Origin: an uncultured Gemmatimonadales bacterium | GTDB taxonomy: Bacteria; Gemmatimonadota; Gemmatimonadetes; Gemmatimonadales; GWC2-71-9 | Assembly: GCA_963795085.1 (NCBI GenBank) | Contig: CAWCFX010000006.1 | Location: 328,888-392,887 of the forward strand | Direction: 5' to 3' | Length of the DNA stretch: 64,000 nucleotides | Part shown: piece by piece, positions 1 through 64,000 of the stretch | Numbering within the stretch: the first letter of the stretch is position 1 | Layout: each line of letters starts with the position of its first letter | Notes under the pieces: generated by a model | Database searches by the model: none | What the model was told of the DNA's origin: nothing | Seen by the model: the letters and a program-made list of their open reading frames with translations, nothing else | Translations under genes and position numbers: made by a program

Positions 1-1178
1 GAAGGCGCCGGATAAACCAGGAACGACAACTGTGGATTGGTGAGATAATCGAATCCGTTGCTCAGGTTGCTGAAGGCGAACTGGTCGAGGCAGCCGTTGA
101 AACCGGGACACTGGGCATCGGGAATCTGCCGACCCGCCAGTTCTTCGGCGAAGTGGGACAACCCCTCGTTCAGCCAGGTCTGCTCCGCGCTGCCTCCTCG
201 CACCAGCACGTGCTGGTTGAAGCTGATCATGTGCTGCAGTTCGTGCACCAGTACCGGCGGCAGGTTGTCGAAGACAAAGTCCTTGCTGGCGGCGCAGCTG
301 GCCGCGGTGGGGTCCGGCACCAGGCCGTAAAAGACCTCGCCGCCGTTGGAGTTGGGATCGCTGACCAGGTCCAGCCCGAAGAAATAGCCGAGGATGATGG
401 AGCCGTCGCTGCAGGTCCCGCTCAGGTCATTCACCGCGTCGGTCAGCAGCACCACCACCACGCCGTTTCCGTCAAGATCGGATTCCCGGCCGAAGGCGGT
501 CGTGTCAATCTCGTACAAGTTGGGCGAGGGACCGTCGAAAAGTGCCCCCAGCGAATCAATGTCCGCCTGGGTCAGCCCGCCGGCGGGCACCGTGTTGTCG
601 AGATAGATGGCTCCCCGGGGGCCCACGAAACGGGCGGTCGCGGCCACGTTCACGAAGCTGTTGGACCGGCAGTTGACGTCCCCGCAGACCTTGAACGTGT
701 CCTGGGACCCGACCACCGGCGGCAACCGGCGCAGGGCACTGGCGGCGGGGAGGCGGTTCGAGGCGTCGCGGGAGAGTTCCCGCTCCCGCTCCCGCAGTCC
801 GGCATGGAAACTGGCCGCCCGGCTGGCGGGCGCCGCCGGAGAGAAGTCCGGTCCGGCTGCCGGGGGAACCGCCGAGGCGACCGACTGGGTACTGAACGCG
901 AAGGGGCCGGTGACGCCGGTCTGGGTCTCGGATCCGGCCCCGGAATAGGCCACCACCAGGTGCCGGGCCCCACCCCCGCCGGCGGCCGGCAGCCGGATGC
1001 AACCCGCGTTGACCGTGGCGCTTAACACCACGGACTCGCCCGGATTGAGCGAGACCGGGGTGCTGGCAGTGCAGTCCACCCCAGGCTGGATCGGCGAGGG
1101 ACCCGGATCGGAGCAGGCCACAGCGGCCAGCGCAACCAGTGCCAGGGCCGGGGAAAGGCGGCGGCAAAAGGGCTCCAC
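1..1178 (-). CDS. putative secreted zinc metallopeptidase lipoprotein (HExxH; peptidase M30/hyicolysin-like); 3' end cut by window edge
   Basis: Own translation of the minus strand: the frame is open from GTG at 1178 to base 1. It is absent from the ORF track because there is no stop in the window. N-terminus VEPFCRRLSPALALVALAAVAC|S is a lipoprotein signal with lipobox. ...FVFDNLPPVLVHELQHMISFNQH... carries an HExxH zinc site. Composition is realistic, unlike the R/G/P-rich listed ORFs 153..1025(+) and 556..1230(-). Confidence 0.7.
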   Translation of the reverse strand, partial: MEPFCRRLSPALALVALAAVACSDPGPSPIQPGVDCTASTPVSLNPGESVVLSATVNAGCIRLPAAGGGGARHLVVAYSGAGSETQTGVTGPFAFSTQSVASAVPPAAGPDFSPAAPASRAASFHAGLRERERELSRDASNRLPAASALRRLPPVVGSQDTFKVCGDVNCRSNSFVNVAATARFVGPRGAIYLDNTVPAGGLTQADIDSLGALFDGPSPNLYEIDTTAFGRESDLDGNGVVVVLLTDAVNDLSGTCSDGSIILGYFFGLDLVSDPNSNGGEVFYGLVPDPTAASCAASKDFVFDNLPPVLVHELQHMISFNQHVLVRGGSAEQTWLNEGLSHFAEELAGRQIPDAQCPGFNGCLDQFAFSNLSNGFDYLTNPQLSFLVYPAP

Positions 1179-1331
1179 GAATGGCCTCGAATGAAAGGTG
1201 GGGAAACAGCTCTAAAATAAGGCGCCACAACAGCTTTTGACAATTCTACCACCGGCGGATAGCTTCCCACAGAGGAAAGCGGGAACCCTCTCCGATTCCC
1301 CGCGGAATCCCACGGCCATACAGCTTAACGA

Positions 1332-4300
1332 ATGTCTTTCGTCCATCTCCACACCCATAGTGAATTTTCCCTGCTGGACGGAGCCAACCGCATCCCGGAG
1401 CTGGTCAGCCACGTCAAGAAGCTGGGGATGGACAGCCTCGCCGTCACCGATCACGGCAATCTCCACGCCGCCTGGAGCTTCTACGAGGCGGCCCGGGCCC
1501 ACGGCATCCGGCCAATCCTGGGTTTCGAGGCGTACCTGGCCTTTGGGCCACGGACCGCGCAGGCCCGGCCCCAGTGGGCCCCCGCGGCCTACAGCCACCT
1601 GGTGCTGCTGGCCCAGAACCAGGCCGGCTACAAGAACCTGATCCGGCTCTCGTCTATCGGCTTCACCGAGGGGTTTTACCGCCGCCCCCGGATCGACAAG
1701 GACGTGCTGGCCCAGTACTCCGAGGGGATCGTCTGCCTGGCGGCCTGCCTCTCGGGCGAGGTGGCCCTCTGGCTTCGGCAGGGCAAGCTGGACGAGGCGA
1801 AGAAATCCGCCGAGTGGTTTGCCACCACGTTTGGGAAAGACCGGTTCTGGCTCGAGATCCAGAAACACGGGATCCCGGAGGAGGACCTGGTCACCGAGGG
1901 CATGCTGCGGCTGGGCCGGGAACTGGGCATCGGCGTGGTGGCCACCAACGATGCCCATTACCTCCGCCGGGAGGACGCCGAGGCGCATGATGTGCTCCTC
2001 GCCATCGGCACCGGCGCCGACCTGGACGACCCCAAGCGATTCCGGTTTACCGGGCAGGAATCCTACGTCAAGTCGGAAACGGAGATGCGGGAGCTGTTTC
2101 CGGAGCACCTGGAGACGCTGGAAAACACCCAGGCGGTCGCCAACCTCTGCGAGTTCAGCTTCGAGAAGAAGTACTTCCTGCCCCAGTTTCCCCGGCCCAA
2201 GGACTACTCGGACGACGCAACCCTGCTGGCCGATCTCGCCACGGCGGGGACCGAAGTGCGGTACGGCACTCCGCTGCCGGCCCCGGTCCGGGAACGCCTC
2301 GAGTTCGAGCTGGGCGTGATCAACACGGCGGGCTACGCCGGGTATTTCCTGATCGTGCAGGACTTCATCGCGGCGGCGCGGGCCCGCGGCATCCCGGTGG
2401 GGCCGGGCCGCGGTTCCGCCGCCGGCTCGATCGTCGCCTATGCCCTCGGCATCACCAACGTGGACCCGCTGAAGTTCGACCTTCTCTTTGAGCGGTTTCT
2501 CAACCCCGAGCGGGTGTCCATGCCGGATATCGACGTGGACTTCTGCTTCGAGCGGCGGGGCGAGGTCATCGAGTACGTGCGGGAACGCTATGGGCGGGAG
2601 AGCGTCGGCCAGATCATCACCTTCGGGACGTTGAAGGCCCGGGCCGCGCTCAAGGACGTCGCCCGGGTGCTAAAGATCCCGCCCGGGGAAGCCGACAAGA
2701 TCACCAAGCTGATTCCTTCGGGCCCCGCCTACAGCCTCACCATCAGCGAGGCCATGAAAAAGGTGGACGAGCTGCGGGACCTGGCCCGGGAGAACCCGCT
2801 CTACCGCCGGCTGGCTGATCTCGGGTCCCGGATTGAAGGCATCTCCCGGCATGCCTCGGTGCACGCGGCCGGCGTGGTGATCGCCCCGGGCCCCCTTTCC
2901 GATTATGTGCCGGTCTGTACCGCCCCCACCAAGGGCGCCGGGCAGACCGCGGGGGGCGAGGACGCGATCATCACCCAGTACGACATGGTCGCGCTGGAGA
3001 AGGTCGGCATGCTCAAGATGGACATGCTCGGCCTCAAGACGTTGACGGTGATCCACGATGCCGTGCACATGGTCAAGGACCGCCACGGCACCGCGCCGGA
3101 CATGGACGCCCTCGGCGAGTTCGACGATCCCGCGGTCTATGCCCTGCTCCGCCGGGGCCGCACCAGCGGGGTCTTCCAGTTCGAGTCGCCGCTGGCGACC
3201 GAGACGCTCCGCAACATGAAGTGCGACCGTTTCGACGACCTGGTCGCCTCCAACGCGCTGCTGCGGCCGGGCCCGCTCGACACCGGGATGCACCTGGTGT
3301 TCATCAAGCGGAAGCTGGGCCAGGAAGAGGTCCGCTACCCGCACCCCTCGCTCCGGGAAGTGCTGGAGCCGACCTATGGCGTCATCACCTACCAGGAACA
3401 GGTGATGCGGATCGCCAACATCATCGCCGGGTTCTCGCTCGCCGAAGCCGACGTGCTGCGGAAGGCGGTCGGCAAGAAGGACGCGGAGCTGATCAAGAAG
3501 GAACTGGGCAAGTTCGTGGAGCGGGCGGTCGCGCTCAAGATCGACCGGCGGCTGGCCGAGGACCTCGCGGGCCAGATCGAGACCTTCGGCCGCTACGGCT
3601 TCAACAAGTCGCACTCGGTGGCCTACTCGGTCCTGAGCTACCAGACCGCCTGGCTCAAGACCCACCACCCGGCCGAGTTCATGGCGGCGCTGCTCAGCTC
3701 GGAAATCGGCAACACCGACAAGGTGGTCCAGTACATCAACGAGGCCCGGGAACTGGGGCTCGAGGTGCTGCCCCCCAGCGTCAACGAGTCGGGCTTCAAG
3801 TTTACCGTGGTGGGCGAGACCCGGATCCGGTTCGGGCTGGGTGCGGTGCGAAACGTGGGCTGGGGCGCCATCGAATCCATCATCCACGCCCGGCACGAGG
3901 CGCCCTTTACCAGCCTGACCGACTTCGTCGAGCGGATCGACCTGCGACTCTGCAACAAGCGGGTGCTGGAGTCGCTGGTGGCGGCCGGGGCCTGCGACGC
4001 CCTGGGGGGGCACCGGGCCCAGATGGTCGCAGCCCTTGATGCGGTGCTCGCCGAAGCGCAACTTCAGCAGCAGGAACGGGACGCGGGGCAGGCCTCGCTC
4101 TTCGGGGAGGCGCTCCCGGTGGCCCAGTCCCGCGGGGCGGTGCTGCCGGAGATTCCCGACTGGTCCGAGGCCGAGCGGCTGACCCGGGAAAAAGAGGTGA
4201 TCGGCTTCTTCATCTCGGGCCACCCGCTGGAGCGGTTCCGCCACGAGGTCGAGCTGTTCGGCAGCCGGACCACGGCGACCCTGGGCGAATGGAGCGAGCA

Positions 4301-4817
4301 CCAGATCACCGTGGCCGCCGTGGTCACCATGGTGAAGCGGCAGATCTCCAAGAAGACCGGAAAGGAATATGCCCGGCTGGTGGTCGAGGATTTCCACGGC
4401 ACCGCCGAAGCGCTGGTCTTTCCCGACGCCTGGGCCAAGCTCAACCAGGTCATCCGGGAGGATGTCCCGGTGCTGCTCACCGGCGGCTTCAGCCCCCGGG
4501 ACCGGGGCGAGGAGCGGGCGCCGTTCGTGGTCGAGGGGGCCTCCCCGCTGGACCAGCTCAAGGGCTCGGGGGCGATCGGGCTGAGCCTCCGGTGGCGGAC
4601 GCCCGAGGCGCCCCCCTCGGAGCAGGTCCGGGCGGCGGTGGCCCTCTGCAGCAAGCACCCGGGACCGGTCCCGCTCTATATTGAATGGTCTGACGGCAAT
4701 GGCGAATCCCTGCGTCTCCGCTCCCGGCGCGTCCGGGTGGCGGCCGACGATGACCTGCTGCAGGGTCTGCGCGACCTCCTGGGGCCGGTCTCCGTGTCCT
4801 ACGTCAAGGCGGGATAA
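1332..4817 (+). CDS. dnaE: DNA polymerase III alpha subunit
   Basis: 1161 aa. N-terminal PHP domain (MSFVHLHTHSEFSLLDG), then the polymerase core (GRGSAAGS, PDIDVDF) and an OB fold, as in DnaE. Confidence 0.97.
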   Translation: MSFVHLHTHSEFSLLDGANRIPELVSHVKKLGMDSLAVTDHGNLHAAWSFYEAARAHGIRPILGFEAYLAFGPRTAQARPQWAPAAYSHLVLLAQNQAGYKNLIRLSSIGFTEGFYRRPRIDKDVLAQYSEGIVCLAACLSGEVALWLRQGKLDEAKKSAEWFATTFGKDRFWLEIQKHGIPEEDLVTEGMLRLGRELGIGVVATNDAHYLRREDAEAHDVLLAIGTGADLDDPKRFRFTGQESYVKSETEMRELFPEHLETLENTQAVANLCEFSFEKKYFLPQFPRPKDYSDDATLLADLATAGTEVRYGTPLPAPVRERLEFELGVINTAGYAGYFLIVQDFIAAARARGIPVGPGRGSAAGSIVAYALGITNVDPLKFDLLFERFLNPERVSMPDIDVDFCFERRGEVIEYVRERYGRESVGQIITFGTLKARAALKDVARVLKIPPGEADKITKLIPSGPAYSLTISEAMKKVDELRDLARENPLYRRLADLGSRIEGISRHASVHAAGVVIAPGPLSDYVPVCTAPTKGAGQTAGGEDAIITQYDMVALEKVGMLKMDMLGLKTLTVIHDAVHMVKDRHGTAPDMDALGEFDDPAVYALLRRGRTSGVFQFESPLATETLRNMKCDRFDDLVASNALLRPGPLDTGMHLVFIKRKLGQEEVRYPHPSLREVLEPTYGVITYQEQVMRIANIIAGFSLAEADVLRKAVGKKDAELIKKELGKFVERAVALKIDRRLAEDLAGQIETFGRYGFNKSHSVAYSVLSYQTAWLKTHHPAEFMAALLSSEIGNTDKVVQYINEARELGLEVLPPSVNESGFKFTVVGETRIRFGLGAVRNVGWGAIESIIHARHEAPFTSLTDFVERIDLRLCNKRVLESLVAAGACDALGGHRAQMVAALDAVLAEAQLQQQERDAGQASLFGEALPVAQSRGAVLPEIPDWSEAERLTREKEVIGFFISGHPLERFRHEVELFGSRTTATLGEWSEHQITVAAVVTMVKRQISKKTGKEYARLVVEDFHGTAEALVFPDAWAKLNQVIREDVPVLLTGGFSPRDRGEERAPFVVEGASPLDQLKGSGAIGLSLRWRTPEAPPSEQVRAAVALCSKHPGPVPLYIEWSDGNGESLRLRSRRVRVAADDDLLQGLRDLLGPVSVSYVKAG

Positions 4818-4820
4818 CTG

Positions 4821-5783
4821 ATGGCGACTGCGTATACGCTGGAATTCGAGAAGCCCCTCCAGGAACTGGAACGGCAGATCGAAGACCTCAAGCGCATCGG
4901 CACCGAGCGATCCATGGACATCGACGGCGAGCTCGCCGCCCTGCAGACCCGGCTGGAATCGCTACGGGACGAGATCTACCGCAACCTCACGCCAATCCAG
5001 CGGGTGATGGTGGCCCGGCACCCCCGGCGGCCCTACAGCCTGGACTACCTGAGTTCGATCTTCACCGATTTCATCGAACTCCACGGCGACCGGCTCTACC
5101 GCGACGACCCCGCCATCGTCGGCGGCTGGGCCAGGCTGGACGGCGTCTCGGTGATGGTCATCGGCCACCAGAAAGGCCGGGACACCAAGGAGAATCTCAA
5201 GCGCAACTTCGGCATGGCCCACCCCGAGGGCTACCGCAAGGCGCTCCGGCTGATGCACCTGGCGGCCAAGTTCAACGCCCCGATCATCACCCTGATCGAC
5301 ACGCCGGGTGCCTATCCCGGGCTGGGGGCCGAAGAGCGGGGACAGTCCGAAGCGCTGGCCCGGAACATCGTGGAGATGGCGTCCCTGGCCACGCCCTGCG
5401 TGGCGGTCGTCATCGGGGAGGGAGGCTCCGGCGGCGCCCTGGCCCTCGGGGTCGCCGACCGGATCCTGATGCTGGAGAACTCAGTCTATTCGGTGATCTC
5501 CCCCGAGGGCTGCGCCGCCATCCTGTGGAAAGACGCCGCCCAGCGGGAGCGGGCCGCGGACGCGCTCAAGCTGACGGCCGAGGACCTGATCCGCTTCAAG
5601 GTGATCGACGAGATCATCCCGGAGCCGCCCGGCGGCGCCCACCAGGACCCCGAGGCCACCGGCGAAGCGCTGCGCACCGCCCTGATCCGGCACCTCACCG
5701 AGTTGCGCAAGGTCAAGCCGGAAAAGCTGGTGCGCCGGCGGGCCGACAAGTTCGCGGGAATGGGTGCGTTTACGGAGGCGTAG
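4821..5783 (+). CDS. accA: acetyl-CoA carboxylase carboxyltransferase alpha subunit
   Basis: 320 aa; typical AccA sequence (RHPRRPY..., [25 protein letters not shown]). Starts 4 nt after the dnaE stop. Confidence 0.95.
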
Positions 5784-5822
5784 CCCGGTATCATTCGCCG
5801 ATCGGCGATCAGTCATGGGCGC

Positions 5823-6914
5823 ATGACTGATCCATGCAATTCTGTCATCGTCAAAGCCTACCCCATGCAAACCGTCGAAGTCCGCTTCAAGGGCAACCGC
5901 AAGGCCTTCTTCTCCTGGGAGAACGAAGCCGAGCCGCTGCATCTCGCCGAGCCGGTGATCGTCGAGGCGGAGCGGGGGCTGGACTTTGGCCGGGTCAACA
6001 GCGTGGGGGACACGGCCGAGAAGAAATGCACCAGCTGCGCCACGGGGTGCGGCACCGGCGAGGGCGAGAAGGCTGCCCCGGTCGTGCGGCCGGTGGCCCG
6101 GCGGGCCAGCCAGGAGGAGATCCGTACCGCCAACGAGCTCCGCAAGAGCGAGGAAGAGGTCCGCCGCAAGGTCATCGCCCGGGTGCAGGAGCACCAGCTC
6201 CAGATGAAGGTGAGCGACGCCGAGTGGCAGTGGGACCGCAACAAGCTCACCGTGTACTTCACCGCCGAGAAGCGGGTGGATTTCCGGGCGCTGGTACGAG
6301 ACCTGGCGTCCCAGTTCCGGACCCGGATCGAATTGCGGCAGATCGGGGTGCGGGACGAAGCCGCCCGGCTGACCGGGGTGGGCCGCTGCGGCCGGGAATA
6401 CTGCTGCTCCACCTGGCTGACCGAACTGAGCCCGGTCAACCTGAGCCTGGCCAAGGACCAGCATCTGTCGCTCAACCCGCAGCAGATCAGCGGCGGCTGC
6501 GGGCGCCTGCTCTGCTGCCTCAAATACGAGCACGACTTCTACGTCACCGCCCGGCGCCGGTTCCCCAAGGAAGGAAAGACCCTGACCACCACGGTAGGCC
6601 CCGAGAAGGTGGTCGCGGTGGACATCTTCCGCGAGCGGGTGTTCCTCCGCCATGAAGAACATGGTCCCCGCATCATCACCCTGGTGCAGCTCAAGGAGGA
6701 ACTGGAGAGCGCCGGGAGCGAACCGCTTCCGGTGCTCGATATCCGTCCGGCGCCCTCGACCCCGCGGGAACGGCCAGCAGACGCCGCGCCGCCCGAACCG
6801 GCGCCCCCGGCGGGGGCAGCCCCCCGGCGGCGGCGACGGGGCCGCCGGGGCCGGGGCGGCGGCGGTGGCGGTGGCGGTGGCGGCGCGAACGGTGGCCCCG
6901 CCAGCCAGAACTGA
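5823..6914 (+). CDS. PSP1 domain protein (YaaT/RicT-like) with Pro/Arg/Gly-rich tail
   Basis: PSP1 C-terminal domain pattern (LTVYFTAEKRVDFRALVRDLASQFRTRIELRQIG, CGRLLCCLKYE). An alternative start at ATG 5865 (MQTVEVRFKG) is equally plausible. The tail ends RRRRRGRRGRGGGGGGGGGG. Confidence 0.85.
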   Translation: MTDPCNSVIVKAYPMQTVEVRFKGNRKAFFSWENEAEPLHLAEPVIVEAERGLDFGRVNSVGDTAEKKCTSCATGCGTGEGEKAAPVVRPVARRASQEEIRTANELRKSEEEVRRKVIARVQEHQLQMKVSDAEWQWDRNKLTVYFTAEKRVDFRALVRDLASQFRTRIELRQIGVRDEAARLTGVGRCGREYCCSTWLTELSPVNLSLAKDQHLSLNPQQISGGCGRLLCCLKYEHDFYVTARRRFPKEGKTLTTTVGPEKVVAVDIFRERVFLRHEEHGPRIITLVQLKEELESAGSEPLPVLDIRPAPSTPRERPADAAPPEPAPPAGAAPRRRRRGRRGRGGGGGGGGGGANGGPASQN

Positions 6915-6941
6915 ATTCTCTCCTCCACCGGGATTTCCACG

Positions 6942-8468
6942 TTGCCCAAGTTCTACATCACGACCGCTATCGACTACTCCAACGGCGACCCGCACCTCGG
7001 CCATGCGCTCGAGAAAGTGGGGGCCGACTGCATTGCCCGGTATCGTCGGCTCCGGGGCGACGAAGTGCATTTCGTGATGGGCATGGACGAGCACGGCCAG
7101 AAAGTCGTCAACACCGCGGAGGCCGAAGGGGTCCCGGTTCAGCCCTGGGTGGACCGGTTGTCGGAGCGCTTCGAAGGAACCTGGCGCCGGCTGCACTGCT
7201 CCCCCGACGACTGGATCCGGACCACCGAGCCGCGGCACAGCGCGGCGGTCATCGCCCTGCTGGAGCGGATCATGGCCCGGAGCCCGGACGATATCTTCCT
7301 GGGGGAGTACGAAGGGCTCTACTGCGTCGGCTGCGAGGAGTTCAAGGCGCCGAACCAGATCGTGGACGGCCGCTGCATCGAACATCCCAGCCTCGACCTG
7401 GTTCCCACCCGGGAATCCAACCACTTCTTCCGGCTCAGCCGGTACACGGGGGTGCTGCTGGACCTCATCTCGTCGGGCCGGTTCGTCGTCGAGCCGGAGA
7501 TCCGCCGCAATGAGATTCTCCGGCTGCTGCAGGACGGGCTCACCGATATCTCGATCTCTCGCGTGCGGATTCCCTGGGGCATTCCCTTTCCCGGGGCGCC
7601 GGAGCACACGGTCTATGTCTGGTTCGACGCCCTGATCAACTACCTCTCCGCCGCCGGGTTTCCCGGGGAGGGGTACCAGCGGCTGTGGCCGGCCGACCTT
7701 CACGTCATCGGCAAGGGCATCACCCGGTTCCACTGCGTCATCTGGCCGGCCATGCTGCTGGCGGCCGGGGTCGAGTTGCCGAGGAAAGTCTGGGCCCACG
7801 GCTACGTGCAGTGGGGCGGCAGCAAGGTCTCCAAGACGGCCGGGGTCGCGGTGAGCATCGACGAGGCCGTCGCGCGGCATGGCGCCGATGCGCTCCGCTA
7901 TTTCCTGCTGCGCGAAGTCGGGTTCACCAACGACGGGGACTTTACCTGGGAGCGGTTCGACGAGCGGTACACCGCGGACCTCGCGGACGGCTTGGGCAAC
8001 CTCGCCTCCCGCTCGCTCCAGATGATCGTCAAGTACCGGGAGGGCAAAGTCCCCGGCCGGGGCGAGGCTTCCCGGCTGGACCAGGCGGGGGATGAGTCGG
8101 TCCGGCGCTACGCTCAGGTTATGGATGGGTTGGAGCTCAAGGGCGGGGCGGAGGCGATCGGCGACCTGGTCACGGCCGCCAACCAGTATATCGTTCAGAG
8201 CGCCCCGTGGAATCTGGCGAAAGCTGGCGAAATGCGGGAATTGGACCTGGTCCTGGGGTCCCTGGCCCGCTGCCTGGAACGGCTGGCCATCCTGAGCTAC
8301 CCGTACCTGCCGGAGAAGGCGGCCCAGCTGTGGGCGTCCATGGGCAACCCCGGGCCCCTGGACCAGGTGCGCTGGGCCCGGGTGCAGGCCCCTGCGCCGT
8401 ACGGCCAAGTGGTGCGGAAGCCAGAGAATCTCTTTCCCAAGCCGGCCCCGGCCCAGCCAACTACTTGA
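6942..8468 (+). CDS. metG: methionyl-tRNA synthetase (short form, no C-terminal tRNA-binding domain)
   Basis: TTG start; class I HIGH (DPHLGHA) and KMSKS-like (SKVSKT) motifs; 508 aa. Confidence 0.95.
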   Translation: MPKFYITTAIDYSNGDPHLGHALEKVGADCIARYRRLRGDEVHFVMGMDEHGQKVVNTAEAEGVPVQPWVDRLSERFEGTWRRLHCSPDDWIRTTEPRHSAAVIALLERIMARSPDDIFLGEYEGLYCVGCEEFKAPNQIVDGRCIEHPSLDLVPTRESNHFFRLSRYTGVLLDLISSGRFVVEPEIRRNEILRLLQDGLTDISISRVRIPWGIPFPGAPEHTVYVWFDALINYLSAAGFPGEGYQRLWPADLHVIGKGITRFHCVIWPAMLLAAGVELPRKVWAHGYVQWGGSKVSKTAGVAVSIDEAVARHGADALRYFLLREVGFTNDGDFTWERFDERYTADLADGLGNLASRSLQMIVKYREGKVPGRGEASRLDQAGDESVRRYAQVMDGLELKGGAEAIGDLVTAANQYIVQSAPWNLAKAGEMRELDLVLGSLARCLERLAILSYPYLPEKAAQLWASMGNPGPLDQVRWARVQAPAPYGQVVRKPENLFPKPAPAQPTT

Positions 8469-8678
8469 CAGTCAAATAGTTATACGCGTCATTCCGGCCT
8501 TGACAGGGCCCCGTTCCGCCTGCAATTTGTCCCCGCCTCCTCGGCATTCCCGGATCGTCAACACCGTCCGACCCGCTGGCTGCTTTTCGCGGCGCTGCTT
8601 TTGCCACACTCAGCACCGTTGCCGCCTCTCCGCAGGCCTGTCGCCGGGTCCCATCGCAGCACATGCTAGAGAACGCTT

Positions 8679-9593
8679 ATGACCAAACGCCGCTGGACGT
8701 TCGTCGTTTCTCCCCCAGGCTCGGGGGCCTCGAAGGTTTTCGAGTTCTCGACCCGCGCCCTGAAGGTGGCGGGAGGAGCGACGTTGATCGCCACCCTGGT
8801 GGCGTTGCTGCTGGGCTATTCCACGTTCTCCCGGTCGCTGCACCTGAGCCACGCCAACGCCGTCGAGCGGGAAAATTCCGAACTGAGCACCGAGATCGCC
8901 CGGCTGGGCGGCCGCATCGATTCACTGTCCGATACCCTGGACGCCATTGCCGTCCGGAACAGCCGGATCCGGCTGCTGGCCAATCTGGAGCCGATCGATC
9001 CCCAGGTCCTGATGGCAGGCATCGGCGGCCCGGAACGGCCGGGCCCGGAGGCGCAGACGGCGACCGCCCGTGAAACAGCCCGCGTGAAGGTCGACCTGAA
9101 CGCGCTGGTCCGGCGGGCCAACCTGCTGGCCGCCTCCTTCAAGGAAGCGGGGGACAGCCTCCAGTCGCACCGGGAGCGCCTCGCGGCCACCCCGTCCATC
9201 ATGCCCACCCAGGGCTGGCTCTCCAGCGCTTTCTCCCGGATGCGGGCGCACCCGGTGCTGCACATTTCGCGGCCCCACGAAGGCATCGACGTCAGCGCCC
9301 CGCAGGGCGCTCCCATCGAAGCGCCGGCCAACGGCACGGTGCTCCGCGCCGGCTGGGAAAATGGCTACGGCAATGTCATCGAAATCAACCACGGGTACGG
9401 GGTCGTCACCCGGTTCGCGCACGCCTCGAAACTGCTGGTCGGCCGCGGGCAGCGGGTCACCCGCGGGGAGCGGGTTGCCCTGGTCGGCTCTACCGGCCTG
9501 GCGACCGGCCCCCACCTGCACTACGAAGTGCACGTCAATGGCCGTCCCGTGGATCCCCTGCGCTACGTGCTGCCGGAAGCCATCGTCGACTGA
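8679..9593 (+). CDS. M23 family metallopeptidase (LytM-like)
   Basis: N-terminal TM segment, coiled-coil region, and C-terminal M23 motifs (HEGIDV..., GSTGLATGPHLHYEV). Confidence 0.85.
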   Translation: MTKRRWTFVVSPPGSGASKVFEFSTRALKVAGGATLIATLVALLLGYSTFSRSLHLSHANAVERENSELSTEIARLGGRIDSLSDTLDAIAVRNSRIRLLANLEPIDPQVLMAGIGGPERPGPEAQTATARETARVKVDLNALVRRANLLAASFKEAGDSLQSHRERLAATPSIMPTQGWLSSAFSRMRAHPVLHISRPHEGIDVSAPQGAPIEAPANGTVLRAGWENGYGNVIEINHGYGVVTRFAHASKLLVGRGQRVTRGERVALVGSTGLATGPHLHYEVHVNGRPVDPLRYVLPEAIVD

Positions 9594-10653
9594 CCCCGCG
9601 GCGCGCCCCCGCCAGCCAGCGCAGTTCCTGCCCAACCGCGCGGCCCAGGGCCTTCGTGATGGTCCAGGCCGGCGCGCCTCCGGTAAAGGCCGACGCGATC
9701 GCATAGAGAAACCGGGGGGAAAACCTGGCCCGGTTGCCGATGGCATAGACCGGCGCCCAATGGTCAGGCTGAAACTTGGCCTTGAACGCGTCCAGCCCGT
9801 CGAAGTCATAGAACCGGCGTCCATGCGCCCGCACCCATCCGAACACGCCTTCCATCCACCACTCTGACGGCACCGCCGGCAACACGGCGCGACGGGACAA
9901 CGGCGCGAGTCCCAGCGTGACATACCCGGCTCCGTCCACCACCATCCGGCTGGCCGCCGCTTCGATCAGGCTCTCCGACACTCCGTTCGGGGCGCCGGGC
10001 GCTCGGACCACCTGCTCGATGAGCCATCCCCGACGCGCCGGCACCGGGCTCGCCACCAGGAATCCGAGCACCGTGTCTCCCCGTTCTGCCACGAAGACCA
10101 TTCGGTCTTCCGGGTGCGAAAGGGTCTCGGGCTCCACGAGGAAATGCAGCGCGGGGAGGCCCCGGGTGCCCAGCCATCCCCGGAGAACCGCCTGGAGGCG
10201 AGGATTGTCCCGGACCAGGCCTGAGGGCCAGCAGGCGATCCGGATCCCCTTGTTCCGGGCCCGATGCAGCTGCGCCCGGAGGGACGCGTGCCGGTGGATG
10301 TAGCCGGCCAGGTTGGCCGGTTCCCAGGCCGGCTGGCCGCCGAGGACCACGGTGCAATGATGGGGCAGGAGCGCGCTCAGCTGCTGCAGCCGCTCCTCCG
10401 CGCCGAAGTAGCACACCAGGTCCCCGTGGTCCCGGGCCACCCCTTCGAACTCGGCCACGACATCCGCCAGCCGTTCGGGCCGCGCCACCGGCGCCCCGGC
10501 CACCACCCGCACCCCGGCGTGGCGCACGTACCCCACCAACGCATCACCCCGGGACGCGAACCAGTGCGCGATCCCGGGGTTGATGATCTGATACGCCGTG
10601 CTGTTCCACCCATGCTGAAGGATCAGGCCGCGGGCCCGTTCCGCCGAACTCAC
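9535..10653 (-). CDS. DUF2156 protein (stand-alone MprF C-terminal aminoacyl-phosphatidylglycerol synthase-like domain)
   Basis: 372 aa; the opening (LILQHGWNSTAYQIINPGIAHWF) and overall length fit DUF2156. There is no TM flippase part. The 3' end converges on and overlaps the M23 gene by 59 nt. Confidence 0.72.
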   Translation of the reverse strand: MSSAERARGLILQHGWNSTAYQIINPGIAHWFASRGDALVGYVRHAGVRVVAGAPVARPERLADVVAEFEGVARDHGDLVCYFGAEERLQQLSALLPHHCTVVLGGQPAWEPANLAGYIHRHASLRAQLHRARNKGIRIACWPSGLVRDNPRLQAVLRGWLGTRGLPALHFLVEPETLSHPEDRMVFVAERGDTVLGFLVASPVPARRGWLIEQVVRAPGAPNGVSESLIEAAASRMVVDGAGYVTLGLAPLSRRAVLPAVPSEWWMEGVFGWVRAHGRRFYDFDGLDAFKAKFQPDHWAPVYAIGNRARFSPRFLYAIASAFTGGAPAWTITKALGRAVGQELRWLAGARRGVSRRWLPAARSAGDPRDGH

Positions 10654-10689
10654 GACCGGGTCACCGGCCGCGCTCCACGAAACGAATCC

Positions 10690-11259
10690 TCAGAACTGGA
10701 CTTTGGGAACTTCCTCCGCTCCGGCCGTGGTCTCGAAATACTTCCGGGGCGCGCCATGGCCGAACATCTTGGCGGTCAGGTTATACGGAAACCGACGGAT
10801 ATAGGAGTTGAACGCCTCGACCGACGCATTGTAGTCCTGCCGGGCCACCGAGATCCGGTTCTCGGTCCCGGTCAGTTCATCCTGCAGCTGCAAGAAGTTC
10901 TGGTTGCTCTTGAGTTCGGGATAGGCCTCTGCGATGGCCAGGAGGCGGGACAACGGCGCCGTGAGGGCCGCGTTGGCCTCCGCCATCTCCTCGACACTCC
11001 CGGACTGGACCGCGCCGGCCAGCCGGCCGCGCGCCTCCGCCACCCGGATGAAAATGGTGGATTCCTGCTGGGCGAACCCCTTGACCGTCGCCACCAGGTT
11101 GGGAACCAGGTCGGCCCGGCGCTGCAACTGAGCCTTGATGTTGCCCTCGGCCTTGTTGACGTTCTCGTCCAGCGTCTGGATCGTGTTATAGCCGCAGCCG
11201 GTCGCGAGCAGCAGCACCATGGCCGTCAGCGGCAACCTGAACGATCGTGACCGTGTCAT
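10690..11259 (-). CDS. lemA: LemA family protein
   Basis: 189 aa; N-terminal anchor with lipobox-like LLATGC, then the typical LemA body (AQLQRRADLVPNLV, YNASVEAFNSYIRRFP). The ATGA junction overlaps the upstream gene's stop. Confidence 0.9.
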   Translation of the reverse strand: MTRSRSFRLPLTAMVLLLATGCGYNTIQTLDENVNKAEGNIKAQLQRRADLVPNLVATVKGFAQQESTIFIRVAEARGRLAGAVQSGSVEEMAEANAALTAPLSRLLAIAEAYPELKSNQNFLQLQDELTGTENRISVARQDYNASVEAFNSYIRRFPYNLTAKMFGHGAPRKYFETTAGAEEVPKVQF

Positions 11260-11975
11260 TCCTCAGCTCCCAGTTGAAGTTCGTCCACCTGCGTTACCGT
11301 CCGCTCGACGGCCGAAAGATAGCCCTCGAACCGCTCGCGCGGGCACTTCCACCCGGCGTCGGCCCGGTGTGCCGCGATCTCCTGCAGGATTTCGGCGTCG
11401 AAGCCGGCCACTTCGCCGGCCCGGGCCAGGACCTCCGCGAAGCTGGCGGGCACCGGGTGGCCGGTCAGGACCAGCAGGCCGCGATAGAGTACCGCAATGG
11501 TCGCGATGCTGTGGCGGGCGATGTCGCCCAGGCTCTGGGGATCCCGCTCGCTGGGAACGAAGGCCTGCCGCAGCCGGTTGAGTTTGCCCCGGAATTCGCG
11601 TTCCAGCGCCCGGCGCAGGTCGCTCCGGCGGGCCGACATCTCCGCCACGGGGTCAGCCCCCCGAAGGACCCGGTAGGCCGTCTTCATGTCCGTGATCTCC
11701 ACCGGGAACACGTCGCCGGCCCGGCGCCACTCGGCGCGCGTCATGAGCAGGGGGGGCGGTCGTTTCCGGCTGACCCACGCGGAGAAGGGCGGCTCCAGGC
11801 TGAGCAGCACCGCCGGGGCCAGGCTTTCCAGCACCAGCATGAGATTGATGTCCGAGAAGCCGGCGACGTGCTCGCCCCGCACCACCGATCCGTACAGTAC
11901 CGCGCTGTACCCGGGGCCCGCCGCCGCATCGATCTCCGCCAGGAACGGCTCCACCACTTCTGTCGTCAGGCTCAT
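11256..11975 (-). CDS. nucleotidyltransferase-domain protein (Pol-beta superfamily) with helical C-terminal domain; degenerate catalytic motif
   Basis: 239 aa. LYGSVVRGEHVAGFSDINLMLVL matches hG[GS]x9-13Dh[DE]h except that the second carboxylate is Asn. Start and stop overlap the TPM gene (1 nt) and lemA (4 nt). Confidence 0.62.
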   Translation of the reverse strand: MSLTTEVVEPFLAEIDAAAGPGYSAVLYGSVVRGEHVAGFSDINLMLVLESLAPAVLLSLEPPFSAWVSRKRPPPLLMTRAEWRRAGDVFPVEITDMKTAYRVLRGADPVAEMSARRSDLRRALEREFRGKLNRLRQAFVPSERDPQSLGDIARHSIATIAVLYRGLLVLTGHPVPASFAEVLARAGEVAGFDAEILQEIAAHRADAGWKCPRERFEGYLSAVERTVTQVDELQLGAEE

Positions 11976-12904
11976 CAGAAACGTCCTCCCGCGCCACCGC
12001 CGCTGAATCCTCCGCCACCCCCGAACCCGCCAAACCCGCCGCCGCCGCCGAACCCGCCACCACCCCAGCCCCCGCCCCCACGCCCCCCGCCGCCCATCCC
12101 TCCCCAGAATATCCCGGGGCCGAACAACCCGCCCCGCCGGCGCCGACCCCGCCCGCCCCGGCCTCCACCTCCCGACCGCAGGATCAGGATCACGATAATC
12201 AGGATGACCAGCGGCACCATCTGGCCGAGGGGATTGCGGTCGGCGGCGGGCCGCCGCGCCAACTCCGGAGCCGCAGCGGTGAGCGCCGAATCGGTGACCC
12301 CATATCCGGCAGCGATCAGCGCGGCCAGCGCCCGGACCCCTGTCAGCGCGGCTGGGCCATAGCGCTCCCCGACGAGGTCGGGGCGCATCAGTTCGCGCAC
12401 CTGTCCCGCCTGCCCGTCGGTGACCATCCCTTCGATCCCCTGCCCCGTCGCAATGAAGATGGCACCGGTCCCCGGCCGGCCACCCTGCCGAGGCACGATC
12501 AGCAGCACCACGCCGTTGTTACGGCGGGAGTCTCCCACCTCGGCCCGGGCTCCCACCCCCCAGGCCCGGCCGATTTGGAGCGCGACATCGCTCTCCGGAT
12601 AATCGCCGATGGTGGGAAGGGTGACCACGGCGATCTCGGCGCTGGTGGCGCTCCGCAACCGCCCGATCAGGTCGGTGGCAGCGGCCGCGGAGGCCGGATC
12701 GATAATACCGGCCACGTCGGTGACGAGACCGGCGGGACGGCCGGGGAACAGCCCAGTGATGCCGGAGCCCTGTCCCTGGGCCGGAAACGCCCCCGTCAGT
12801 TGTAGCAGCAGCAACAGCCCGATAGCTTTGGGCCACCCGGTGCGCCCGTGCCGGCATGGGCCTGGACTGACCTGCGAGATGACTGTGCCGAAGATCGCTC
12901 TCAT
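11975..12904 (-). CDS. TPM domain protein (YgcG-like) with Gly-rich C-terminal tail
   Basis: Signal-like segment, TPM body (GLVTDVAGIIDP...VVTLPTIGDY...VVLLIVPRQ), a TM segment, then a GGGRGG/GGFGG tail. Start chosen at ATG 12904; the listed longest ORF reaches 12982. Confidence 0.72.
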   Translation of the reverse strand: MRAIFGTVISQVSPGPCRHGRTGWPKAIGLLLLLQLTGAFPAQGQGSGITGLFPGRPAGLVTDVAGIIDPASAAAATDLIGRLRSATSAEIAVVTLPTIGDYPESDVALQIGRAWGVGARAEVGDSRRNNGVVLLIVPRQGGRPGTGAIFIATGQGIEGMVTDGQAGQVRELMRPDLVGERYGPAALTGVRALAALIAAGYGVTDSALTAAAPELARRPAADRNPLGQMVPLVILIIVILILRSGGGGRGGRGRRRRGGLFGPGIFWGGMGGGGRGGGGWGGGGFGGGGGFGGFGGGGGFSGGGAGGRF

Positions 12905-13616
12905 TGCACTCCTGCTGCTGGCCGCCTGCGAACAACCGGCCGTGACCGTTCGCGCCAGTGTGCCGCGGCTGGACGGCGGCACGGCGCCATTGCCGGACCT
13001 CGAACTGATTGCGCTGCCCTATGACCGGGACAGCGTGCTCGCCACGCTGGAGGCGAAGGCCTCTCCCCGGCCGCACACCAGGGAACTGGACAGCCTCTTT
13101 GCGCTCTGGCGGGATCCGTTCGTCCGCTTCGCCGCCGCCACCGGGAGGAGCCACCAGCTGCGAGATTCACTCGCCTCCCTCAAACAACAACTGGACTCCC
13201 TCCCGCGCAACTCGGCGGACTACACGGCGCGCTATCAGAGCTTCGGAAGGCTCACCGACACGCTCGCCGCCGTGACCGATTCCGGCGAAAAAGCCCGTCT
13301 CCAGCTCGATCGGCTCCGAAAGACCGTGCTCCCCGCGATCGACTCGCTGCGCCGAATCGTGACGGAGTGGGAAAATAGCACCTTCCGCGAGTATGAAGAC
13401 ATTGTGCGGCGGCTGGGCGAGCGGCGGGCCCCGATCGCGGCCCGCACCGGCCCGGCGGGCCAGGCGACGATCACGCTGGGCCCGGGAGACTGGTGGATCT
13501 ACGCCTGGGCCTGGGACGAGGGCGATCCCTACTCCCGCTGGTACTGGAATGTGCCGGTGCGGGGAGACGATGTGGTGCTGGACGGGACGACCGGGAGAAA
13601 AAGACCGCAGTACTGA
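12879..13616 (+). CDS. hypothetical lipoprotein
   Basis: Internal ATG at 12879 gives MTVPKIALIALLLLAAC|EQ, a classic lipoprotein signal. The longer listed ORF (12609) runs antisense through the TPM gene. No family recognised. Confidence 0.62.
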   Translation: MTVPKIALIALLLLAACEQPAVTVRASVPRLDGGTAPLPDLELIALPYDRDSVLATLEAKASPRPHTRELDSLFALWRDPFVRFAAATGRSHQLRDSLASLKQQLDSLPRNSADYTARYQSFGRLTDTLAAVTDSGEKARLQLDRLRKTVLPAIDSLRRIVTEWENSTFREYEDIVRRLGERRAPIAARTGPAGQATITLGPGDWWIYAWAWDEGDPYSRWYWNVPVRGDDVVLDGTTGRKRPQY

Positions 13617-13619
13617 GAA

Positions 13620-13682
13620 GTGCAGCGTGCAGAGTGCAGCGTGCAGCGTGCAGGGTGCAGAGTGCAGCGTGCAGCGTGCAGC
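13620..13682 (+). repeat. tandem heptamer array (GTGCAGN)x9
   Basis: Read directly: gtgcagc gtgcaga gtgcagc gtgcagc gtgcagg gtgcaga gtgcagc gtgcagc gtgcagc, starting 4 nt after the lipoprotein stop. Confidence 0.9.
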
Positions 13683-13712
13683 GTGGATCCAGGATAATGG
13701 GGGAGGGAACCA

Positions 13713-14378
13713 ATGTCTCGAGTATTTGTGTTTTCCGCGTCGGCGGTGGTGCTGGCTGGGGTTTTTCTGCTGACCCGGCCCGGCGCCGGCACGCCGGGGG
13801 TGCCGGACAGTGTGGCTACGGGGGACACCCTGGACCTCTTGATCGCCCAGCGCAGCAAGGGATCGCCGGCGGCACCGATCGCGGTGTTCGAGATGTCCGA
13901 TTTCCAATGCCCTTTCTGCCGCCGGCATGCGCTGGAGACCTTTCCCGACCTGGACCGGCGCTATATCCAGACCGGCAAGGTCCGGTGGACCTTCGTCAAC
14001 TTTCCCATCCCCGAGATTCACCCCAATGCTACGGCCGCGGCGGAGTTCAGCATGTGCGCCGCGAAGATTGGCAAGTTCTGGCCGGTGCACGACCTGATTT
14101 TTGAGCACCAGGATGCCTGGAAGTCGCTGGGAGACCCGGGGCCCTTCCTCATCGGGCTGGCTGACTCGGCCGGCATCCGGCGGGGGGATATCCTGCCCTG
14201 CCTGGAGAATGGAGAAACGCGGGAATTGGTCCGGACCGAGGCGGAGGAGGTGGCGCGGGTGGGGATTCAGAGCACCCCCACCTTCGTGATCGAAGGGAAA
14301 CTGCTCCGCGGCGCGGCGCCGCTGGAGGTCTTTACCGCGATCTTTGATTCGATCTACGCGGCCCGGACCGGGGACTGA
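13713..14378 (+). CDS. DsbA-family thiol:disulfide oxidoreductase (thioredoxin fold)
   Basis: N-terminal TM/signal segment and a CPFC active site in the context FEMSDFQCPFCRRH; 221 aa. Confidence 0.8.
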   Translation: MSRVFVFSASAVVLAGVFLLTRPGAGTPGVPDSVATGDTLDLLIAQRSKGSPAAPIAVFEMSDFQCPFCRRHALETFPDLDRRYIQTGKVRWTFVNFPIPEIHPNATAAAEFSMCAAKIGKFWPVHDLIFEHQDAWKSLGDPGPFLIGLADSAGIRRGDILPCLENGETRELVRTEAEEVARVGIQSTPTFVIEGKLLRGAAPLEVFTAIFDSIYAARTGD

Positions 14379-14381
14379 CGC

Positions 14382-14627
14382 TCAGCTGGGACGTTCTTCG
14401 TGAACCAGGTGACTGCGCTGCTCGATCATCAGTTCAAGACCCGCCACGATCACCGAGCACAGCTGCGCCTGGGTTACGCCGCCACTGATGGAAAGAAACT
14501 CATCCAGGGGACGGCCCGCCCGCAGGTGCCCCACCAGGCTGGCGATGGGGATACGGGTGCCCCGGATGACTGGAATGCCGTCGATGATTCCTGATGTCCG
14601 CAGGTTGGTGAGTTCGTCCTGTGTCAT
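14382..14627 (-). CDS. DUF433 domain protein
   Basis: GIPVIRGTRIPIASLVGHLRAGRPLDEFL is the DUF433 core. Start taken at ATG 14627, preceded by GGAGG 7 nt upstream; the listed ORF extends to 14675. Confidence 0.7.
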   Translation of the reverse strand: MTQDELTNLRTSGIIDGIPVIRGTRIPIASLVGHLRAGRPLDEFLSISGGVTQAQLCSVIVAGLELMIEQRSHLVHEERPS

Positions 14628-14731
14628 AGCGCGCCTCCGCCAGTCGGGTATGCCGGTGACCGGGTTCCCCTGCAATAGGGGGCACCGGACCCGTCATGGC
14701 AAGACCGTGGCGGCGGGGGGCCGCCGTGGCG

Positions 14732-15490
14732 TCATCGCAGGGATAGAAACACGTCGTACAGCGCGTGAGTCCAGGCGGCGATGCCGAACCCGCGCAGCAG
14801 GTAGAGCCCGCTGAACAGCACCCCCGCGATAGCCCGGAAGGTGAAGGAGTTGAGCTCCAGCGGGTCGCCGTAGGGGCCGATATAGTGAAACGCCGAGAAG
14901 ACCAGCGCGCCCACCACCGTCGCGACGATGCCCGCCACCACCGGTTTCCAGCCCAGCAGCAATCCCGCCCTGGCCAGCGCCGCTACCAGCAGGACCCGGA
15001 ACAGGAGTTCCTCGTAGAGTCCCGCCCCCAGGGAGATCATCAACTGCGTCGGCAGGTTCATCCGCTCGATCGCGGTCTGGGACGCCACAGTATAGAGCGT
15101 GCCGTGCAGCAGCAGGGAGGTCAGCGACGCCGCCACAAAGCCGAAGAGCAGGGCGTAGATGCTGGACTCCGCCAGCATGCCGAGGAAGAGCCGGGGCGAC
15201 AGTTCCCGGCCCGCGCGCTTCCAGTCCCGGTAGGCCAGCACCAGCAGCGTCCCTACCAGGAGAACTCCGAACGCCACGACACCCCGCCGGCCACCCATGG
15301 CGATGAACACGCTCTTCATCAGCACGTCGGCCCCGTTCCGAACGCCGGCGATGGCGTCGCCCGAGAGCGCGAAGGCGAGCACCTCGTAGAGCAGGAGCAG
15401 GGGGATGGCGAAGAGGAGACTGTACCGGGGGGCCCGGGTGAGGGACCAGTAACGGGGAGCGGGAGGCATTGATGGAGGATAAGGGGGCAA
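14732..15490 (-). CDS. CPBP family intramembrane glutamic endopeptidase (CAAX protease/Abi)
   Basis: Multi-TM protein with EELLFR and FSAFH motifs. The start is either TTG 15490 or ATG 15469. Confidence 0.8.
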   Translation of the reverse strand: MPPYPPSMPPAPRYWSLTRAPRYSLLFAIPLLLLYEVLAFALSGDAIAGVRNGADVLMKSVFIAMGGRRGVVAFGVLLVGTLLVLAYRDWKRAGRELSPRLFLGMLAESSIYALLFGFVAASLTSLLLHGTLYTVASQTAIERMNLPTQLMISLGAGLYEELLFRVLLVAALARAGLLLGWKPVVAGIVATVVGALVFSAFHYIGPYGDPLELNSFTFRAIAGVLFSGLYLLRGFGIAAWTHALYDVFLSLR

Positions 15491-15512
15491 GGGGGCACGC
15501 GGGCAAGGGGCC
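15481..15512 (+). repeat. short array of octamer AAGGGGGC (about 4 degenerate units)
   Basis: aagggggc aagggggc acgcgggc aaggggcc. Same unit family as 37594-37609 and 56862-56925. Confidence 0.6.
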
Positions 15513-15599
15513 CGCAGCCCGTGGGTCTGGGGCTAGGCTTTTCGCCGATTGATCTCCTCGCCCGAATCTGGTACTTTCTCTGCGAAGTCAGATTTCTGC

Positions 15600-15785
15600 C
15601 CTATGTTCCACCTTTTGCGAAGGAGGTGATCCATTGTCTAGTGAGAGTTGCATCGCAGGCTCGAATCGGGCAAACGGTCGCCTGGTAACGCGCTAACCGA
15701 TACGAAGCGCAATCGAGAGCGACGCGTTTTCGAGCTCGATGCCAACAGAAGGCGCCATTCACCTCCGGGTGGGTGGCGCCTTTCA
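15600..15785 (+). ncRNA. candidate structured leader or small RNA: perfect anti-SD complement, 20-codon mini-ORF and terminal hairpin; identity unknown
   Basis: Lower-GC pocket. AAGGAGGTGATCC at 15620-15632 is a 13-nt perfect complement of the 16S 3' tail. TTG at 15634 opens a 20-codon ORF (to TAA 15694-15696). Nested stems: GTCGC/GCGAC and GCGCT/AGCGC. A 9-bp stem AAGGCGCCA...TGGCGCCTT at 15749-15782 is followed by TC. Confidence 0.25.
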
Positions 15786-15844
15786 CTTCCCCCCAGCCAA
15801 CCGGCCCCCTTGCCCCCACTTCCCGTCCCGGCCACCATTCCCCC

Positions 15845-17140
15845 ATGCGCCCCTCGTTGCTCTACCGTGCCGGCCTGGCGCTCTCCCGGCCGCTGATCCC
15901 GCTGGCCGGGCTGCTGAGCGCCAAGATCGCACGGGGCCACCGGGCCCGGGCCGGGGCGCTTGGGCGGATGGAGACATGGGGCCGCACCCAGCGCGACCCG
16001 TCTCGCCCCCTGGTCTGGTTTCATGCCCCCTCGGTGGGCGAGGGACTGCAGGCGCGCAGCGTCCTGAGCCGGGTCCGGCTGCGGCATCCCGAGTGGCAGA
16101 CGGTGTACACCCATTTCAGCCCCTCGGCCGAGCGATTCGCCGAGGGCATCGGCGCGGACCTCGCCGATTACCTGCCCTACGACGGCATGTCCGCCGCCCG
16201 CCGCCTGCTGGAGTCGCTGCGGCCCACCGTCCTGGTGTTCACCAAGCTCGACCTGTGGCCGGAACTCGCCACCGCCGCCCGGAACCGCGGGGTGAAGGTG
16301 GTGCTCGTCGCGGGCACCGTGCGGCCGAAAAGCAGCCGGCTGCGCTGGCCGGCCCGGCGGCTCATCCGGCCCGGGTATCGAGCGCTCGATGCGGCCCTGG
16401 CCATCGCGGAGGCCGATGCCAAACGGCTGGTGACGCTGGGGGTGCCGTCCGGGGCGGTGAAAGTGGTGGGCGACCCCCGCTTCGACAGCGTCCTCGACGT
16501 GGTCCGGTCGGTCCCCCCCGATGACCCGATGAAACGGTTCGGGAGAGATGCCGTGACCCTGGTCGCCGGCTCGACCTGGCCGGGCGATGAGGCCGTCCTC
16601 CTCGATGCCTATGCCCGGCTCCGGGTGCACCGGCCGGATGCGCGCCTCATCCTGGTCCCTCACGAGCCGACCACCGCTCACCTGAGCGGGATCGACCGCA
16701 TGGCCAACCGGGCCGGCCTGCCGGCACCGGTACGGTTGAGCTCGGCGGGCGGACCGGTCCCCTTCCTGGTGGTGGACCAGGTCGGATCCCTGGCCCGCCT
16801 CTATGGCGGCGGGGCGATGGCATACGTGGGCGGCGGGTTCCACGGCCAGGGGCTCCATTCGGTGCTGGAACCCTCGGCGTGGGGCATTCCCTCGGTGTTC
16901 GGCCCGCGATGGACGGAAAGCCGGGATGCTTCGCTACTGCTGGAAGCCGGTGGGGCGGAAGCGCTGGCGGAACTGGGGAACTACGAAGCGGCGGAGGCCC
17001 TGCAGGCCCTCTGGGAGGACTGGATCATCAATGAGGTCCGGCGCAAGGCCCAGGGCCGGAAAGCGCTGGCGGTGGTGCAGAGCGGCGCCGGTGCCGCCGA
17101 CCGCTCCGCCGACCTGATCGAGGAGGTCATGCGCCACTAA
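15845..17140 (+). CDS. waaA: 3-deoxy-D-manno-octulosonic acid (Kdo) transferase
   Basis: LVWFHAPSVGEGLQA and overall WaaA/KdtA architecture. Start chosen at ATG 15845 (MRPSLLYRAG); the listed ORF starts at 15773. Confidence 0.9.
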   Translation: MRPSLLYRAGLALSRPLIPLAGLLSAKIARGHRARAGALGRMETWGRTQRDPSRPLVWFHAPSVGEGLQARSVLSRVRLRHPEWQTVYTHFSPSAERFAEGIGADLADYLPYDGMSAARRLLESLRPTVLVFTKLDLWPELATAARNRGVKVVLVAGTVRPKSSRLRWPARRLIRPGYRALDAALAIAEADAKRLVTLGVPSGAVKVVGDPRFDSVLDVVRSVPPDDPMKRFGRDAVTLVAGSTWPGDEAVLLDAYARLRVHRPDARLILVPHEPTTAHLSGIDRMANRAGLPAPVRLSSAGGPVPFLVVDQVGSLARLYGGGAMAYVGGGFHGQGLHSVLEPSAWGIPSVFGPRWTESRDASLLLEAGGAEALAELGNYEAAEALQALWEDWIINEVRRKAQGRKALAVVQSGAGAADRSADLIEEVMRH

Positions 17141-17150
17141 CCCCCCTCAG

Positions 17151-17178
17151 TTCTCACCTCTCACTTCTCACTGCTCAC
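17151..17178 (+). repeat. heptamer array (NNCTCAC)x4, the reverse complement of the GTGAGNN family
   Basis: ttctcac ctctcac ttctcac tgctcac, lying between the convergent stops of waaA and the lipoprotein gene. Confidence 0.7.
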
Positions 17179-17565
17179 CTACTGCACTGCGACTCCCTCG
17201 ATCGACACGCTCCTCGGTACCACCAATCCCGCCGTCAGCGCCGTGATCAGGAGGTCGCTCCACCGGCTGCGGATCCTGATCCGTACGTCGGCCAGCGCCG
17301 ACCGGCCGACCAGCTGCGAGGCCAGGATCCTGTCCACCGCGGGCTTCTTCAGACTGGCCAGGCCCCAGAGTCCGAACACGGCGTGGGTATTGACGGTGAA
17401 GGCCTCGCCCACGGGACGCTGCCCCGCCGTTGAGGAGAGCGTCACCGGGACGCCTAACGATGTGGCATCAATGGTGGTCGAACAACCGCCCAGCAGCAGG
17501 GTCGCGGCCAGGTACAGCGCAGGGGCCGGAGAGCTGGTGCTTCCGGCCCGGAAGAGGCGTCGCAT
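17179..17565 (-). CDS. small lipoprotein (tentatively Bor-family-like)
   Basis: Internal ATG 17565 gives MRRLFRAGSTSSPAPALYLAATLLLGGC|S (lipobox); 128 aa. The tail FGLWGL...LITALTAGLVVPRSVSIEG resembles Bor lipoproteins (from memory). The upstream part of the listed 271-aa ORF overlaps the next gene. Confidence 0.55.
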   Translation of the reverse strand: MRRLFRAGSTSSPAPALYLAATLLLGGCSTTIDATSLGVPVTLSSTAGQRPVGEAFTVNTHAVFGLWGLASLKKPAVDRILASQLVGRSALADVRIRIRSRWSDLLITALTAGLVVPRSVSIEGVAVQ

Positions 17566-17576
17566 GGAGTCCAGGG

Positions 17577-18221
17577 TCAGAGTCCGGGAAGGTTGAGGCC
17601 GTAATGCACGCCGATGCCAAAGACGCTGACGCTGCTGCCCTCGGACCTGACAACATCGTAGGCGGCATGAAAGCCCAGCCCGCTCAGCAGGTTCAGTTCG
17701 ACCCCGCCACTGATTCCGAATTCGGAATCCGTCTCGGCGTCGATCCCGGTGCCCGACACACGGGCGATATCGATGCGCGGGGCAATCCAGGGCTTGATCC
17801 CGATGAGGGTCGTGGGGATCCGTGCCGAGAAGCTCACCCCGATGGGGAACCGCCAGAGGGAGAGGTCGGAGATCTTGGTCCGGGAGGCTCCCGCCTGGGC
17901 CGTCACCGCGAAGGGGATGAGGGGTCCCCCAAAGAGCTTGAGATTGGCGGTGCCCCCGACAGAGGTCAGGCCGTCGAAGCCATCGGGCGTCCACCGCGAC
18001 ACGCTGGCCGTCACGCCCAGCGGGCCCAGGCCCACCTTGCCTGTTGCGCCGAACGCCGTGCCGCCGCCCGCCTCGTCGTTAGGAAACCCGACGTCACCAG
18101 CGATGGTGAGGCCGGTCGAGACCCCGCTGTTGATGACCGGGAGCCCTGGATTCTGGGCCCGGGCGGTGACGCTGTATCCCAGGACCAGCGCACCAAGGAC
18201 GACGAGGTGGGAACGACCCAT
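17577..18221 (-). CDS. outer-membrane beta-barrel protein (OmpA-like barrel/porin family)
   Basis: Signal peptide ending ARAQN, alternating beta-strand pattern, and the aromatic-containing C-terminal strand GIGVHYGLNLPGL. Confidence 0.7.
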   Translation of the reverse strand: MGRSHLVVLGALVLGYSVTARAQNPGLPVINSGVSTGLTIAGDVGFPNDEAGGGTAFGATGKVGLGPLGVTASVSRWTPDGFDGLTSVGGTANLKLFGGPLIPFAVTAQAGASRTKISDLSLWRFPIGVSFSARIPTTLIGIKPWIAPRIDIARVSGTGIDAETDSEFGISGGVELNLLSGLGFHAAYDVVRSEGSSVSVFGIGVHYGLNLPGL

Positions 18222-18261
18222 GCTACCTCCGGGAGGATAGGGAATTGGCTGGGGGAATGTA

Positions 18262-18450
18262 AACGATTGAGGGAATTGAGGGAATGTTGAAATTGAGGGA
18301 ATTGAGGGAATGGGGAAATTGAGGGAATTGAGGGAATGGGGGAATTGAGGGAATTGAGGGAATGGGGGAATTGAGGGAATTGAGGGAATTGGGGTAGTTT
18401 CAATTCCAACATTCCCTCAATTCCCCCATTCCCTCATTTATTCCAACCTT
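18262..18450 (+). repeat. tandem approx. 10-mer array (GGGAATTGAG family) followed by inverted copies; forms a long imperfect hairpin
   Basis: Forward units attgagggaa/tgggg run from 18266 to about 18390, then a loop, then ttccctcaat-type units at 18411-18450. Confidence 0.9.
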
Positions 18451-18461
18451 CCCTCAATTTA

Positions 18462-19068
18462 CTACCTCGTAAAGCTCACCCCCAGGCTGATCCCGTCGTA
18501 GTCGCCCAGGCCGGCCCCCAGCCGGGCATCGAGCCGGGGGCTGAACTGGATGTCAACGCCCAGTCCGAGGCCGAACTGGATGTCGTCCTGGGTGTCCCCG
18601 AAGGTCGGAACCAGCACCGGCTCGAAGTACGGGACGAAGGTAGTCTTGGTGCCTTCCAGGTTGATCCGGCGTCCCAGGCTGAACCCGATGGGAATCAAAC
18701 CGATGGAGGCGTCGCTGGCGAATACGCCGCCGATTCCTATGGTGAGGGCGCCGTCGAGCGGGAAGACTTCGGTGGCCCGGAGCACCCGCATCCGGACATC
18801 GATGCCGGTGATGAAGAAGGTGGTGCCGGGCCCGTTGGGGGTATCGGCATCGTTGTCGCCGATCCCGGCCCGAAAGCCGAAGTCGAGGGGACCCCGCCCG
18901 GCCCGATACATCCCTTCGAGGGTGAACCCGGGACCGGGGTCGGTGAAGAATATCCCCAGCTCCGTGGTGCGGAATGCCTTGACCGGCGCAAGAAAAACCG
19001 GCGTGCCGGTTGTCTGAGCCTGAGCGCCAGACGCGGCCACGCCGGTCATGATAAGCAATAGACTGAGC

Positions 19069-19079
<11 letters not shown>
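18462..19079 (-). CDS. outer-membrane beta-barrel protein
   Basis: Signal peptide MLRRLSLLLIMTGVAASGAQAQ, Gly-rich alternating strands, and the C-terminal strand ISLGVSFTR. Its ATG (19079) lies 11 nt inside the atpC 3' end. Confidence 0.7.
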
Positions 19080-23288
<4,209 letters not shown>

Positions 23289-23329
23289 AGGTATGCGGTG
23301 ACGGTTCAGAAGAGGGTTGAGTGCCTAGC

Positions 23330-23347
23330 TTGTGAAAAATATCACAA
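23330..23347. promoter_or_regulatory. perfect CRP/FNR-type palindrome TTGTGA-N6-TCACAA upstream of atpA
   Basis: ttgtgaaaaatatcacaa is an 18-bp perfect palindrome in an AT-rich pocket about 45 nt upstream of the atpA ATG. On the minus strand it overlaps a candidate promoter, TTGCGG (23364-23359)-17 nt-TATTTT (23341-23336). Confidence 0.45.
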
Positions 23348-23467
23348 TCTAGAACGGACCGCAACAGAGGGCTACAAGATACACCGCCTCCCCCGGGGAA
23401 GCGACCGCCACGCTCCGGCCGGCATAGTCAGCGTAACCCCATATCTGATCGGGAGATGAGCGGAAGA

Positions 23468-24235
23468 CTAACCCCGGCTTCTGGTGTTGCCACGGGCGAA
23501 CAGGCCCAGCACGCCCCGGGGCCCGGCCCGGGGCAGTTGCTGGGCACCCATTCCCGCGACCCGACGGGCGGTCTCGCTCAGGTGGCTCGAGGAAGCGAAG
23601 CCGAGGATCCGGGCCACACCGCCAGCGGAGTAGCCGGGATTGCCGAGCAGTTGCGCGGCGCAGGCGATCCGGGTCAGGTCGATCACCCGCTTCAGATTGG
23701 GTGCTCCGCCGGCGCCGAACTGCCGGGACAGGTGCTCCCGGCTCACGTTGAAGCGGCGAGCGACGTCCTCGGTGCGGGCCGGCTCCGCGACGTTCACGAG
23801 CAGGTACTCCCACACGTCGCGCTGCAACGGTTCCGAGAGGCGCAGCACCCGGGGCGCATCGGCCATCAGCCGGCGCCGCTCGGCGCTGAGGGAAACCCGG
23901 CCGATCATGCCGCCCAGGGCCGCATCGTCCACCCCCTCGACCGCCACGGCGACACCGGCCCGGCAGCAGCGCTCCAGCACCTCGCCGTCATCGGGCCGGA
24001 AGGGCGCGAACATGAGGCGCGGGATGCCCGGAAACCGGGTGAACAGGCTGGCCATCTCGGAGGCCTGCGCCACCCGGGGGGCGGTCACGATCGCCTCGAC
24101 CACCCGGGTCTCCAGCAGCCGGGCGAGTCCGGCGGGCCCCCGGCAGGATGCGACCCGGGGGCCTTCGCGGGGAACCGCCCGCCGCAGCGCGACAATGCCC
24201 CGGCGGCTCTCCAGGAGCGCGGCGATGACGGCCAC
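23468..24235 (-). CDS. AraC/XylS family transcriptional regulator
   Basis: C-terminal double HTH (DVARRFNVSREHLSRQF... ARILGFASSSHLSETARR). The N-terminal approx. 120 aa look receiver-like but degenerate. Confidence 0.75.
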   Translation of the reverse strand: MAVIAALLESRRGIVALRRAVPREGPRVASCRGPAGLARLLETRVVEAIVTAPRVAQASEMASLFTRFPGIPRLMFAPFRPDDGEVLERCCRAGVAVAVEGVDDAALGGMIGRVSLSAERRRLMADAPRVLRLSEPLQRDVWEYLLVNVAEPARTEDVARRFNVSREHLSRQFGAGGAPNLKRVIDLTRIACAAQLLGNPGYSAGGVARILGFASSSHLSETARRVAGMGAQQLPRAGPRGVLGLFARGNTRSRG

Positions 24236-24237
24236 CG

Positions 24238-24744
24238 CTACTCCAGGCGGATTACGGGAGTGGAATCGGGCTCCGGCCGGGGACGGCCGGCGCCCACCGC
24301 GACCAGGGTGCGGGCCATTTCGCCGGCCCGGCGCAGCACCCCCCGGGCATTGTCATAGCTCAGGGTCTGCACCGCCTCCTCGTAGGTGCACCAGGTGCAT
24401 TCGGTGATGCCCTCATCCTGCTGCGGCAGCGGGTCTCCCGCCGGGCTCTCGACCAGGAAAAAATGACAGTACTTGTGAATGAACTTGCCGCGGAACCGGA
24501 AATACCAATCGATGATCCGGATGGGCCCCTGGACCGTCAACTGCTCCAGCCCGGTCTCCTCCCGCGTCTCCCGCAGGGCCGCCTCGGCCGGCGTTTCGTC
24601 CGCTTCGAGGTGACCCTTGGGGAATCCCCAGTTGCCGTAGGAGTCCCGGATCAGGAGAAAGCGCACGATCCCCTCCGGCGACCGCCGGAAGACGATCCCG
24701 CCGGCGCTGACCTCCCTGACCGCTTTCCGTTTCGCCATCAACAC
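24238..24744 (-). CDS. NUDIX hydrolase
   Basis: Nudix box GFPKGHLEADETPAEAALRETREETGL. Confidence 0.85.
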   Translation of the reverse strand: MLMAKRKAVREVSAGGIVFRRSPEGIVRFLLIRDSYGNWGFPKGHLEADETPAEAALRETREETGLEQLTVQGPIRIIDWYFRFRGKFIHKYCHFFLVESPAGDPLPQQDEGITECTWCTYEEAVQTLSYDNARGVLRRAGEMARTLVAVGAGRPRPEPDSTPVIRLE

Positions 24745-24750
24745 CCTCTA

Positions 24751-24778
24751 CAGTGGCAGTGAGCAGTGAGCGGTGAGC
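24751..24778 (+). repeat. heptamer array (AGTGAGC family, about 4 units)
   Basis: cagtggc agtgagc agtgagc ggtgagc, in the spacer between the mlaD stop and the NUDIX start. Confidence 0.7.
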
Positions 24779-24848
24779 GGGCTGAAGGACAGTGCCGTCT
24801 CGGGGAGTGCCCGCCGCGAGGCCGGTTGGCCGCTCATGCCTGCCGCAG

Positions 24849-25856
24849 CTAAAAAACCGAGAACTTGAAATACTTCCGCGGGTTCGCCTGGATGTCGGTC
24901 AGCAGCTGCCGCATCTGGATGACGGTGGCCGTGGTTTCCCGGTACAGCGTCGAGTCCGCGGTCAGGAGGCCCAGGGTGCCCCGCCCGGACTGCATCCGCC
25001 GCAACAGCGTGTCGGCGGTCGTGAGTACCCGGATGAGGCTGGCTTCGTTGGACCGCACGGCCGCCATGAGGGCGCGCAGGTCGGCGGACGCCTGGCGGAA
25101 ATCGCCGGTGGCGTCCCGTCCGGTATTGAGAATGTCGGCCAGCTGGCCGGCGCTGGTGGCCGAATCCACCCGCGCCAGGGTGTTCTCGAGGCTGCGCGAA
25201 GCGCCGGTGAAATGCCCGCTGGACGTGGCGAGGTTGCCGGTGACCCGGTCCAGCCGGCCGGTCTGCTGGTGGGTGAACTCCTCGAGCTTGGCCACGGTCT
25301 GCGCGAAATCGCGGAGGGTGCCGCGCAGGTCCTGCACCGCGGCGGAGTCGAACGCGGTCTCTACCCGGTCGGCCAGTGCGGCGATGTCGCCGGCGATCCG
25401 GCCGGCCTGGGCCGTCAGTTGCCCCACGTCGGGCAGGGTCGCCCCGGGCCATTCCCCCCCGCCGGGGCCGGCGGCTTCGGCCAGCATCATCCGGAGCGAG
25501 GGATCCTCCTGGGGGATATCCCCGGAGACGATACCGGCCTCCCATTCCCCGAACAGGCTGCTGGACGCCGCGATCACGACGGGCCGCGCGGGCAGCTCCA
25601 CGTCGGTGCGTACCCGGAGATCGGCTTCCACCCAGTTATCGCTGGCCAGCCGGATCTGCTGGACTCGGCCGACCTTGACGCCGCGGAGGGTGACCGGGGC
25701 ACCCACGCCGAGGCCGCCAACGGTGCGGAACCGGGCGGTATATACCTGCTCCAGCTTCCCGATGCTGGCGTCGCTCAGCCAGAGCGCCGCGGCGATGACG
25801 CCGGCCAGAGCCAGCAGCACCGCGAGGCCGACGAGAAACTCGTTCTTATGCCTCAT
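24849..25856 (-). CDS. mlaD: MlaD/MCE family substrate-binding protein
   Basis: N-terminal TM segment plus MCE domain (FRTVGGLGVGAPVTLRGVKVGRV) and a long helical C-terminus. ATGA overlap with mlaF. Confidence 0.85.
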   Translation of the reverse strand: MRHKNEFLVGLAVLLALAGVIAAALWLSDASIGKLEQVYTARFRTVGGLGVGAPVTLRGVKVGRVQQIRLASDNWVEADLRVRTDVELPARPVVIAASSSLFGEWEAGIVSGDIPQEDPSLRMMLAEAAGPGGGEWPGATLPDVGQLTAQAGRIAGDIAALADRVETAFDSAAVQDLRGTLRDFAQTVAKLEEFTHQQTGRLDRVTGNLATSSGHFTGASRSLENTLARVDSATSAGQLADILNTGRDATGDFRQASADLRALMAAVRSNEASLIRVLTTADTLLRRMQSGRGTLGLLTADSTLYRETTATVIQMRQLLTDIQANPRKYFKFSVF

Positions 25857-26650
25857 GGGATAGCGCGCCGCATCGGAACCTCCGAAGGATCAATGGCGAA
25901 CGGCTGATGGCTCATGGCTGCACCGGGTTCCGGCCGGCCTTCGAGAAACTGCCGCACCACCGGGTCCGCCGACTCCTGCATCTCGGATACCGTCCCCTCC
26001 TGCCGGATGGTGCCCTCGAAGAGCATGGCCATCCGGTTGCCGACGGTGTAGGCGCTGCGGAGATCATGGGTGACCACGACACCGGTGACCCCGAGCTCGC
26101 CCTGGGTACGGAGGATCAGCTGATCGATGATGGCCGAGGTGACCGGGTCGAGACCGGTGGTCGGCTCGTCGTAGAGAATGTAGCGGGGGGACATGGCAAT
26201 CGCCCGGGCGATGCCCACCCGTTTTCGCATGCCGCCGGAGAGCTCGGCGGGATACCGTTCCTCCGATCCCTGGAGATCCACCATCCGGAGGCTGTCGCGT
26301 ACCCGCTGCTCGATGGTATCGGGGTCGAGCTTCCGCTTGCGGAGTCCCAGCCGGAGATTGTCGGCCACGGTCATTGAATCGAAGAGGGCGGCGAACTGAA
26401 AGACAAAGCCGATGTCGCCCCGGAGCGCCACCAGCTCGTCGCGGGAGCGGTCGTCCACCGCCCGCTCGTCCACCAGGACCCGGCCCGCATCCGGCGAGAG
26501 CAGACCGCAGATCAGCTTGAGCGCCACGCTCTTCCCGGTCCCGGAATAGCCGAGGATGACCGTGGTCTGCCCATCGGGGATCACCAGGTCCAGCCCGCGG
26601 AGCACTTCCCGGTCGCCGAATCCCTTGTGGACGGCCTCAAGGCGGATCAC
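25853..26650 (-). CDS. mlaF: ABC transporter ATP-binding protein (MlaF-like)
   Basis: Walker A GYSGTGKS, signature LSGGMRKR, Walker B ILYDEPT. GTG start 26650 forms a GTGA overlap with the mlaE stop; the listed ORF runs to 26698. Confidence 0.9.
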   Translation of the reverse strand: MIRLEAVHKGFGDREVLRGLDLVIPDGQTTVILGYSGTGKSVALKLICGLLSPDAGRVLVDERAVDDRSRDELVALRGDIGFVFQFAALFDSMTVADNLRLGLRKRKLDPDTIEQRVRDSLRMVDLQGSEERYPAELSGGMRKRVGIARAIAMSPRYILYDEPTTGLDPVTSAIIDQLILRTQGELGVTGVVVTHDLRSAYTVGNRMAMLFEGTIRQEGTVSEMQESADPVVRQFLEGRPEPGAAMSHQPFAIDPSEVPMRRAIP

Positions 26651-27408
26651 AGCAGCACCACGGCCCAGAAGGCATCGAGCACCAGGATGGCCATGCACCC
26701 CAGGACCACCGCTTTGGTGGTGCCCCGGCCCACCCCTTCGGCACCGCCCTCGGTCCGAAGCCCCATGATGCAGCCCATCAGGGTGACGGCCCCGCCGAAA
26801 CTGGCCGCCTTGACCAGGCCAAACCAGATGTCCTTGAACTGGTAGAAAAGCCGGATGCCCTTGGCGAACTCGGGGTTGGACAGGTCCAGCAGGTTGACGG
26901 CGGTGATCCAGCCGGCGGCGATCCCGGTGAGCATCGCGAAGGCGGTGATGATGGGGAACATCAGCACCCCCGCCAGCACCCGGGGCACCACGAGATAGGA
27001 GTGGGGGTTGAAGGCCAGGGTCTCGAGGGCGTCGATCTGCTCGGTCACCTTCATGGTGCCGACTTCCGCGGCGATATTGGCACCGACCCGGCCGGCGAGG
27101 GCCAGCCCGGTGAGCACCGGCCCCAGTTCCATCATGATGGTCTTACCGACCAGGGCGCCGACGAACGACCGGGGCACCGCGCCAGTGAAGATGTAGCTGG
27201 ACAGCAGGGCGAGGACGATGCCGGTGAAGACGGCGATGAACAGCGCGATGGGGATGGAATCCACGCCCAGGCGCCTCATCTGGCCGATGAGCAGAGGACC
27301 CCAGGTAGAGATGTCGGAAGCAGCGCGAGCGGAATCCGCCGCGGCCCGCCCAATCCGGCGCACTGCTCCGGACAGGCCGCTCGGCTGCCGAGCCAGGGCG
27401 TACGTCAC
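26647..27408 (-). CDS. mlaE: ABC transporter permease (MlaE-like)
   Basis: 253 aa, multi-TM, typical MlaE/Ttg2B sequence (TEQIDALETLAFNP). Confidence 0.9.
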   Translation of the reverse strand: MTYALARQPSGLSGAVRRIGRAAADSARAASDISTWGPLLIGQMRRLGVDSIPIALFIAVFTGIVLALLSSYIFTGAVPRSFVGALVGKTIMMELGPVLTGLALAGRVGANIAAEVGTMKVTEQIDALETLAFNPHSYLVVPRVLAGVLMFPIITAFAMLTGIAAGWITAVNLLDLSNPEFAKGIRLFYQFKDIWFGLVKAASFGGAVTLMGCIMGLRTEGGAEGVGRGTTKAVVLGCMAILVLDAFWAVVLL

Positions 27409-27444
27409 GGATCAAAGGTACGGATTGGAGAGAGGAGTGTAAAG

Positions 27445-27525
27445 AGTACTGAGTACTGAGTGCTGAGTGCTGAGTACTGAGCGCTGAGTTCACTACAATG
27501 CGCGCTGCACTCTGCACTCTGCACT
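27445..27525 (+). repeat. two adjacent heptamer arrays: (AGTRCTG)x6 at 27445-27486 and (CTGCACT)x3 at 27505-27525
   Basis: Read directly. The second unit is the reverse complement of the 13620 array unit. Located between the mlaE start and the sigma-factor stop. Confidence 0.9.
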
Positions 27526-27530
27526 CCCCC

Positions 27531-27716
27531 TCAGGCCGCGAAGCTGGCCAGGGCCCGGCCGACCTCCCCTTCGCGGAGGCGGCGGAGGGCACGGTCGCGG
27601 AGCTGCCGCACCCGTTCCCGGGTCACCCCCAGCATCCCGCCGATCTCTTCGAGCGTGTGCTCCCGCCCCCCGTCCAGCCCGAAATAGAGCCGGAGAACCT
27701 TGGCATCGCGGGGGGG
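27531..27716 (-). CDS. sigma-70 region 4 fragment, out of frame with the upstream ORF (same gene)
   Basis: Own translation: ...RDAKVLRLYFGLDGGREHTLEEIGGMLGVTRERVRQLRDRALRRLREGEVGRALASFAA*. This is a canonical region 4.2 HTH in the frame one nt off from ORF 27623..28609. Confidence 0.65.
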   Translation of the reverse strand, partial: PPRDAKVLRLYFGLDGGREHTLEEIGGMLGVTRERVRQLRDRALRRLREGEVGRALASFAA

Positions 27717-28555
27717 AGGGTGGTCAGGGCGTGCCGGATCTCATCGGACAGGAAGCGGTCCATTGCCGCGTCTTCGACGTTGCCCTGCCCTTCGGCGACG
27801 AACCGGTCGATCATGGAACGGTCGCCCTCGGGGTCGAGCGGCGCATCCAGCCGGATCTCCGCGGTATTGAGCTGGGCCAGCGACTGGACCACGTCCACCG
27901 CCAGCCCGGTGGAGTTGGCGATCTCCTCTGGGGTGGGCTCCCGTCGGAGTTCTTGCCGAAGGGCTTCCGCGGCGCGCACGATGCGGGAGAGGTCGGCGGT
28001 GCGGTTGAGCGGCACCCGGACGGTACGGCCCTGCCGGGCCAGCGAGGCGAGGATGGCCTGCCGGATCCACCAGACAGCGTACGAAATGAACTTCACCCCC
28101 ATGTCCGGGTCGAACTTCCGGGCGGCGGTCAGCAGCCCCACGTTGCCCTCGCCGATCAGGTCGATCAGGGCCAATCCGCGGTTCTGGTACTTCTTGGCCA
28201 CCGAGATCACGAACCGGAGGTTACGCTTGACCAACTCCTGCATGGCCTCTTCGTCACCGGCCCGCACCTTGCGCGCGATCGCGATTTCCTGCGGCTGGGA
28301 GAGCAGCGGGGTCTTGCTGACCTCGAAGAGGTACTGGTCCAGGATGTCCTTATCGGCCTCGTACACCCCCAGCGACCTGGCGGTCTCGCGCTTGCGCGCA
28401 CGCGGCTTCCGGGCCGGGCCGGACTCCTGGAGGATTTCGTCCAGGGTGAGGTCATCGGCATACCGGAACGGGGCGGCCGCCGAACCGGCGGGTGCCGGGT
28501 CGGGAACCACGGATTTCGGGGGGACAGGGGTGTCAGCCGGTTTCTTTTTTTTCAT
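27623..28555 (-). CDS. RNA polymerase sigma-70 family factor (RpoD/SigA-like), regions 1.2-4.1; reading frame breaks at a C7 run
   Basis: Regions 2-3 are clear (NLRFVISVAKKYQNRGLALIDLIGEGNVGLLTAARKFD, FISYAVWWIRQAI). Start chosen at ATG 28555 (MKKKKPAD). The tail after ...ALTTLPP is nonsense in this frame. Confidence 0.85.
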   Translation of the reverse strand: MKKKKPADTPVPPKSVVPDPAPAGSAAAPFRYADDLTLDEILQESGPARKPRARKRETARSLGVYEADKDILDQYLFEVSKTPLLSQPQEIAIARKVRAGDEEAMQELVKRNLRFVISVAKKYQNRGLALIDLIGEGNVGLLTAARKFDPDMGVKFISYAVWWIRQAILASLARQGRTVRVPLNRTADLSRIVRAAEALRQELRREPTPEEIANSTGLAVDVVQSLAQLNTAEIRLDAPLDPEGDRSMIDRFVAEGQGNVEDAAMDRFLSDEIRHALTTLPPAMPRFSGSISGWTGGGSTRSKRSAGCWG

Positions 28556-28612
28556 GTATCCAGGGGAATCCTCCAGGCCCGCAAAACATCCTGCAAAAAA
28601 GCGGCCCAATGC

Positions 28613-28641
28613 TTGACACTCCTGCGGGCGAGGACTAGCTT
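28613..28641 (+). promoter_or_regulatory. candidate sigma-70 promoter for the tRNA cluster (TTGACA-17-TAGCTT)
   Basis: TTGACA at 28613-18, a 17-nt spacer, then TAGCTT at 28636-41, about 48 nt upstream of tRNA-Ala. Confidence 0.4.
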
Positions 28642-28688
28642 GCCGTGCTGCTTTGCGACCTCATAGTACGGGGGCGCGACAATATAAT

Positions 28689-28761
28689 GGGGGCGTAGCT
28701 CAGTTGGGAGAGCGCGTGAATGGCATTCACGAGGTCAGGGGTTCGATCCCCCTCGCCTCCA
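28689..28761 (+). tRNA. tRNA-Ala (anticodon GGC)
   Basis: Manual cloverleaf: acceptor GGGGGCG/CGCCTCC with G3:U70, anticodon loop aTGGCat, T-loop GGTTCGATCC. No encoded CCA. Confidence 0.95.
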
Positions 28762-28860
28762 TTAGGTCGGACGGGCGGACCGGCACCAGTGCTCACGCTG
28801 GTCGCCGAAGGATCAGGGCTCAGTTGCCAACGCTCGGGCGGGACGCTAGAATCCCGGCAC

Positions 28861-28933
28861 GCGGGAATAGCTCAGTTGGTAGAGCACAACCTTGCCAAGG
28901 TTGGGGTCGCGGGTTCGAGTCCCGTTTCCCGCT
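28861..28933 (+). tRNA. tRNA-Gly (anticodon GCC)
   Basis: Acceptor GCGGGAA/TTCCCGC, anticodon loop tTGCCaa, U73 discriminator. Confidence 0.95.
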
Positions 28934-29038
28934 CTTCGTACCGGCGGACAGGCAGCCAGCCTCTCCAGCCGGGCTTGAAAAGTTCAGGGTGTAAAGTCCG
29001 TCGGTTCGCCAGTTCGGCCGTTCAGCTTTAAGAAACGT

Positions 29039-29112
29039 CGCGGGGTGGAGCAGTCTGGTAGCTCGCCGGGCTCATAACCCGGAGGTCGTGGGTTCAAATC
29101 CCACCCCCGCTA
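29039..29112 (+). tRNA. initiator tRNA-fMet (anticodon CAT)
   Basis: CGCGGGGTGGAGCAG start with an unpaired 1:72 position and three G:C pairs closing the anticodon stem (GGGCTCATAACCC). Near-identical layout to E. coli tRNA-fMet. Confidence 0.93.
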
Positions 29113-29120
29113 TAAAAAGA

Positions 29121-29200
29121 AGTACTGAGTGAGGAGTACTGAGTACTGAGTCGATGCCCGACCCTCAGTACTCAGTACTTTTGTCTCAGTACTTTGTACT
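29121..29200 (+). repeat. AGTACTG heptamer units arranged as an inverted repeat; terminator-like hairpin with T tract (stem 29135-29179, TTTT to 29182)
   Basis: agtactgagtactgag / loop tcgatgcccgacc / ctcagtactcagtact + tttt, then a second partial copy (gtctcagtactttgtactttt). Confidence 0.85.
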
Positions 29201-29204
29201 TTTG

Positions 29205-29278
29205 GGGCGGTTAGCTCAGTTGGTTAGAGCGCCACGTTGACATCGTGGAGGTCACAAGTTCGAGCCTTGTACCGCCCA
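29205..29278 (+). tRNA. tRNA-Val (anticodon GAC)
   Basis: Acceptor GGGCGGT/ACCGCCC, anticodon loop tTGACat. Confidence 0.95.
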
Positions 29279-29292
29279 TTCCGATTCACCAG

Positions 29293-29366
<74 letters not shown>

Positions 29367-29398
29367 TTGTAATCGAAGGGATTAAGGACCGGCCTGCC

Positions 29399-29444
29399 TC
29401 AATTCCTTCAATTCCTTCAATTCCCTCAATTCCCTCAATTCCCC
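29399..29444 (+). repeat. 9-mer array (TCAATTCCY)x5
   Basis: tcaattcct tcaattcct tcaattccc tcaattccc tcaattccc, lying between the two tRNA-Arg genes. Reverse-complement family of the 18262 array. Confidence 0.9.
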
Positions 29445-29445
29445 A

Positions 29446-29519
29446 GGGTCCTTAGCTCAATTGGATAGAGCATCTGACTTCGGATCAGAAGGTTGGGGGT
29501 TCGAGTCCCTCAGGGCCCG
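29446..29519 (+). tRNA. tRNA-Arg (anticodon TCG)
   Basis: Acceptor GGGTCCT/AGGGCCC, anticodon loop cTTCGga. The body is nearly identical to tRNA-Arg(ACG). Confidence 0.93.
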
Positions 29520-29552
29520 CTCCATTGCAGATTGGAGATTGCGAAAACTCCT

Positions 29553-31514
29553 TCAGACCAGCCTTCCCAACGCGTCTTCCACCGCCCGCAACAACTGGTC
29601 CGGCGTCATCGGCTTCTTGAGGACCTGGACGTGCCTGTCCCCCGTATCGTCCAGTTGCACCCGGTCATGGAGCCCCGAGACGTAGATCACCCGGGGCGCC
29701 AGGTGCTGCTCCCGGATCCGGGCGCCCAGCTCCTCTCCCCGCATTCCCGGCATGATCAGGTCAGTCACCACCAGGTCGAATGGCCCCCCGGTGCGCAATA
29801 GATCCAGGGCCGAGTCGCCGTCCGATGCCTCCGTCACCCGGTACCCGGCGCTGTCCAGGGCCCGCGCAATGACGGAACGGACGCCCTCGTCGTCATCCAC
29901 CACCAGAACCGACCGGGCCGGCCGGGGCCGCTCCTCGTGCCGGGGCTTCGGGGGAGCCGGAGCCGGGGCCGGGCGGTCCGCCGCCGGAAGCAGTATCCGG
30001 AAAGTCGTACCATCCAGAGGGACGCTGTCCACCCAGACATACCCGTTTGACTGCTTGATGCTGCCGTGGACCATGGCGAGGCCGAGTCCGGTGCCCTTGC
30101 CGACGTCCTTGGTGGTGAAGAACGGCTCGAACACGCGTTCCATCGTGGCCCGGTCCATGCCGGCGCCGTTGTCGCTCACGGCGACCATGGCATACTCGCC
30201 GGGCGCGACCACCTCCCGGGAACCAGGCGGCAGGTAGGGATCCCCGATGGTGACGTCCTGCGTCGCGATCAACACGTGACCGCCTTCCGCGATCGCGTCG
30301 CGGGCGTTGAAGACCAGGTTCAGGAGAACCTGTTCCAGCTGGTCCGGATCGGCCAGCACCGGCTTCAGGCGCTGGCCCAGGTGGACATGGAGAGAGCCCT
30401 TGTGCTCGAGCGCCCGTTCCAGGGCGGTCAGCATGTTGCTGACGACCGCGTTCAGGTCCACCTCGCTGGTCCGCAGGACCTGCCGGCGGCTGAAGGCAAG
30501 CAGCTGGGTCGTGATGCCGGAGGTCCGCTCGGCCGCCCGCCGGAGTTGCTCGACGTCCTCCCTTACCACGGGGGGGAGATCTTTGCGCCGAAGGATGAAA
30601 TCGGCGCATCCCAGCACCACCGTCATCTGGTTGTTGGCCTCATGGGCGACGCCCCCCGCCAGGCGTCCCACGGACTCCAGCCGCCGGATTTCCTGCTGCT
30701 CCTCTTCGCTGGCCTTCTGGTCGGTGATATCCATGGTCACCGCGGCCAGCCGGGCACCGGCCTCCCGGGTGCGAAAGGTCTTGACCTGGGTGGAGAGCCA
30801 GCGGGGCGAACCGTCCTCCCGGTTAATCCGGAAACTGATGAAGTGCATGGCCGCGTCGGCACGCGCCCGTTCCAGGGTTTCCTCCAGAACCGGCCGGTAC
30901 GCGGCATCCACCCGGCCGAGCAGTTGTCCCAGCCGGTCAATGGGACGCTGCCCCTCCACTCCGAAGAGTTGAAACACATGGGGGTCCCCCGTGACCACGT
31001 CGGCTTCGGGGTCCCACAACCAGGTGCCGACCCCGGTCGCGTGGAGCGCCATCTGCCGGCGCTCTTCGCTTTCCCGGAGGGCGAGGTCGGTCGCCAGCCG
31101 GCCCTCGACCTCCCGCTTGAGGGCATCGAGCTGCTCGTTGAGACGGTGGAACCCCTCCACCCCCGCGGCGCGCGGCCGAAGCCGGAGCAGGATGCCTTGC
31201 GGCGGCCCGCCGTTCGAGCCGGTGATGGCGGCGCCATCGATCCGCAATGGAAGCGGGCTGCTGCCTGGCCGATGAAACGCCAGCTGCCCCGGCAACAGAG
31301 ATCCGGTCCGTCCGCACCGTTCCAGGTAGCCCAGGACCTTCTCGGCCGACTCGTCCACCAGCCCGGCCAGCGGCTGGCCCCGGAGTGAGGCGGATGGGCG
31401 GCCCAGCAGGGAGGCCGCCGAGGCGTTTGCCTCCACGATCCGTCCGTCGTATGACACGATGAGGGTGGCTTCCGGCAGGCAGGCAAGCAGGTCCTGATAC
31501 AGCGATGCGGTCAC
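29553..31514 (-). CDS. hybrid sensor histidine kinase/response regulator (PAS-PAS-HisKA-HATPase-REC)
   Basis: H-box [16 protein letters not shown]; ATPase DNGAGMD...GTGLGLAMV; receiver [11 protein letters not shown]...[15 protein letters not shown] start 31514 forms a GTGA overlap with the upstream stop; the listed ORF extends to 31688. Confidence 0.85.
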
Positions 31515-32047
31515 GACGCCTGTACGTACACTCGCCCGTTGGCTTGCTGGGCGTCCCGGGTGGGCGCGAGGTACACCACCACCCGGCACCCCGGATGGCC
31601 TTCGGCAATCGTCTCCTGGAGCTCGACCTTGGCGTAGCCCAGGTTGTCCGCCGCGATGGCGCCAAACACGTTGGACGTCATCATGCACATCGAGGGGCGG
31701 CCGATCACCTTATCCCCGAAGGGGCAACGCCGGTTGCCGAGGACGATTTTCGTCTCGTCCTGCTCGATGACGTAGAAATCGCCCTCGATCCGCCGTTTGA
31801 GGTCCACCAGGACCTCCGCGACCTGTTCCTGGTCCAGGTGATCCACCCGGAGCGCCGTGCGGTAGGCGGCGTTGATCGAGTCGCCCATGGACTGCCCGAC
31901 CAGGGCGACAAACCCGGCCGCCTCATCCAGGCCGACCACGTCCTCCAGGGTCCCGGCGAGTTCGCGGATCAGGGTCCGCATGAAAACATCCCGGTCCAGC
32001 GGCACCGTGGCCCGCTCGACCGGGGAATGCACAGGCAGGGGAGGCAT
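31511..32047 (-). CDS. V4R-like small-molecule-binding domain protein ('methanogen output domain 1'-type)
   Basis: C-terminal pattern RRCPFG...[41 protein letters not shown] resembles V4R (Cys...Cys...G..G...E..C..G...C). Family assignment is from memory. Confidence 0.6.
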
Positions 32048-32076
32048 GACAGGCTACTTCCGGGTGCCGGTTCGGG

Positions 32077-32853
32077 TCACGCCGCAGTGGCCTGGTAATA
32101 CGACCGGGCCCGGTCCAGGATGTCCTCCGCGACCTCCTCGAGGTTCGCCCGCAGCCAGATGACGGTCGCCTCGGCGGAGGGCAGCGAGGCCCAGGCGGGG
32201 CGGAAGGTGGACTTGATCAGGAGCCGGATGCCGTGGGCCCGGTTGCCCAGCACCTCGTCCATCGCCCGGTTCAGGGCCTCACCAAGGTTTTCATCCACCG
32301 GGTGCATGTGGGTATGGGTGCAGAGCACCGAATCGAGCGTCTCCTGGCTGAAGTCCCGGCTGAACACGTCGATCGGATAGCCGCAGTAGAGGCTGAACGG
32401 CGCTGCTTCGATCAGCCGGTTCCAGTATTCCTCCAGGCGGATCGCGGCGGGAATCCGGTTCTGTTCCCACAGGATGCCGACCATTTCGCCGTAGGCCCGG
32501 ACCCCGGTGTGGCCGTTTCGCTGGTGCAGGTCGCGGAGGGCCGACCCGACAACACTCTCGAACCGGAGCCAGTCGGGCTCGCCGTTGACCATGAGCCGGC
32601 CCAGGGTTTCGGCCGCGTCAAGGAACAGGGCCACCCCGTTCTTCCTGGCCTGGGCGAAGCCGGGGCTGGCAGCCAGTTCCCGCATGAGGGCCTGGTTGTG
32701 TTCCGGCGTCGCGATGACAAGGATGCCTTCGCCCGCCTCCAAACCCTGAGCCAGGTAGCGGCCGACGTTCCGGACCAGTAGATCGCTATCCCCCCCGTAC
32801 ATGTGGACCATGTGCCTGGGGGCAACGAAGTTGTCGATTTTGAGTGTGGTCAT
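32077..32853 (-). CDS. MEDS domain protein (DcmR-like sensory domain)
   Basis: N-terminus HMVHMYGGDSDLLVRNVGRYLAQGLEAGEGILVIATPEH fits the MEDS signature (H.v.fY...fl..GL..GE). 258 aa with a helical C-terminus. Confidence 0.68.
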   Translation of the reverse strand: MTTLKIDNFVAPRHMVHMYGGDSDLLVRNVGRYLAQGLEAGEGILVIATPEHNQALMRELAASPGFAQARKNGVALFLDAAETLGRLMVNGEPDWLRFESVVGSALRDLHQRNGHTGVRAYGEMVGILWEQNRIPAAIRLEEYWNRLIEAAPFSLYCGYPIDVFSRDFSQETLDSVLCTHTHMHPVDENLGEALNRAMDEVLGNRAHGIRLLIKSTFRPAWASLPSAEATVIWLRANLEEVAEDILDRARSYYQATAA

Positions 32854-33040
32854 GGCGGGACCTCCCTGAACCGGCGCCTTCTATGGACTGCATGCGAACC
32901 TGCCTTCAATCTATCGACTTCGCCGGGCAGGGCAAGAAAGCCGGACCCGCCCCGGCTCCGGGGCCGGAAGTGATTGCAGGTCTTGCAGTAACCGCTTCCC
33001 AATGTCGCACGGGCTGGTTACATTCCCCGCCCTTCCGAGA

Positions 33041-33114
33041 CGGGGCGTAGCGCAGCCTGGTAGCGCGCTTGCTTCGGGAGCAAGAGGTCCCGGGTTCAAA
33101 TCCCGGCGCCCCGA
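33041..33114 (+). tRNA. tRNA-Pro (anticodon CGG)
   Basis: Acceptor CGGGGCG/CGCCCCG, anticodon loop tTCGGga, T-loop GGTTCAAATCC. Confidence 0.95.
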
Positions 33115-36100
33115 TTCTTCACCCTCACCGCACCAGATTCTCGACGGTCCGCCAGTTGTTCTCCCACCGCCGCGACCAGTTGGCCGGCGGTAAACGGCTT
33201 GGCCAGGAACGGCGAGCCTTCTGGCACCAGTCCCCGCATCACGATCTCGTCACCCGCATACCCGGATGTGTAGATCACCGACATCCCGGGATGGCTTGCG
33301 CGGAGTTGCTCGCTCAGCTGGCGTCCGTTCATGCGCGGCATGACCACATCGGTCAGCACCAGGGCCGGCCGGAGGCCTTCCTCGACCAGCCGGAGCGCCT
33401 CAGCTCCATCGGTGGCCGCCACTGCATGGTACCCCTCCATTTCGAGTGCCCGCACCGCCAGCAACCGCACGGCCGGTTCGTCTTCTACGATGAGCACGGT
33501 AGTCTGAGGCCGGGGCGGATGGGCGGCCGGCTCCGGTGCGCCGCCGCTTCCCTGCTCCCCGGCCCCGCTGGCCTCGGGCCAGTAGATCGTCACCGCGGTC
33601 CCCTTCCCTGGTTCGCTCCGGATCTGGATCTCGCCGCCGTGCTGCTTGACGATGCCGTACACCATGGAGAGACCCAGGCCGGTGCCCTGGCCCACCGCCT
33701 TGGTGGTATAGAACGGCTCGAAGACGCGGGCCACCGTCTCGGAGGACATGCCGTGCCCGGTGTCGGTCACCCGGAGCATGACGTAGTTGCCCCGGGCCGC
33801 CGGCTCCCCACTCGCCGTCGGTTCGCCGCCGCTGAGGGCGACGTCGTCCACTTCGATCGTCACCTTGCCGCCGGTCTCCATGGCATCCCGCGCGTTGGCC
33901 ACCAGGTTGATCAGCACCTGCTCGACCTGGGCCGGATCCACCATGGCCCGGCCGATGGAGTGCCGAGGCGGAATTTCCAGCGACTTGTCGCTTCCCAGGA
34001 GATGAGCCAGCACCGGCCGGAGGTCGTTGGCCAGGCTGTGCAAGGCCACCACCCGGGGCTGCGACACCTGCCGGCGGGAGAACGCGAGCAGCTGCTGGGT
34101 GATCCGGGCCGCCCGTTCCCCCGCCTGGAGCACCAGCTGGAGGTCCGGGGCCTGGGGATGCTGCGAGCCCAGCGCCTGCAGCGCGAAGTTCGCGAACCCC
34201 AGCACGGCGGTCATCTGGTTGTTGACCTCGTGGGCCACGCCGCCCGCCAGGGTGCCCACGGTCTGCAGCCGCTGGGCATCCCGCAGCTGGCGCTCCCGCC
34301 GGCGCTCTTCGGTGACATCCCAGAGAATGGCGACCCCGGCGGTGATCTCCCCATCGGCGCTCCGGACCGGCGCGGTGTTGGCGACCATTTCCCGCCGCCG
34401 CCCATCGGGAAACTCGATCCGCAGCACGGCATTGGTCACCGTTTCGCCGCGGGTCAGCGCCCGGGTGAGGGGCCACTCCTCGACCGACAGCGGCTCCCCG
34501 TCCTGGGTCACCCTGAGCCGGCCGGAATCTCCCACTTTGCCGGCGGAAAGAAACTCGTCCCCCAGCACCTCGCCGGCCTTGGCGTTGGCGAAGAGCATCC
34601 GGCCGGAGGACGCCTCGGCAATGAGGATGGCCAGCGGGGATTGCTCCAGCACGGTGAGCAGACGGCTCCGCTCCAGGTCCCGGGCACTGGCCAGGTCCAT
34701 GGCGGCCCGGCGGGCGATGACCAGTTCGGTCACGTCCACCCCGGAGACCAGGATCCCGGTGATGGCGCCCGTGGTGTCATGCATCGGGTGGTACACGAAA
34801 TTGCAAAACCGCTCCTCGGGTGCCGCCCCCGGTGTGGCTTGCACCATCACCGGCAACTCATTCCCGACAAATGGCTCGCCGGTCTGGTACACCCGGTCCA
34901 ACAGTTCGAAGAACCCCTGGCCCGCGATCTCGGGAAGCGCCTCCCGGACCGGCAAACCCACCAGGTCGCGATTGGCGGTCACCCTGCCGTACGCCGGATT
35001 CACCAGGTCGAAGACGTGCTCGGGCCCCCGCAGCACGGCGAGGAACGAGGGGGACAACGCAAAGACCCGTTCCAGCTGGTCCCGCTCCGCCCGCTCGGCC
35101 TCCCGCCGGCTGCGGGCCAGCGCCAGGTGGGAGCCTACCCGGGCCAGCAATTCCCGGCCGGTAAACGGCTTGATGAGATAGTCATCGGCCCCTTCGTCCA
35201 GCGCCGCCGAACTGGCCTCCTCTCCCGCGCGGGCGGAGAGCAGGATGACGGGGAGGGCGTGGGTTCGGGGGGCGCCCCGGAGAGCGCGGAGCAACCCGAA
35301 CCCATCGAGGCGGGGCATCATGACGTCGGTCAGGACCAGGTCCGGCGGATCGGCAAGCGCCGACTGCAGGGCGGCTTCGCCATCGGCCACCGTCGTGACC
35401 CGCCAACGGGTGCCCAGCAGCCGGGCCACGTATTCCCGCATGTCGGTGTTGTCATCGGCCAGCAGGATGCGTGGCCTGTCCCCGTCCTGGCCGGCGATGG
35501 CGCGGTCGGCGGGCGGCTCCACGCTGCTGATTCCCTCCGGGAGCCACCGGCTGGCCTCTTCGAGGAACGAGGCCGCTCCGTTGCCGGATGGGGCCGAGGC
35601 CTCGCCCGCGGCGATCCGCTCCGGGGGCAGATGTGCGCGGCCGCGGGGGAGCCGGATGGTGAAGGTGGTTCCGGATCCCAGCTGGCTGGCGACGCTGATC
35701 TCGCCACCCTGGAGTCGCACCAGTTCCTGCACCAGGGCCAGGCCGATGCCGGTGCCCTCCTGGGTTCGGCCCTGCGCCCCCTTGACCCGGTGAAATCGTT
35801 CGAACACGTGGGGAAGGTCCGCGGGGGGAATGCCGGTGCCGGTATCCGCCACCGTAACGACCACGTTGTTGCCTTCGGTCCGCAGCGAGACCGTGATGGA
35901 CCCCGCCAGCGTGAACTTGAAGGCATTGGAGATCAGGTTCAGGATCACCTTCTCCCACATGTCGCGGTCCACGAACACCGGCTCGGGGAGGGGATCGGCC
36001 GCCACCACCAGCGAGAGCCCGGCCCGTTCAATGGCCGAGCGGAACGTGCTGGCCAGGTCGGCGGTGACGGCCGCGAGGTCGGTCGGCTGGTAGGTGCCCT

Positions 36101-36728
36101 CGATCCGGCCGGCCTCGATGCGGGAGAAATCGAGCAGGGTGTTGACCAGGCGGAGCAGCCGGAGCCCGTTGCGGTGGGCCATCTCGAGCCGCTCCCGGTG
36201 CGCGGCGCCCAGGGGCACCGCCGTATCGGCCAGGGCATCCTCGACGGGTGCGAGCAGCAGGGTGAGCGGGGTCCGGAACTCGTGGGAAACATTGGAAAAG
36301 AAGATGGTCTTGGCCTGGTCCAGTTCGGCCAGGGCCTGGGCGCGGCGCCGTTCCGCTTCATAGGCTTCGGCATTCGCCACCGCCGTAGCGATATGGCCGG
36401 CGGCCAGCTGCAGGAAGCCGCGATAGTTATCGTCCAGCGCGCGCCGGGAGCTGATGCCCGACACCAGGAACCCGGCCGGCTTCTCCTGCCCGGAGCCGCT
36501 GATGGGCAGCACCATCGCCTGGTGGGGAGGATCAGGCCACGGACCCCCCGGCAGGCCGGGCTGGACGGAAGGCGGCAATTCCACGACCCGGCTGGCCAGG
36601 TCGGCCGCCACCGCGGCCAGCGGCCAGGGGTTGTCCGGGTTCTGCAGGCCGATGGACGCCCAGGCCGCCGGCGGCTCGGCTGGAGAACCCCACCGATTCG
36701 ACCAGCTGCACCTGCTCGCCCGAGTCAT
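33096..36728 (-). CDS. giant hybrid sensor kinase, C-terminal portion (GAF end-HisKA-HATPase-REC-PAS-PAS-HisKA-HATPase-REC); continues the ORF at 36532..37329 after a frameshift
   Basis: Two complete kinase cores (FFSNVSHEFRTPLT / DTGTGI...GTGIGLALV and GGVAHEVNNQMTAV / DTGHGM...GTGLGLSMV) and two receivers (ILLADDNTDMRE...; VLIVEDEPAVRL...). The last 19 nt overlap tRNA-Pro on the other strand. Confidence 0.82.
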   Translation of the reverse strand: MTRASRCSWSNRWGSPAEPPAAWASIGLQNPDNPWPLAAVAADLASRVVELPPSVQPGLPGGPWPDPPHQAMVLPISGSGQEKPAGFLVSGISSRRALDDNYRGFLQLAAGHIATAVANAEAYEAERRRAQALAELDQAKTIFFSNVSHEFRTPLTLLLAPVEDALADTAVPLGAAHRERLEMAHRNGLRLLRLVNTLLDFSRIEAGRIEGTYQPTDLAAVTADLASTFRSAIERAGLSLVVAADPLPEPVFVDRDMWEKVILNLISNAFKFTLAGSITVSLRTEGNNVVVTVADTGTGIPPADLPHVFERFHRVKGAQGRTQEGTGIGLALVQELVRLQGGEISVASQLGSGTTFTIRLPRGRAHLPPERIAAGEASAPSGNGAASFLEEASRWLPEGISSVEPPADRAIAGQDGDRPRILLADDNTDMREYVARLLGTRWRVTTVADGEAALQSALADPPDLVLTDVMMPRLDGFGLLRALRGAPRTHALPVILLSARAGEEASSAALDEGADDYLIKPFTGRELLARVGSHLALARSRREAERAERDQLERVFALSPSFLAVLRGPEHVFDLVNPAYGRVTANRDLVGLPVREALPEIAGQGFFELLDRVYQTGEPFVGNELPVMVQATPGAAPEERFCNFVYHPMHDTTGAITGILVSGVDVTELVIARRAAMDLASARDLERSRLLTVLEQSPLAILIAEASSGRMLFANAKAGEVLGDEFLSAGKVGDSGRLRVTQDGEPLSVEEWPLTRALTRGETVTNAVLRIEFPDGRRREMVANTAPVRSADGEITAGVAILWDVTEERRRERQLRDAQRLQTVGTLAGGVAHEVNNQMTAVLGFANFALQALGSQHPQAPDLQLVLQAGERAARITQQLLAFSRRQVSQPRVVALHSLANDLRPVLAHLLGSDKSLEIPPRHSIGRAMVDPAQVEQVLINLVANARDAMETGGKVTIEVDDVALSGGEPTASGEPAARGNYVMLRVTDTGHGMSSETVARVFEPFYTTKAVGQGTGLGLSMVYGIVKQHGGEIQIRSEPGKGTAVTIYWPEASGAGEQGSGGAPEPAAHPPRPQTTVLIVEDEPAVRLLAVRALEMEGYHAVAATDGAEALRLVEEGLRPALVLTDVVMPRMNGRQLSEQLRASHPGMSVIYTSGYAGDEIVMRGLVPEGSPFLAKPFTAGQLVAAVGEQLADRRESGAVRVKNRGAGI

Positions 36729-37329
36729 CGAACAGATAGAGGAGCGCGAACGGTATATCGGACGGATTCCGGCCCAGGGCCGCCGCCGCCAGCTCGCAGG
36801 CCTCCGGTACGGTCCGGGCCAGGCTGGTGTTGGCGCCCAGTTCCCTGAGGGTCAGCAGCCGCCGCTCGGCCAGCACCCGCTCGGTCGTCTCGGTGCAGGT
36901 CACCAGCACACCGCCGACCACGCCTCCTTCGGCCGGAATGGCGCTGTAGGAGAAGATGAAATAACACTCTTCGACGTAGCCGTTGCGGTCCAGCGGCAGG
37001 TGCTGGTCTTCCCGGGTGGTAGCCTCGCCAAGGCTCATCACCCGGTCGAACATGGGCCCGATGAAGTCCCAGATCTCCGCGAAGGTGGCCCGGGTACTGA
37101 TACCCAGCGCGGCCGGGTGCTTGGTGGTACCCAGGATGGGGCGATAGCCGTCATTGTAGATCTGGATGTACTCGGGTCCCCAGGCGATGTACATGGGGAA
37201 GCCGGTCGCGAGCAGTACGCCGACGGCGGTGCGGAGGCTCTGGGGCCAGGATTCAACCGGGCCCAGGGGGGTGGCAGCCCAGTCGTGGGCTCGGATCAGC
37301 GCCCCCATGGCGCCGCCGCCGGCCAGCAT
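36532..37329 (-). CDS. N-terminal portion of the same hybrid kinase (PAS-like sensor plus start of GAF)
   Basis: LIRAHDWAATPLGPVESWPQSLRTAV...FPMYIAWGPEYIQIYNDGYRPILG is a typical sensor N-terminus of this kinase class. It reads through to ...IPFALLYLFDDSGEQVQLVESVGF and then becomes nonsense. Start chosen at ATG 37329. Confidence 0.72.
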   Translation of the reverse strand: MLAGGGAMGALIRAHDWAATPLGPVESWPQSLRTAVGVLLATGFPMYIAWGPEYIQIYNDGYRPILGTTKHPAALGISTRATFAEIWDFIGPMFDRVMSLGEATTREDQHLPLDRNGYVEECYFIFSYSAIPAEGGVVGGVLVTCTETTERVLAERRLLTLRELGANTSLARTVPEACELAAAALGRNPSDIPFALLYLFDDSGEQVQLVESVGFSSRAAGGLGVHRPAEPGQPLAAGRGGGRPGQPGRGIAAFRPARPAGGSVA

Positions 37330-37516
37330 CGGGGTGGCGGGTTGCGGAGGCCGGGGACGGTCAGGGGGCATGCGAGTCCAGGGAAGCCGGGGAATCGGTG
37401 ACGACCTGCGCCACCCCAACCTAACGCCAGCCGCCGCGGGCACTCAAGTGATCGGGTGATGGCGCATCCGGGCTTGATTCCGGGGGCGCTCGGGGCGACA
37501 TTCCCACCCCGAATTG

Positions 37517-37590
37517 GGGTCCGTAGCTCAGCTGGATAGAGCGCTTGCCTCCGGAGCAAGAGGTCGCGCGTTCGAATCGCGCCGGGCCCA
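37517..37590 (+). tRNA. tRNA-Arg (anticodon CCG)
   Basis: Acceptor GGGTCCG/CGGGCCC, anticodon loop cTCCGga, T-loop CGTTCGAATCG. Confidence 0.95.
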
Positions 37591-37593
37591 TGT

Positions 37594-37748
37594 GCGGCAA
37601 GGGGGCAAGAGGGTCAGTGGGTCAGTGGGTCAGTGGGTCAGTGGGTCAGTGGGTCAAGTGGGTCAGTGGGTCAGTGGGTCAGTGGGTCAGTGGGTCAGTG
37701 GGTCAGTGGGTCAGTGGGTCAGTGGGTCAGTGGGTCAGTGGGTCAGTG
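37594..37748 (+). repeat. (GGGGCAAG)x2 followed by a (GTGGGTCA) octamer array of about 16-17 units
   Basis: Read directly; one unit is a 9-mer (ggtcaagtg). Starts 4 nt after tRNA-Arg(CCG). The + strand has no stops in any frame, which creates the artefactual ORFs 37514..37879, 37545..37757 and 37633..37974. Confidence 0.95.
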
Positions 37749-37835
37749 CGAAGGTAGTGCCCCGGGGAGCTCCGCTCGTCGGGGCATCTTGCCTTCTGCC
37801 CGCTCCGATTCCGCTGTCGGGGAACGAAACCGCGC

Positions 37836-38045
37836 TCACGGCCCCTCGAGAACCAGAAGAAGCACCAGCAGCGCGCTAAAGGCACCGACGACAAGCAGCA
37901 GCACCTTCCCCGCGTGCAGGCCTGAGGACAGGTTGACGCCGTCTTTCGGCGCCGACCCGTTCCCGCCCACCTGATTCACGGCGGAAGTGGCTGCCCGAGT
38001 CGTCACTGCCGGCCGCGCGGCCGGCACGCAGGAGGCCACAAGCAT
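37836..38045 (-). CDS. hypothetical small membrane/lipoprotein-like protein (start uncertain)
   Basis: C-terminal TM helix (VLLLVVGAFSALLVLLLVL). Upstream in frame, RKRVLRLLLLAMLVASC looks like a lipoprotein signal, but the only nearby canonical start is the ATG at 38045, inside it. Confidence 0.3.
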   Translation of the reverse strand: MLVASCVPAARPAVTTRAATSAVNQVGGNGSAPKDGVNLSSGLHAGKVLLLVVGAFSALLVLLLVLEGP

Positions 38046-38062
38046 AGCCAGGAGAAGAAGTC

Positions 38063-38413
38063 TCAGAACGCGCTTCCGATCAGCGCCCCCAGCCCGCCGC
38101 CCACCGCGCCTCCGATCAGCACCAGCCGTAACGGCGAATCGCTGCACTGGTTGTCCACCGCCTCGCAGAAGACATCGTACAGGAGCCATCCCGCCACGGC
38201 CCCGATGGCGGTCCCGATGACGAGTCCGGTTATGGTGGGCCTGCTGATATCGCCTCGTCCGGCGGCAACATCCTCACCGGGGACGGAGCCGCCGCGCGGA
38301 GCCTCCCAGTGGGACACCGCCGCCATGCGGGGAAACCCGGCCATCGCCGCCTGACCCAGGAGCGGCTGCGAAACACAAAGGAGGGAGAGCAGCGCGACGG
38401 GAATTGTCCTCAT
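38063..38413 (-). CDS. small secreted/membrane protein with glycine-zipper C-terminus
   Basis: Start ATG 38413 (MRTIPVALLSLLCVSQPLLGQA, a signal peptide). C-terminus GLVIGTAIGAVAGW...LIGGAVGGGLGALIGSAF. Confidence 0.55.
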   Translation of the reverse strand: MRTIPVALLSLLCVSQPLLGQAAMAGFPRMAAVSHWEAPRGGSVPGEDVAAGRGDISRPTITGLVIGTAIGAVAGWLLYDVFCEAVDNQCSDSPLRLVLIGGAVGGGLGALIGSAF

Positions 38414-38555
38414 GGAGTCCTCGCTCGGGGGAAAGGCCTGGACTGAATCGTACGGCGGCCGGGATCGTGCGGCCACTCCGGCCGCCCGGAGCGTGATCTA
38501 CTGTCTGCTCGTGACCCCGCCGTGACCGCAGGCGGCCGGTGTAGATTGAAACGCG

Positions 38556-40421
38556 ATGCCCGCCCCCGACCCCCCGACTCCGCCGCCTCGCGCCCGCTTC
38601 TGGAAGCAGCTGGGCGGCATGCGCCGCGGCGCCCGCCGCATGGTCCGGGTCCCCACCACCGCCGCCATCGGTACCTGGCACGGCCTGGTGGACCGGTTCA
38701 ACGGCTTCGGCTTCAGCGAAAATTCGATTCTCCTGGGGTTCGGGGTCGCGGTGGGCGTGGGCGGCGCGCTCGGGGTCGTCGCCTTCTACAAGCTCATCGA
38801 CCTGGCCTTCGCGGTCTTCTACCGCTGGCCGGAAAGCCGCCTCTTCTCCCGCACCGACCTGCTCGCCTACCGGCCGCTCCTGACCGGCGCCGGCCTCTTC
38901 ACCGCCTGGCTGTTGATGAAACGCCTGGGTCGAGGCCACGACGGGATGACCGTCCCCGACGTGCAGCTCGCCGTGGCCCGGCGGAACGGCGACCTCCCGG
39001 CCCAGCCCGCCCTGGCGCGCACCGCCGCCAGCGCGATCACTATCGGCAGCGGTGGCTCCGCCGGCAGCGAAGGGCCGGTTGCCGTGCTGGGCGCCGCCAT
39101 CGGCTCCTGGCTGGGCCGGGCCTTTCACTTCGAAGGCGGCCGCACCAAGGTCCTGGTCGGCGCCGGCACCGCCGCCGGGATCTCGGCCGCCTTCAATGCA
39201 CCCCTCGCCGGCGCCTTCTTCGCGCTGGAAGAGATCATGGGCAACTTCTCCGCCCGCGCCTTCCCCGCAGTCGTGGTGAGCAGCGTCGTGGCGGCGGTGG
39301 TCTCCCGCGCCTTCTTCGGCAACCATCCCGCGTTTCCGATTCCCGACGAGTACGGCTACACCCTGGTCCGCGAAGTGGCCGTCTTCTATCCCCTCCTCGG
39401 CGTCGTCGCCGGCGTGGTCTCGGCCCTGTTCGTCCGGGTCTACTTCCGGTCCGGCGAGTGGATCGAGCGGCTGCGCCTGCCCCCTGCCCTGGTGCCCTGG
39501 CTGGGCGGCATCCTGGTCGGGGTCCTGGTGTACGTCTCCGGCGGGATCCTGGTGGGATACGGCCACCTCGCGGTCCACCTGGAGGTATTCGGGCGGATGG
39601 CCTGGTGGGCATTGGGGCTGCTGGCGCTCGGCAAGATCGCGGCGACCGCGCTGACCCTCAACAGCGGCGGCTCGGGCGGGGTGTTCACCCCCTCCATGTA
39701 CATCGGGGCGGCCACCGGCGGCGCGTTCGGGGTGGCGCTCACCCAGCTGTTCCCGTCCCTCAATCTCCGACCCGAAGCCTATGCCCTGGTCGGCATGGGG
39801 GCCCTGATTGCGGGGGCCACCAACGCCCCGATCACCGGCATCCTGATCGTCTTCGAGATGACCAATGACTACGCCATCGTCCTTCCCCTGATGCTGACGA
39901 CGGTGATCGCCCACTTCGTGGCCCGCCGGCTCGAGCCGGATTCGCTCTACAGCGGCTGGTTGCGCCGCCGGGGCGAGCACCTGCAGCATGGCACCGACCA
40001 GGACGTGCTGCGGGCGCTGCGGGTGAAGGACGCCTTTCAGCGCGATCCGGTCGTCTTCCGGGCCGGTGACACGGTCGCCACCATGCTGGGCCAGCTGGGC
40101 TCCGCCGACCAGGCGACCTTTCCAGTGGTGGATGCCGAGGGAACCCTGCTGGGAATGGTGACGACGCCGGACCTGGGAAGAATCGCGCGGGACCAGCATG
40201 AGCTGACCGGTGTATTGCTCGCGGTGGATGTGGCCACGCCGACCGAGACGGTGACGCCGGAAGACGACCTGCTGGAGACCATCCGGCGGCTGGGTGTCCG
40301 CGGCGCCACGGCGCTGCCCGTCGTGGATGCCGGCACGGGACGGTTCGTGGGGGTGGTCACCCGGTCCCACATCCTTCGCATCTACGAGCGGGCGCTGACC
40401 GGGGCGAGTGCGATTCGTTAG
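38556..40421 (+). CDS. ClC family chloride channel/transporter with C-terminal CBS pair
   Basis: GSGGSAGSEGP and GKIAATALTLNSGGSGGVFTPS selectivity-filter regions, about 10 TM segments, then two CBS motifs. Confidence 0.9.
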   Translation: MPAPDPPTPPPRARFWKQLGGMRRGARRMVRVPTTAAIGTWHGLVDRFNGFGFSENSILLGFGVAVGVGGALGVVAFYKLIDLAFAVFYRWPESRLFSRTDLLAYRPLLTGAGLFTAWLLMKRLGRGHDGMTVPDVQLAVARRNGDLPAQPALARTAASAITIGSGGSAGSEGPVAVLGAAIGSWLGRAFHFEGGRTKVLVGAGTAAGISAAFNAPLAGAFFALEEIMGNFSARAFPAVVVSSVVAAVVSRAFFGNHPAFPIPDEYGYTLVREVAVFYPLLGVVAGVVSALFVRVYFRSGEWIERLRLPPALVPWLGGILVGVLVYVSGGILVGYGHLAVHLEVFGRMAWWALGLLALGKIAATALTLNSGGSGGVFTPSMYIGAATGGAFGVALTQLFPSLNLRPEAYALVGMGALIAGATNAPITGILIVFEMTNDYAIVLPLMLTTVIAHFVARRLEPDSLYSGWLRRRGEHLQHGTDQDVLRALRVKDAFQRDPVVFRAGDTVATMLGQLGSADQATFPVVDAEGTLLGMVTTPDLGRIARDQHELTGVLLAVDVATPTETVTPEDDLLETIRRLGVRGATALPVVDAGTGRFVGVVTRSHILRIYERALTGASAIR

Positions 40422-40435
40422 CCGAGAGGATCCGT

Positions 40436-40912
40436 ATGCAACTCTTTGAAAGCTGGTCCAGCATGGGATTTACCCTGCTGGCGGGCAGCATCGCTTACGC
40501 AGCACTGGTCATCTTTCTCCGGGTATCGGGCAAGCGTACCCTGGCCAAGCTCAATGCCTTCGACCTGGTCGTGACCATGGCGCTGGGATCGACCCTGGCC
40601 TCGATCCTCACCTCCGACACCCTTCCCCTCGCCAATGGCATTCTCGCCCTGGCCGTCCTGATCGGCATGCAGTACGGCGTTGCCTGGCTCGGCGTGCGGG
40701 CGGAGTGGTTCCGCCGGCTGGTGCAGAGCGATCCAACGGTGCTGGTGAAAGACGGGCGGTTGCTGGAAGGAGCCCTGCGGAGCGCCCGGATCGGGCCCGA
40801 GGAGGTGCGGGCGGCGGTCCGGCAGGCGGGAATGGCCGACGTCTCCTCGGCTGAACGTGTCGTCCTCGAGACTGACGGATCGCTGAGCGTGGTCCGGGGC
40901 CGCCAGGCCTGA
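40436..40912 (+). CDS. DUF421 (YetF-like) membrane protein
   Basis: FLRVSGKRTLAKLNAFDLVVTMALGS is the DUF421 core; 158 aa. Confidence 0.8.
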   Translation: MQLFESWSSMGFTLLAGSIAYAALVIFLRVSGKRTLAKLNAFDLVVTMALGSTLASILTSDTLPLANGILALAVLIGMQYGVAWLGVRAEWFRRLVQSDPTVLVKDGRLLEGALRSARIGPEEVRAAVRQAGMADVSSAERVVLETDGSLSVVRGRQA

Positions 40913-40917
40913 TGGAC

Positions 40918-41178
40918 CTACTTCCCTTTTAGCACCATCCATCGGTCCACCGCGGCGTCCACTCGGGCCATGCGATGGGAATAGTCCTCTCCGGGTTCGA
41001 ACTCGACGGGGATATCCTCGCCGTGGTTGACCTGGATGAGAAACCGGTAGGGCCCGGTGGTGGGGAGGGAGGCGGCCACCGCGCGGTGCGCCGCCATTTC
41101 TCCGATACGGGCGGTCACCCGCAGGCCCTTGAGATCCAGCCCACCGGAGAAAAACGCCAGGAACTCCTTGTCGGTCAT
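40918..41178 (-). CDS. hypothetical protein (86 aa)
   Basis: Start ATG 41178 (MTDKEFLAFFSGG...). Balanced composition; no family recognised. The upstream part of the listed ORF looks non-coding. Confidence 0.45.
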   Translation of the reverse strand: MTDKEFLAFFSGGLDLKGLRVTARIGEMAAHRAVAASLPTTGPYRFLIQVNHGEDIPVEFEPGEDYSHRMARVDAAVDRWMVLKGK

Positions 41179-41263
41179 GCCATACAGCCGGGTCAATGGG
41201 GAACATGGCCTGCACCAGCCAGCAACCGACGGCGCGCCTGCCGGCTCGGCAATCGGGAGAGCC

Positions 41264-42262
41264 CTAAAGGGTAATCGCCTCGCCGCCCAGAGCCACCTCG
41301 GTGCCCAAACCCATCTCTCCCGCCTTCTCACAGGCATAGCGGGCCGCCGCGATATCCTCAACCGCAATCCCCTGGGACTTGAACAACGTCACGTCCCCGG
41401 TTGACCGCCGCCACGGGCGGGCTCCACCGGCGATCTCGCCCAGTTCAGCCTCGATATGGCCGGCGGTGATGATCCCTTCCCGAATCGGGATAATGATGTC
41501 GCCCGCTTCGTTGAGCGCAGATTCCCTCAGGTCCACGAACAGCCGGGCCCGGGCCACCAGGGCAGAATCCACCTCCCGATGGCGGGGTATGCTGGAGCCG
41601 ACCACGTTGAGATGGGCACCCTCGGCTACCCACCCGCTTTCGAGGATCGGGTCCCGGGCTGCCGTCGTAGTGCACACAATATCGGCGCCGGCCACCGCCT
41701 CCTGGACGGTGCCGCAACATTCGGCCCGCAGGCCGAACCGGGTTCCGATGATGCCGGCGAGGCGCTCCGCCCGCTCCGCCGTACGATTCCACAACCGAAG
41801 CCGGCGAATCGGACGCACCGCCAGCATCGCCTCGGCATGGGCCAGGGCCTGGGTGCCGGCTCCCAGAATCGCCAGGTCTCCGGCACCGGCGGGCGCCAGC
41901 AGGTCGGTGGCCAATCCGGAGACGGCGGCGGTCCGGATGGCGGTGATGGCGGTGGCGTCGAGGACGGCGAGCAGCGTCCCCCGCTCCTCTTCGAAGAGGA
42001 GCACGGCGCCCTGGTGGGAATCCAGCTTCGTCCCCGCATTGGCGGCGAAGATGGTGAGCACCTTGATGCCCAGCGCGCGCGCCGGCCCCAGGTACCCCGG
42101 CATGAGCGCGAGAATACCTCGGCGGGAAGGGGTGGCAATGTGGGTGCGGAGCGGTTGCACCGCGTCCCCGCGCGCCAGCGCCGCGAGCGTGTCGCGCATC
42201 AGCTGGATGCAGGGGCCCATGGGCAGGGCCCGCACCACGTCCGCCTGAGAGAGAACGATCAC
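41264..42262 (-). CDS. ornithine cyclodeaminase/mu-crystallin family protein
   Basis: 332 aa; Rossmann GAGTQA and the family-typical start (LSQADVVRALPM...) and tail. Confidence 0.85.
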   Translation of the reverse strand: MIVLSQADVVRALPMGPCIQLMRDTLAALARGDAVQPLRTHIATPSRRGILALMPGYLGPARALGIKVLTIFAANAGTKLDSHQGAVLLFEEERGTLLAVLDATAITAIRTAAVSGLATDLLAPAGAGDLAILGAGTQALAHAEAMLAVRPIRRLRLWNRTAERAERLAGIIGTRFGLRAECCGTVQEAVAGADIVCTTTAARDPILESGWVAEGAHLNVVGSSIPRHREVDSALVARARLFVDLRESALNEAGDIIIPIREGIITAGHIEAELGEIAGGARPWRRSTGDVTLFKSQGIAVEDIAAARYACEKAGEMGLGTEVALGGEAITL

Positions 42263-42528
42263 ACGGGGGTGTCACCGGTGCCGGTAAAACGAACCAGCAA
42301 CTGGCTGGCCCGGGTGTCCACCGTCACCCGCTCCACCGCGATCGGGAAGGTCCGGCCGTCTTCCAGTTCCAGCGTCAGCCGGTCGCCAGGCAGGACGGCC
42401 GTGTCGGACGTGAGGCGCACTTCCCCCCACCACCCGTCGAGACCGTCTTCCCGCCGCTGGTCCGGAGCCAGGCTGACCGCCACCCCGGCCGCGATTGTGT
42501 CCGTGAGATGAAAAATCTTGCCAATCAT
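42259..42528 (-). CDS. hypothetical small protein (89 aa), translationally coupled to the cyclodeaminase gene
   Basis: 4-nt overlap with the downstream start. Balanced composition (MIGKIFHLTDTIAAGVAVSL...); no family recognised. Confidence 0.5.
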   Translation of the reverse strand: MIGKIFHLTDTIAAGVAVSLAPDQRREDGLDGWWGEVRLTSDTAVLPGDRLTLELEDGRTFPIAVERVTVDTRASQLLVRFTGTGDTPV

Positions 42529-42665
42529 GAATCAGGTCCCGGGTAACTGGACGGGCTCTGGCAGAGTTCACCCGCCGCAAGACCAGCTTACTTAATCGCG
42601 GCCGGGAAAAAATGCGAGGGCCGGGCCCTCATTGAACGGACGGCTGGGTCGCCTATCTTTCGGGG

Positions 42666-43811
42666 ATGCCCCTTCAATCCCGGGTTCACCCGATCCGGCG
42701 CACGGCGCTGGTGCTCGCGCTGGCCAGTATCGTAACCGGTTCAGGCCTGTCTGCGCAGTCGGGGCTGGACCGGCTGGTGCCGCCGAGCCCGACGCCCGCA
42801 GGGTTCATCCACGATGGAGGCCCGGTGCTCTCCGCGGCCGACCTTTCCGGTCTCAACGCCCAGGTTACCGCTCACCAGGCGGCCGGGCGAGGCGACATCG
42901 GAGTCGCCATTCTCCGGGACATCGGCGACTACCCGCCCTACGAGGTCGGTCTCGCGATCTACCGCAGCTGGCGGATCGGCTCGGTGGATTCGATCGGATC
43001 GGCGAGGCGGGACCTGGGCGCCCTGCTACTCGTCGTGCCCAAGGAGCTGGCCCCCGACGGAAAAGGCCAATGCTGGATCACGACCGGGCTCGGCGCCGAG
43101 GCCTACCTTACGGACGCGGAAGCGGGCGCCATCTGCCGGGAAGCGATCATTCCCCGGCTCCGGGAGCAGGATTATGCCGGGGCGGTTCGCGCCGGTATTG
43201 ATGAGATCGGCGAGCGGCTGTCCGGGCTGCCGCCGGGATCGGTCGCCTCCACCTCCGGCCAACCCGGCCCATCCGGCGGGGTGCCGGGCGGCCTGATCGC
43301 GCTCCTGTCGGTGGGGGGCGCGGGTGCCGGCGCCGTCGCGCTGGTGCGCCGCAAGCGGCGCAAACCCCGGCTCTGCCCCAACGGCCACGGCCGCATGACC
43401 CGGCTGTCCGAGTCCAGTGATGATGCCGCGCTGGCCGCCGGCCAGTTGCTGGAGGAACAGATCAAGTCGGTGGACTACGACGTGTGGGAATGCCCGGTGT
43501 GCCGGGAGCGGCTGGTGCTGCGGTACAAGCGCTGGTTCACCAGCTACAGCGAATGTCCCCAGTGCAAGTTCTGGACGGTCAAGAGCACAAACCGCACGGT
43601 GGTTCCCGCCACCCGGCTGGCCGGTGGTCTCGCGGAGGTCACCCGCCGGTGCCGGCAGTGTAAGTTCGAAGATGTCCGCCAGCATGCCACCCCGCGGATC
43701 ACCTCGTCCAGTTCCTCCTCGGGGTCGGGCGGTGGTTCGTCGTCCTCCGGCGGCAGTTCTTTTGGCGGGTCGGGCAGTTCGGCGGGCGGCGGCGGCGGTT
43801 CGTCATATTGA
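42666..43811 (+). CDS. TPM domain protein fused to a TM segment, two CxxC zinc-ribbon pairs and a Ser/Gly tail
   Basis: Signal peptide, TPM body (GDIGVAILRDIGDY..., LLLVVPKE...), and a TM helix. Then CPNGH...CPVC...CPQC...CRQC, and a tail SSSSSSGSGGGSSSSGG. Confidence 0.75.
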   Translation: MPLQSRVHPIRRTALVLALASIVTGSGLSAQSGLDRLVPPSPTPAGFIHDGGPVLSAADLSGLNAQVTAHQAAGRGDIGVAILRDIGDYPPYEVGLAIYRSWRIGSVDSIGSARRDLGALLLVVPKELAPDGKGQCWITTGLGAEAYLTDAEAGAICREAIIPRLREQDYAGAVRAGIDEIGERLSGLPPGSVASTSGQPGPSGGVPGGLIALLSVGGAGAGAVALVRRKRRKPRLCPNGHGRMTRLSESSDDAALAAGQLLEEQIKSVDYDVWECPVCRERLVLRYKRWFTSYSECPQCKFWTVKSTNRTVVPATRLAGGLAEVTRRCRQCKFEDVRQHATPRITSSSSSSGSGGGSSSSGGSSFGGSGSSAGGGGGSSY

Positions 43812-43832
43812 CATGGAAAGGATGCAACCCCG

Positions 43833-45257
43833 ATGATCCTCAAGCGCTTCTACGATCCCAAGCTGGCCCAGGCCAGCTACCTCATCGGCTGCGGCAAGAC
43901 CGGCGAATCGGTGGTGTTCGACGCCAACCGGGACGTCATGCAGTACATCCAGGCGGCCGCCGCCGAGGGGGTGCGGATCACCCACGTGACCGAGACCCAC
44001 ATCCATGCGGACTTCGTCTCCGGCAGCCGGGAGCTGGCCTCGCGGACCGGGGCGAAGCTGCTGCTGTCCGATCATGGCGGGGCGGACTGGTCCTACCGGT
44101 TCGCCGGGGAGGCCCATGCCCAGATGCTCCGGGACGGGGGCGAGTTTTTTGTCGGCAAGGTAAGACTCCAGGTCATCCACACGCCGGGGCATACCCCGGA
44201 GCATATCACGTTCCTGGTCACCGATACCGCCGCCGCGGACGCTCCGATCGGGGCGATCACCGGAGACTTTGTGTTCGTGGGGGATGTGGGCCGCCCCGAT
44301 CTGCTCGAAAAAGCGGCCAACGTCAAAGGCACCATGGACCAGGCGGCCCGGCAACTGTTCCAGAGCCTGCAGGCCTTCAAGTCCCAGCCCGACTACCTCC
44401 AGATCTGGCCCGGCCACGGCGCCGGCTCGGCCTGCGGAAAGGGGTTGAGCGCCATCCCGCACAGCACCGTGGGCTACGAGCGGATGTTTAACTGGGCCTT
44501 TGCCGTCACCGACGAGAGCAGGTTCGTGAAGCAGGTTCTGGAGGGCCAGCCGGAGCCACCGACTTATTTCGCCGAGATGAAACGGATCAACCGGGACGGA
44601 CCCCGGCTGCTGGGCGACTTTCCCGCCCCGGCCCAGGTCCCCGCGGCCCGGCTGGCCGAGCTGCTGAAGGAGGCCGTGGTGATCGACACCCGCCCGGCCG
44701 GAGAATATGCGGCCGGCCACGTCGCGGGTACGCTCAATCTGCCGCTCAACAAGTCGTTCACCACCTGGGCCGGATGGCTGGTACCGTACGACCGCGACAT
44801 CTATCTCATCGCCAAAGATGAAACCAGCCGGGAGAAGCTGGACGAAGCCATTCGCGACCTGGCCATGATCGGGCTGGACCGGGTGGCTGGTTACATGGCA
44901 CCCGATGAGGTGATGGCGTGGGCGCAGCAGAACGGCGGGCTGGCGACCATCAGGGAGGTGGCCACGGCCGAGGCGGCCCGGCTGGCCAACGGCACGGCGA
45001 CGATCCTCGATGTGCGGAACGATGCGGAATGGGAAGCCGGCCATGTTCCCGGCGCGACCCACATTCCGCTGGGACATCTCGCTGCGCGGCTGGACGAACT
45101 GCCCACCAGCCGGCCCGTGGTGGTGCATTGCCAGGGCGGCGCCCGGTCGGCTATCGCCGCGAGCGTGCTCCGGGGCCACGGGTTTACCGACGTGGCCAAC
45201 CTGGTGGGAGGGTTCCAGGCCTGGGAAAAGGAAGGCCTGCCTACGTCAGGCGGGTGA
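43833..45257 (+). CDS. MBL-fold persulfide dioxygenase-like domain fused to two rhodanese domains
   Basis: THIHADFVSG metal motif and HTPGHTPEH, followed by two rhodanese-like modules; the last has active-site CQGGARS. Confidence 0.85.
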   Translation: MILKRFYDPKLAQASYLIGCGKTGESVVFDANRDVMQYIQAAAAEGVRITHVTETHIHADFVSGSRELASRTGAKLLLSDHGGADWSYRFAGEAHAQMLRDGGEFFVGKVRLQVIHTPGHTPEHITFLVTDTAAADAPIGAITGDFVFVGDVGRPDLLEKAANVKGTMDQAARQLFQSLQAFKSQPDYLQIWPGHGAGSACGKGLSAIPHSTVGYERMFNWAFAVTDESRFVKQVLEGQPEPPTYFAEMKRINRDGPRLLGDFPAPAQVPAARLAELLKEAVVIDTRPAGEYAAGHVAGTLNLPLNKSFTTWAGWLVPYDRDIYLIAKDETSREKLDEAIRDLAMIGLDRVAGYMAPDEVMAWAQQNGGLATIREVATAEAARLANGTATILDVRNDAEWEAGHVPGATHIPLGHLAARLDELPTSRPVVVHCQGGARSAIAASVLRGHGFTDVANLVGGFQAWEKEGLPTSGG

Positions 45258-46107
45258 GGATCGCCGCCGCGAACCGCGCCGGCGCCTCCGCATGGTGGCG
45301 GAGAAACAGGTCGGGTTCGATCATCTCCAGCTCCATCAGCCGCACCCCGCTCGCGCCATCTACCAGGTCCACCCGCGCGTAGAGCCAGGGGAACCGCACG
45401 ACCTCCAGGACGCGCTCCGCCGCGCCGAGGACCCGCGCAGGAGGCATGCCGGGGGCAGACGTCCCCCCGTACTCCTTCTGCACCCGGAAGTCCCCGCGGG
45501 CCGGCAGCTTGAGGGCGGAGTGGCTGAGCTCGCCCCCCAGAAAGACCACCGACCACTCCCCCCGGACGATGGCCTCCTCGAACTCCTGGACCAGGACCGC
45601 CCCCCGCTCCAGCATCGCGGTGAACTGCGGCTGATCGGCCGGCGCGGATTCGGGCGTGGTCGTCCAGGTGAGAAACGCGGTGGCCGACATCGCGGGTTTC
45701 ACCACCGCGCGCCGCCACCCATGCACGGCGAGCAGGTCCGGCAGGCTCGCGCGCTCGCCCCGCTCGAGCCAGGCCGTCGGCGGTGTCGCGATACCGCGGG
45801 TGGCGAGTTCCTGCAGGTAGTGCTTGTCCATGTTCCAGCGAACCAATGCCGGCGGATTCCACAGCCGGTCGCCGGCCGATTCCCGGGCGGCCAGCCAGGC
45901 CGCGAACTCGTCGGTGCGCTTGTGATAGTCCCAGGTGGAGCGTAGCACCAGGAGATCGAAGTCTCCCCACGCGACCGAAACATCGTCCCAGGCCAGCGGC
46001 TCCACGGTATGCCCGTCTCGGCGGAGCCGCCCGGCGCCGAGCCGGTCGTCCTCGGTGAGCGCGGGCATGCCGGCGTAGGTCACCAGCCCGATGCGCGCGT
46101 CAGCCAA
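45241..46107 (-). CDS. ATP-grasp domain protein (RimK/glutathione synthetase-like)
   Basis: 288 aa, ATP-grasp-like layout (NMDKHYLQEL..., VVKPAMSATA..., LVQEF..., MELEMIEP). Confidence 0.7.
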   Translation of the reverse strand: MADARIGLVTYAGMPALTEDDRLGAGRLRRDGHTVEPLAWDDVSVAWGDFDLLVLRSTWDYHKRTDEFAAWLAARESAGDRLWNPPALVRWNMDKHYLQELATRGIATPPTAWLERGERASLPDLLAVHGWRRAVVKPAMSATAFLTWTTTPESAPADQPQFTAMLERGAVLVQEFEEAIVRGEWSVVFLGGELSHSALKLPARGDFRVQKEYGGTSAPGMPPARVLGAAERVLEVVRFPWLYARVDLVDGASGVRLMELEMIEPDLFLRHHAEAPARFAAAILTRLT

Positions 46108-47464
46108 TCCAGACGCTCTTGATGTTGACGAATTCGCGGATCCCGAACTCGGACAACTCCCGGCCGTAACCGGACCGCTTGATCCCGCCGAAGGGCAGCC
46201 GGGGATCGGACTTTACCTGGCCGTTGACGTGGACCGCGCCCGCTTCGATGTCCGCCGCCAGCCGCTCGGCCCGGTCCCGGTCTTCCGTCCAGAGCGAACA
46301 GCCCAGCCCGAAGCTGGAAGTGTTGGCCAGCCGGATCGCGTCGGCCTCATCCCGGGCCCGGGTCACCGCGGCGACGGGCCCGAAGGTTTCTTCGTCAAAC
46401 GCGGTATTCCCCGGCCCGGTACCCACCAGGATGGTGGGCGGGTAGAAGGCGCCTTTCCCCTCCGGCAACCTCCCACCCAGCGTCAGCGAGGCACCCTCGT
46501 TCACCGCGGCCTCGACCTGCCGGTGCAGGTCGTCCCGGAGGTCGGTACGGGCCTGGGGACCCACGGCCATGCCGCGGTCCAGCGGGTCGCCCATGGTCCG
46601 GGTCGCCATTTCCCGGTGGAACATCTCCAGGAACCGGTCGAAGACCGGCGCCACGGCGATGAACCGCTTGGCGGCGATGCAGCTCTGCCCGCTGTTGACC
46701 AGCCGGGCATCGGCGGCGACCCGGGCCGCCCGCTCCAGGTCGGCGTCCTCGAGCACGATGAACGCGTCGCTTCCGCCTAGTTCAAGGACCGTCTTCTTGA
46801 GGTGGCGGCCGGCCTGCTCTGCGACCTTGATCCCCGCCTGCTCGCTCCCGGTAAGCGTCGCGGCCACGATCCGGGGATCGGCAATGATCCCGGCAACGGC
46901 GCCGCTCCCGACAAGGAGGGTCTGGAACACTCCCCCGGGAAACCCCGCCCGGCGGAACACCTCTTCAATGTCCAGCGCGCACCGGGGTACGTTGGAGGCG
47001 TGCTTCAGGATGCCGGTGTTGCCCGCCATGAGCGCGGGCGCCGCGAAGCGGAGCACTTGCCAGAAGGGAAAGTTCCAGGGCATGACGGCGAGGATGGGGC
47101 CCAGCGGATCGAACCGGACAAAGCTCCTGGCCGCGTCGGTGTCCTTCACCTGGGGCGCGAGGAACGCTCCGGCTTGATCGGCGTAGTAGTCGCAGACCCA
47201 GGCGCACTTCTCCGCCTCGGCTTCGCCCTGGGCGATGGGCTTCCCCATTTCCAGCGCCATGGTGCGGCCGAAACGGGCCTTGTCCTCCCGGAGGACCGCG
47301 GCAGCCTTCCGCATCAGGTCGGCTCGGCGGGGCATGCCGGTCCGGCGCCATTCCTGGTACGCCGCCTGGGACCGGGCCAGGGCGGCCTCGATATCGGCGG
47401 GGCTGGCCTCGGGAAACTCCTCGATCAATTCGCCGTTGGCGGGGTTCGTCGATGTAATGGCCAT
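46100..47464 (-). CDS. NAD(P)-dependent aldehyde dehydrogenase (succinate-semialdehyde dehydrogenase-like)
   Basis: Start ATG 47464 (MAITSTNPANGE). ALDH catalytic LELGGSD and GQSCIAAKR. The listed ORF extends falsely to 47620. Confidence 0.9.
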   Translation of the reverse strand: MAITSTNPANGELIEEFPEASPADIEAALARSQAAYQEWRRTGMPRRADLMRKAAAVLREDKARFGRTMALEMGKPIAQGEAEAEKCAWVCDYYADQAGAFLAPQVKDTDAARSFVRFDPLGPILAVMPWNFPFWQVLRFAAPALMAGNTGILKHASNVPRCALDIEEVFRRAGFPGGVFQTLLVGSGAVAGIIADPRIVAATLTGSEQAGIKVAEQAGRHLKKTVLELGGSDAFIVLEDADLERAARVAADARLVNSGQSCIAAKRFIAVAPVFDRFLEMFHREMATRTMGDPLDRGMAVGPQARTDLRDDLHRQVEAAVNEGASLTLGGRLPEGKGAFYPPTILVGTGPGNTAFDEETFGPVAAVTRARDEADAIRLANTSSFGLGCSLWTEDRDRAERLAADIEAGAVHVNGQVKSDPRLPFGGIKRSGYGRELSEFGIREFVNIKSVWIG

Positions 47465-47469
47465 GGGCG

Positions 47470-47793
47470 TCAGCTGTGTTGATCGCGCAGTCGCCCGAGA
47501 GTACTGTCGATCAAGCGGGTCAGCTTGTCCGCGGCGCCATCGACCGCCTGGCCCGTGGTCGCAGCCTGGTGGGTGACCGCGACCGGTTGCCGGCCCTGGA
47601 GACGTGCTTCCATCATGCAACGGATGTCCTCGGTGCCACTCTTCTCGCTGCTGTTCTCATCGCTCAGGTGCACTTCCACCCGCGTGATCTGATCGCTGAA
47701 CCGGCTCAACACGCTCTCCACGGTGGCGCCGACCTCGGCGACGAGCGTTGCATGGCCTTCGATATTGTGATCGGTATTGACCTGGATCTGCAT
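47470..47793 (-). CDS. hpf: HPF/RaiA family ribosome-associated (hibernation) factor, short form
   Basis: 107 aa; MQIQVNTDHNIEGHATL...ITRVEVHLSDEN... matches the S30AE/sigma-54 modulation protein fold pattern. Confidence 0.75.
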   Translation of the reverse strand: MQIQVNTDHNIEGHATLVAEVGATVESVLSRFSDQITRVEVHLSDENSSEKSGTEDIRCMMEARLQGRQPVAVTHQAATTGQAVDGAADKLTRLIDSTLGRLRDQHS

Positions 47794-47931
47794 ATTGGTC
47801 TCTGGTTGTGAGAATGAGGACTCACTGCCCCCAAGTGGCCACGTCGATGGCCATGGCTGGAAATGACAACCGAAACGTCAGCCATGCAAGGCTGCGTTAC
47901 ACGTGCGGGCTGGATGGTCCATCCGCCGGGG

Positions 47932-48396
47932 CTAGCGAGCCTGTTCTCCCCCCGACTCCAGGGCCTGGATCAGCGCTTTCATCTCCCCGATTTCCCGGAC
48001 CTGGGCTGCCACGATGTCATCGGCCAGTTTCCGGACCCGCGGGTCGGAGATATGGGCGCGGGTACTGGTCAGGATCGCGATCGAGTGGTGGGGAATCATC
48101 GCTTTCATGTACGAGACGTCTTCCACCGTCTCCTGGCCGCGCACCAGCCAGAGCGCCAGGAAGAATACGAGCGCGCTGCCGGCGATAATGCCGGTATTTA
48201 TCCGCCGGTCGGTGTACATCTTCAGCATGAACAGCAGCATGACCGCCGCCATGACCGCGCCCATCAGGAGCGCCATGTAGGCCCGGGTCTCGCTGAAGAA
48301 GATATGGTCCGCGGAGTACGTGTTGAGGTACATCAGGAGAAACATGATGCCGGTGGCGGTGGCGATCATGGCAAAGAAGCGTGGATAGGGCTTCAT
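47932..48396 (-). CDS. DUF305 domain membrane protein (metal-resistance associated)
   Basis: Start ATG 48396 (MKPYPRFFAMI), three TM helices, and a C-terminal DUF305-like MIPHHSIAI...DIVAAQVREIGEM. Confidence 0.72.
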   Translation of the reverse strand: MKPYPRFFAMIATATGIMFLLMYLNTYSADHIFFSETRAYMALLMGAVMAAVMLLFMLKMYTDRRINTGIIAGSALVFFLALWLVRGQETVEDVSYMKAMIPHHSIAILTSTRAHISDPRVRKLADDIVAAQVREIGEMKALIQALESGGEQAR

Positions 48397-48568
48397 CGGA
48401 CATCCTCTCTCGAAAAGAAGCTTGGCACGGGAGTGATGGTCCACGGCACTGCCGCGCGACGACGGAGCCGCTGGACCGGAATGGCTCCGAAGGGTTCCAT
48501 CATGCTCAATGGGGATATCAGAGTCTGTGCCCCGGGGCACACCGCGGCGTGATTTCTGGACCCGGGTA

Positions 48569-49534
48569 CTACCCCACGCGGCCGCCAGGGACGTCAGGGA
48601 TCCCGGTCGCGCCGATGCCCTTCCGGCGGAGTTGACCCAGTCCCTTCATGCCGGTGAGCGCGATCCCGATGGCCAGGACCGGCAGGACCTGGACGGCCTG
48701 GAGGGCCAGCCCGGCTGCCAGCGCGGAGGAGAGTGGAATGCCGAACTGTTCCATCACCAGGATCATCGAGCCCTGGAGTACCCCGACATTGCCGGGGGTG
48801 AGGCGAAGGAGTCCCGCGGCGTTGGCCGCGACGAGGGCGCTCAGCGAAATCGAGATATCGACCGGGATATGGGTCGCCGCGATGGTCCAGTGGAATGCCG
48901 CCCACTGCAGGAGCCAGTTGAGGCAGGCCAGCGCGACCGCGGCCACCATCCCGAAGCGATCGGTCGAGGCCACCATTTCGATCAGGGGGCCGCGCCAGCG
49001 GCCCAGGTTCCGGGAGCGAATGCGGTCCCAGGGCAGTCGCCGGTACCCGAGAAACACGGCACCGGTCGCCAGGCCGAGGCCGAGACCGATGAGACTGGCG
49101 GCGGGAAACGGCGGCGCGACGATCAGGGCCGCCGCCAGGAAAACAAACAGCGAGACAATCTCCACGAACCGGGCCAGAATCAGGGACCCGCCCGCCGCGG
49201 CCATCGGGACCTCGTCCCGCACCGCCACCATTTTCGCGCGCGCCACGTCCCCGCTGACGGATACCGAAATGCAGGACAGGGCGGCGCCGACGAAGGTGGC
49301 GAATTGGACCGTGACCAACCGGACCGGCGCCAGCCGCCGCAGGAACACGTGCCACTCGGCGCCCTTGATTGCCAGGGAGACGAGGTGGGCCAGCGCCGCG
49401 GCGGCGAGGAGCAGCCAGTTCGAGGTTTCCAGGGCGGCCAGCGTCGCGGCCCAGGGAAAACCTATTCCGAAATGGATGGCGAACCCAAGGGCAGCCAGTA
49501 CCAGGCCCGCCAGTGCCCAGCGGCGCCAGCTCAC
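48569..49534 (-). CDS. lysylphosphatidylglycerol synthase TM-region/flippase-like protein (YbhN/UPF0104 family)
   Basis: 321 aa, about 8 TM segments. Opening WRRWALAGLVLAALGF...LLLAAAALAHLVSLAIKGAEWHVFL is typical of the family. Confidence 0.72.
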   Translation of the reverse strand: MSWRRWALAGLVLAALGFAIHFGIGFPWAATLAALETSNWLLLAAAALAHLVSLAIKGAEWHVFLRRLAPVRLVTVQFATFVGAALSCISVSVSGDVARAKMVAVRDEVPMAAAGGSLILARFVEIVSLFVFLAAALIVAPPFPAASLIGLGLGLATGAVFLGYRRLPWDRIRSRNLGRWRGPLIEMVASTDRFGMVAAVALACLNWLLQWAAFHWTIAATHIPVDISISLSALVAANAAGLLRLTPGNVGVLQGSMILVMEQFGIPLSSALAAGLALQAVQVLPVLAIGIALTGMKGLGQLRRKGIGATGIPDVPGGRVG

Positions 49535-49599
49535 CGGGTCGAACGCAGTATGGAGATAAGCACCCGGGCAAGATAATCTCGCTCGCCCGGAGCCCGCGT

Positions 49600-50907
49600 C
49601 TAGTGTTTCATCGTGGACTCCGCCGGCATCACCCGGAGGTAGAGCGCCAGGCCGGCGGGGGTGCGGGTTCCGTAGGCCGCTTCCAGGGCGGCGGGGATCC
49701 GGCTCACCCCGACTCTGCCCCCAAGCCCGAAGCTGGCCTGCCCAATCCGTCCGATCTCGCGGAGCATGCCCGCAGAAATGCTGTAGATGTCAAAGCCGTC
49801 CGCTCCGGCGCCGGCGACCTGGAGATCCTCGGCATCCTTCTGTACGAAGCTGGCCCGGCCGAAGATGTTGTACTTCCCGGTGTGGAGGTTGGCCTCGAGC
49901 ACGGCGCTGTGCTCGAAGGCGTCCTCACCCGCGTGCCGGTTGGCGCCGTAGATGAGGGATGCCGAGAGATGGCCGGTCCGGGTCGGCTTGACGTGCATGA
50001 TGGACGCGCCGATCCGGTCCTGGGAGACGTCGGGCTCCAGTTCCTCGGGTGACTTGAGAAACCCGTACGAGGCGCTCATCGCCCAGGTGGACGACGGGTT
50101 GACCGTCAGCCGGCCGCCGTAGGAGTCCAGGGGGCGAAAGTCGAAATTGGTGCGTTCTTCGTCCGGCTCCCGGCCGTTGAATACGGTGCCTTCCAGCTTC
50201 CAGGTCCGGGTGAAGACCCCGGCCGTCACGACGCCGAAGGTGATGTGGGTGGCATCCTGCCAGTGGTGCGCCAGGGTGGCCAGCGGGTCCCCTTCCGCGG
50301 AGGCGCGGTGCATGAACGCGACCGGGCCGATCGCCGGCTCGCCCACCGGCGCCAGGTAGAGCGAGACTCCGAGGTGCTTCGACACCGGCCTTTCGTACAT
50401 GGCGGCGATTTCCATGAACAGATCGTGGGGATGCTGGCGGTCCACCAGCGGGCGCCCCCGGTAGGCTTCGCCGGACTGCAGCAGCAGGGGATAGCCGCTC
50501 CCGCCCAGGGTGTAGGGTTCCAGGCTGAGCATGCCGTGGAGATGCAGCAGCCCGCCGCCCAGCGGGCGCATCGCCATGACCATGCCCCAGTTGGTGCTGC
50601 CGACCTGGGTGTCACCGCGGGGCCCGCCCTGGTGATTGTAGATCAGGAAGGCCTGCCCGTGGACCATCATGCTCCATTGCCCGGCCATCCAGTGCCAGGC
50701 GTTCATCGGCGAGGCATCGGGGAGCCAGCTGGTGCCGGACCCCATGCGGGTATGGGGAATGCCGAGGGGCCCGTCCAGGCCGGGCATCGGGGTGGCGGTC
50801 TCGCCCGCCATGTTGTGTTGTTCATGCTGCGCCCGCAGGGAGCCGGGCAGACCTCCCAGGAGCAGCAACAGCGCCGCCATGCGGGCGGGCGTTGGTGAGA
50901 TTTTCAC
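49600..50907 (-). CDS. secreted/outer-membrane protein, His/Met-rich N-terminus (probable beta-barrel; metal-island associated)
   Basis: Signal peptide ...LRAQHEQHNMAGE, and a strand-rich body ending in alternating-pattern strands. No named family recognised. Confidence 0.62.
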   Translation of the reverse strand: MKISPTPARMAALLLLLGGLPGSLRAQHEQHNMAGETATPMPGLDGPLGIPHTRMGSGTSWLPDASPMNAWHWMAGQWSMMVHGQAFLIYNHQGGPRGDTQVGSTNWGMVMAMRPLGGGLLHLHGMLSLEPYTLGGSGYPLLLQSGEAYRGRPLVDRQHPHDLFMEIAAMYERPVSKHLGVSLYLAPVGEPAIGPVAFMHRASAEGDPLATLAHHWQDATHITFGVVTAGVFTRTWKLEGTVFNGREPDEERTNFDFRPLDSYGGRLTVNPSSTWAMSASYGFLKSPEELEPDVSQDRIGASIMHVKPTRTGHLSASLIYGANRHAGEDAFEHSAVLEANLHTGKYNIFGRASFVQKDAEDLQVAGAGADGFDIYSISAGMLREIGRIGQASFGLGGRVGVSRIPAALEAAYGTRTPAGLALYLRVMPAESTMKH

Positions 50908-50950
50908 AGGACCCTCCAGACCGAAGTTGAACGAAGAACGCGAGGCTCGA

Positions 50951-51286
50951 TCAGGAGAGTCGTTGAGGTGGCGGCGAGAGTGGCGGGATATGGTGGGATA
51001 TCAGCACCCGGACCGGTGTGGCAATCCGGGCTGGCCCCGGCAGGGCTGCCGGGGCCGGCGTCGCAGCACCGACGGCGGGGGAGTGCGCGAGACATCCGGC
51101 ATGGCCGGCGCATTCCACCGGCGGACAGTGCTGGCAGTCATCCGGAGCCGGGGCCACCATGCCCTGGCCGGCGCCGGAGTCCGAATGCCCCGAATGGGGC
51201 GATGCCGCCTGGACACAATGGTCGGCGGCCGCAGCCGGCAAGGGCGGCCACGAAAGGAGGCTCAGCAGGAGCATGACCAGCTTCAT
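50951..51286 (-). CDS. small secreted Cys/His-rich protein (putative metal-binding)
   Basis: Signal peptide MKLVMLLLSLLSWPPLPAAAA, then HCVQAASPHSGHSDS...CQHCPPVECAGHAGC. 4-nt overlap with the csoR stop. Confidence 0.45.
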   Translation of the reverse strand: MKLVMLLLSLLSWPPLPAAAADHCVQAASPHSGHSDSGAGQGMVAPAPDDCQHCPPVECAGHAGCLAHSPAVGAATPAPAALPGPARIATPVRVLISHHIPPLSPPPQRLS

Positions 51287-51591
51287 CGGGTGTTCTTGTA
51301 CATCAGGTCCACCAGCTCGTCATACATCGACTCGGCTTCCTCGTTCCCGACCCGGATGGCCGAGGTGGCGCAGTGCTTGAGATGGTTGCGCAACAACTCC
51401 CGGCCGACCGCCCGGAGCGCTTCCTGGACCGAGCTGATCTGGGTCAGGATGTCGGCGCAGTAGCGGTCCTCCTCTACCATCTTTTGCAGCCCCCGGACCT
51501 GGCCTTCGATCCGGCGCAGCCGCTTCAGATTCCGGTCGCGGAGATCTGGTTCAACGGCGACGGCATGGCGGGGTTCAGGGGTGCTTTTCAT
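51283..51591 (-). CDS. csoR: CsoR/RcnR family metal-sensing transcriptional repressor
   Basis: Start ATG 51591. LKRLRRIEGQVRGLQKMVEEDRYCADILTQISSVQ...LKHC carries the C-H-C ligand set of copper-sensing CsoR. Confidence 0.85.
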   Translation of the reverse strand: MKSTPEPRHAVAVEPDLRDRNLKRLRRIEGQVRGLQKMVEEDRYCADILTQISSVQEALRAVGRELLRNHLKHCATSAIRVGNEEAESMYDELVDLMYKNTR

Positions 51592-51697
51592 GCAACGCCT
51601 CCTGGTGCCCATCAGGAGCGACGGGCGTTGGTAGTGTCCTTGTTCCTCGTTCCGAGGCGCCTGCCCCACCCACCCGGTTTGCGCCCATCTCCATCTC

Positions 51698-51937
51698 GGC
51701 GCCTCGAACTTCGACGTCCGACGGCGCCTGACGCTCGCACCCGGTTGTGCGCGCGTATCCACCGCGTCGCCTCAACTCTCCGAGGCGCATTAACGCAGAG
51801 GGCGCCGGGGAAAATCACGAGATCGCAAGGCTACAAAATCATCTTCTGCCATTCTGCGATCTCTCAGTCGGTTCAGCGCTCTCGGCGTTAAGGCGCCTCG
51901 GACTTCGACGGTCCGGTGGTGCCTGACGCACGCACCC
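51698..51937 (+). repeat. two copies of an approx. 46-nt GGCGCC-containing element (51698-51742 and 51892-51937) flanking an AT-richer core with a 9-bp inverted repeat
   Basis: ggcgcctcgaacttcgacgtccgacggcgcctgacgctcgcaccc versus ggcgcctcggacttcgacggtccggtggtgcctgacgcacgcacccc. GAGATCGCA (51819)...TGCGATCTC (51865). Confidence 0.7.
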
Positions 51938-51949
51938 CGAAGAAAAGCA

Positions 51950-54313
51950 TCAAGCCTGGCTCGCCTTCAACCGCCGCAACCGCAGGCTGTTCCCCACCAC
52001 GCTGACGCTGCTGAACGCCATTGCGGCGCTGGCCAGAATGGGACTCAGCAGCAGCCCGAACGCAGGGTAGAGGATACCGGCGGCCACCGGGATCCCCACC
52101 ACGTTGTAGATGAAGGCCCAGAACAGGTTCTGCTTCATGGTCCGCATGCTGCGCCGGGACAAGTGAATGGCCCGGACCACGCCGGCCACGTCCGGCCGCA
52201 TCAGGGTGATGTCGCTCGCCTCCCGCGCGACGTCCGTCCCGCTGCCCATGGCGATCCCCACGTCCGCCTGGGCCAGCGCGGGCCCATCGTTGATACCGTC
52301 GCCCACCATCGCCACGACCTCGCCCCGCTCCTGGCGACGCTTGATCTCGGCGACTTTGCCCTCCGGCGTGACCCCGGCCACGACCTGCTCCACTCCGGCT
52401 TCCCGGGCGATGGCGCGGGCCGTTCGCTCGTTGTCTCCGGTGACGATGAGGGTCTTGAGCCCGAGCTGCTGGAGGCGGGCAATGGCCTCCCGGCTACCCG
52501 GCTTGATGGGGTCCGCCACCGCGATGAGCGCGGCCAGCGACCCGTTCAGATTGACGTACATGGGAGTCTTCCCCTCATCCGCCAGCCGTTCCCAGTCCGC
52601 CCGTGCCTCCTCCACGGCGACGCCGTATTCGGCCATCAGGCCGGCGTTTCCCACCGCCATGGCCACACCGGACACGATGCCGGTGGCTCCCTGCCCGGTG
52701 ACCGAGTTGAAGTTCTCCGGTTCCGCCAGCGGCAGGCTCCGCTTCTCAGCCTCCGCCACGACGGCGGACGCAAGCGGGTGCTCGGAACGGGATTCCAGCG
52801 AGGCGACCAGCTCGAGCACCCGGTTCTCGGTCCACGCCGCACCACGCACCAGGATATCGGTGACGGCAGGTTTCCCCTCGGTCACCGTCCCGGTCTTGTC
52901 CAGCACGACCGTGGTCAGGGAACCGGCCCGCTGCAGGGCCTCGCCGCCCTTGATCAGGATGCCCCACTGGGCGCCCTTGCCGGTCGCCACCATGACCGCG
53001 GTGGGAACGGCCAGGCCCATCGCGCAGGGACAGGCGATGATGAGTACCGCCACGGCCGCCGCGAACCCGCGCACCAGCGGCGCTGTGGGGTCGAGCAGGT
53101 ACCACGCGACGAACGTCGCGATGGCGATCGAAATCACCACCGGCACGAACACCGCGCTGATCCGGTCGGCCAGGCCCTGGATCGGGGCCCGGCTGCCCTG
53201 GGCTTCCCGCATCAGCTTCACGATCCGCTGGATGGTGCTGTCGGCGCCGAGGGCGACGACCCGGACCTGGAGCGCCCCGGTGCTGTTCATGGTTCCACCC
53301 GCGACCCGGTCGCCCGGACCCTTGGCCACCGGCATGGACTCCCCGCTCAGCATGCTCTCGTCCACGGCGCTGCCGCCGGTGGTCACCTCGCCGTCCACCG
53401 GGACCCGTTCACCCGGGCGGATCACCACCACGTCCTCCAGGCGGACCTCGTCGATCGGCAGATCGCGCTCCTGCCCGTCCCGGATCACCCGGGCCGTCCC
53501 CGGCTGCAGCGCGATCAGGCCGCGCAGCGCCACCGAGGTCTGCCGCTTGGCCCGGGCTTCCATCGCGTTGCCCACCAGGATGAGGCCGATAATGATCACG
53601 ATGGCCTCGTAGTACACGTCCGGCGGCACCCCATGGGAGAGAAAGAACCCGGGGAAAAAGGTGGCGGCCAGGGAGAAGACAAAGGCCGCCCCGGTTCCCA
53701 CCGCGATCAGCGTGTTCATGTCGGCGGCATGATGGCGGAAGGCGTTCCAAGCACGAGTGTAGAAATGCCGGCCGGCCCAGCCCATGATGACCAGCGTGAT
53801 CGTAAGCAGGACCCCCAGGAGGACGCTGCGATCCAGCGCGTAGAGCCAGGGAAGGGCCCGCTCCAGCGGTGGAGTCAGGCTGTGCATGGCCCACCGCATG
53901 AAGGGGTCGCTGGTGGCGGCACCGTGCTCGCCGCCCGCCATGAGCGGCATGGAGAAGAGCATGGCGATGGCTGCCGCCACCAGGCTCACCACCGCCTTCA
54001 GCCGGTATTCCCGGAACTCCTCCTGCTGCGCCAGGTCGTGCGCCTCCTGGTCCTCCACCGCGGTCCGGCCTTCGACCGGCAGCTCGGCACCATACCCGGT
54101 GGCCTTCACCGCCTCTACCAGCCGGTCAGGCGAGGTCGTCTCGGGATCAAAGGTGATGGTGGCGTTGGAGGTCATCAGGTTGACCGTCGCGTCCGCGACC
54201 CCGGGCGTGCGGACCAGCGCCTGCTGCACGTGAGCCTGGCACCCGGCGCAGGTCATCCCGCTGACGGGGAGCGTCACCGTAGCCGGCGGTTTCTTCGTCT
54301 CAGTTGGCATCAT
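51950..54313 (-). CDS. copA: copper-translocating P1B-type ATPase
   Basis: N-terminal HMA domain ([11 protein letters not shown]), CPC in TM6, DKTGT phosphorylation site, [10 protein letters not shown]. Confidence 0.95.
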
Positions 54314-54691
54314 TCACTCCACGATGAGCTTGCCCCGCAGCATGCTCATGCCACAGGTAAACTCAAAGGTGCCCGGCGTGTCCGGAGTGAACTCAACGGC
54401 GGTCTGCTGGTATGCCGGGAGAAACTTGCGGATGCCGAAATCGGGGAAAACGATCTCTTCGCTGCAGCTGGACGTTTCCTGGCGGTCAAAGGTCAGCCGA
54501 ACCGGCTGGCCCTGCTTCACGCGGATCACGGCGGGATCGTACCCGCCAAGCACGGCAATCGTGGCGCGCTGGATACCGCGGTCCCCCGCCTCGGCAACCG
54601 CCGCCTTGCGCCCCGCCAGGAAGAAGTACCAGTTGACCCACAGAATGGCGGCGGCGCCGCCGATCAGAACCATCCATTGTATCCCTGTCAT
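54314..54691 (-). CDS. cupredoxin-like domain protein (membrane-anchored)
   Basis: N-terminal TM helix plus an approx. 90-aa beta domain ending FEFTCGMSMLRGKLIVE (Cys/Met ligands). The stop abuts the copA ATG. Confidence 0.7.
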   Translation of the reverse strand: MTGIQWMVLIGGAAAILWVNWYFFLAGRKAAVAEAGDRGIQRATIAVLGGYDPAVIRVKQGQPVRLTFDRQETSSCSEEIVFPDFGIRKFLPAYQQTAVEFTPDTPGTFEFTCGMSMLRGKLIVE

Positions 54692-54702
54692 GGCCTGCTC
54701 CT

Positions 54703-54734
54703 ATACCCTGGTGGGGTATATACTACGATACCCC
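54703..54734. promoter_or_regulatory. candidate CsoR operator(s): ATACCC-N5-GGGTAT plus an adjacent GGGGTAT-N8-ATACCCC
   Basis: ataccctggtggggtatatactacgatacccc lies 12-44 nt upstream of the cupredoxin-copA start. It is a G/C-cored pseudo-palindrome of the type reported for CsoR operators (from memory). Confidence 0.55.
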
Positions 54735-54882
54735 CACCCCCTATGTCAAGCCCAGCTTCAAGACCCCGGCCCCGCACCCCACCCAGCGTGAGGAGCGTCA
54801 CTCCGCTCTGCCGAGGACTCGTGCATTGTCTGGAACAGCAAGCCCGAACTCCAGATGGCCCTCAACCACTTGGCGAGGCTCT

Positions 54883-55131
54883 ATGCCCAGGAAAGACCAG
54901 GACGAGAATACTTCCGCACCCTTTGTCCGGATGGATCCGGAGCAGCGCAGGCAGTTCGAAGAGGGAGGTCCGCTCAAGCACGAGGACGACCGGGTGACCG
55001 AAGTGGAGTTCGACGCGGATGACCCCCGGGACGAGGACCGCATGGGCCGCCATGCCCAGCCGGAGAGCGAGGAGTTGCGGGAGGAAAAGGCGGCGGAGGT
55101 CGATGAGTCGGGGCCGCCCAGAGAGAGGTAG
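54883..55131 (+). CDS. hypothetical small acidic protein
   Basis: 82 aa from ATG 54883 (MPRKDQDENTSAPFVRMDPEQRRQFEE...). Highly charged, with no homology recognised. Could be non-coding. Confidence 0.3.
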   Translation: MPRKDQDENTSAPFVRMDPEQRRQFEEGGPLKHEDDRVTEVEFDADDPRDEDRMGRHAQPESEELREEKAAEVDESGPPRER

Positions 55132-55139
55132 GCGGCGGT

Positions 55140-55676
55140 CTAGCCGGACCGCGCAGTCTTGAGCAACGCACCCACCAGGCCGTCGTGGTCCAGCCGGCCC
55201 GGGTAGCGCTGGCCATTCAAGAATACGGTGGGGGTGCCCTTGACCCCGCTCCGGATCCCGCCCAGCATGTCGGCCCGGACCCGGTCGCGGTGCGCACCGG
55301 CGGCCATCTCCCGGTTGAATTGCTTCAGGTCCAGCCTGGCTTTCTTCGCCAGCCGGGAAAAATCCTCCGCCAACTCGCCTCCGGCCTGGTACAACTGGTC
55401 CACCATCTCCCAGAACCGGCCCTGGCTGGCGGCGGCCTCCGCCGCTTCGGCGGCCCGTTGTGCGTGGGGGTGACCGGGCAGCGGGAAATGCCGGAAGACC
55501 ACCCGCAGCGAGTCGCCCAGTTCCCGCGCGATGTCGCTGATGACCGGGTGCGCGAGCGCGCAGTGGGGGCACTGGAAGTCGCCGTACTCCACCAGCGTAA
55601 GCGGGGCCTCAGGCCGCCCCCTGGCGTGGTCCCGCGACGAGACCGGCACCACCAGCTCCGGCCCGGCCACCGTCAC
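55140..55676 (-). CDS. DsbA-family thioredoxin-fold protein
   Basis: CPHC active site (VEYGDFQCPHCA). GTG 55676 gives a GTGA overlap with the upstream stop; the listed ORF starts at 55712. Confidence 0.8.
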   Translation of the reverse strand: MTVAGPELVVPVSSRDHARGRPEAPLTLVEYGDFQCPHCALAHPVISDIARELGDSLRVVFRHFPLPGHPHAQRAAEAAEAAASQGRFWEMVDQLYQAGGELAEDFSRLAKKARLDLKQFNREMAAGAHRDRVRADMLGGIRSGVKGTPTVFLNGQRYPGRLDHDGLVGALLKTARSG

Positions 55677-56692
55677 GAACCCCTCACCGGCAGTTCGGCG
55701 GCGATGACCCATGGGGCGGCCCGGTCATGCAGGGCCTCGACCAGCCCGACCATGGGCAGTTTCTTCCGCGGCTTGACTGAATACTCCAAAACCGTCTGCG
55801 ACCCGCCCTGGTCCGGGCTGCGGCGCAGCTTGAAGCCCTTGGTGCATTCGCTCAGGACCCGCTCGATCGCGGGCTGCGCCTCCTCCGGGTCCGTCACATA
55901 GATCCGGATCCGCTCGGCCCGCTTTTTCGCCCTGACCGGTTCCGGATCTCCTCCACCCAGTGCCAGCAGCGTGGTGTCTGCGGAGGGGTGCCCGGCCGAC
56001 GCGTCCCCGCCCGCCTCGACGGCGGCCTCCCCGGCTGCCGGCATCGGCATACAGAGCATGCCGAAGGTCCGCTCATGGTCGGCGGTCAAGTCCAGCTTCC
56101 AGAGCAGCAGTTCCAGGGCGCTGAAGAAGAGGGAGAGGAAACTTGCGATCGCGAGCTGGCCCACCCCGGCGGCGAACCCGATGCCGACGGCGGCAAAGAT
56201 ATAGACCGCGTCGCGGGAGTCTTTCAGATTGTTGCGGAACCGGACGGCGGCCACGATGCCGGCCAGGCTGAACGCCAGCGCCAGGCTGTTCTGCACCACG
56301 ATGAGAATCGCGGTGATCACCACCGGCAGCATGATGACCGTCTGGACGAGCGATTGGTCGTACTTGAGGCTGTTGCGGGTCCGCACGTACACGAACGCCA
56401 CCGGCAGCGCGAGGAGAAACGCGCCCACCACGGCGGCGGCGCCGGCGGCCAGCGGAGGCAGGGTGCGCAGGAGGGGGGCCAGCAGATGCCCCTGGAGGTC
56501 GCCGGGCGCCAGGTCCTGCGCGGCTTCCATGCCTTTCATGCCGCCGGTGAGCACGATCAGGCCGGCCACGATGACCAGTACGACCAGGTAGTAGAGCGAC
56601 AGCCGGCCCAGCGTGGTCCGCCCGACCCGGCGGCCGCCCTCGTTCACTCCCAGCCGCCGGGCCAGGCGCTCGATGCGGGTTGAGTCCGCCAC
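55673..56692 (-). CDS. DUF4956 domain membrane protein
   Basis: Core LVQTVIMLPVVITAILIVVQNSLALAFSLAGIVAAVRFRNNLKDSRDAVYIFAAVGIGFAAG matches the DUF4956 pattern (from memory). The C-terminal soluble part is uncharacterised. Confidence 0.68.
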   Translation of the reverse strand: MADSTRIERLARRLGVNEGGRRVGRTTLGRLSLYYLVVLVIVAGLIVLTGGMKGMEAAQDLAPGDLQGHLLAPLLRTLPPLAAGAAAVVGAFLLALPVAFVYVRTRNSLKYDQSLVQTVIMLPVVITAILIVVQNSLALAFSLAGIVAAVRFRNNLKDSRDAVYIFAAVGIGFAAGVGQLAIASFLSLFFSALELLLWKLDLTADHERTFGMLCMPMPAAGEAAVEAGGDASAGHPSADTTLLALGGGDPEPVRAKKRAERIRIYVTDPEEAQPAIERVLSECTKGFKLRRSPDQGGSQTVLEYSVKPRKKLPMVGLVEALHDRAAPWVIAAELPVRGS

Positions 56693-56724
56693 TGCTGCCT
56701 TCCCTGTGGGATAGGGTACAGCTT

Positions 56725-56861
56725 AGTGGGAAAGTGGGTCAGGGGGGAAGTGGGACAGTGGGTCAGTGGGTCAGTGGGATCAGTGGGTCAGTGGGTCAGT
56801 GGGTCAGTGGGTCAGTGGGTCAGTGGGTCAGTGGGACAGTGGGTCAGTGGGTCAGTGGGTC
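56725..56861 (+). repeat. (AGTGGGTC) octamer array of about 17 units, same family as 37611-37748
   Basis: Read directly, with a few variant units (agtgggaa, agtgggac, one 9-mer). Begins about 33 nt upstream of the DUF4956 start codon. Confidence 0.95.
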
Positions 56862-56925
56862 AGTGGGGCAAGGGGGCAAGGGGGCCAAGGGGGCAAGGGC
56901 GCCAAGGGGGCCAAGGGGGCAAGAG
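56862..56925 (+). repeat. (AAGGGGGC / CAAGGGGGC) array of about 7 units
   Basis: agtggggc aagggggc aagggggcc aagggggc aagggcgcc aagggggcc aagggggc aagag. Confidence 0.9.
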
Positions 56926-56970
56926 TGGCAGCAGCACAGGGGGATACTGGGTCAGGCTGTCAGGGTGCTC

Positions 56971-57052
56971 CCGCCCTGTTCCTACCGCCCTGTTCCTACC
57001 GCCCTGTTTCTACCGCCCTTCTTACCGCCCAGTTCTCCCGCCCTGTTCTTTA
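56971..57052 (+). repeat. 12-15-mer array (CCGCCCTGTTCCTA family, 6 units) ending on the stop codon of the downstream minus-strand gene
   Basis: ccgccctgttccta x2, ccgccctgtttcta, ccgcccttctta, ccgcccagttctc, ccgccctgttcttta. On the minus strand five of the six units begin with TAG or TAA (the ccgcccagttctc unit does not). Confidence 0.9.
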
Positions 57053-59377
57053 CATCCGGAACAGGTAGCTCGCCTTGACGAAGAAGTTGTCGCTGGTGCG
57101 GCGGAACTGGTACCGGTTGGGGACCAGTTCGTCCTCCAGCCGCTGGCGCGTGCTGCCGTAGCCGGCGAAGAACACGGTGCCCGGATTGGGCCGGTAGCTG
57201 AACAGCACGTCGGCCCGGAACCGGCGCTGCTCCTCCACCTGGGTGGGCTGCCCGTTGATCAGGATGGGAAAGCCGGATCGGGTCGCGTCGCGCAGGGCGT
57301 CGGTCCACTGGTCGGCCCATTCGCCGATGAGGCGGACGAAGAAGGGCCGGGAGACCTGGTACTCCAGCTTGACCCGGGGGATCCGCTGCAGGTCCACCAG
57401 GCTTCCGTCGGTCCGGCGGTTGACCTGCTGGTGCTGGTAGCTGACGTCCAGCCGCAACTGGTCGGTGGGGCGGTAGGTCAGGCCGCCATTGATGATGAAC
57501 AACTCGCCGGAGGCCCACTCGAAGAAGTTCTCGTCATATCCATAGAGCGAGAAGGCATTGGCCGAGAACTGCGCGAACTGGGGCGTGCTGAAGGAGGCGA
57601 CCAGGTCGAAATTCGGAATATCCCGGGTCTGGGGTCCGGTCCAGGGGACAGACGTCCCGGCCGAGTCCAGCGCATAGCCCCGGTAGATGTCGCCATCGTA
57701 GCCGAAGGTTTCGATCAGCGCCGCGGCGCTGGCGTTCCAGCCGCCGCGCAGGGTGGCCGCCGTGTTGAAATGCAGCTTGTTATCCAGTGACTCCTGCCCG
57801 TGGATGAAGTCCTGGTACTTCCAGGTGCCGTGCAGCTGCACGTCCTGGGTGACCCGCTCGAAGAAGGACCCGGGCCGCCGGTTCCAGGTCAGCGAGTGCA
57901 CCACCACCGCGTTGACGATGTTGCGGCGCCCGATGAACCCGCTCTGGGCCGAGAACTGGTCGCCGATGGCGTTGATGGAGTAGCGCATGCCGAACTTCCG
58001 ACCGTTCCTGGTAAAGCGTGCGAACCAGAGGGGGCCGTCGGTGGTCGTGCCGAGGAACCGGGTGCGGCTGCCGGCGACCTGGAACTGCGCCTGGTAGATC
58101 CCCCGGAAGACGAACCGCCCGTCCAGGCCGAGGACCCGGTTGTAGTTGTCGCCGTCCACCTTGTCGGTATAGACGAGGCCGATCCGGGACCGGGCGCCCA
58201 CGTCCCGCTGGAGTCGGAGGATGTTGTAGAGGGGGCGGTCGTCGCCGGTGAAGGAGACGTCCCGATCATCCGCCGCGGAGAGCAGGCCGACGTTGGCGCC
58301 GAACGCGGTGCCGGTCAGCTTCACCGCGCCGAGCGGCTGGACCACCCGCCGGGTATAGATGAGGGAATTGGGCGTATTGAACTGCTCGCTCCCGTCCAGG
58401 AAGAAAGGCCGCTTCTCCGAGAAGAAGAGCGCCTGGCGGGGGTCGAAGGTGACCTGCCCCGCGTCCGACTCGATCTGGGCGAAATCGGGATTAGCCGTGC
58501 CGTTCAGGGTCAGGTTGTTGGTGATGCCCCAGCGGACGTTGCCGCCGATCTCGGGATCCTGCCGGTCGTAGTTCCAGTCGCCGTTGGTCCCCGGGGCCCC
58601 GTCCACCCGGGCGGTCAGCTCAGGCTGGAGGTCGAGCACCAGGCCGCGCCGCAGGCCGGTGAGACCGACGAGGTGACCGGACTGGGAAAGGAAAGACGCG
58701 TTGTCCCGGCGGGCGGGCACCCAGGAGTCTTCGTAGCCGGAGTGCTGCACCCGGCGCACGATATTGATGCCCCAGGCCTGCTCGTTTGCGGCCTGGTAGC
58801 GAAGGCTCTTGAAGGGAATTCTGACCTCGACCTCGTATCCATACGGGGTGAGGCGGCCCTTGGACTGAAAGACGAAGTCGGGGTTGAGGTCGGTGGGATC
58901 CCGGGACACGCTGCCGCCGCCGAAAATACCGGTGGTCCCGGCTCGGCCCGTCTCGACCAGGGCCCCGTCAGCCTGCACCCCGAGCGGGTTGACCATGAAC
59001 ACGGTCGCCTGCCGGCCGTCGTTGAACGTACCGAGCAGCAGCTGGACATGGTCGTCCGCGAAGATGCGGTCCCGGTCCGCCAGGGTGGCGCGGACGGCGC
59101 CGTGCGCCTCAAACGCGCGAATGCCGAAGTAGATCGCGCTGGGCGAGTACCAGACCAGGACCTCGGTCGAATCGGACGCAGGGGCGCCATCATTGGGAGC
59201 AAACTGGGAGAAGCCCGTCAGCATTCCGGCCCGGCTCCAGGCCAGCTCGTCCAGTGAGCCGTCGATGGTGACCTCGGCGTCGAACCGGGGAATCTGGACC
59301 TCGAGCCGGTTATCCCGGCCATGGTACACGGAGATGGTATCCTGCAGGGCCAACTGGGCAACCAGGAGGAGCAGCAT
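57050..59377 (-). CDS. DUF5916/CBM9-like domain protein (large secreted, probable outer-membrane-associated hydrolase-like protein)
   Basis: 775 aa. N-terminal region IDGSLDELAWSRAGMLTGFSQFAPNDG...IYFGIRAF is CBM9-like, and the long strand-rich C-terminus ends ...FFVKASYLFRM. Confidence 0.75.
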   Translation of the reverse strand: MLLLLVAQLALQDTISVYHGRDNRLEVQIPRFDAEVTIDGSLDELAWSRAGMLTGFSQFAPNDGAPASDSTEVLVWYSPSAIYFGIRAFEAHGAVRATLADRDRIFADDHVQLLLGTFNDGRQATVFMVNPLGVQADGALVETGRAGTTGIFGGGSVSRDPTDLNPDFVFQSKGRLTPYGYEVEVRIPFKSLRYQAANEQAWGINIVRRVQHSGYEDSWVPARRDNASFLSQSGHLVGLTGLRRGLVLDLQPELTARVDGAPGTNGDWNYDRQDPEIGGNVRWGITNNLTLNGTANPDFAQIESDAGQVTFDPRQALFFSEKRPFFLDGSEQFNTPNSLIYTRRVVQPLGAVKLTGTAFGANVGLLSAADDRDVSFTGDDRPLYNILRLQRDVGARSRIGLVYTDKVDGDNYNRVLGLDGRFVFRGIYQAQFQVAGSRTRFLGTTTDGPLWFARFTRNGRKFGMRYSINAIGDQFSAQSGFIGRRNIVNAVVVHSLTWNRRPGSFFERVTQDVQLHGTWKYQDFIHGQESLDNKLHFNTAATLRGGWNASAAALIETFGYDGDIYRGYALDSAGTSVPWTGPQTRDIPNFDLVASFSTPQFAQFSANAFSLYGYDENFFEWASGELFIINGGLTYRPTDQLRLDVSYQHQQVNRRTDGSLVDLQRIPRVKLEYQVSRPFFVRLIGEWADQWTDALRDATRSGFPILINGQPTQVEEQRRFRADVLFSYRPNPGTVFFAGYGSTRQRLEDELVPNRYQFRRTSDNFFVKASYLFRM

Positions 59378-59571
59378 GGAAACACGGGGTCAGGGATATC
59401 GACTGGCCAGGGGCGCCGGCAGTCCTTGGACCGCTTACGAACGGGGGCCACACCCGGTTTCGGGCCGCCGGGATGCGTTTCCATTTCGGCATCCGGCACC
59501 CAAATCCTGAATCCCGGCGGCGGGGCCATGCCCGGGAGTGGCGGACGCGGTTGAGGGGACCGAGGCACCAG

Positions 59572-59676
59572 CCCTCAATCCCCTCAATTCCACAATTCCC
59601 TCAATTCCCTCAATTCCCTCAATTCCCTCAATTCCCTCAATTCCCTCAATTCCCTCAATTCCCTCAATTCCTAATT
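59572..59676 (+). repeat. (CCCTCAATT) 9-mer array of about 11 units, abutting the stop of the upstream minus-strand gene
   Basis: Read directly. Preceded by an inverted partial copy (gttgagggg at 59551). Same family as 18262 and 29399. Confidence 0.95.
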
Positions 59677-60226
59677 ACCTCCCGATCAACAATCCCAGCT
59701 CCCCCACCTTCTTGTCCAGCAGTTCCACGCTCCGGAGCACCACGTCCAGGGATTCTTCCGGGAAGCCCGACTCCAGGGTGAACGTGAACTCGGCAAAGAC
59801 ATCGTACACGTCGTCCATGCCCCAGTGGAAGAAGTCGCCGGCATTATTGGCCAGCAGTTTCCGCATCAGGCCGGTGCTGTTGTTGGCGCGGTCCACGTTG
59901 ATGTAGCGGTCGCCCGAGATATGGGGGAACACCCGGACGGTCAGCACGTCGTTCCGCCCGACCATCACGATGATCTCCATGCTCTCCGCCTCATTCAGCC
60001 CCTCGGTCATGGACCCGGAGAAGTTCCATTGATTCGCCTGCGCCTGCTTGAAGTTGACGCCGATCCGCGGCCCGATCGTCCGCAGGGCGGAGCGCACCTT
60101 GTCGCGGGTGGCCTGCCGTTCGGGGCTGTTCTCGTTCTGGGCCCAGGCGACCGAGACCGATGCGGCCAGCGCCAGGGCGGCCAGGGTGCCAGCGGTCTTT
60201 CGGGCGAATCGCAGCGAACTTGCCAC
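59675..60226 (-). CDS. secreted hypothetical protein (tentatively YbjN-like domain)
   Basis: Signal peptide ...ASVSVAWAQN. The body MEIIVMVGRNDVLTVRVF...FAEFTFTLESGFPEESL resembles YbjN-type domains (low certainty). Confidence 0.5.
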   Translation of the reverse strand: MASSLRFARKTAGTLAALALAASVSVAWAQNENSPERQATRDKVRSALRTIGPRIGVNFKQAQANQWNFSGSMTEGLNEAESMEIIVMVGRNDVLTVRVFPHISGDRYINVDRANNSTGLMRKLLANNAGDFFHWGMDDVYDVFAEFTFTLESGFPEESLDVVLRSVELLDKKVGELGLLIGR

Positions 60227-60255
60227 AAAGCCTCCTCAGGAATGGGGTGATGACG

Positions 60256-61365
60256 CTACAACCGCTCCTTCTCCTCGACTTCCAGCATGTGCGCCTTGCG
60301 GCCGCCCCGGTGGAGCTCGCCCTGGTGGGCGGCGCCCGTCACCAGCAGGTGGGCCAGGTCCACGGCCCGGTGGACCAGCTCCCGGGCAGCTTCATGAAGT
60401 TCAGCGGATTCCCGCACCACCTGCACGTTTCGCTCCATGTCCTCGGCGCTCCAGCCCCGGGTATGGGCGATGTAGGGAAACTGGGGGAACTGGCACCCGA
60501 TCTCTCCGAAAAACCCCATCATCTGGCCGGCCACCGCCTGGACGTTGTCCTGGCCTCCCACGATGATGAAGCCCGCGACCTTGTTCCTGAGCAGGACCCG
60601 GTTGGCGATGGTCACCTGGTTCTGCACGCAGTTCATCCGCTCGACCATCTTGTAGTAGAGCGAGCTGGCGTTGCCCCAACGGATCGGCGTGGATACCAGG
60701 ATGACGTCCCCCCAGTGCACCACCGCTTCGTAGACCTGGTCCAGCTGGTCGGTGCTGTCCATCTGGGTGATGGAGCAGGGCCAGGTGCAGGCGTGGGCGC
60801 TCTTGGAGTAGTACCCCTCGCAGTGGCGGAACCGCAGGTCGTTGAGCCGGATGAGTCGTGACTCGACGCCGAGAGAGGTCGCCGCATGGTCGAGGGCCGC
60901 TTTCAGCAGGTCGTCGGAGCCGGAGTAGCGCGGGTTGCCCGCGTCCATGGCGGTCGTCGAAAGGCCCACCACCCGGATGGGGCCCGGGGCCCGATCCACC
61001 TTGCGCGCCAGCGGGTGGGGTTCGTGGGGCCGGCGGCTCCGCCTGGTCTTCGGCTCGAGGTTGACCAGGAGGCGGCCGTTCTCCTGCCGCACCTCGTAGC
61101 TGGGCGCGGCATCGTCCTCGTAGCCCGGCTCGCCCAGGCCGGTCCGGCGGTGGTATTTCCAGTTGTGCCAGGGGCAGACGACATAGTCGCCGTCCATTCT
61201 CCCCTCGCCCAGGGGACCGCCGGCGTGGTTGCAGGTGCCGGAGATGGCTCCCAGTTCCCCGTTCACCCAGGTGATCGCCAGCCGCACCCGGTCGGCCTTG
61301 ACCGCGGTGATGGCTTGCCCGGTGAACTGCTCGACCGGGCCGAGGTCGTGCCAGCGATCCGTCAT
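60256..61365 (-). CDS. Rieske [2Fe-2S] domain fused to a flavodoxin-like NAD(P)H-dependent FMN reductase domain
   Basis: Rieske ligands CNHAGGPL...x...CPWHNWKY in the N-terminal approx. 110 aa. The C-terminal approx. 230 aa (IRVVGLSTT...ILVSTPIRWGNASS...FIIVGG) fit the FMN-reductase/iron-sulfur-flavoprotein fold. Confidence 0.75.
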   Translation of the reverse strand: MTDRWHDLGPVEQFTGQAITAVKADRVRLAITWVNGELGAISGTCNHAGGPLGEGRMDGDYVVCPWHNWKYHRRTGLGEPGYEDDAAPSYEVRQENGRLLVNLEPKTRRSRRPHEPHPLARKVDRAPGPIRVVGLSTTAMDAGNPRYSGSDDLLKAALDHAATSLGVESRLIRLNDLRFRHCEGYYSKSAHACTWPCSITQMDSTDQLDQVYEAVVHWGDVILVSTPIRWGNASSLYYKMVERMNCVQNQVTIANRVLLRNKVAGFIIVGGQDNVQAVAGQMMGFFGEIGCQFPQFPYIAHTRGWSAEDMERNVQVVRESAELHEAARELVHRAVDLAHLLVTGAAHQGELHRGGRKAHMLEVEEKERL

Positions 61366-62195
61366 GGGAGCGCCTCGCAGGCGGCGATGGACTGGCGAAG
61401 AAAGGTGTCCACCAGCACCTGCTGGCGGTCCGCATCAAGGGCCCGGGCGACCTGGCTCCCGGTCAGCACCGCGCCGACCCAGCCGTTGGTATGCCAGGCA
61501 CCCTGCCCCAGGTGCGGCAATGGACCCTTCGGATGGGGATATGGCGAGACATAGTAGTAGGGTTCGGCGTAGCTGCCGTCGCCGGGAGAGAGCCCGGCGC
61601 CGACGGTCCGGCCCGGTGCCAGCGTGATCAGGGTGGCGATATCGAAATGGTGGGGCCAGCAGCGCACGGGGGAGGCGTCCCGCCGGGCGGCCGCGATCTC
61701 GGCCAGGGCCCGGGCGGCGCCGTGATAGTAGCGAGCCAGTTCCCGGCCCCGGGTCGCGTGGCCCTGGAAGGCCGCCCCCTCACCGACGGGGTGAGCGGGG
61801 ATCTCGTAATGGGTCTGGCCGGCCAGCCGCCCGGGGTCCATGCCGAAATCCGGCATGCGTTCCCGGAGCCAGCGCAGCGCCTGGAGCAGGGTGCGTCCCT
61901 CCAGCCGGTACTCGTCCAGCACGTCCCCCGATTCGCCCAGCAGCATCAGGATCAGGGGGTCCAGCCGCAGGGCGCCTCGAAAGGACGGAGACCCGGGAAT
62001 GGGGTGGCCGGCGAGCGCCTGCCCCGGCATCCACTCCAGGTTGGTGTGGCTGTCGTCGGGGGCGGCCGGCAGGTACGCGATCGAAAGGTGCACGACCAGC
62101 TGGGCGGCGTGATGGGCCTCCAGCCGGGCGTCGGCCAGGCTGGCAGGGTCCAGGCTGCCCACGAGGGGCCATGGCACGGTGGCGTGCATCGGCAT
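61362..62195 (-). CDS. conserved hypothetical protein (possibly DUF5996-like)
   Basis: Start ATG 62195 (MPMHATVPWP). The listed ORF to 62468 would overlap the divergent HAAO gene. 4-nt overlap with the Rieske-fusion start. Contains a CWPHHFD motif. Confidence 0.55.
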   Translation of the reverse strand: MPMHATVPWPLVGSLDPASLADARLEAHHAAQLVVHLSIAYLPAAPDDSHTNLEWMPGQALAGHPIPGSPSFRGALRLDPLILMLLGESGDVLDEYRLEGRTLLQALRWLRERMPDFGMDPGRLAGQTHYEIPAHPVGEGAAFQGHATRGRELARYYHGAARALAEIAAARRDASPVRCWPHHFDIATLITLAPGRTVGAGLSPGDGSYAEPYYYVSPYPHPKGPLPHLGQGAWHTNGWVGAVLTGSQVARALDADRQQVLVDTFLRQSIAACEALP

Positions 62196-62337
62196 CGGCT
62201 GAGAAAGTGGCAGGGAGGATCGGCACAAGGTTACAGGAAAATCCCCGATTGCAACAGGGGCCGTACCCATGGGCCCAGTCCCCAAGTACATTCCATCCCA
62301 TTGCCGGCTCCCGTCTTCCATAGTGGAGGTTGATCCC

Positions 62338-62868
62338 ATGTCCAGCCTGATGCCGATCAATCTGAAGGGCTTTATCAACGACCATCGCGACCTCCTGAAG
62401 CCCCCGGTGGGCAACAAGATGGTCTGGCAGAACGCCGAGTTCATGGTGATGGTGGTCGGCGGCCCCAATCAGCGGAAAGACTTTCACATCGAGGACGGCG
62501 AGGAGTTCTTCTACCAGGTCGAAGGCGATATCGTCCTCCGGATCATCGAGGACGGCAAGGTGCGGGAGATCCCGATCCGGGAAGGCGAGATGTTCCTGCT
62601 CCCCGCCGGCATCCCCCACTCGCCCCAGCGCCCCGCCAACACGGTCGGCCTGGTGATCGAGCGGCAGCGGGTGGAGGGAGAAAAGGACCACCTCCGCTGG
62701 TTCTGCGAGAACTGCGGCGAAGTCCTCCACGATGACGCCTTCCAGCTGGAAGACCTGGGCAAGCAGCTCAAGCCCATTATCGAAAACTTCTACCAGAGCG
62801 AGACCCTCCGCACCTGCCGGAACTGCGGCCACGTGATGACCGTGCCGGCCCCGGCGGCGAAGAAGTGA
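62338..62868 (+). CDS. nbaC: 3-hydroxyanthranilate 3,4-dioxygenase
   Basis: Start ATG 62338 after GGAGG. Cupin core DFHIEDGEEFFYQVEGDIVLRI...LLPAGIPHSP and a C-terminal rubredoxin-like CENCG...CRNCG site. Confidence 0.9.
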   Translation: MSSLMPINLKGFINDHRDLLKPPVGNKMVWQNAEFMVMVVGGPNQRKDFHIEDGEEFFYQVEGDIVLRIIEDGKVREIPIREGEMFLLPAGIPHSPQRPANTVGLVIERQRVEGEKDHLRWFCENCGEVLHDDAFQLEDLGKQLKPIIENFYQSETLRTCRNCGHVMTVPAPAAKK

Positions 62869-62876
62869 CGCCCGCC

Positions 62877-62950
62877 ATTTCAGATTGGAGATTTCAGATT
62901 TCAGATTGGACCACCTTCAGTCTGAAATCTGAAATCTAGAATCTGAAATC
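62877..62950 (+). repeat. ATTTCAG heptamer units arranged as an inverted repeat (long hairpin) in the HAAO-ACMSD spacer
   Basis: atttcagattggagatttcagatttcagattgg / accacc / ttcagtctgaaatctgaaatctagaatctgaaatcc. Confidence 0.9.
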
Positions 62951-62953
62951 CCC

Positions 62954-63970
62954 ATGCCCCTGAAGATCGACATCCACACCCACATTCTCCCCCACTCTCT
63001 CCCCGACCTGAGAGAGCGGTTCGGTTATGGGGGATTCATCCAGCTGGAGCACCACGAGCCCTGCCGGGCCCGGATGCTGATCGACGGCAAGTTCTTCCGC
63101 GAGATCGGCGACAACTGCTGGAACCCGGCCGCCCGGATCGCCGAGTGCGACCAGGACGGCGTCTCGGTGCAGGCGCTGTCCACCGTGCCCGTCATGTTCA
63201 GCTACTGGGCCAAGCCGGAACACGCGCACGATCTCTCCCAGATTCTCAACGACGACATCGCCAGGACGGTCCAGGCGCACCCCCGCCGGTTCGTGGGCCT
63301 CGGCACCCTGCCGATGCAGGCCCCCGACCTCGCGGTCCGGGAGCTGGAGCGCTGCGTGAAGCAACTGGGCTTTCCCGGGGTCCAGATCGGCAGCCACGTC
63401 AACCAGTGGAACCTCGACGACCCGGTGCTGTTCCCCGTCTTCGAGGCCGCCCAGGAACTGAACGCGGCGGTCTTCGTCCATCCCTGGGACATGATGGGCA
63501 AGGAGCGGATGCCGAAGTACTGGCTGCCCTGGCTGGTCGGCATGCCGGCCGAGACCACGCTGGCCATCTGCTCGGTGATCTTCGGCGGGGTGCTGGAGCG
63601 GCTGCCCCGCCTCAAGATCTGCTTCGCCCACGGCGGCGGGAACTTCGCCGGGACCATCGGCCGCATCGAACACGGTTTCCATTCCCGCCCCGACCTGGTC
63701 GCCACCGAGAACCCGGTCAACCCCCGGGCCTACCTGGGCCGCTTCTACGTGGACTCGCTGGTGCATGACAACGACGCCCTCCGCCAGCTGATCAAGCTCA
63801 TGTCGCCGGAACGGATCGCCCTCGGCTCCGACTACCCCTTCCCCCTGGGCGAGCAACCCGCGGGCAAGCTGATCGAGTCCATGTACGACCTGGACGCCGG
63901 GGTGCGGGACCGGCTGCTCGCCGGGACGGCGCTGGAGTTCCTGGGGCTGGAGCGGGAGAGGTTTGAGTGA
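62954..63970 (+). CDS. nbaD: 2-amino-3-carboxymuconate-6-semialdehyde decarboxylase (amidohydrolase 2 family)
   Basis: MPLKIDIHTHILP (HxH metal site) and ...FVHPWDM...CFAHGGG...DYPFPLGE, typical of ACMSD. Confidence 0.9.
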   Translation: MPLKIDIHTHILPHSLPDLRERFGYGGFIQLEHHEPCRARMLIDGKFFREIGDNCWNPAARIAECDQDGVSVQALSTVPVMFSYWAKPEHAHDLSQILNDDIARTVQAHPRRFVGLGTLPMQAPDLAVRELERCVKQLGFPGVQIGSHVNQWNLDDPVLFPVFEAAQELNAAVFVHPWDMMGKERMPKYWLPWLVGMPAETTLAICSVIFGGVLERLPRLKICFAHGGGNFAGTIGRIEHGFHSRPDLVATENPVNPRAYLGRFYVDSLVHDNDALRQLIKLMSPERIALGSDYPFPLGEQPAGKLIESMYDLDAGVRDRLLAGTALEFLGLERERFE

Positions 63971-63974
63971 GAAC

Positions 63975-64000
63975 AGTGGGTCAGTGGGTCAGTGGGTCAG
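63975..64000 (+). repeat. (AGTGGGTC) octamer array, truncated by the window end
   Basis: agtgggtc agtgggtc agtgggtc ag begins 5 nt after the ACMSD stop. Confidence 0.85.

Follow-up and report, generated by a model that had tools for sequence, protein, structure and literature searches.

LemA and TPM proteins are encoded by a canonical LemA-TPM(-TPM) cluster, in which genes of the two families (PF04011 and PF04536) are tightly linked on one strand and LemA carries an N-terminal anchor. The examples that we examined, on Burkholderia pBVIE02 and on a Phenylobacterium plasmid, have the order LemA, TPM, TPM and no nucleotidyltransferase (NTase) gene. Some TPM proteins are reported to act as phosphatases. 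The C-terminal domain of LemA is predicted to be extracytoplasmic (PMC3905215), and LemA was induced together with a TPM gene in an F. columnare envelope-stress mutant (PMC13236525). NTases of the Pol-beta type are known from other contexts. AadA and KNTase enzymes combine an N-terminal NTase domain with a C-terminal helical domain. In the Hailong system an NTase has a membrane protein as its partner (PMC13434031); according to PDB entry titles, this NTase, HalB, is an active poly-dA synthase dependent on D21/D23, and its partner is the HalA channel, encoded in a defence island. MNT-type minimal NTases (HEPN-MNT antitoxins; HI0073, AF0614) are about 100-130 aa long, keep the D-x-D motif and have a HEPN toxin partner.

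The locus described here lies in a 64,000-nucleotide stretch of DNA from an uncultured Gemmatimonadales bacterium, analysed as a whole and called the window below. It resembles the canonical cluster in its two families, their tight linkage on one strand and the N-terminal anchor of LemA, and the TPM proteins of the window and of Pontiella are built alike, with a signal peptide, a TPM domain, a transmembrane helix and a Gly-rich tail. On the other hand, TPM comes first and LemA last, with a dedicated NTase-like gene between them, and the locus is thus not a canonical LemA-TPM operon. Its core is an operon of three genes, conserved and translationally coupled. All coordinates given here refer to the minus strand. 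The TPM-domain protein (11975-12904; 309 aa from the ATG at 12904, a length also given by a gene call made independently on a second copy of the contig; Pfam TPM_phosphatase PF04536, E=4e-20) is followed by the NTase-fold protein (11256-11975; 239 aa, neither signal peptide nor transmembrane segment) and by the LemA-family protein (10690-11259; 189 aa; Pfam LemA PF04011, E=5e-54). At the TGATG junction (11973-11977) the TPM stop shares one base with the NTase start, 8 nt downstream of a Shine-Dalgarno-like GGGAGGA. Similarly, the NTase stop and the LemA start overlap by 4 bases in ATGA (11256-11259), directly preceded by GAGGA. A gap of 36 nt (10654-10689) separates the LemA stop from the GTG start of a stand-alone DUF2156 gene (9535-10653; 372 aa; Pfam LPG_synthase_C PF09924, E=4e-34). 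The layout given in the initial annotation, with four genes, both overlaps and a G-S-x11-D-I-N motif, is therefore entirely present in the sequence.

The insertion of an NTase gene between TPM and LemA is not unique to this genome: a neighbourhood survey found it kept through Gemmatimonadales and recurring in other phyla. We examined 167 sites, namely the window, 83 Gemmatimonadales loci and 83 loci from other lineages, the latter made up of 80 diverse metagenome loci and three further ones (Pontiella, an Acidobacteriota MAG and a 6.5-Mb contig). The order TPM, NTase-like, LemA was seen in the window and in more than 130 related loci. It is the same in essentially all 80 related Gemmatimonadales genomes, at loci with enough flank, and called genes at two of these loci (L001 and L002) confirm it. 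Outside Gemmatimonadales, Pontiella sulfatireligans (Kiritimatiellota) carries TPM-TPM-NTase-LemA, and the Acidobacteriota MAG and the 6.5-Mb contig both have TPM-NTase-LemA, in each case among unrelated flanking genes. Across the 83 loci from other lineages, TPM lies upstream of the NTase in 49 of the 53 informative ones and LemA downstream in 56/68, so that LemA does not adjoin the NTase in about 18% of informative loci. The trio thus travels together in at least Gemmatimonadota, Kiritimatiellota and Acidobacteriota. Since it recurs across phyla, the arrangement is far beyond chance, and it is a real, widespread module. The proposed translational coupling also holds among the relatives, stop and start codons overlapping in more than half of the loci: TPM and NTase overlap by 1 nt in 56/106 related loci (with a zero gap in 10 more), and NTase and LemA overlap through ATGA in 60/112 (with a 1-nt overlap in 18 more). 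The surroundings of the operon are stable and of core-genome type in the 80 Gemmatimonadales species, with genes for MetRS, an M23 peptidase, a DsbA-like protein and KdtA. The NTase-like gene had no tblastn match in plasmids or phages and is consequently not mobile.

Both partners belong clearly to their families. TPM begins with a signal-peptide-like N-terminus (hydrophobic core at 12797-12826), followed by the TPM domain (12320-12724; PF04536, 72.5 bits for a cut-off of 22.1), a single transmembrane helix (12179-12220) and a tail (11978-12178) that is rich first in Arg, then in Gly, with GGRF as its last residues. From this order, TPM would be exported and anchored by one helix, leaving only the Arg/Gly-rich tail in the cytoplasm. 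By eye, and without a tally, we also noticed the motif FGGFGGGGxFxGGGAxGx[FW] in roughly 30 TPM tails. LemA scores 182.6 bits with PF04011 (cut-off 26.2) and its N-terminus, MTRSRSFR...LLATGC, is a signal of the lipoprotein type (lipobox at 11194-11211). Of the 73 Gemmatimonadales LemA orthologues, 70 have a lipobox and GYN after it, while LemA in most other lineages has MKK and a transmembrane anchor in its place. It is thus probably a periplasmic lipoprotein here, and would be held by its N-terminal helix elsewhere. MamQ was also considered for the window LemA and rejected (NCBIfam, 104.9 versus 250 bits).

The third protein is a member of a large family, which forms 3,496 clusters at 50% identity and is covered by no Pfam or NCBIfam model; in Pfam, the window member matches only NTP_transf_2, below the cut-off (E=0.012). 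Its AlphaFold2 (AF2) model is of high confidence (pLDDT 93.7, pTM 0.89) and comprises an N-terminal alpha/beta domain (about 11646-11975) and a C-terminal helical domain (about 11280-11627). The order of strands and helices expected for a Pol-beta-type NTase, the invariant G29-S30 and the Foldseek and profile matches, which are NTases, all assign it to this fold. In the fold check suggested with the initial annotation, the best Foldseek matches were HalB, AadA/ANT(3'')(9) and ANT(4'), and the predicted fold is of the two-domain ANT/KNTase/HalB type. As it has no export signal, the protein should be cytoplasmic. The AadA-type enzymes have a helical domain of similar size, with TM-scores of 0.51-0.61 (AadA/ANT(3'')(9)/AAD(9)) and 0.33-0.49 (ANT(4')), and their likeness in sequence covers ~45 residues at the N-terminus, the G-S motif among them (E about 3e-4), whereas the C-terminal domain of the window protein has no sequence similarity to theirs. 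HalB is the best structural match (E=1.6e-4, TM 0.46/0.53) and is likewise encoded beside a membrane protein. MNT proteins match the N-terminal domain in both sequence and fold, but the window protein shares neither their length, nor their D-x-D, nor their HEPN partner.

The active site is degenerate, most of its catalytic residues being lost. The signature G29-S30-x11-D42-I43-N44 (11844-11891) does not provide the catalytic [DE]-h-[DE]-h pair on strand beta-2, and the residue opposite N44 in AadA and MNT proteins is the second Asp of SDIDLLV. The initial annotation had noted that the second metal-binding carboxylate is an Asn; this turned out to be a family-wide hallmark rather than a local mutation. 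Among 316 family members, S-D-x-N is found in 261, S-N-x-N in 28 and S-D-x-D in 4. The first Asp, D42, is thus kept in ~83% of members and replaced by Asn in ~9% with the gene context unchanged, including 15 of 83 Gemmatimonadales species. At three loci (L124, L152 and L153) the motif is wholly missing, with TPM still upstream. Strand beta-3 (residues 76-79), assigned by DSSP on the AF2 model, lies with its flanks in P74-P75-L76-L77-M78-T79; the family pattern is P-L-L-x-T/S and P75 is near-invariant. As read from the alignment and secondary structure of the 316 members, the beta-3 carboxylate (E87 in AadA) was not found, acidic residues being a rare minority at position 79, mostly T/S. A second hallmark, D88-V-F-P-V-E93-I-T-D96 (11688-11714; consensus D[VAI]F[PA][ILVM]E..D), contains D88, F90, E93 and D96, invariant or nearly so. 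The census gives as invariant G29, S30, D88, E93, D96, R121, E125, E127, R136, R165 and D231. That these other residues stay invariant points to a constrained site and not to a decaying gene. By their place in the alignment and secondary structure, D88, E93, D96, E125 and E127 could form an alternative catalytic centre.

We suppose, with about an even chance of being right, that this conserved, coupled operon encodes in its NTase-like protein a non-catalytic, or non-canonical, ligand-binding subunit at the membrane. Judging from its sequence, this protein is probably a cytoplasmic and non-catalytic ligand-binding partner of periplasmic TPM and LemA. It would bind its ligand without catalysis, or at least in a non-canonical manner; the ligand would probably be a nucleotide, bound through the G-S motif, which is retained, and through conserved Arg residues of the helical domain. 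Working on the cytoplasmic side of the membrane that anchors TPM and LemA, the protein may link a cytoplasmic state to an envelope-maintenance function. MiD51, a mitochondrial protein of eukaryotes, has an NTase fold without the catalytic carboxylates and serves as a membrane adaptor/receptor that binds nucleotide without transferring it. Such pseudoenzymes are our favoured functional analogy, with no detectable homology beyond the fold and with ligand binding only putative here. The previous proposal of a binding or regulatory subunit thus gains support from the loss of the first Asp in some members and from the missing beta-3 carboxylate. Against a non-catalytic role stand the majority of members that keep D42 and the ability of Asn to ligate Mg2+. 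Against coupling, the membrane separates the NTase from the folded domains of TPM and LemA, which leaves a physical link putative, and LemA is not always the neighbour. When the last 45 residues of the TPM tail were fused to the NTase N-terminus, AF2 gave no docking (tail pLDDT <50), a weak test for a tail without alignment depth and a model without PAE. Alternatively, the protein could be an active NTase with an unconventional site, a possible but rather doubtful reading, in which G-S, S41, D/N42 and N44 place the NTP and D88/E93/D96 and/or E125/E127 give the metal ligands and base. It would modify a protein, lipid or small molecule connected with TPM or LemA, and the modification could be undone, or its product processed, by TPM, whose fold is putatively that of a phosphatase. 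The invariant G-S, the prevalence of D42, the invariant acidic/basic block (D88, E93, D96, R121, E125, E127, R136, R165, D231) and the ANT-like two-domain cleft are consistent with activity; KNTase takes its catalytic base from the helical domain, within such a cleft. Moreover, the few S-D-x-D members suggest that position 44 is still at a metal site. Yet the S-N-x-N members occur in the same operon, the loci without any motif retain TPM upstream, beta-3 offers no acidic residue, and the membrane would lie between writer and eraser, the TPM domain being periplasmic and the NTase cytoplasmic. Tentatively, and rather less probably than not, the S-D-x-N family might be a third subunit, cytoplasmic and hitherto unrecognised, of a TPM/LemA machine that spans the membrane in many Gram-negative phyla, either a nucleotide-sensing pseudoenzyme gating envelope maintenance or an enzyme with a new active site that makes or attaches a nucleotide-derived group. 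If true, this family would offer a first way into the mechanism of the LemA/TPM pair, long uncharacterised, and the recurrent trio gives a new handle on these poorly understood envelope genes.

The remaining readings concern the company that the protein keeps. That an unrelated NTase, for instance an aminoglycoside-resistance ANT, came to lie between TPM and LemA by chance is barely credible in spite of the fold shared with AadA and ANT(4'), and the neighbourhood survey refutes it: adjacency is kept across phyla with overlapping stop and start codons, the catalytic residues are degenerate, and the gene is absent from plasmids. Aminoglycoside NTase identity was rejected on the same residues and on the lack of any ANT or DUF4111 match in Pfam and NCBIfam; no resistance or plasmid context was seen either. 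A role in anti-phage defence or as a toxin-antitoxin-like pair, with a membrane effector under the control of a HalB- or MNT-like NTase on the pattern of Hailong or HEPN-MNT, is very improbable. The Foldseek match to HalB and weak PADLOC matches to MNT-like candidate models speak for it, but the latter span only the generic N-terminal roughly 40 residues of the window protein at E 1e-4 or weaker, the HalB catalytic D-x-D is not kept in the family, no HEPN or HalA partner lies beside the NTase, and the operon occupies a core-genome neighbourhood with no plasmid or phage homologues. Hailong identity was rejected (no PADLOC Hailong match, D-x-N for D-x-D, TPM and LemA as partners), and HEPN-MNT identity was rejected on the TPM and LemA neighbours counted above and on a protein of 239 aa with its own helical domain. 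Thus the homologues are not D-x-D-keeping members of a known antitoxin or resistance family. The last reading, a four-gene envelope or lipid-modification module in which the aminoacyl-phosphatidylglycerol-synthase-like DUF2156 protein acts with TPM, NTase and LemA, had been put forward in the initial annotation and is improbable. The DUF2156 gene follows LemA closely on the same strand with no terminator-like site between, is probably co-transcribed with the trio, and is placed likewise at two other loci (L004 and L005). However, these and the window are the only 3 of the 167 sites with this gene. It is missing at the other 81 of the 83 Gemmatimonadales loci, among them L001, whose NTase is 70% identical to that of the window, and at all 83 loci from other lineages; in relatives a convergent M23 peptidase gene comes directly after LemA. 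It is a later, lineage-specific insertion in one sub-lineage, outside the conserved module, and nothing beyond this gene pointed to lipid modification. The DUF2156 protein has the catalytic domain of MprF/LpiA (PF09924, 118.5 bits for a cut-off of 27.5) but not the flippase/transmembrane domain, no hydrophobic segment being seen by eye in its 372 aa, and it scores far below the MprF equivalog model (NCBIfam NF033480, 54 bits for a cut-off of 600); its alignment with LpiA/MprF catalytic domains of known structure (PDB 5vrv/6lv0/7duw, E about 1e-12) spans the whole protein.

Four consecutive open reading frames occupy the minus strand of the window (G+C 63-70%). They encode a TPM-domain protein (11975-12904; Pfam TPM_phosphatase, E=4e-20), the 239-aa nucleotidyltransferase (NTase)-like protein (11256-11975), LemA (10690-11259; Pfam E=5e-54) and a DUF2156/LPG_synthase_C protein (9535-10653; Pfam E=4e-34). 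TPM stop and NTase-like start have one base in common in a TGATG (11977-11973). At the next junction, an ATGA (11259-11256) contains both the stop of the NTase-like gene and the start of LemA, a four-base overlap, and GGAGG/GAGGA Shine-Dalgarno-like strings lie within the upstream genes at these junctions. LemA stop and DUF2156 start are 36 nt apart. Genes, overlaps and the G29-S30-x11-D42-I43-N44 motif are all as described in the initial annotation. A GTG at 12982 was dropped as TPM start, because the ATG at 12904 yields a 309-aa product that was also called independently: in a second assembly carrying the same sequence, a 309-aa TPM gene abuts a 239-aa gene. Scanning for promoters and terminators gave nothing beyond shuffle expectation.

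Divergent to TPM, a gene at 12879-13616 (plus strand) encodes a hypothetical lipoprotein-type product, about 245 aa long and without Pfam match, with the signal MTVPKIALIALLLLAAC. With a start at 12879, its first 26 nt or so are shared with the 5′ end of TPM; an alternative gene call uses a GTG at 12942, which shortens the protein to 224 aa and leaves 37 nt between the two genes. This gene is found beside TPM, NTase-like and LemA genes at 73 Gemmatimonadales loci versus one of 83 other loci. The gap between its stop (13616) and the start of a DsbA-like gene (13713) is occupied by a heptamer tandem repeat, GTGCAGC/GTGCAGA (13620-13685; perfect register, 9.4 copies, 91% matches).

The TPM, NTase-like and LemA genes form a conserved trio. 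Among genomes scanned at one per GTDB species, 210 encode a relative. The best 80 all belong to Gemmatimonadota, save one contig labelled Bacillota with full Gemmatimonadales synteny. This contig (L023, JBLMWC010000125.1, from a Bacillota-labelled MAG) carries DsbA, hypothetical, TPM, NTase-like, LemA, M23 and MetRS genes at 51-70% identity and is probably mis-binned. The Gemmatimonadales order, read by tblastn with the window proteins, holds for essentially every locus with sufficient flank: the DsbA-like and hypothetical lipoprotein genes point away from TPM, NTase-like and LemA genes, transcribed in this order, and M23 peptidase and MetRS genes converge on the latter. Called genes at two loci (L001 and L002) confirmed it.

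Since synteny inside one order could be merely frozen, we examined a distant subfamily that shares about 31% identity with the window protein and has named members in Pontiella (Kiritimatiellota), Verrucomicrobiota and Acidobacteriota. Pontiella sulfatireligans displays TPM-TPM-NTase-LemA, while an Acidobacteriota MAG and a further 6.5-Mb contig display TPM-NTase-LemA, all three with flanking genes wholly different from those of Gemmatimonadales. Each of the two tandem TPM paralogues of P. sulfatireligans (L084, 3274-4907) has a signal peptide, a TPM domain and a transmembrane helix, and its Gly-rich tail closes with SSGGW; the second was overlooked by the precomputed Pfam annotation. A metagenome scan seeded from other family branches added 80 more loci, and all 83 non-Gemmatimonadales loci were surveyed with HMMs built iteratively from the loci themselves. 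TPM is immediately upstream in 49 of the 53 whose upstream sequence reaches 800 nt, and LemA immediately downstream in 56 of the 68 whose downstream sequence reaches 350 nt. The trio thus holds across lineages, far more generally than could be known from the window.

The junctions themselves recur. TPM stop and NTase-like start overlap by 1 nt in 56/106 loci, with zero gap in 10 more; NTase-like stop and LemA start form an ATGA in 60/112 loci and overlap by 1 nt in 18 more. These overlaps indicate that the predicted translational coupling of the trio is conserved. By contrast, annotated Proteobacteria LemA loci exhibit the familiar LemA-TPM-TPM order in which the NTase is absent, and on a Bacteroides ovatus plasmid (L168, 3441-5009) LemA is accompanied by an M48-family metallopeptidase instead of TPM, which looks like another recurrent partnership. 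In view of these other arrangements, TPM-NTase-LemA is a distinct, recurrent architecture. No description of it was found in the literature searched, the coverage of which is incomplete.

The fourth gene behaves differently from the trio. The initial annotation had joined it to the other three in an envelope or lipid-modification module, a proposal that the survey does not bear out: outside the window, DUF2156 comes after LemA in just two loci, L004 and L005, whose NTase-like proteins are 61-62% identical to that of the window. It is absent from L001, although the NTase there is 70% identical, as well as from the remaining Gemmatimonadales loci and all 83 loci of other lineages; in relatives, the convergent M23 peptidase gene comes directly after LemA. 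These gene orders argue that DUF2156 is a lineage-specific insertion, outside the module. Its product, a soluble protein, is homologous over its full length to the MprF/LpiA synthase domain and, unlike MprF, is devoid of the flippase part (MprF equivalog, 54 bits versus 600). No terminator-like site was detected in the LemA-DUF2156 interval, and the gene may be co-transcribed with the trio in the window. DUF2156 and the M23 peptidase gene (8679-9593, plus strand) converge, and their 3′ ends share 59 nt (9535-9593), consistent with DUF2156 having entered a short gap between genes at a later time. A convergent ORF of 624 aa likewise overlaps the DUF2156 ORF of L004.

The NTase-like protein belongs to a large family so far without a model. 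Pfam NTP_transf_2 matches it under cut-off (E=0.012), NCBIfam gives no match and its best PDB sequence match is an archaeal minimal NTase (MNT) at E=0.89. Searching a 90%-clustered database returned 765 matches, the best 120 of which are all about 239 aa long and at least 50% identical; named homologues are all from Gemmatimonadota. A profile search of 1.84 billion representatives retrieved 3,496 clusters at E≤1e-3, of which 2,462 reach E≤1e-10 and 471 reach E≤1e-30, and a later protein search with a broader family profile yielded chiefly the Pontiella-type subfamily again. This family, of about 3,500 clusters at 50% identity, is covered by no Pfam, NCBIfam or PDB entry. The AlphaFold2 model (50-sequence alignment; pLDDT 93.7, pTM 0.89) combines an alpha/beta NTase domain at the N-terminus with a helical domain at the C-terminus. 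Compared with the PDB by Foldseek, it matches HalB, the NTase of the Hailong defence system (E=1.6e-4), the aminoglycoside nucleotidyltransferases AadA/ANT(3'')(9) with a TM-score up to 0.61 and also ANT(4')/KNTase, whereas MNT antitoxins match the N-domain only. In the model, the closest architecture is therefore that of the ANT/KNTase class, and the Pol-beta-type NTase with helical C-domain recognized from the window sequence was the right call.

The catalytic site is degenerate throughout this family, as had been suspected from the single protein. A profile of 69 diverse members aligned with AadA and MNT proteins places ‘SDlNlLv’ on ‘SDIDLLV’, so that N44 stands at the position of the second metal-binding Asp. 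Among 316 members, residues 41/42/44 are S-D-N in 261, S-N-N in 28 and S-D-D in only 4. The S-N-x-N proteins include those of 15 of 83 Gemmatimonadales species, all in an unchanged TPM-NTase-LemA context, indicating that the position-42 carboxylate is dispensable for the role of the protein there. In these fifteen species (L013-L016, L021, L022, L024, L025, L030, L033, L039, L069, L075, L082 and others), S-N-I-N replaces S-D-I-N, both canonical Asp are absent and all other invariant residues are unchanged. Canonical NTases carry a third carboxylate on strand beta-3 (E87 in AadA). The corresponding strand of the window protein reads P-P-L-L-M-T; in the census P75 is near-invariant and acidic residues are a rare minority, at position 79 only. 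Canonical two-metal catalysis is consequently unlikely, judging from these residues, and the annotation ‘nucleotidyltransferase’ probably overstates the chemistry of the family. On the other hand, G29-S30 and a second hallmark, D88-x-F-P-x-E93-x-x-D96, are strongly conserved, as are G106, R121, E125, E127, R136, S156, R165 and D231, to the degree seen in a working protein. We read this pattern as that of a specific binding site which would have been kept up.

The predicted topologies place this site opposite its partners. In TPM, a signal-peptide-like N-terminus precedes the TPM domain, which is followed by one transmembrane helix and an Arg-rich and Gly-rich tail with an aromatic last residue; the motif FGGFGGGGxFxGGGAxGx[FW] was seen by eye in roughly 30 tails. 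The Arg cluster after the helix would keep the tail on the cytoplasmic side, with the TPM domain in the periplasm. A lipobox (L-x-x-G-C-G-Y-N) in 70/73 Gemmatimonadales LemA orthologues, and MKK followed by a transmembrane anchor in most other lineages, put the LemA domain outside the cytoplasm, as predicted earlier for LemA and MamQ (PMC3905215). The NTase-like protein reads without export signal. The module would thus span the membrane, with two periplasmic domains and one cytoplasmic NTase-fold protein. Beyond a conserved, co-expressed trio with a degenerate NTase, we infer, as the best-supported explanation, that the latter would be a non-catalytic or non-canonical cytoplasmic subunit binding a ligand, probably a nucleotide, and coupled to the membrane-anchored TPM/LemA pair, possibly via the TPM tail. 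When the last 45 residues of this tail were joined to the NTase in an AlphaFold2 prediction, with only NTase homologues aligned and without PAE, they were disordered (pLDDT <50).

The proposal of the initial annotation that the protein binds rather than catalyzes holds up insofar as the site is degenerate family-wide and its invariant residues are kept. An active enzyme with an unconventional site is still a serious alternative, as the invariant acids could build another catalytic centre; the S-N-x-N members and the P-P-L-L-M-T of beta-3 speak against it. A Hailong-type defence system is disfavoured in spite of the structural match, since HalB needs its D-x-D according to PDB entry titles, PADLOC produced weak generic MNT-like matches only, and the operon resides in a stable housekeeping neighbourhood. 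Nor was any homologue of the NTase-like protein found on plasmids or phages, which counts against a mobile or resistance gene as well. Size, partners, motif and context exclude an MNT antitoxin or an aminoglycoside-resistance gene. A ligand-binding subunit coupled to the LemA/TPM pair remains the preferred reading.

Few bacterial envelope proteins of unknown function are as widespread as LemA and TPM (YgcG-like). The trio is a three-component version of their cluster, defined by an unmodelled pseudo-NTase family hitherto annotated simply ‘nucleotidyltransferase’. Widespread and apparently undescribed, it overturns nothing, yet a translationally coupled cytoplasmic partner with a degenerate nucleotide-binding fold makes this long-standing pair testable, in that one can ask whether the NTase-like protein binds a nucleotide, ATP or other, whether it touches the TPM tail, and whether its loss phenocopies that of lemA or TPM. 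The sole functional hint for the pair in the searchable literature comes from a mutant of F. columnare under envelope stress, in which lemA and a TPM gene are induced together (PMC13236525); MamQ, a LemA relative, is needed for magnetosome membrane formation (PMC3905215).

Some loci depart from the trio. A divergent NTase-like branch from three metagenome loci (L124, 3453-4178; L152; L153, 2215-3051) has wholly lost S-D-x-N (YGSAVASGLVDDDVPKKVLVVL); two or three TPM genes in L124 and one each in L152 and L153 lie upstream, and none of the three has LemA downstream. Six others (L110, L119, L120, L144, L147, L149) exhibit TPM-NTase with an 8-nt gap, a DsbA-like gene nearby and LemA absent within 3 kb; it may be elsewhere in these genomes, or lost. 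Convergent downstream genes in L120 and L147 are efflux-like (HlyD-, TolC- and TetR-like), judged from translations alone. At L128 (3005-3388), the place of LemA after the NTase-like gene is taken by a 128-aa protein that has a single hydrophobic segment and is Gly-rich at its C-terminus (…GGFGSDGGFGGRPGF), resembling a TPM tail minus the TPM domain. Long database proteins considered as Rosetta-stone fusions (P0258 ‘TPM+NT’, P0238 ‘NT+LemA’, P0225, P0242 and P0161) were rejected as artefacts, because what they carry in excess is either frameshifted sequence or the GC-rich Gly-tail region read out of frame as an Arg-rich stretch. In P0161, P0225, P0242 and P0258, alternative frames are open in this coding region with an Arg-rich product (…RRRRIQRRRRRREILM), and such frames lead gene callers to extend the NTase-like gene falsely at its N-terminus or to report it as a ‘fusion’.

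Follow-up and report, generated by a model that had tools for sequence, protein, structure and literature searches.

What builds the short-period tandem arrays that lie between the genes of this DNA from a soil-type bacterium of the phylum Gemmatimonadota, and what role might they have there? In the 64-kb window (the whole stretch of DNA analysed, whose positions are used throughout), Tandem Repeats Finder (TRF) returned 15 arrays with a period of 7-14 and at least three copies, as against 0.17 on average and never more than 2 in 30 dinucleotide-preserving shuffles, and the top TRF score was 267 in the window versus 47 in the shuffles. Altogether, there are about 16 array loci, with units of 7-9 nt and one of 14 nt. 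TRF together with direct reading of the sequence bore out every array that an earlier note had listed, as well as its observation that identical units turn up at several loci. Their summed span of 1208 bp agrees with the roughly 1.2 kb that had been estimated; the companion statement that the units are less GC-rich than the genome around them holds at 14 of the 16 loci (below the window's 0.67) and fails at the other two. Coding sequence makes up 88.6% of the window, and all of the short-period intergenic arrays fall within the non-coding 11%, where they abut stop codons, as had been proposed, or the 3' ends of tRNA genes. The sole coding TRF match, a CCCGCC repeat inside a TPM-domain gene (12035-12095) that was absent from the earlier list, is an ordinary coding repeat.

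These arrays are long simple-sequence repeats (LSSR) of the STRR type, a known class of bacterial repeat. Described examples include STRR, to which the arrays had aptly been likened, GGGAATC in Xanthomonas, and TAACTGA in Beggiatoaceae. The earlier remark that nothing of the sort had been described for a GC-rich diderm was mistaken: intergenic GGGAATC heptamer arrays in Xanthomonas form 70-75 inverted pairs, lie close to stop codons, and differ in length among species (Rehm et al., 2015; PMC4692102), and arrays of 5-11-nt units occur mainly in large, GC-rich, non-pathogen genomes, e.g. Burkholderia and Xanthomonas, according to Mrazek et al. (2007) as cited in PMC4679880 and PMC4692102.

Arrays of the window, their placement and folding

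The heptamer GTGCAGC (of the GTGCAGN type; x9.4 by TRF, 13620-13685, + strand) begins 4 nt past the stop of the gene at 12609-13616 (+) and ends about 40 nt ahead of a DsbA-like gene. In the divergent spacer between an Rce1-like gene (-) and a kdtA-like gene (+) lies an octamer of the GGGGCAAG family, AAGGGGGC (x3.8, 15481-15510, +), and the 38-nt spacer past the kdtA-like stop (17140) is occupied by about four copies of the heptamer TCTCACC/CTCACTN (17146-17180, +), the reverse complement of the GTGAGNN family. Only 3 nt from the stop (18462, -) of an OMP gene, the last gene after atpAGDC, a repeat-built hairpin (18266-18459) consists of an GGGAATTGA arm x14 (18266-18394; TRF unit ATTGAGGGA) and an inverted TCAATTCCC-type arm (18400-18459). 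CAGTGAG x4 (24751-24778, +) separates the MlaD-like stop from the NUDIX start, both genes being on the - strand, while GAGTACT x6.6 (27444-27489) and CTGCACT x3 (27505-27526), whose mutual pairing is imperfect, share the spacer that runs from the MlaE start (27408) to the sigma-70 stop (27623).

Among the tRNA genes, an AGTACTG/CTCAGTA hairpin (29117-29204, +) occupies the whole tRNA-Met/tRNA-Val spacer, and the nonamer CCTCAATTC (x5.2, 29397-29443, +), reverse complement of GGGAATTGA, is found between tRNA-Arg(acg) and tRNA-Arg(tcg). A small additional locus that had escaped the earlier list, ATTGCAG/ATTGGAG x2.7 (29524-29542, +), is located immediately 3' of the tRNA operon's last tRNA and resembles the ATTTCAG family. 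Beginning 4 nt past tRNA-Arg(ccg), GGGGCAAG x2 is followed by GGGTCAGT x17 (37594-37748, +), and adjoining this is an ordinary GC-rich stem-loop, GAAGGTAGTGCCCCGG...CGGGGCATCTTGCCTTC (37752-37800), which is probably the terminator of its convergent spacer. Further along, AGTGGGTC x17.8 (56725-56867) is fused with GGGGCAAG x7 (56865-56923), the whole (56725-56923, +) reading on the - strand, which is sense for both flanking genes, as a stretch of repeats about 200 nt long that is rich in C and poor in G (C 50%, G 10-18%). The 14-mer CCGCCCTGTTCCTA (x5.8, 56971-57048, +) is 2 nt from the stop of a DUF5916 gene (57050, -), and the nonamer CCCTCAATT (x11.2, 59572-59671, +) is 4 nt from that of a 183-aa gene (59675, -), with one inverse unit upstream of it (59551-59559) giving a short hairpin. 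An ATTTCAG/TCTGAAA hairpin (62877-62950, +) occupies the spacer from the 3-HAO stop (62868) to the ACMSD start (62954), and the octamer CAGTGGGT (at least x3.4, 63974-64000, +), truncated by the window end, begins 4 nt past the ACMSD stop.

Within non-coding DNA the arrays are non-randomly placed, beginning a few nt past stop codons or tRNA 3' ends. For arrays in co-directional spacers, the median distance from the upstream stop to the array is 4.5 nt, compared with 36 nt from the array to the following start; a stop is at most 10 nt away for 19 of 32 arrays, and a start for 5 of 32. Since divergent, convergent, and co-directional spacers carry arrays at about background proportions (by crude gene calls), placement is not restricted to 3' ends.

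At roughly one third to one half of the loci, the array supplies one arm, or both, of a long stem-loop. The long hairpins suggested by the earlier note are evident at 18262-18461 (dG -79.9, z -9.4 against shuffles), 29114-29204 (dG -48.5, z -9.6 against shuffles), and 62869-62953 in the 3-HAO/ACMSD spacer (dG -42.1, z -9.9), and a weaker fold is seen at 27440-27530 (z about -4.4 on the - strand). For the arrays at 13620 (z -0.33), 59572, and 56860-57009, folding does not exceed that of shuffles. At 37594-37748, the G-rich strand pairs with itself through G-U pairs (z -13) and the C-rich strand is unstructured; (UGACCCAC)12, with 50% C and 12.5% G, has an MFE of 0. No T-run stands 3' of the array hairpins, and classical terminators, made of a hairpin plus a T-run, show no enrichment in the window (7 as against 9.9 expected), leaving scope for 3'-end structures of other kinds.

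Array hairpins in related Gemmatimonadota

Arrays of this type are common in relatives, at about one per 5 kb across 558 kb of related Gemmatimonadota DNA, in which no window unit recurs. In 80 Gemmatimonadota metagenome loci (458 kb), picked by their sigma-70 gene and not by repeats, we counted 83 intergenic arrays of 7-9-nt units, 50 of them (60%) with an inverted partner at most 300 nt away, and example array hairpins from the relatives fold at -58 to -139 kcal/mol. Here, the position of the hairpin is conserved while its unit sequence differs by lineage. In 41 of 41 distinct Gemmatimonadota variants, the spacer between tRNA-Met and tRNA-Val folds into a strong hairpin (median length 94 nt, dG -58, z -6.4), for whose stems each lineage uses 7-9-nt units of its own, AGTACTG in the case of the window. 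Likewise, the 3-HAO/ACMSD spacer has a hairpin in every lineage, of array type in the window (z -10.5) and a REP-like inverted repeat in relatives (z -3.6 to -5.9), and 3' of the 183-aa gene there is a plain GC hairpin in locus L113, a GGGATTG/CAATCCC repeat hairpin in L109 and L111, and CCCTCAATT x11 in the window. The ACMSD and kynureninase genes abut or overlap in relatives, leaving no space for an array of the 63974 type. Length variation of the slippage kind, as had been anticipated, is seen between close relatives, with 3.8 copies of GCCAGACG in L113 versus 7.8 in L114 inside identical flanks. Variant units tend to be mirrored from arm to arm, with 71 in-register mismatches versus 112 when shifted by one unit (25 hairpins).

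The reading that we favour, with a probability of about 0.5, is that the arrays are slippage-built LSSR that elaborate intergenic hairpins, whether at the end of an operon or separating cistrons or tRNAs. Replication slippage would multiply each unit (7-9 nt, in one case 14 nt) in situ, the copies would be homogenised within an array, and selection would exclude the arrays from coding sequence. An array stem-loop fills a spacer where relatives hold a stem-loop of quite different sequence. Its stem would lengthen accordion-like through unit duplication, and the arrays would be the lineage's means to build and rebuild stem-loops at such sites, where these may help to form the 3' end of an RNA, to process it or to protect it. 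The same process, carried too far, probably gave rise to the long arrays that have a single arm, namely GTGGGTCA x17-18, CCCTCAATT x11, and GTGCAGN x9. Local slippage alone leaves unexplained the reuse of a few units at dispersed loci that share no loop or flank.

It is unlikely that the arrays are a neutral by-product, namely the footprint of high slippage tolerated outside genes, with the hairpins, the stop proximity, and the seeming positional conservation arising from short spacers and clearance of the next start. In favour of a by-product, array-bearing spacer types match background, units turn over completely between lineages, copy number differs among strains, and several arrays have no fold beyond chance. 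Folding also lacks strand asymmetry, as the sense and antisense strands fold alike (22 versus 17 in the tRNA spacer, 16 versus 15 in protein-gene spacers) and the sense strand shows no enrichment in G-U pairs (81 versus 68, tRNA Met-Val spacer). However, mere tolerance sits poorly with a Met-Val hairpin kept in every variant despite sequence replacement, with the frequency of inverted partners and the mirroring of variant units between arms, with the same units at several loci of one genome, and with the orientation bias of the (GTGGGTCA)n arrays across phyla.

The (GTGGGTCA)n family and sequence-specific readings

Arrays of (GTGGGTCA)n are present in many phyla, and of 85 high-GC loci outside Gemmatimonadota, 82 have the array in non-coding DNA. 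Of 47 cases, 41 carry the C-rich strand as sense (41:6), a bias that is recovered by a method ignoring the array surroundings (34:8) and persists within each phylum, whereas other arrays have no orientation bias (15:14 and 12:8). In the array at 63974, the sense strand is the G-rich one, opposite to this pattern. A single coordinated system, as the earlier note envisaged, is not supported, given that the families fold differently, that one family alone has an orientation bias, and that the window units have no recurrence among the relatives. Under the favoured reading of slippage-built hairpins, (TGACCCAC)n would be an exception, its C-rich unstructured strand usually being the transcribed sense strand across phyla; it may act as a Rho-loading tract, or may reflect avoidance of a G-rich non-template strand. 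The Rho reading would fit only those arrays with a C-rich sense strand.

That avoidance would also suit G-quadruplex (G4) elements of the Xanthomonas GGGAATC type, in which the G-rich GGGTCAGT, GGGGCAAG, and GGGAATTGA would form G4 DNA or RNA and modulate transcription or translation near gene ends, an explanation that we consider improbable. The three largest families do have a run of at least three Gs per unit with 3-6-nt loops, and similar heptamers, which are intergenic, near stops, and often in inverted pairs, form G4 in vitro (Rehm et al., 2015; PMC4692102). Nevertheless, at least five families (GTGCAGN, AGTACTG, CAGTGAG, ATTTCAG, and the 14-mer) are without a canonical G4 motif, the first four having no G3 run and the last having runs 11 nt apart, and the same holds for most arrays in relatives. 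Copy numbers of 11-18 in the window lack the four-unit preference reported by Rehm et al. (2015), and CCCTCAATT x11 places its G-rich strand in the transcript right after the stop codon.

There is little to recommend the arrays as binding sites for sequence-specific RNA or DNA factors, each genome having its own, on the pattern of the factor-binding, post-transcriptional regulon argued for the TAACTGA repeats (MacGregor, 2015; PMC4679880). In its favour, each genome has its own unit repertoire, on which it draws at scattered loci whose flanks have nothing in common, one family is strongly oriented with respect to the transcript, and units are related within a genome, as a CAGT core is found in 28% of arrays of GTGGGTCA-carrying genomes versus 2% of control arrays and 6% of shuffled units. 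Yet eight or more unrelated units in one genome would require many factors, of which no candidate protein was identified, most families follow no orientation rule, and the arrays adjoin stop rather than start codons, with unrelated housekeeping genes as neighbours.

Very improbable as well are MITE/REPIN-like elements, that is, non-autonomous hairpins spread by a transposase, which would explain both the multi-locus units and the replacement of older hairpins. In one Anaerolineae genome, an GTGGGTCA array followed by an ACTGAAx array forms a composite at no fewer than seven loci, in some relatives (L088 and L150) arrays border on inverted repeats of the REP-like type, and window arrays occupy the sites of relatives' REP-like elements. 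Against this, the copies have in common only the repeat unit, with no shared loop, flanks or target-site duplications, one-armed arrays are common, and no transposase, RAYT or reverse transcriptase gene is present in the 64 kb.

Phase variation and assembly

Still harder to credit are contingency loci, where copy-number change would switch or tune adjacent gene expression (phase variation). Copy number is indeed polymorphic in relatives, and for some arrays a start codon is 3-40 nt away (62950/62954, 13685/13728, and 24751/24744), but the flanking genes are housekeeping ones (ATP synthase operon end, tRNA operon, MlaE, sigma-70, and kynurenine pathway), the arrays are outside reading frames and mostly after stops, and phase variation was held unlikely for such unit lengths by Rehm et al. 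(2015; PMC4692102) and by Mrazek et al. (2007).

An assembly or sequencing artefact is effectively refuted, for although short-read contigs break at arrays, those of the window are internal to it, the contig that they come from is long (the ACMSD protein is recorded on one of 844 kb), and hundreds of other, independent contigs share this architecture, finished Streptomyces genomes among them; the window arrays are chromosomal arrays of Gemmatimonadota. In an independent short-read assembly (run ERR12037361), three array-flanking genes are unchanged and the contigs reach the array edges, stopping 32-52 nt beyond the stop codon, which is where the arrays begin, as expected for true repeats shared by loci.

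Arrays of the window and their folding

Every array listed in the earlier note, with its units and positions, was recovered with Tandem Repeats Finder, and we also read the sequences directly. These are arrays of GTGGGTCA (37611, 56725, and 63974), GGGGCAAG (15481, 37594, and 56865), and GGGAATTGA (18266, 29397, and 59572), together with the heptamer families AGTACTG (27444 and 29117), GTGCAGN (13620, with the reverse complement at 27505), CAGTGAG/TCTCACC, and ATTTCAG, to which we add one small locus (29524-29542) that had not been listed. At least eight unit families occur together in 64 kb. Counting periods of 7-14 with at least three copies gave 15 arrays in the window; 30 dinucleotide-preserving shuffles of it averaged 0.17 and never exceeded 2, and the top score was 267 versus 47 in the shuffles. 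The arrays cover 1208 bp, in agreement with the first estimate of about 1.2 kb, and all of them (15/15) are non-coding, as had been claimed, even though a GC3-based gene call gives a coding density of 88.6%. The feature is real and non-random, and the recurrence of identical units at separate loci of the window cannot be chance.

The note also had several loci pairing forward and inverted copies into long hairpins. This was borne out at four loci, namely 18262-18461 (dG -79.9, z -9.4), the AGTACTG array in the tRNA Met-Val spacer (29114-29204, with the array itself at 29117-29204; dG -48.5, z -9.6), the ATTTCAG array in the spacer between the kynurenine-pathway genes 3-HAO and ACMSD (62869-62953; dG -42.1, z -9.9), and a weaker one at 27440-27530 (z -4.4), but not at the arrays 13620, 59572, and 56860-57009, which fold no better than shuffles. 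The window set is therefore heterogeneous. For (GGGTCAGT)n, the G-rich strand pairs with itself via G-U pairs (z -13), and the C-rich strand is structure-free, with an MFE of 0 over twelve units. The ATTTCAG hairpin extends from 9 nt past the 3-HAO stop to 3 nt before the ACMSD start and, since no Shine-Dalgarno sequence is visible there, ACMSD initiation may need ribosomes that finish 3-HAO and open the stem, a possible case of translational coupling.

In co-directional spacers, arrays begin a median of 4.5 nt past the upstream stop codon, and their ends lie 36 nt short of the next start, with 19 of 32 lying within 10 nt of a stop and 5 of 32 within 10 nt of a start. The spacers that hold arrays are co-directional, divergent, and convergent in 78, 14.5, and 7% of cases, compared with 77, 13, and 9% in the background, and with neither convergent enrichment nor divergent depletion we rejected a placement at terminator positions only. 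An intrinsic terminator is a GC-rich stem-loop with a U-tract immediately behind it, located downstream of a gene; no T-run follows the array hairpins. Between 13000 and 32999 of the window, classical terminators (GC hairpin and T-run) number 7 versus 9.9 expected from shuffles, none of them at an array, and the window organism probably ends its transcripts by other means. Sense and antisense hairpins fold equally (16 vs 15 in protein-gene spacers and 22 vs 17 in the tRNA spacer), and G-U pairs in the tRNA spacer show no sense-strand enrichment (81 vs 68), so that selection at the RNA level, as looked for through strand asymmetry, left no signal in folding energy or G-U counts. At the Rfam gathering score, the window contains eight tRNAs and no other RNA family. 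A CRISPR array is made of 23-50-nt direct repeats with unique spacers of similar length; the units here measure 7-14 nt and run strictly head-to-tail with no spacers.

Conserved positions and lineage-specific units

The tRNA order Ala-Gly-Met-Val-Arg beside the sigma gene is conserved, and its Met-Val spacer holds a strong hairpin in 41 of 41 distinct variants (medians of 94 nt, dG -58, and z -6.4); in the Ala-Gly and Gly-Met spacers next to it, z is only -0.1 and -0.7. Here, the stems are built from 7-9-nt units that are different in each lineage, with that of the window being the AGTACTG hairpin (29117-29204). As to the gene order itself, the conserved Arg gene is tRNA-Arg(acg), and throughout Gemmatimonadota the operon and the sigma-70 gene are divergent. 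The relatives have tRNA-Pro(cgg) and tRNA-Arg(ccg) directly after the operon, while in the window (tRNA loci at 28688-29520, 33041-33114, and 37517-37590) two hybrid histidine-kinase genes split them from the operon and tRNA-Arg(tcg) takes the sixth place.

We then compared syntenic contigs of relatives in which ACMSD is 88-91% identical to that of the window. A hairpin spans the 3-HAO/ACMSD spacer in every lineage compared, being the ATTTCAG array hairpin in the window (z -10.5 in this comparison) and a REP-like inverted repeat, GTCATTCCGAGC...GCTCGGGATGAC, in the relatives (z -3.6 to -5.9). On the 3' side of a 183-aa gene, the hairpin of relative L113 is a plain GC one and those of L109 and L111 consist of GGGATTG/CAATCCC units; the window has eleven copies of CCCTCAATT. 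After the ACMSD stop, the window carries a GTGGGTCA array; as the next gene in the relatives abuts or overlaps ACMSD, this array is a lineage-specific insertion within the operon. Moreover, the stop of the tryptophan dioxygenase gene is followed by 7.4 copies of GGCAGCGG in L109 and by 3.8 and 7.8 copies of GCCAGACG in L113 and L114, whose flanks are identical. This is a direct copy-number polymorphism, and the length variation that the earlier note had proposed looking for is thus found between relatives.

Two further observations concern the same contigs. The relatives carry a histidine kinase and LytTR response-regulator pair between the DUF5916 and 183-aa genes (L109 4587-6520, L111 4644-6586, and L113 4693-6638), which is missing at 59378-59674 of the window, where there is only a 297-nt spacer with the CCCTCAATT array. 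Spacers of relatives carry dispersed copies of the REP-like inverted repeat (GTCATYCCGAGC...GCTCGGGATGAC), some of them with tandem arrays alongside (L109 9891-10000, L111 9882-10000, and L113 9885-10000, and also L001, L088, L150, and L194). Its motif GCTCGGGATGAC is not above chance in the window's 64 kb, where array hairpins stand instead.

Similar arrays are frequent in a sample of 80 metagenome loci (458 kb) that were picked by their sigma-70 protein and not by repeats. These contain 83 intergenic arrays of 7-9-nt units, 50 of which have an inverted partner no more than 300 nt away, and hairpins taken from them as examples are near-perfect, fold at -58 to -139 kcal/mol, and stand immediately behind stop codons. 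The units of the window are absent from these 80 loci, with none common to window and relatives, and the unit repertoire is therefore lineage-specific. Variant units tend to be mirrored in the paired arms, with 71 mismatches in register versus 112 at a one-unit shift.

An oriented octamer array in several phyla

A search for (GTGGGTCA)3 in 185,579 species genomes returned at least 108 loci. Among the matches listed are Gemmatimonadaceae, Chloroflexota (about 10 loci each in two genomes), Acidobacteriota, and Actinomycetota (including finished Streptomyces genomes), and also Myxococcota, Verrucomicrobiota, Balneolaceae, Desulfohalobiaceae, and others. The array is non-coding in 82 of the 85 high-GC loci listed, and further 7-9-nt arrays are numerous around it in the genomes of the listed matches, in many cases paired as inverted copies. 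A CAGT core is found in 28% of the arrays neighbouring listed GTGGGTCA loci, compared with 2% of unselected Gemmatimonadota arrays and 6% of shuffled units. We could not establish that GTGGGTCA is unusually common or favoured everywhere, as the scan of the genome collection is uncontrolled and viral contigs gave one match, fewer than the three of the shuffled control (and one for GGGGCAAG).

More specifically, the listed matches, from five phyla or more, are strongly oriented: of the 47 that lie between co-directional genes, 41 have the C-rich TGACCCAC as their sense strand (41:6). The same bias is seen within phyla (7:1 in Gemmatimonadota, 14:0 in Actinomycetota, and 12:1 in Chloroflexota, again among the matches listed), and an independent method that leaves the 60 nt to either side of the array out of account gave 34:8 for them (p = 7e-5). 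Only three of the listed loci, all actinobacterial, are orthologous to one another. Other arrays have no orientation bias (15:14 and 12:8), and stop codons in all frames, considered as a cause of the orientation, are not general (7 vs 6). The window arrays that belong to this observation are 56725-56867 and 37611-37748.

A rut tract is a C-rich, G-poor, and unstructured stretch of at least about 70 nt in an untranslated transcript. With an MFE of 0, 50% C, and 12.5% G, (UGACCCAC)12 resembles such a Rho-loading tract in composition and predicted structure. On the minus strand, 56725-56923 (about 50% C and 10-18% G) also has this composition and lack of structure, as the only array of the window to do so.

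In the Anaerolineae MAG CHL10, at least seven loci (L013, L018, L032, L048, L051, L058, and L080) have a GTGGGTCA array directly followed by a second one, the unit of which varies by locus (ACTGAAC, ACTGAAA, ACTGAAT, TTACTGA, and TACTGAT). Pairing between the two is possible via TCAGT/ACTGA, and together they look like a dispersed composite element with concerted evolution within each copy.

Known repeats and competing explanations

The literature on bacterial intergenic repeats with units of 5-11 nt began with STRR in 1990; a survey followed in 2007 and work on Xanthomonas, Nostoc, and Beggiatoaceae in 2015, with no function or spreading mechanism established so far. The arrays here are of this known kind, to which Gemmatimonadota are added as a new host phylum; our literature search brought up no paper that reports them there. 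Three comparative handles make the question of their function more testable, these being a conserved tRNA-operon spacer that is always a strong hairpin yet built from lineage-differing units, several positions at which relatives have an ordinary or REP-like hairpin and one strain has an array in its place, and one octamer array that follows a strong rule of transcript orientation in several phyla.

The explanation we prefer, with a probability of about 0.5, is that slippage-generated and self-homogenising arrays are, in this phylum, the usual material of intergenic stem-loops. We infer that the arrays arise by slippage, are made uniform within themselves, and would be tolerated only outside genes. 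They would supply stem-loops where genes end and in the gaps between cistrons and between tRNAs, such that the structure of the spacer is kept and its units are replaced, and the long one-armed arrays would be overgrowths. As for the C-rich, structure-free, and oriented (TGACCCAC)n, it may be a tract on which Rho loads, or its orientation may keep the non-template strand from being G-rich. Left over by this explanation is the re-use of a few units at dispersed loci without common flanks in one genome. Two linked ideas go further, and we find them unlikely when taken jointly. One is that of "accordion hairpins", whereby GC-rich phyla that use few U-tract terminators would keep rebuilding intergenic hairpins by unit duplication, the structure of a spacer persisting as its sequence is replaced; the small set of units in each genome would point to a putative trans-acting factor that produces or selects them. 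The other concerns (TGACCCAC)n, which would have arisen or spread in five or more phyla. With the transcript nearly always carrying its C-rich, unstructured strand, it could be a modular Rho-loading terminator or an anti-R-loop device. If the hairpin or the Rho-tract reading is true, the arrays would help GC-rich bacteria to end or process transcripts.

That the arrays are a purely neutral by-product, with no use made of them, seems rather unlikely. The equal folding of both strands is consistent with it; the Met-Val hairpin in all variants and the orientation of the octamer count against it.

Slippage has already been proposed as the cause of LSSR (Mrazek et al. 2007, PNAS 104:8472, as related in PMC4679880 and PMC4692102). 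LSSR have units of 5-11 nt, heptamers for the most part, and occur in scattered non-pathogens with large, GC-rich genomes. Going by these accounts, the window arrays are similar in their head-to-tail units, length far above chance, and non-coding position, except that one family has a 14-nt unit outside the 5-11-nt range. Units that are not a multiple of three are likewise concentrated in non-coding DNA (15/15 in the window and 82/85 listed (GTGGGTCA)n loci). In contrast, the survey, as far as the two papers relate it, is without Gemmatimonadota, and the window has many hairpin-arm arrays at positionally conserved sites.

A role as G-quadruplex (G4) elements has a precedent in the GGGAATC arrays of Xanthomonas and the GGGGA(C/T)T arrays of Nostoc, which form G4 in vitro and whose function is unknown (Rehm et al. 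2015, PMC4692102). As Xanthomonas is a GC-rich diderm and its arrays, like LSSR, were already described, the statement in the earlier note that no such case was known for a GC-rich diderm is incorrect. The Rehm arrays are intergenic, mostly between co-oriented genes and near stop codons, with either strand transcribed, include 70-75 convergent pairs, and differ in length but keep their position between sister species (PMC4692102). Here too, the arrays are intergenic, stop-proximal, frequently in convergent pairs, and variable in length between relatives, and GGGAATTGA of the window and GGGATTG of relatives resemble GGGAATC. The GGGNATC heptamer itself does not occur, with the 9-mer GGGAATTGA (window) and GGGATTG or CAATCCCT (relatives) being nearest. 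Unlike the one dominant unit per genome, the four-copy preference, and the depletion in divergent spacers reported for the Rehm arrays, the window has many units, up to 18 copies, and no such depletion. Three of its roughly eight families have a G-run of at least three per unit (2-18 copies, without a peak at four), and most units cannot form G4. We regard this role as quite improbable.

Somewhat less probable again are arrays of binding sites. Here, a comparison can be made with the TAACTGA repeats common to marine Beggiatoaceae, cyanobacteria, and Bacteroidetes, which have no evident transfer mechanism and form strongly oriented, forward sets of 2-6 copies immediately upstream of start codons (MacGregor 2015, PMC4679880). 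Both are short intergenic units found in distant phyla and strongly oriented relative to genes, and the ACTGA core of TAACTGA is also found in ACTGACCC, which is GGGTCAGT read in reverse complement, and in many arrays that co-occur with it. However, the arrays here are longer and abut stops, and the TAACTGA unit is absent.

MITE- or REPIN-like mobility, slightly less credible still, would account for dispersal. A REP is a conserved 20-40-nt imperfect palindrome with an associated RAYT transposase. Like REP/BIME and REPIN, the arrays here give stem-loops scattered over intergenic sites, at the ends of operons and between genes transcribed together, and window arrays fill spacers where relatives carry a REP-like inverted repeat. 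Against this, same-family loci in the window share the unit only, with no common loop or flank, and no transposase domain was found in the 30 window proteins scanned.

Contingency loci, in which copy number would act as a switch, are very improbable; the polymorphism between L113 and L114 agrees with them, the non-coding position of the arrays does not.

The cyanobacterial STRR vary in copy number as well, for which reason they serve as strain markers, and have no known function. Described by Mazel and co-workers in 1990, they reportedly comprise several intergenic tandem heptamer families per genome of heterocystous cyanobacteria, as is also seen in the window, though in another phylum, in a GC-rich genome, and with different units. 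Tandem copies of the STRR units CCCCAGT, TTGGTCA, and CAACAGT are absent from all loci L001-L196 and from the window's Tandem Repeats Finder units.

An assembly artefact can practically be discarded, as the arrays are internal to the window rather than confined to contig ends, the case that the earlier note had named as counting against them, and the contigs of an independent short-read assembly (run ERR12037361; Logan) reach the arrays and break there, as expected of true repeats common to several loci. In that assembly, three array-flanking genes are unchanged, and the contigs stop 32-52 nt past the stop codon, at the array starts. The window (GC 0.67, source Gemmatimonadota, with close relatives known from metagenome assemblies) is ordinary chromosome that encodes DnaE, the ATP synthase operon, MlaDE, a kdtA-like gene, the sigma-70 factor, the tRNA operon, and kynurenine-pathway genes. 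Its ACMSD protein is unchanged on an 844-kb NCBI contig and has Gemmatimonadota as nearest named relatives; two window proteins had no exact match, probably owing to start codons being assigned differently. On the practical side, the arrays break short-read assemblies and offer ready-made strain markers.

Two other repetitive tracts were set aside as coding. CCCGCC repeats at 12035-12095, the single Tandem Repeats Finder repeat within a gene and one that the earlier note had not claimed, lie inside a TPM-domain gene (11975-12982, minus strand), where overlapping CCCGCC, 9-, 15-, and 27-nt repeats (12012-12096) form a Gly/Pro-rich low-complexity coding region. The (CGG)n tract at 6825-6885, outside the finding as coding low-complexity sequence, has about 20 copies and encodes the Arg/Gly-rich C-terminal tail (RRRRRGRRGRGGGGGGGGGG) of a protein ending at 6914.

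Follow-up and report, generated by a model that had tools for sequence, protein, structure and literature searches.

A predicted small RNA gene with an extended Shine-Dalgarno sequence and a conserved mini-ORF upstream of waaA

The region upstream of waaA

The window analyzed here, that is, the whole 64-kb stretch of DNA from an uncultured Gemmatimonadales bacterium, carries the waaA gene with its ATG at positions 15845-15847. In the region upstream of this gene, the original prediction had described a low-GC pocket containing a 13-nucleotide (nt) perfect complement of the 3′ tail of 16S rRNA, a TTG codon 7 nt past GGAGG that opens a 20-codon open reading frame (ORF), and a strong hairpin ending about 60 nt before the waaA ATG. 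It had also remarked that most genes here have weak Shine-Dalgarno (SD) sequences. All of these features were recovered. The GC content is 0.48 to 0.61 across positions 15550-15750 compared with 0.67 to 0.79 in the flanks. The 13-mer AAGGAGGTGATCC at 15620-15632 matches the 16S tail (UGGAUCACCUCCUU) perfectly, and A15633 extends the complementarity to 14 nt, yielding the extended SD sequence AAGGAGGTGATCCA at 15620-15633 on the plus strand, the strand of all features described below (extents of complementarity are based on the 16S 3′ sequence given in PMC6943124). Only one exact copy of the 13-mer is present in the window, with approximately 0.002 expected from length alone. The predicted duplex between this SD and the 16S tail amounts to −25.1 kcal/mol, while predicted duplexes of the 44 putative genes in the window reach a median of −6.9 kcal/mol even with the most generous choice of SD, so that the remark on weak SDs is roughly right.

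The GGAGG core lies at 15622-15626 and is separated by a 7-nt spacer from the TTG at 15634-15636. This codon opens the 20-codon mini-ORF (MSSESCIAGSNRANGRLVTR; 15634-15696), which ends with the TAA at 15694-15696. A further start codon, the ATG at 15603 that would open an 8-codon ORF ending in the SD, was dismissed, since the relatives preserve neither this ATG nor its reading frame. The GC-rich hairpin occupies positions 15748-15783, where the arms GAAGGCGCCATTCACCTCC and GGGTGGGTGGCGCCTTT form 16 bp around the 4-nt loop CCGG, with CACTTCC downstream; 61 nt separate the end of the hairpin from the waaA ATG. In the RNAalifold analysis, 15 of its pairs had changed on both sides with pairing kept. 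No U-tract of the kind seen in canonical intrinsic terminators accompanies the hairpin, and a terminator scan of the window was negative; the hairpin is probably the 3′ end of the transcript or a weak terminator.

Upstream of the SD, we identified a putative sigma-70-type promoter at 15549-15577, with TTGATC (15549-15554) as the −35 element, a 17-nt spacer, and TACTTT (15572-15577) as the −10 element, which would place the transcription start at about 15584. The promoter matches the consensus weakly, and a generic promoter scan of the window found no promoter; our assignment relies on comparative support, since the motif TTGNNN-N16-18-TANNNT is present upstream of the element in 35 of the 69 Gemmatimonadota-type members listed, versus 1.4 expected. 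The −10 element of the relatives usually ends 30 to 34 nt before AAGGAGG, compared with 42 nt in the window. The predicted 5′ leader (15584-15619) includes the block GCCC-N-ATGT-N-CCACC (15597-15613), which was conserved in our alignment, and the 211-nt stretch as a whole is predicted to fold at −89.4 kcal/mol, with a z score of −5.0 against shuffled sequences. Collectively, these data are best explained by an independent small gene at approximately 15549-15790, which would be transcribed from its own promoter into an RNA of about 205 nt ending in the stable hairpin.

Relatives of the element and the CC2171 family

The 20-mer AAGGAGGTGATCCANTGTCT was found at no fewer than 120 loci in GTDB species genomes and on at least 120 metagenome contigs, where about 4 matches would be expected. 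The search patterns required the SD, the start region, and the UCU codon, and the invariance of these three parts is therefore partly built in. Nearly every match listed is followed by an ORF of 10 to 30 codons whose length is clade specific. Approximately 66 Gemmatimonadota-type relatives listed share with the window the promoter, a 15-mer within the ORF, a co-varying long-range helix, and the stop at codon 20. By eye only, the alphaproteobacterial members also appeared to have a convincing sigma-32-type promoter; the strict pattern occurred in 8 of the 93 listed, with 0.4 expected.

The original prediction had not matched the element to any RNA family. This holds at the gathering thresholds of Rfam, at which the 64-kb window contained tRNAs only, but a permissive scan revealed a sub-threshold match to CC2171 (RF01867) over the full length of the model (positions 1-159), with 23.5 bits and an E value of 0.007 against a gathering threshold of 75. 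By score, then, the window element falls outside RF01867, as do the Gemmatimonadota loci L001, L006, L065, and L087, while alphaproteobacterial loci reached 80 to 104 bits. Other permissive matches (mir-762, sul1, and sR47) had E values of 0.55 to 5 and were discarded as chance. CC2171 has reportedly been in Rfam since a Caulobacter screen of 2008, with a noncoding model. In Caulobacter, the CC2171_CC2172 RNA corresponds to CCNA_R0051, a primary transcript of 193 to 209 nt that is made from a promoter of its own and is followed by a gene in convergent orientation (PMC4117421; PMC6237742). It was flagged “Translated CCNA_03965” by ribosome profiling, and a CCNA_03965::YFP fusion yielded a band at the size predicted for it (PMC4117421). 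Stress induces R0051 (PMC6237742), and Northern blots have shown the RNA in Methylorubrum (bioRxiv 10.1101/2022.01.24.477521).

The window element possesses both hallmarks of CC2171, i.e., the 5′ motif AAAGGAGGUGAUCCAGUGUCU and a long-range helix that closes before the terminal hairpin, and the identity of the two motifs spans AAGGAGGUGAUCCA-N-UGUCU. As it is chiefly the SD motif and the hairpin that produce the match of the window to the CC2171 model, the resemblance could reflect convergence on the universal 16S tail. Genuine CC2171 members are tied to the element by a common 20-nt motif; we infer homology rather than convergence. Within the explanation given above, it is reasonably probable that the element belongs to a family spanning several phyla and forms its Gemmatimonadota branch, with the CC2171 of Rfam as the alphaproteobacterial one. 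The original prediction had further envisaged that, failing conservation in related genomes, a discrete transcript, and an Rfam hit, a chance SD-like sequence might simply lie in a spacer; the hairpin would then be a chance structure as well. The absence of an Rfam match at the gathering threshold would agree with such an accident, which is nonetheless refuted by the hundreds of relatives sharing ORF length, 15-mer, co-varying helices, and promoter, and to which we give practically no credence.

As to the surroundings of the element, among the loci listed it adjoins arfB at 14 in Rhodobacterales and rnr at 2 in Bosea, adjacencies that we regard as a lead and no proof. Clustering of the flanking ORFs at 240 loci produced clade-specific blocks only and indicated no function. 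In the window, the element is flanked by inverted repeats at 15483-15510 and 15790-15817. Both orientations of the element occur among relatives, as they would in an invertible DNA switch, but the repeats constitute a low-complexity G/C run that shuffled sequences can reach, and no flanking inverted repeats were found in the relatives; on these grounds, an inverton appears doubtful.

Alternative pairing of the initiation region

Within the mini-ORF, the segment GGGCAAACGGTCGCC at 15668-15682 is complementary to the initiation region and would mask it. It is almost invariant in all 24 aligned relatives, the changes being solely A to G, which turn U-A pairs into U·G. In the resulting helix P0, GGTCGCC (15676-15682) pairs with GGTGATC (15625-15631) in the SD, and GGGCAA (15668-15673) pairs with TTGTCT (15634-15639) at the start codon. 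P0 was predicted by RNAalifold, and all changes in its strands preserve wobble pairing; both strands are invariant among the 24 aligned relatives, and no covariation was observed. The complementarity between the masking element and the initiation region gave a z score below −2 in 64 of the 64 members tested, and the initiation region is paired in the predicted fold of every member. All structure energies given here are predictions, and by these the formation of P0 is favored over a free SD by a mean of 6.2 kcal/mol.

The masking element has an alternative partner at 15719-15728, the 3′ strand (GCGACGCGTT) of a helix that we named P2, which pairs with AACGGTCGC at 15673-15681. A third helix, P1, joins a strand inside the ORF (GTTGCATCG..GGCTCGA; 15647-15664), seen in the minimum-free-energy fold of the window, to the strand TCGAGCT CGATGC CAAC at 15730-15746, which is also supported by the arm test and by pair counts. 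MAFFT combined with RNAalifold missed P1, as bulges shift its register. We therefore compared the arms of each member with the arms of other members and counted pairs in an alignment anchored on the conserved 15-mer. The predicted pairing energy of P1 was −26.2 kcal/mol between own arms, −16.6 kcal/mol with arms of other members, and −13.8 kcal/mol after shuffling, and several Watson-Crick pair types occur at fixed positions of the ORF. The corresponding values for P2 were −18.3 kcal/mol for own arms and −13.0 kcal/mol for shuffled ones; the case for P2 is one of conservation rather than covariation. P0 alternates with P2 in these predictions, with P1 alongside and the terminal hairpin involved in none of the alternatives, although P0 and P1 might also coexist as a pseudoknot instead of alternating.

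The window element has the predicted architecture of an SD-masking switch, a conserved strand complementary to both the SD and the start codon and a second partner for that strand. It had been proposed that CACCT (15609-15613) sequesters the SD by pairing with AGGTG (15624-15628). This pairing, extended to CACCTTTT (15609-15616) with AGGAGGTG (15621-15628), is present in the minimum-free-energy fold of the window, but it is weak in the relatives, where the leader hairpin mostly shrinks to about 4 bp. The conserved masking partner is predicted to be not CACCT but the segment inside the ORF. The anti-SD-like sequence UCACCUCC in the 5′ arm of the terminal hairpin was likewise rejected as a conserved masking strand, being absent from L163, L222, and other relatives. 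Complements of the initiation region recur in other branches of the family; in Rhodobacterales, a mimic of the 16S tail (CCAUCUCCUU) is found further downstream instead.

Interpretation and comparison with known systems

The original prediction had offered three functional readings, a leader peptide or attenuator of the Kdo transferase gene, an independent small RNA, and a ribosome-sponge-like element. In a cis-acting attenuator, the continuation of transcription past the hairpin, into waaA in the window or into a CAAX-protease-like gene in most relatives, would depend on whether the mini-ORF is translated. Such a role would suit the window, where the element and waaA share a strand; the C-rich 61-nt spacer between hairpin and ATG contains no recognizable promoter for waaA, and with no U-tract in the hairpin, read-through into waaA may occur. 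The listed loci of the closest Gemmatimonadota subgroup always have a same-strand gene within about 20 to 65 nt downstream, and the element lies directly upstream of arfB in Rhodobacterales and of rnr in Bosea. The gene served in this way changes, however. In 16 of the 19 listed relatives that keep the adjacency to waaA, the element is inverted relative to this gene, which lies upstream on the opposite strand, and in most of these it faces the CAAX-protease-like gene instead; a fixed same-strand position upstream of waaA is not what the relatives have. With flanking genes that are divergent, the element faces one of them in either orientation, and the shared strand is uninformative. Moreover, the downstream gene is convergent in 72 of the 164 scorable cases (44%) across the family members listed, including in Caulobacter, and alternative pairing between the 3′ strand of P1 and a hairpin arm was looked for and not found. 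The predominantly inverted waaA, together with the convergent downstream genes, argues that the element is independent and no attenuator of waaA. On these comparative grounds, we reject a dedicated waaA regulator and consider attenuation of any neighboring gene quite improbable; for annotation, this means that the region upstream of waaA holds a separate small gene and no waaA riboregulator. The small RNA reading of the original prediction is supported, with the addition of a conserved and probably translated mini-ORF.

That the gene exists for its 20-residue peptide, with the RNA structures tuning peptide synthesis, appears no less improbable than attenuation. ORF start, length, and stop are conserved, the SD and its spacing are optimal, and the Caulobacter homologue is translated (PMC4117421). 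Among the Gemmatimonadota-type members listed, the ORF has 19 to 23 codons, exactly 20 in 52 of the 66, and the properly spaced SD and kept boundaries are those of a small-ORF gene. Yet the 66 ORFs terminate with TGA, TAA, or TAG, preceded by 40 distinct sequences, and the peptides are unrelated between branches except for the Met-Ser imposed by the search pattern. In Gemmatimonadota, only the residues W/R-A-S/N-D/G-R are conserved, and these are encoded by the RNA-pairing 15-mer, whereas codons 3 to 11 and the C-terminal tail are free to vary. Purifying selection on residues beyond the constraints on the nucleotides was thus not found. With a variable peptide but a maintained start, length, and stop, it seems to be the passage of the ribosome that matters. 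The mini-ORF is a conserved and probably translated part of the RNA, and the act of translation, rather than its product, would be what counts. Akin to the ribosome sponge of the original prediction is the reading that the RNA is an anti-SD decoy or a sensor that, through binding of the whole 16S tail, titrates or reports free 30S subunits, perhaps tied to ribosome rescue. The contiguous complementarity to the 16S tail amounts to 14 nt in the window and, for 85% of the listed members with a GTG start, to 17 nt; it exceeds by far the needs of efficient initiation, and the RNA contains internal mimics of the tail. SDs are uncommon in lineages carrying the element (in Caulobacter, they are absent from 75% of the genes; PMC4117421), and R0051 responds to stress (PMC6237742). 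The arfB and rnr neighborhoods fit as well, but they represent only two evolutionary events among many unrelated contexts, and titration of ribosomes would need thousands of copies; we regard this reading as improbable, if slightly less so than the preceding two.

On balance, we favor a small RNA that is translated, masks its own initiation region, and is opened there by the 16S tail of the ribosome. Such an RNA would combine the 14-nt complementarity to the 16S tail, the UUG start, and the 20-codon ORF with the nearly invariant 15-mer GGGCAAACGGUCGCC, which partly mimics the 16S tail (GAUCGCC versus GAUCACC) and could pair either with the stretch running from the 3′ half of the SD across the spacer to the start codon or with the downstream strand in P2, stacked on the co-varying P1. 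The naked RNA would keep its initiation region masked until a free 30S subunit binds the exposed AAGGA, whereupon the 16S tail would displace the internal mimic. We infer this displacement, which would explain a complementarity far beyond that of a normal SD. A translating ribosome would next open the P1/P2 hairpin along its 5′ half, as far as the fixed stop, with a trans-acting 3′ half, the stability of the RNA itself, and ribosome occupancy as candidate outputs. A more far-reaching and rather doubtful version is that these RNAs make up a cross-phylum class, spanning Alpha- and Gammaproteobacteria, Gemmatimonadota, and Planctomycetota, in which pairing with the entire 16S tail (14 to 17 nt) is shut off by an internal mimic and opened by the 30S subunit through strand displacement, the class serving as a sensor of, or decoy for, available ribosomes or anti-SD sequences with the free 30S subunit as its “ligand.” In this version, the recurrent position in front of arfB and rnr would point to ribosome rescue and quality control.

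Several known systems share parts of this design. Dual-function small RNAs such as Pos19, SgrS/SgrT, and RNAIII/hld are short primary transcripts with their own promoter and terminator and a small ORF, as predicted for the window element; unlike them, with their known targets or peptides, it encodes an unconstrained peptide. Pos19 of Rhodobacter sphaeroides was rejected as a characterized homologue, as it has a 50-codon ORF, occurs in one species only, is transcribed from an RpoE promoter, and is unrelated in sequence (PMC5036791). In SD-masking elements, namely, the ROSE and fourU thermometers and the platforms of translational riboswitches, ribosomes have to compete with an internal complement of the SD and start codon, and the masking strand of the window element likewise has an alternative partner. 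These elements reside, however, in 5′-UTRs, control their own protein gene, and have ordinary SDs, whereas the window element is an orphan RNA with a maximal SD and its masking strand inside the 20-codon ORF. As in the ribosome-dependent trp, his, and pheS attenuators, a short ORF extends over one arm of alternative helices, with a hairpin downstream, but runs of regulatory codons are missing from the window element, a choice between terminator and antiterminator was not found in it, and the downstream gene is unconserved and often convergent.

The closest likeness is to CC2171 (CCNA_R0051/CCNA_03965), with which the window element shares the identical 5′ motif AAGGAGGUGAUCCA-NUG-UCU, a short ORF starting 7 nt past GGAGG, a long-range helix from early ORF codons to the segment just before the 3′ hairpin, a length of about 190 to 210 nt, its own promoter, and a variable genomic context. 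It differs in its score (23.5 bits against the threshold of 75), in the phylum of its Gemmatimonadota-type relatives, in its UUG instead of GUG start, in a 16S complementarity of 14 instead of 17 nt, and in an invariant 15-mer of its own within the ORF (GGGCAARCGRUCGCC), where CC2171 has a CUGGAUC segment. While the Rfam model of CC2171 depicts a noncoding RNA with a free SD, the window element has an ORF and a predicted masked SD. What the comparison adds to CC2171 is a defining 5′ motif that complements the 16S 3′ tail perfectly and over its whole length, a conserved tiny ORF of fixed length and free sequence, an internal strand masking SD and start codon that recurs across branches, and a design reaching beyond Alphaproteobacteria into Gemmatimonadota and other phyla outside the coverage of Rfam. 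Many of the lineages carrying it rarely use SDs, and it is puzzling that a single RNA should retain an SD of maximal strength. Should the model of a ribosome-opened switch hold, these RNAs would represent a new way to sense or engage free ribosomes.

Sequence features of the element and its spread

The element lies in the intergenic region (15470-15844) between a Rce1/CAAX-protease-like gene on the minus strand (14732-15469; Pfam PF02517) and the Kdo transferase gene waaA on the plus strand (15845-17140; PF04413). Our analysis bore out the features of the original prediction, namely a low-GC pocket across the element, the 16S-tail complement AAGGAGGTGATCC at 15620-15632, which A15633 extends to 14 nt, a 7-nt spacer followed by a TTG at 15634 that opens a 20-codon mini-ORF ending at 15696, a strong 16-bp hairpin (15748-15783), and a CACCT able to pair with AGGTG. 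The 13-mer AAGGAGGTGATCC is present in a single copy within the 64-kb window, and its duplex with the 16S tail is predicted at −25.1 kcal/mol, compared with a median of −6.9 kcal/mol for the Shine-Dalgarno (SD) sequences of the other window genes (a generous estimate from 44 putative genes). The region also folds far more stably than shuffled sequence (z = −5.0). A copy of the 16S anti-SD core, UCACCUCC (15759-15766), in the 5′ arm of the terminal hairpin could pair with the SD; it was not found in the closest relatives, L163 and L222, and is therefore probably coincidental. Elsewhere, the window contains eight plus-strand tRNA genes (28689-29519, 33041-33114, and 37517-37590), six of them clustered within about 830 bp (28689-29519). 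In many Gemmatimonadota-type contigs, a DsbA-like thioredoxin gene (13713-14378) and two small beta-barrel-like outer-membrane protein genes (17577-19079) are syntenic with the element.

Scanning one genome per species (185,579 species) with the pattern AAGGAGGTGATCCANTGTCT, which is unable to match 16S genes, revealed at least 120 loci, while about 4 were expected by chance; those listed belong mostly to Alphaproteobacteria, but also to Gemmatimonadota, Gammaproteobacteria, and one planctomycete. In metagenome data, the TTG version of the motif likewise gave at least 120 loci. In nearly all loci listed, the NTG after the motif opens a short ORF of clade-typical length: 20-21 codons in Gemmatimonadota, 18 in Rhodobacterales, 14 in Bradyrhizobium, 21-26 in the 'MSHC' alphaproteobacteria, and about 26 in gammaproteobacteria. 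Finding such a large family of relatives puts the reading as a chance SD-like sequence far off. At three Azospirillum and four other loci, the 20-nt SD and start motif stands ahead of ordinary, longer genes, among them genes for secreted-looking Azospirillum proteins of 59-60 residues and a phage-like protein starting MSTTVFDVLN, so the motif does not by itself identify a member of the small-RNA family.

Conserved architecture of the Gemmatimonadota-type branch

The Gemmatimonadota-type set comprises about 66 distinct members; three loci (L001, L006, and L087) bear a Gemmatimonadota label, and L006 is syntenic with the window. A promoter motif, TTGNNN-N16-18-TANNNT, is found upstream at a fixed distance in 35 of 69 members (1.4 expected), and the comparison places a putative promoter, TTGATC-17-TACTTT, at 15549-15577 of the window, where a generic promoter scan did not call it. 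The ORF boundaries are conserved: 52 of the 66 members have exactly 20 codons (range, 19-23), with 40 different sequences between a conserved 15-mer and the stop and with TGA, TAA, and TAG all in use, and the other two reading frames exhibit no comparable length regularity. The peptide varies freely outside the residues encoded by the 15-mer. Because the peptide is unconstrained and the stop position is fixed, we infer that ribosome transit, not the peptide, is what matters.

The almost invariant 15-mer, GGGCAARCGRUCGCC (15668-15682), constitutes a strand that is able to mask the initiation region and has an alternative partner. In the RNAalifold prediction, it forms helix P0 with the 3′ half of the SD (GGUGAUC) and with the start codon plus codon 2 (UUGUCU), the sole substitutions being U-A to U·G. 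A long-range helix, P1, joins ORF codons 5-10 with the segment ahead of the hairpin; each sequence's own arms pair at −26.2 kcal/mol, versus −16.6 for cross-member and −13.8 for shuffled arms. Positions −10 to −4 from the 15-mer are paired in P1 in 54-57 of 57 sequences, and two to three kinds of Watson-Crick pair occur at each position. The predicted alternative pairing of the 15-mer, P2, lies downstream and extends P1. The 3′ hairpin forms a strongly co-varying scaffold (15 pairs with compensatory changes) and is followed by no U-tract. The initiation region is largely paired in the fold predicted for each member, and the P0-formed state is predicted to be more stable than the SD-free state by 6.2 kcal/mol on average.

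In the mechanism that we propose, P0 would cover GGUGAUC and leave AAGGA exposed, and the extra complementarity GUGAUCCA would let the 16S tail invade, displacing the internal mimic GAUCGCC. The translating ribosome would unzip the 5′ strands of P1 and P2 and halt in the apical region.

Orientation toward waaA and possible roles

At 19 loci, the element adjoins a waaA orthologue (45-69% identity). In 16 of these, waaA lies upstream on the opposite strand, and we therefore rejected the leader peptide or attenuator for Kdo transferase that the original prediction had offered; only in the window, L163, and L181 does waaA follow on the element's strand. The CAAX-protease-like gene, the divergent upstream neighbor in the window, is faced by the element in most relatives. 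Since the two flanking genes are divergent, one same-strand match is unavoidable, and a same-strand neighbor is uninformative. Family-wide, 92 downstream genes are same-strand and 72 convergent. The divergent waaA in 16 of 19 loci, along with the facing CAAX-protease-like gene in most relatives, indicates that the element was inverted in place, and the near-identical but oppositely arranged elements of L125 and L181 indicate that this happened at least twice. In the course of evolution, the element has thus changed orientation between the same two divergent genes, with the window and L163 showing one arrangement and 16 other loci the other. An imperfect inverted repeat (15483-15510/15790-15817; 28 nt, 79% complementary) with an exact 14-nt core, GGGGGCAAGGGGGC/GCCCCCTTGCCCCC, brackets the element and, together with the two orientations among relatives, suggested an invertible segment. 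Against this candidate, the repeat amounts to a G/C run of low complexity that shuffles can reach, and no relative shows flanking repeats. As the hairpin lacks a U-tract and the window has no obvious waaA promoter, read-through into waaA is conceivable; it may occur in the window genome, but would then be a side effect, not part of the element's conserved role.

The analysis shows a self-contained unit with a maximal SD and conserved ORF boundaries, and supports the independent small RNA of the original prediction in the form of a probably translated small RNA. The most interesting reading, a ribosome sponge or sensor, is a possibility to which the adjacency of arfB and rnr provides a weak lead. 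In Rhodobacterales, the family member is followed directly by a same-strand arfB at eleven loci (about +185 to +315 from the motif; NCBIfam equivalog, 173 bits), and in two Bosea genomes ribonuclease R is encoded directly downstream (+288; equivalog, 654 bits). ArfB is an alternative ribosome-rescue factor, and both it and ribonuclease R act on stalled ribosomes and non-stop mRNAs.

Other branches and the relation to CC2171

Complements of the initiation region likewise reach significance in the Bradyrhizobium branch, in the 14-codon 'MSN' branch, and in roughly half of the CC2171-like members, while Rhodobacterales carry a 16S-tail mimic, CCAUCUCCUU, ahead of the terminator in place of such a complement. 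Among GTG-start members, 81 of 95 have 17-nt 16S complementarity, as counted against the 16S 3′ sequence that PMC6943124 gives for Alphaproteobacteria; their lineages use SDs sparingly (PMC4117421). In three metagenome contigs (L213, L221, and L224), the corresponding site ahead of the CAAX-protease-like gene holds a shortened version with an 11-codon ORF (MSTESRVACGR), a reduced masking strand, GGGUCGCC, and a canonical terminator with a U-tract. Eight loci constitute a low-GC branch whose 14-codon ORF is MSNASTMGASGDKG-like and is preceded by the conserved block GCGCCAGGGGAGC...CACCCCCTGG. At about −60 to −20 relative to the motif, members of the Bradyrhizobium type and several others from the Alphaproteobacteria (L011, L045, L053, L063, L068, L078, L082, L091, and others) carry CTTAAC/CCCTTG-N16-17-CCTATATT/CCCCATNT, which resembles sigma-32 (RpoH) promoters; the strict pattern matched in 8 of 93 (0.4 expected). 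In its place, Rhodobacterales have TTGACA followed by the palindrome CACAAAATCTGTG.

The Rfam search suggested by the original prediction gave, in a permissive scan of the window, one notable match, to CC2171 (RF01867), which was full length but scored 23.5 bits (E = 0.007), below the gathering threshold of 75 bits. The alignment has AAGGAGGUGAUCCAKUGUCU and the terminal hairpin in common. The sole group above the threshold is 'MSHC' (80-104 bits), so CC2171 is a single branch within a wider family, and the window element falls in another, outside Rfam's coverage.

We found no functional study of CC2171 in the literature. The Caulobacter CC2171_CC2172 RNA (Landt 2008) corresponds to CCNA_R0051 (2404309-2404501), a conserved RNA with a 5′-triphosphate end that is flagged 'Translated CCNA_03965' by Schrader et al. 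2014, and chromosomal CCNA_03965::YFP was among four small CDSs verified by western blot (PMC4117421). Fröhlich et al. 2018 described CC2171 as a 209-nt RNA that has a promoter of its own, is followed by a convergent gene, and is induced 4.4-fold, though not specifically, by mitomycin C (PMC6237742), and the RNA is visible on Northern blots in Methylorubrum (bioRxiv 10.1101/2022.01.24.477521). The window element is a new, unannotated variant, from a different phylum, of this known but uncharacterized RNA family.
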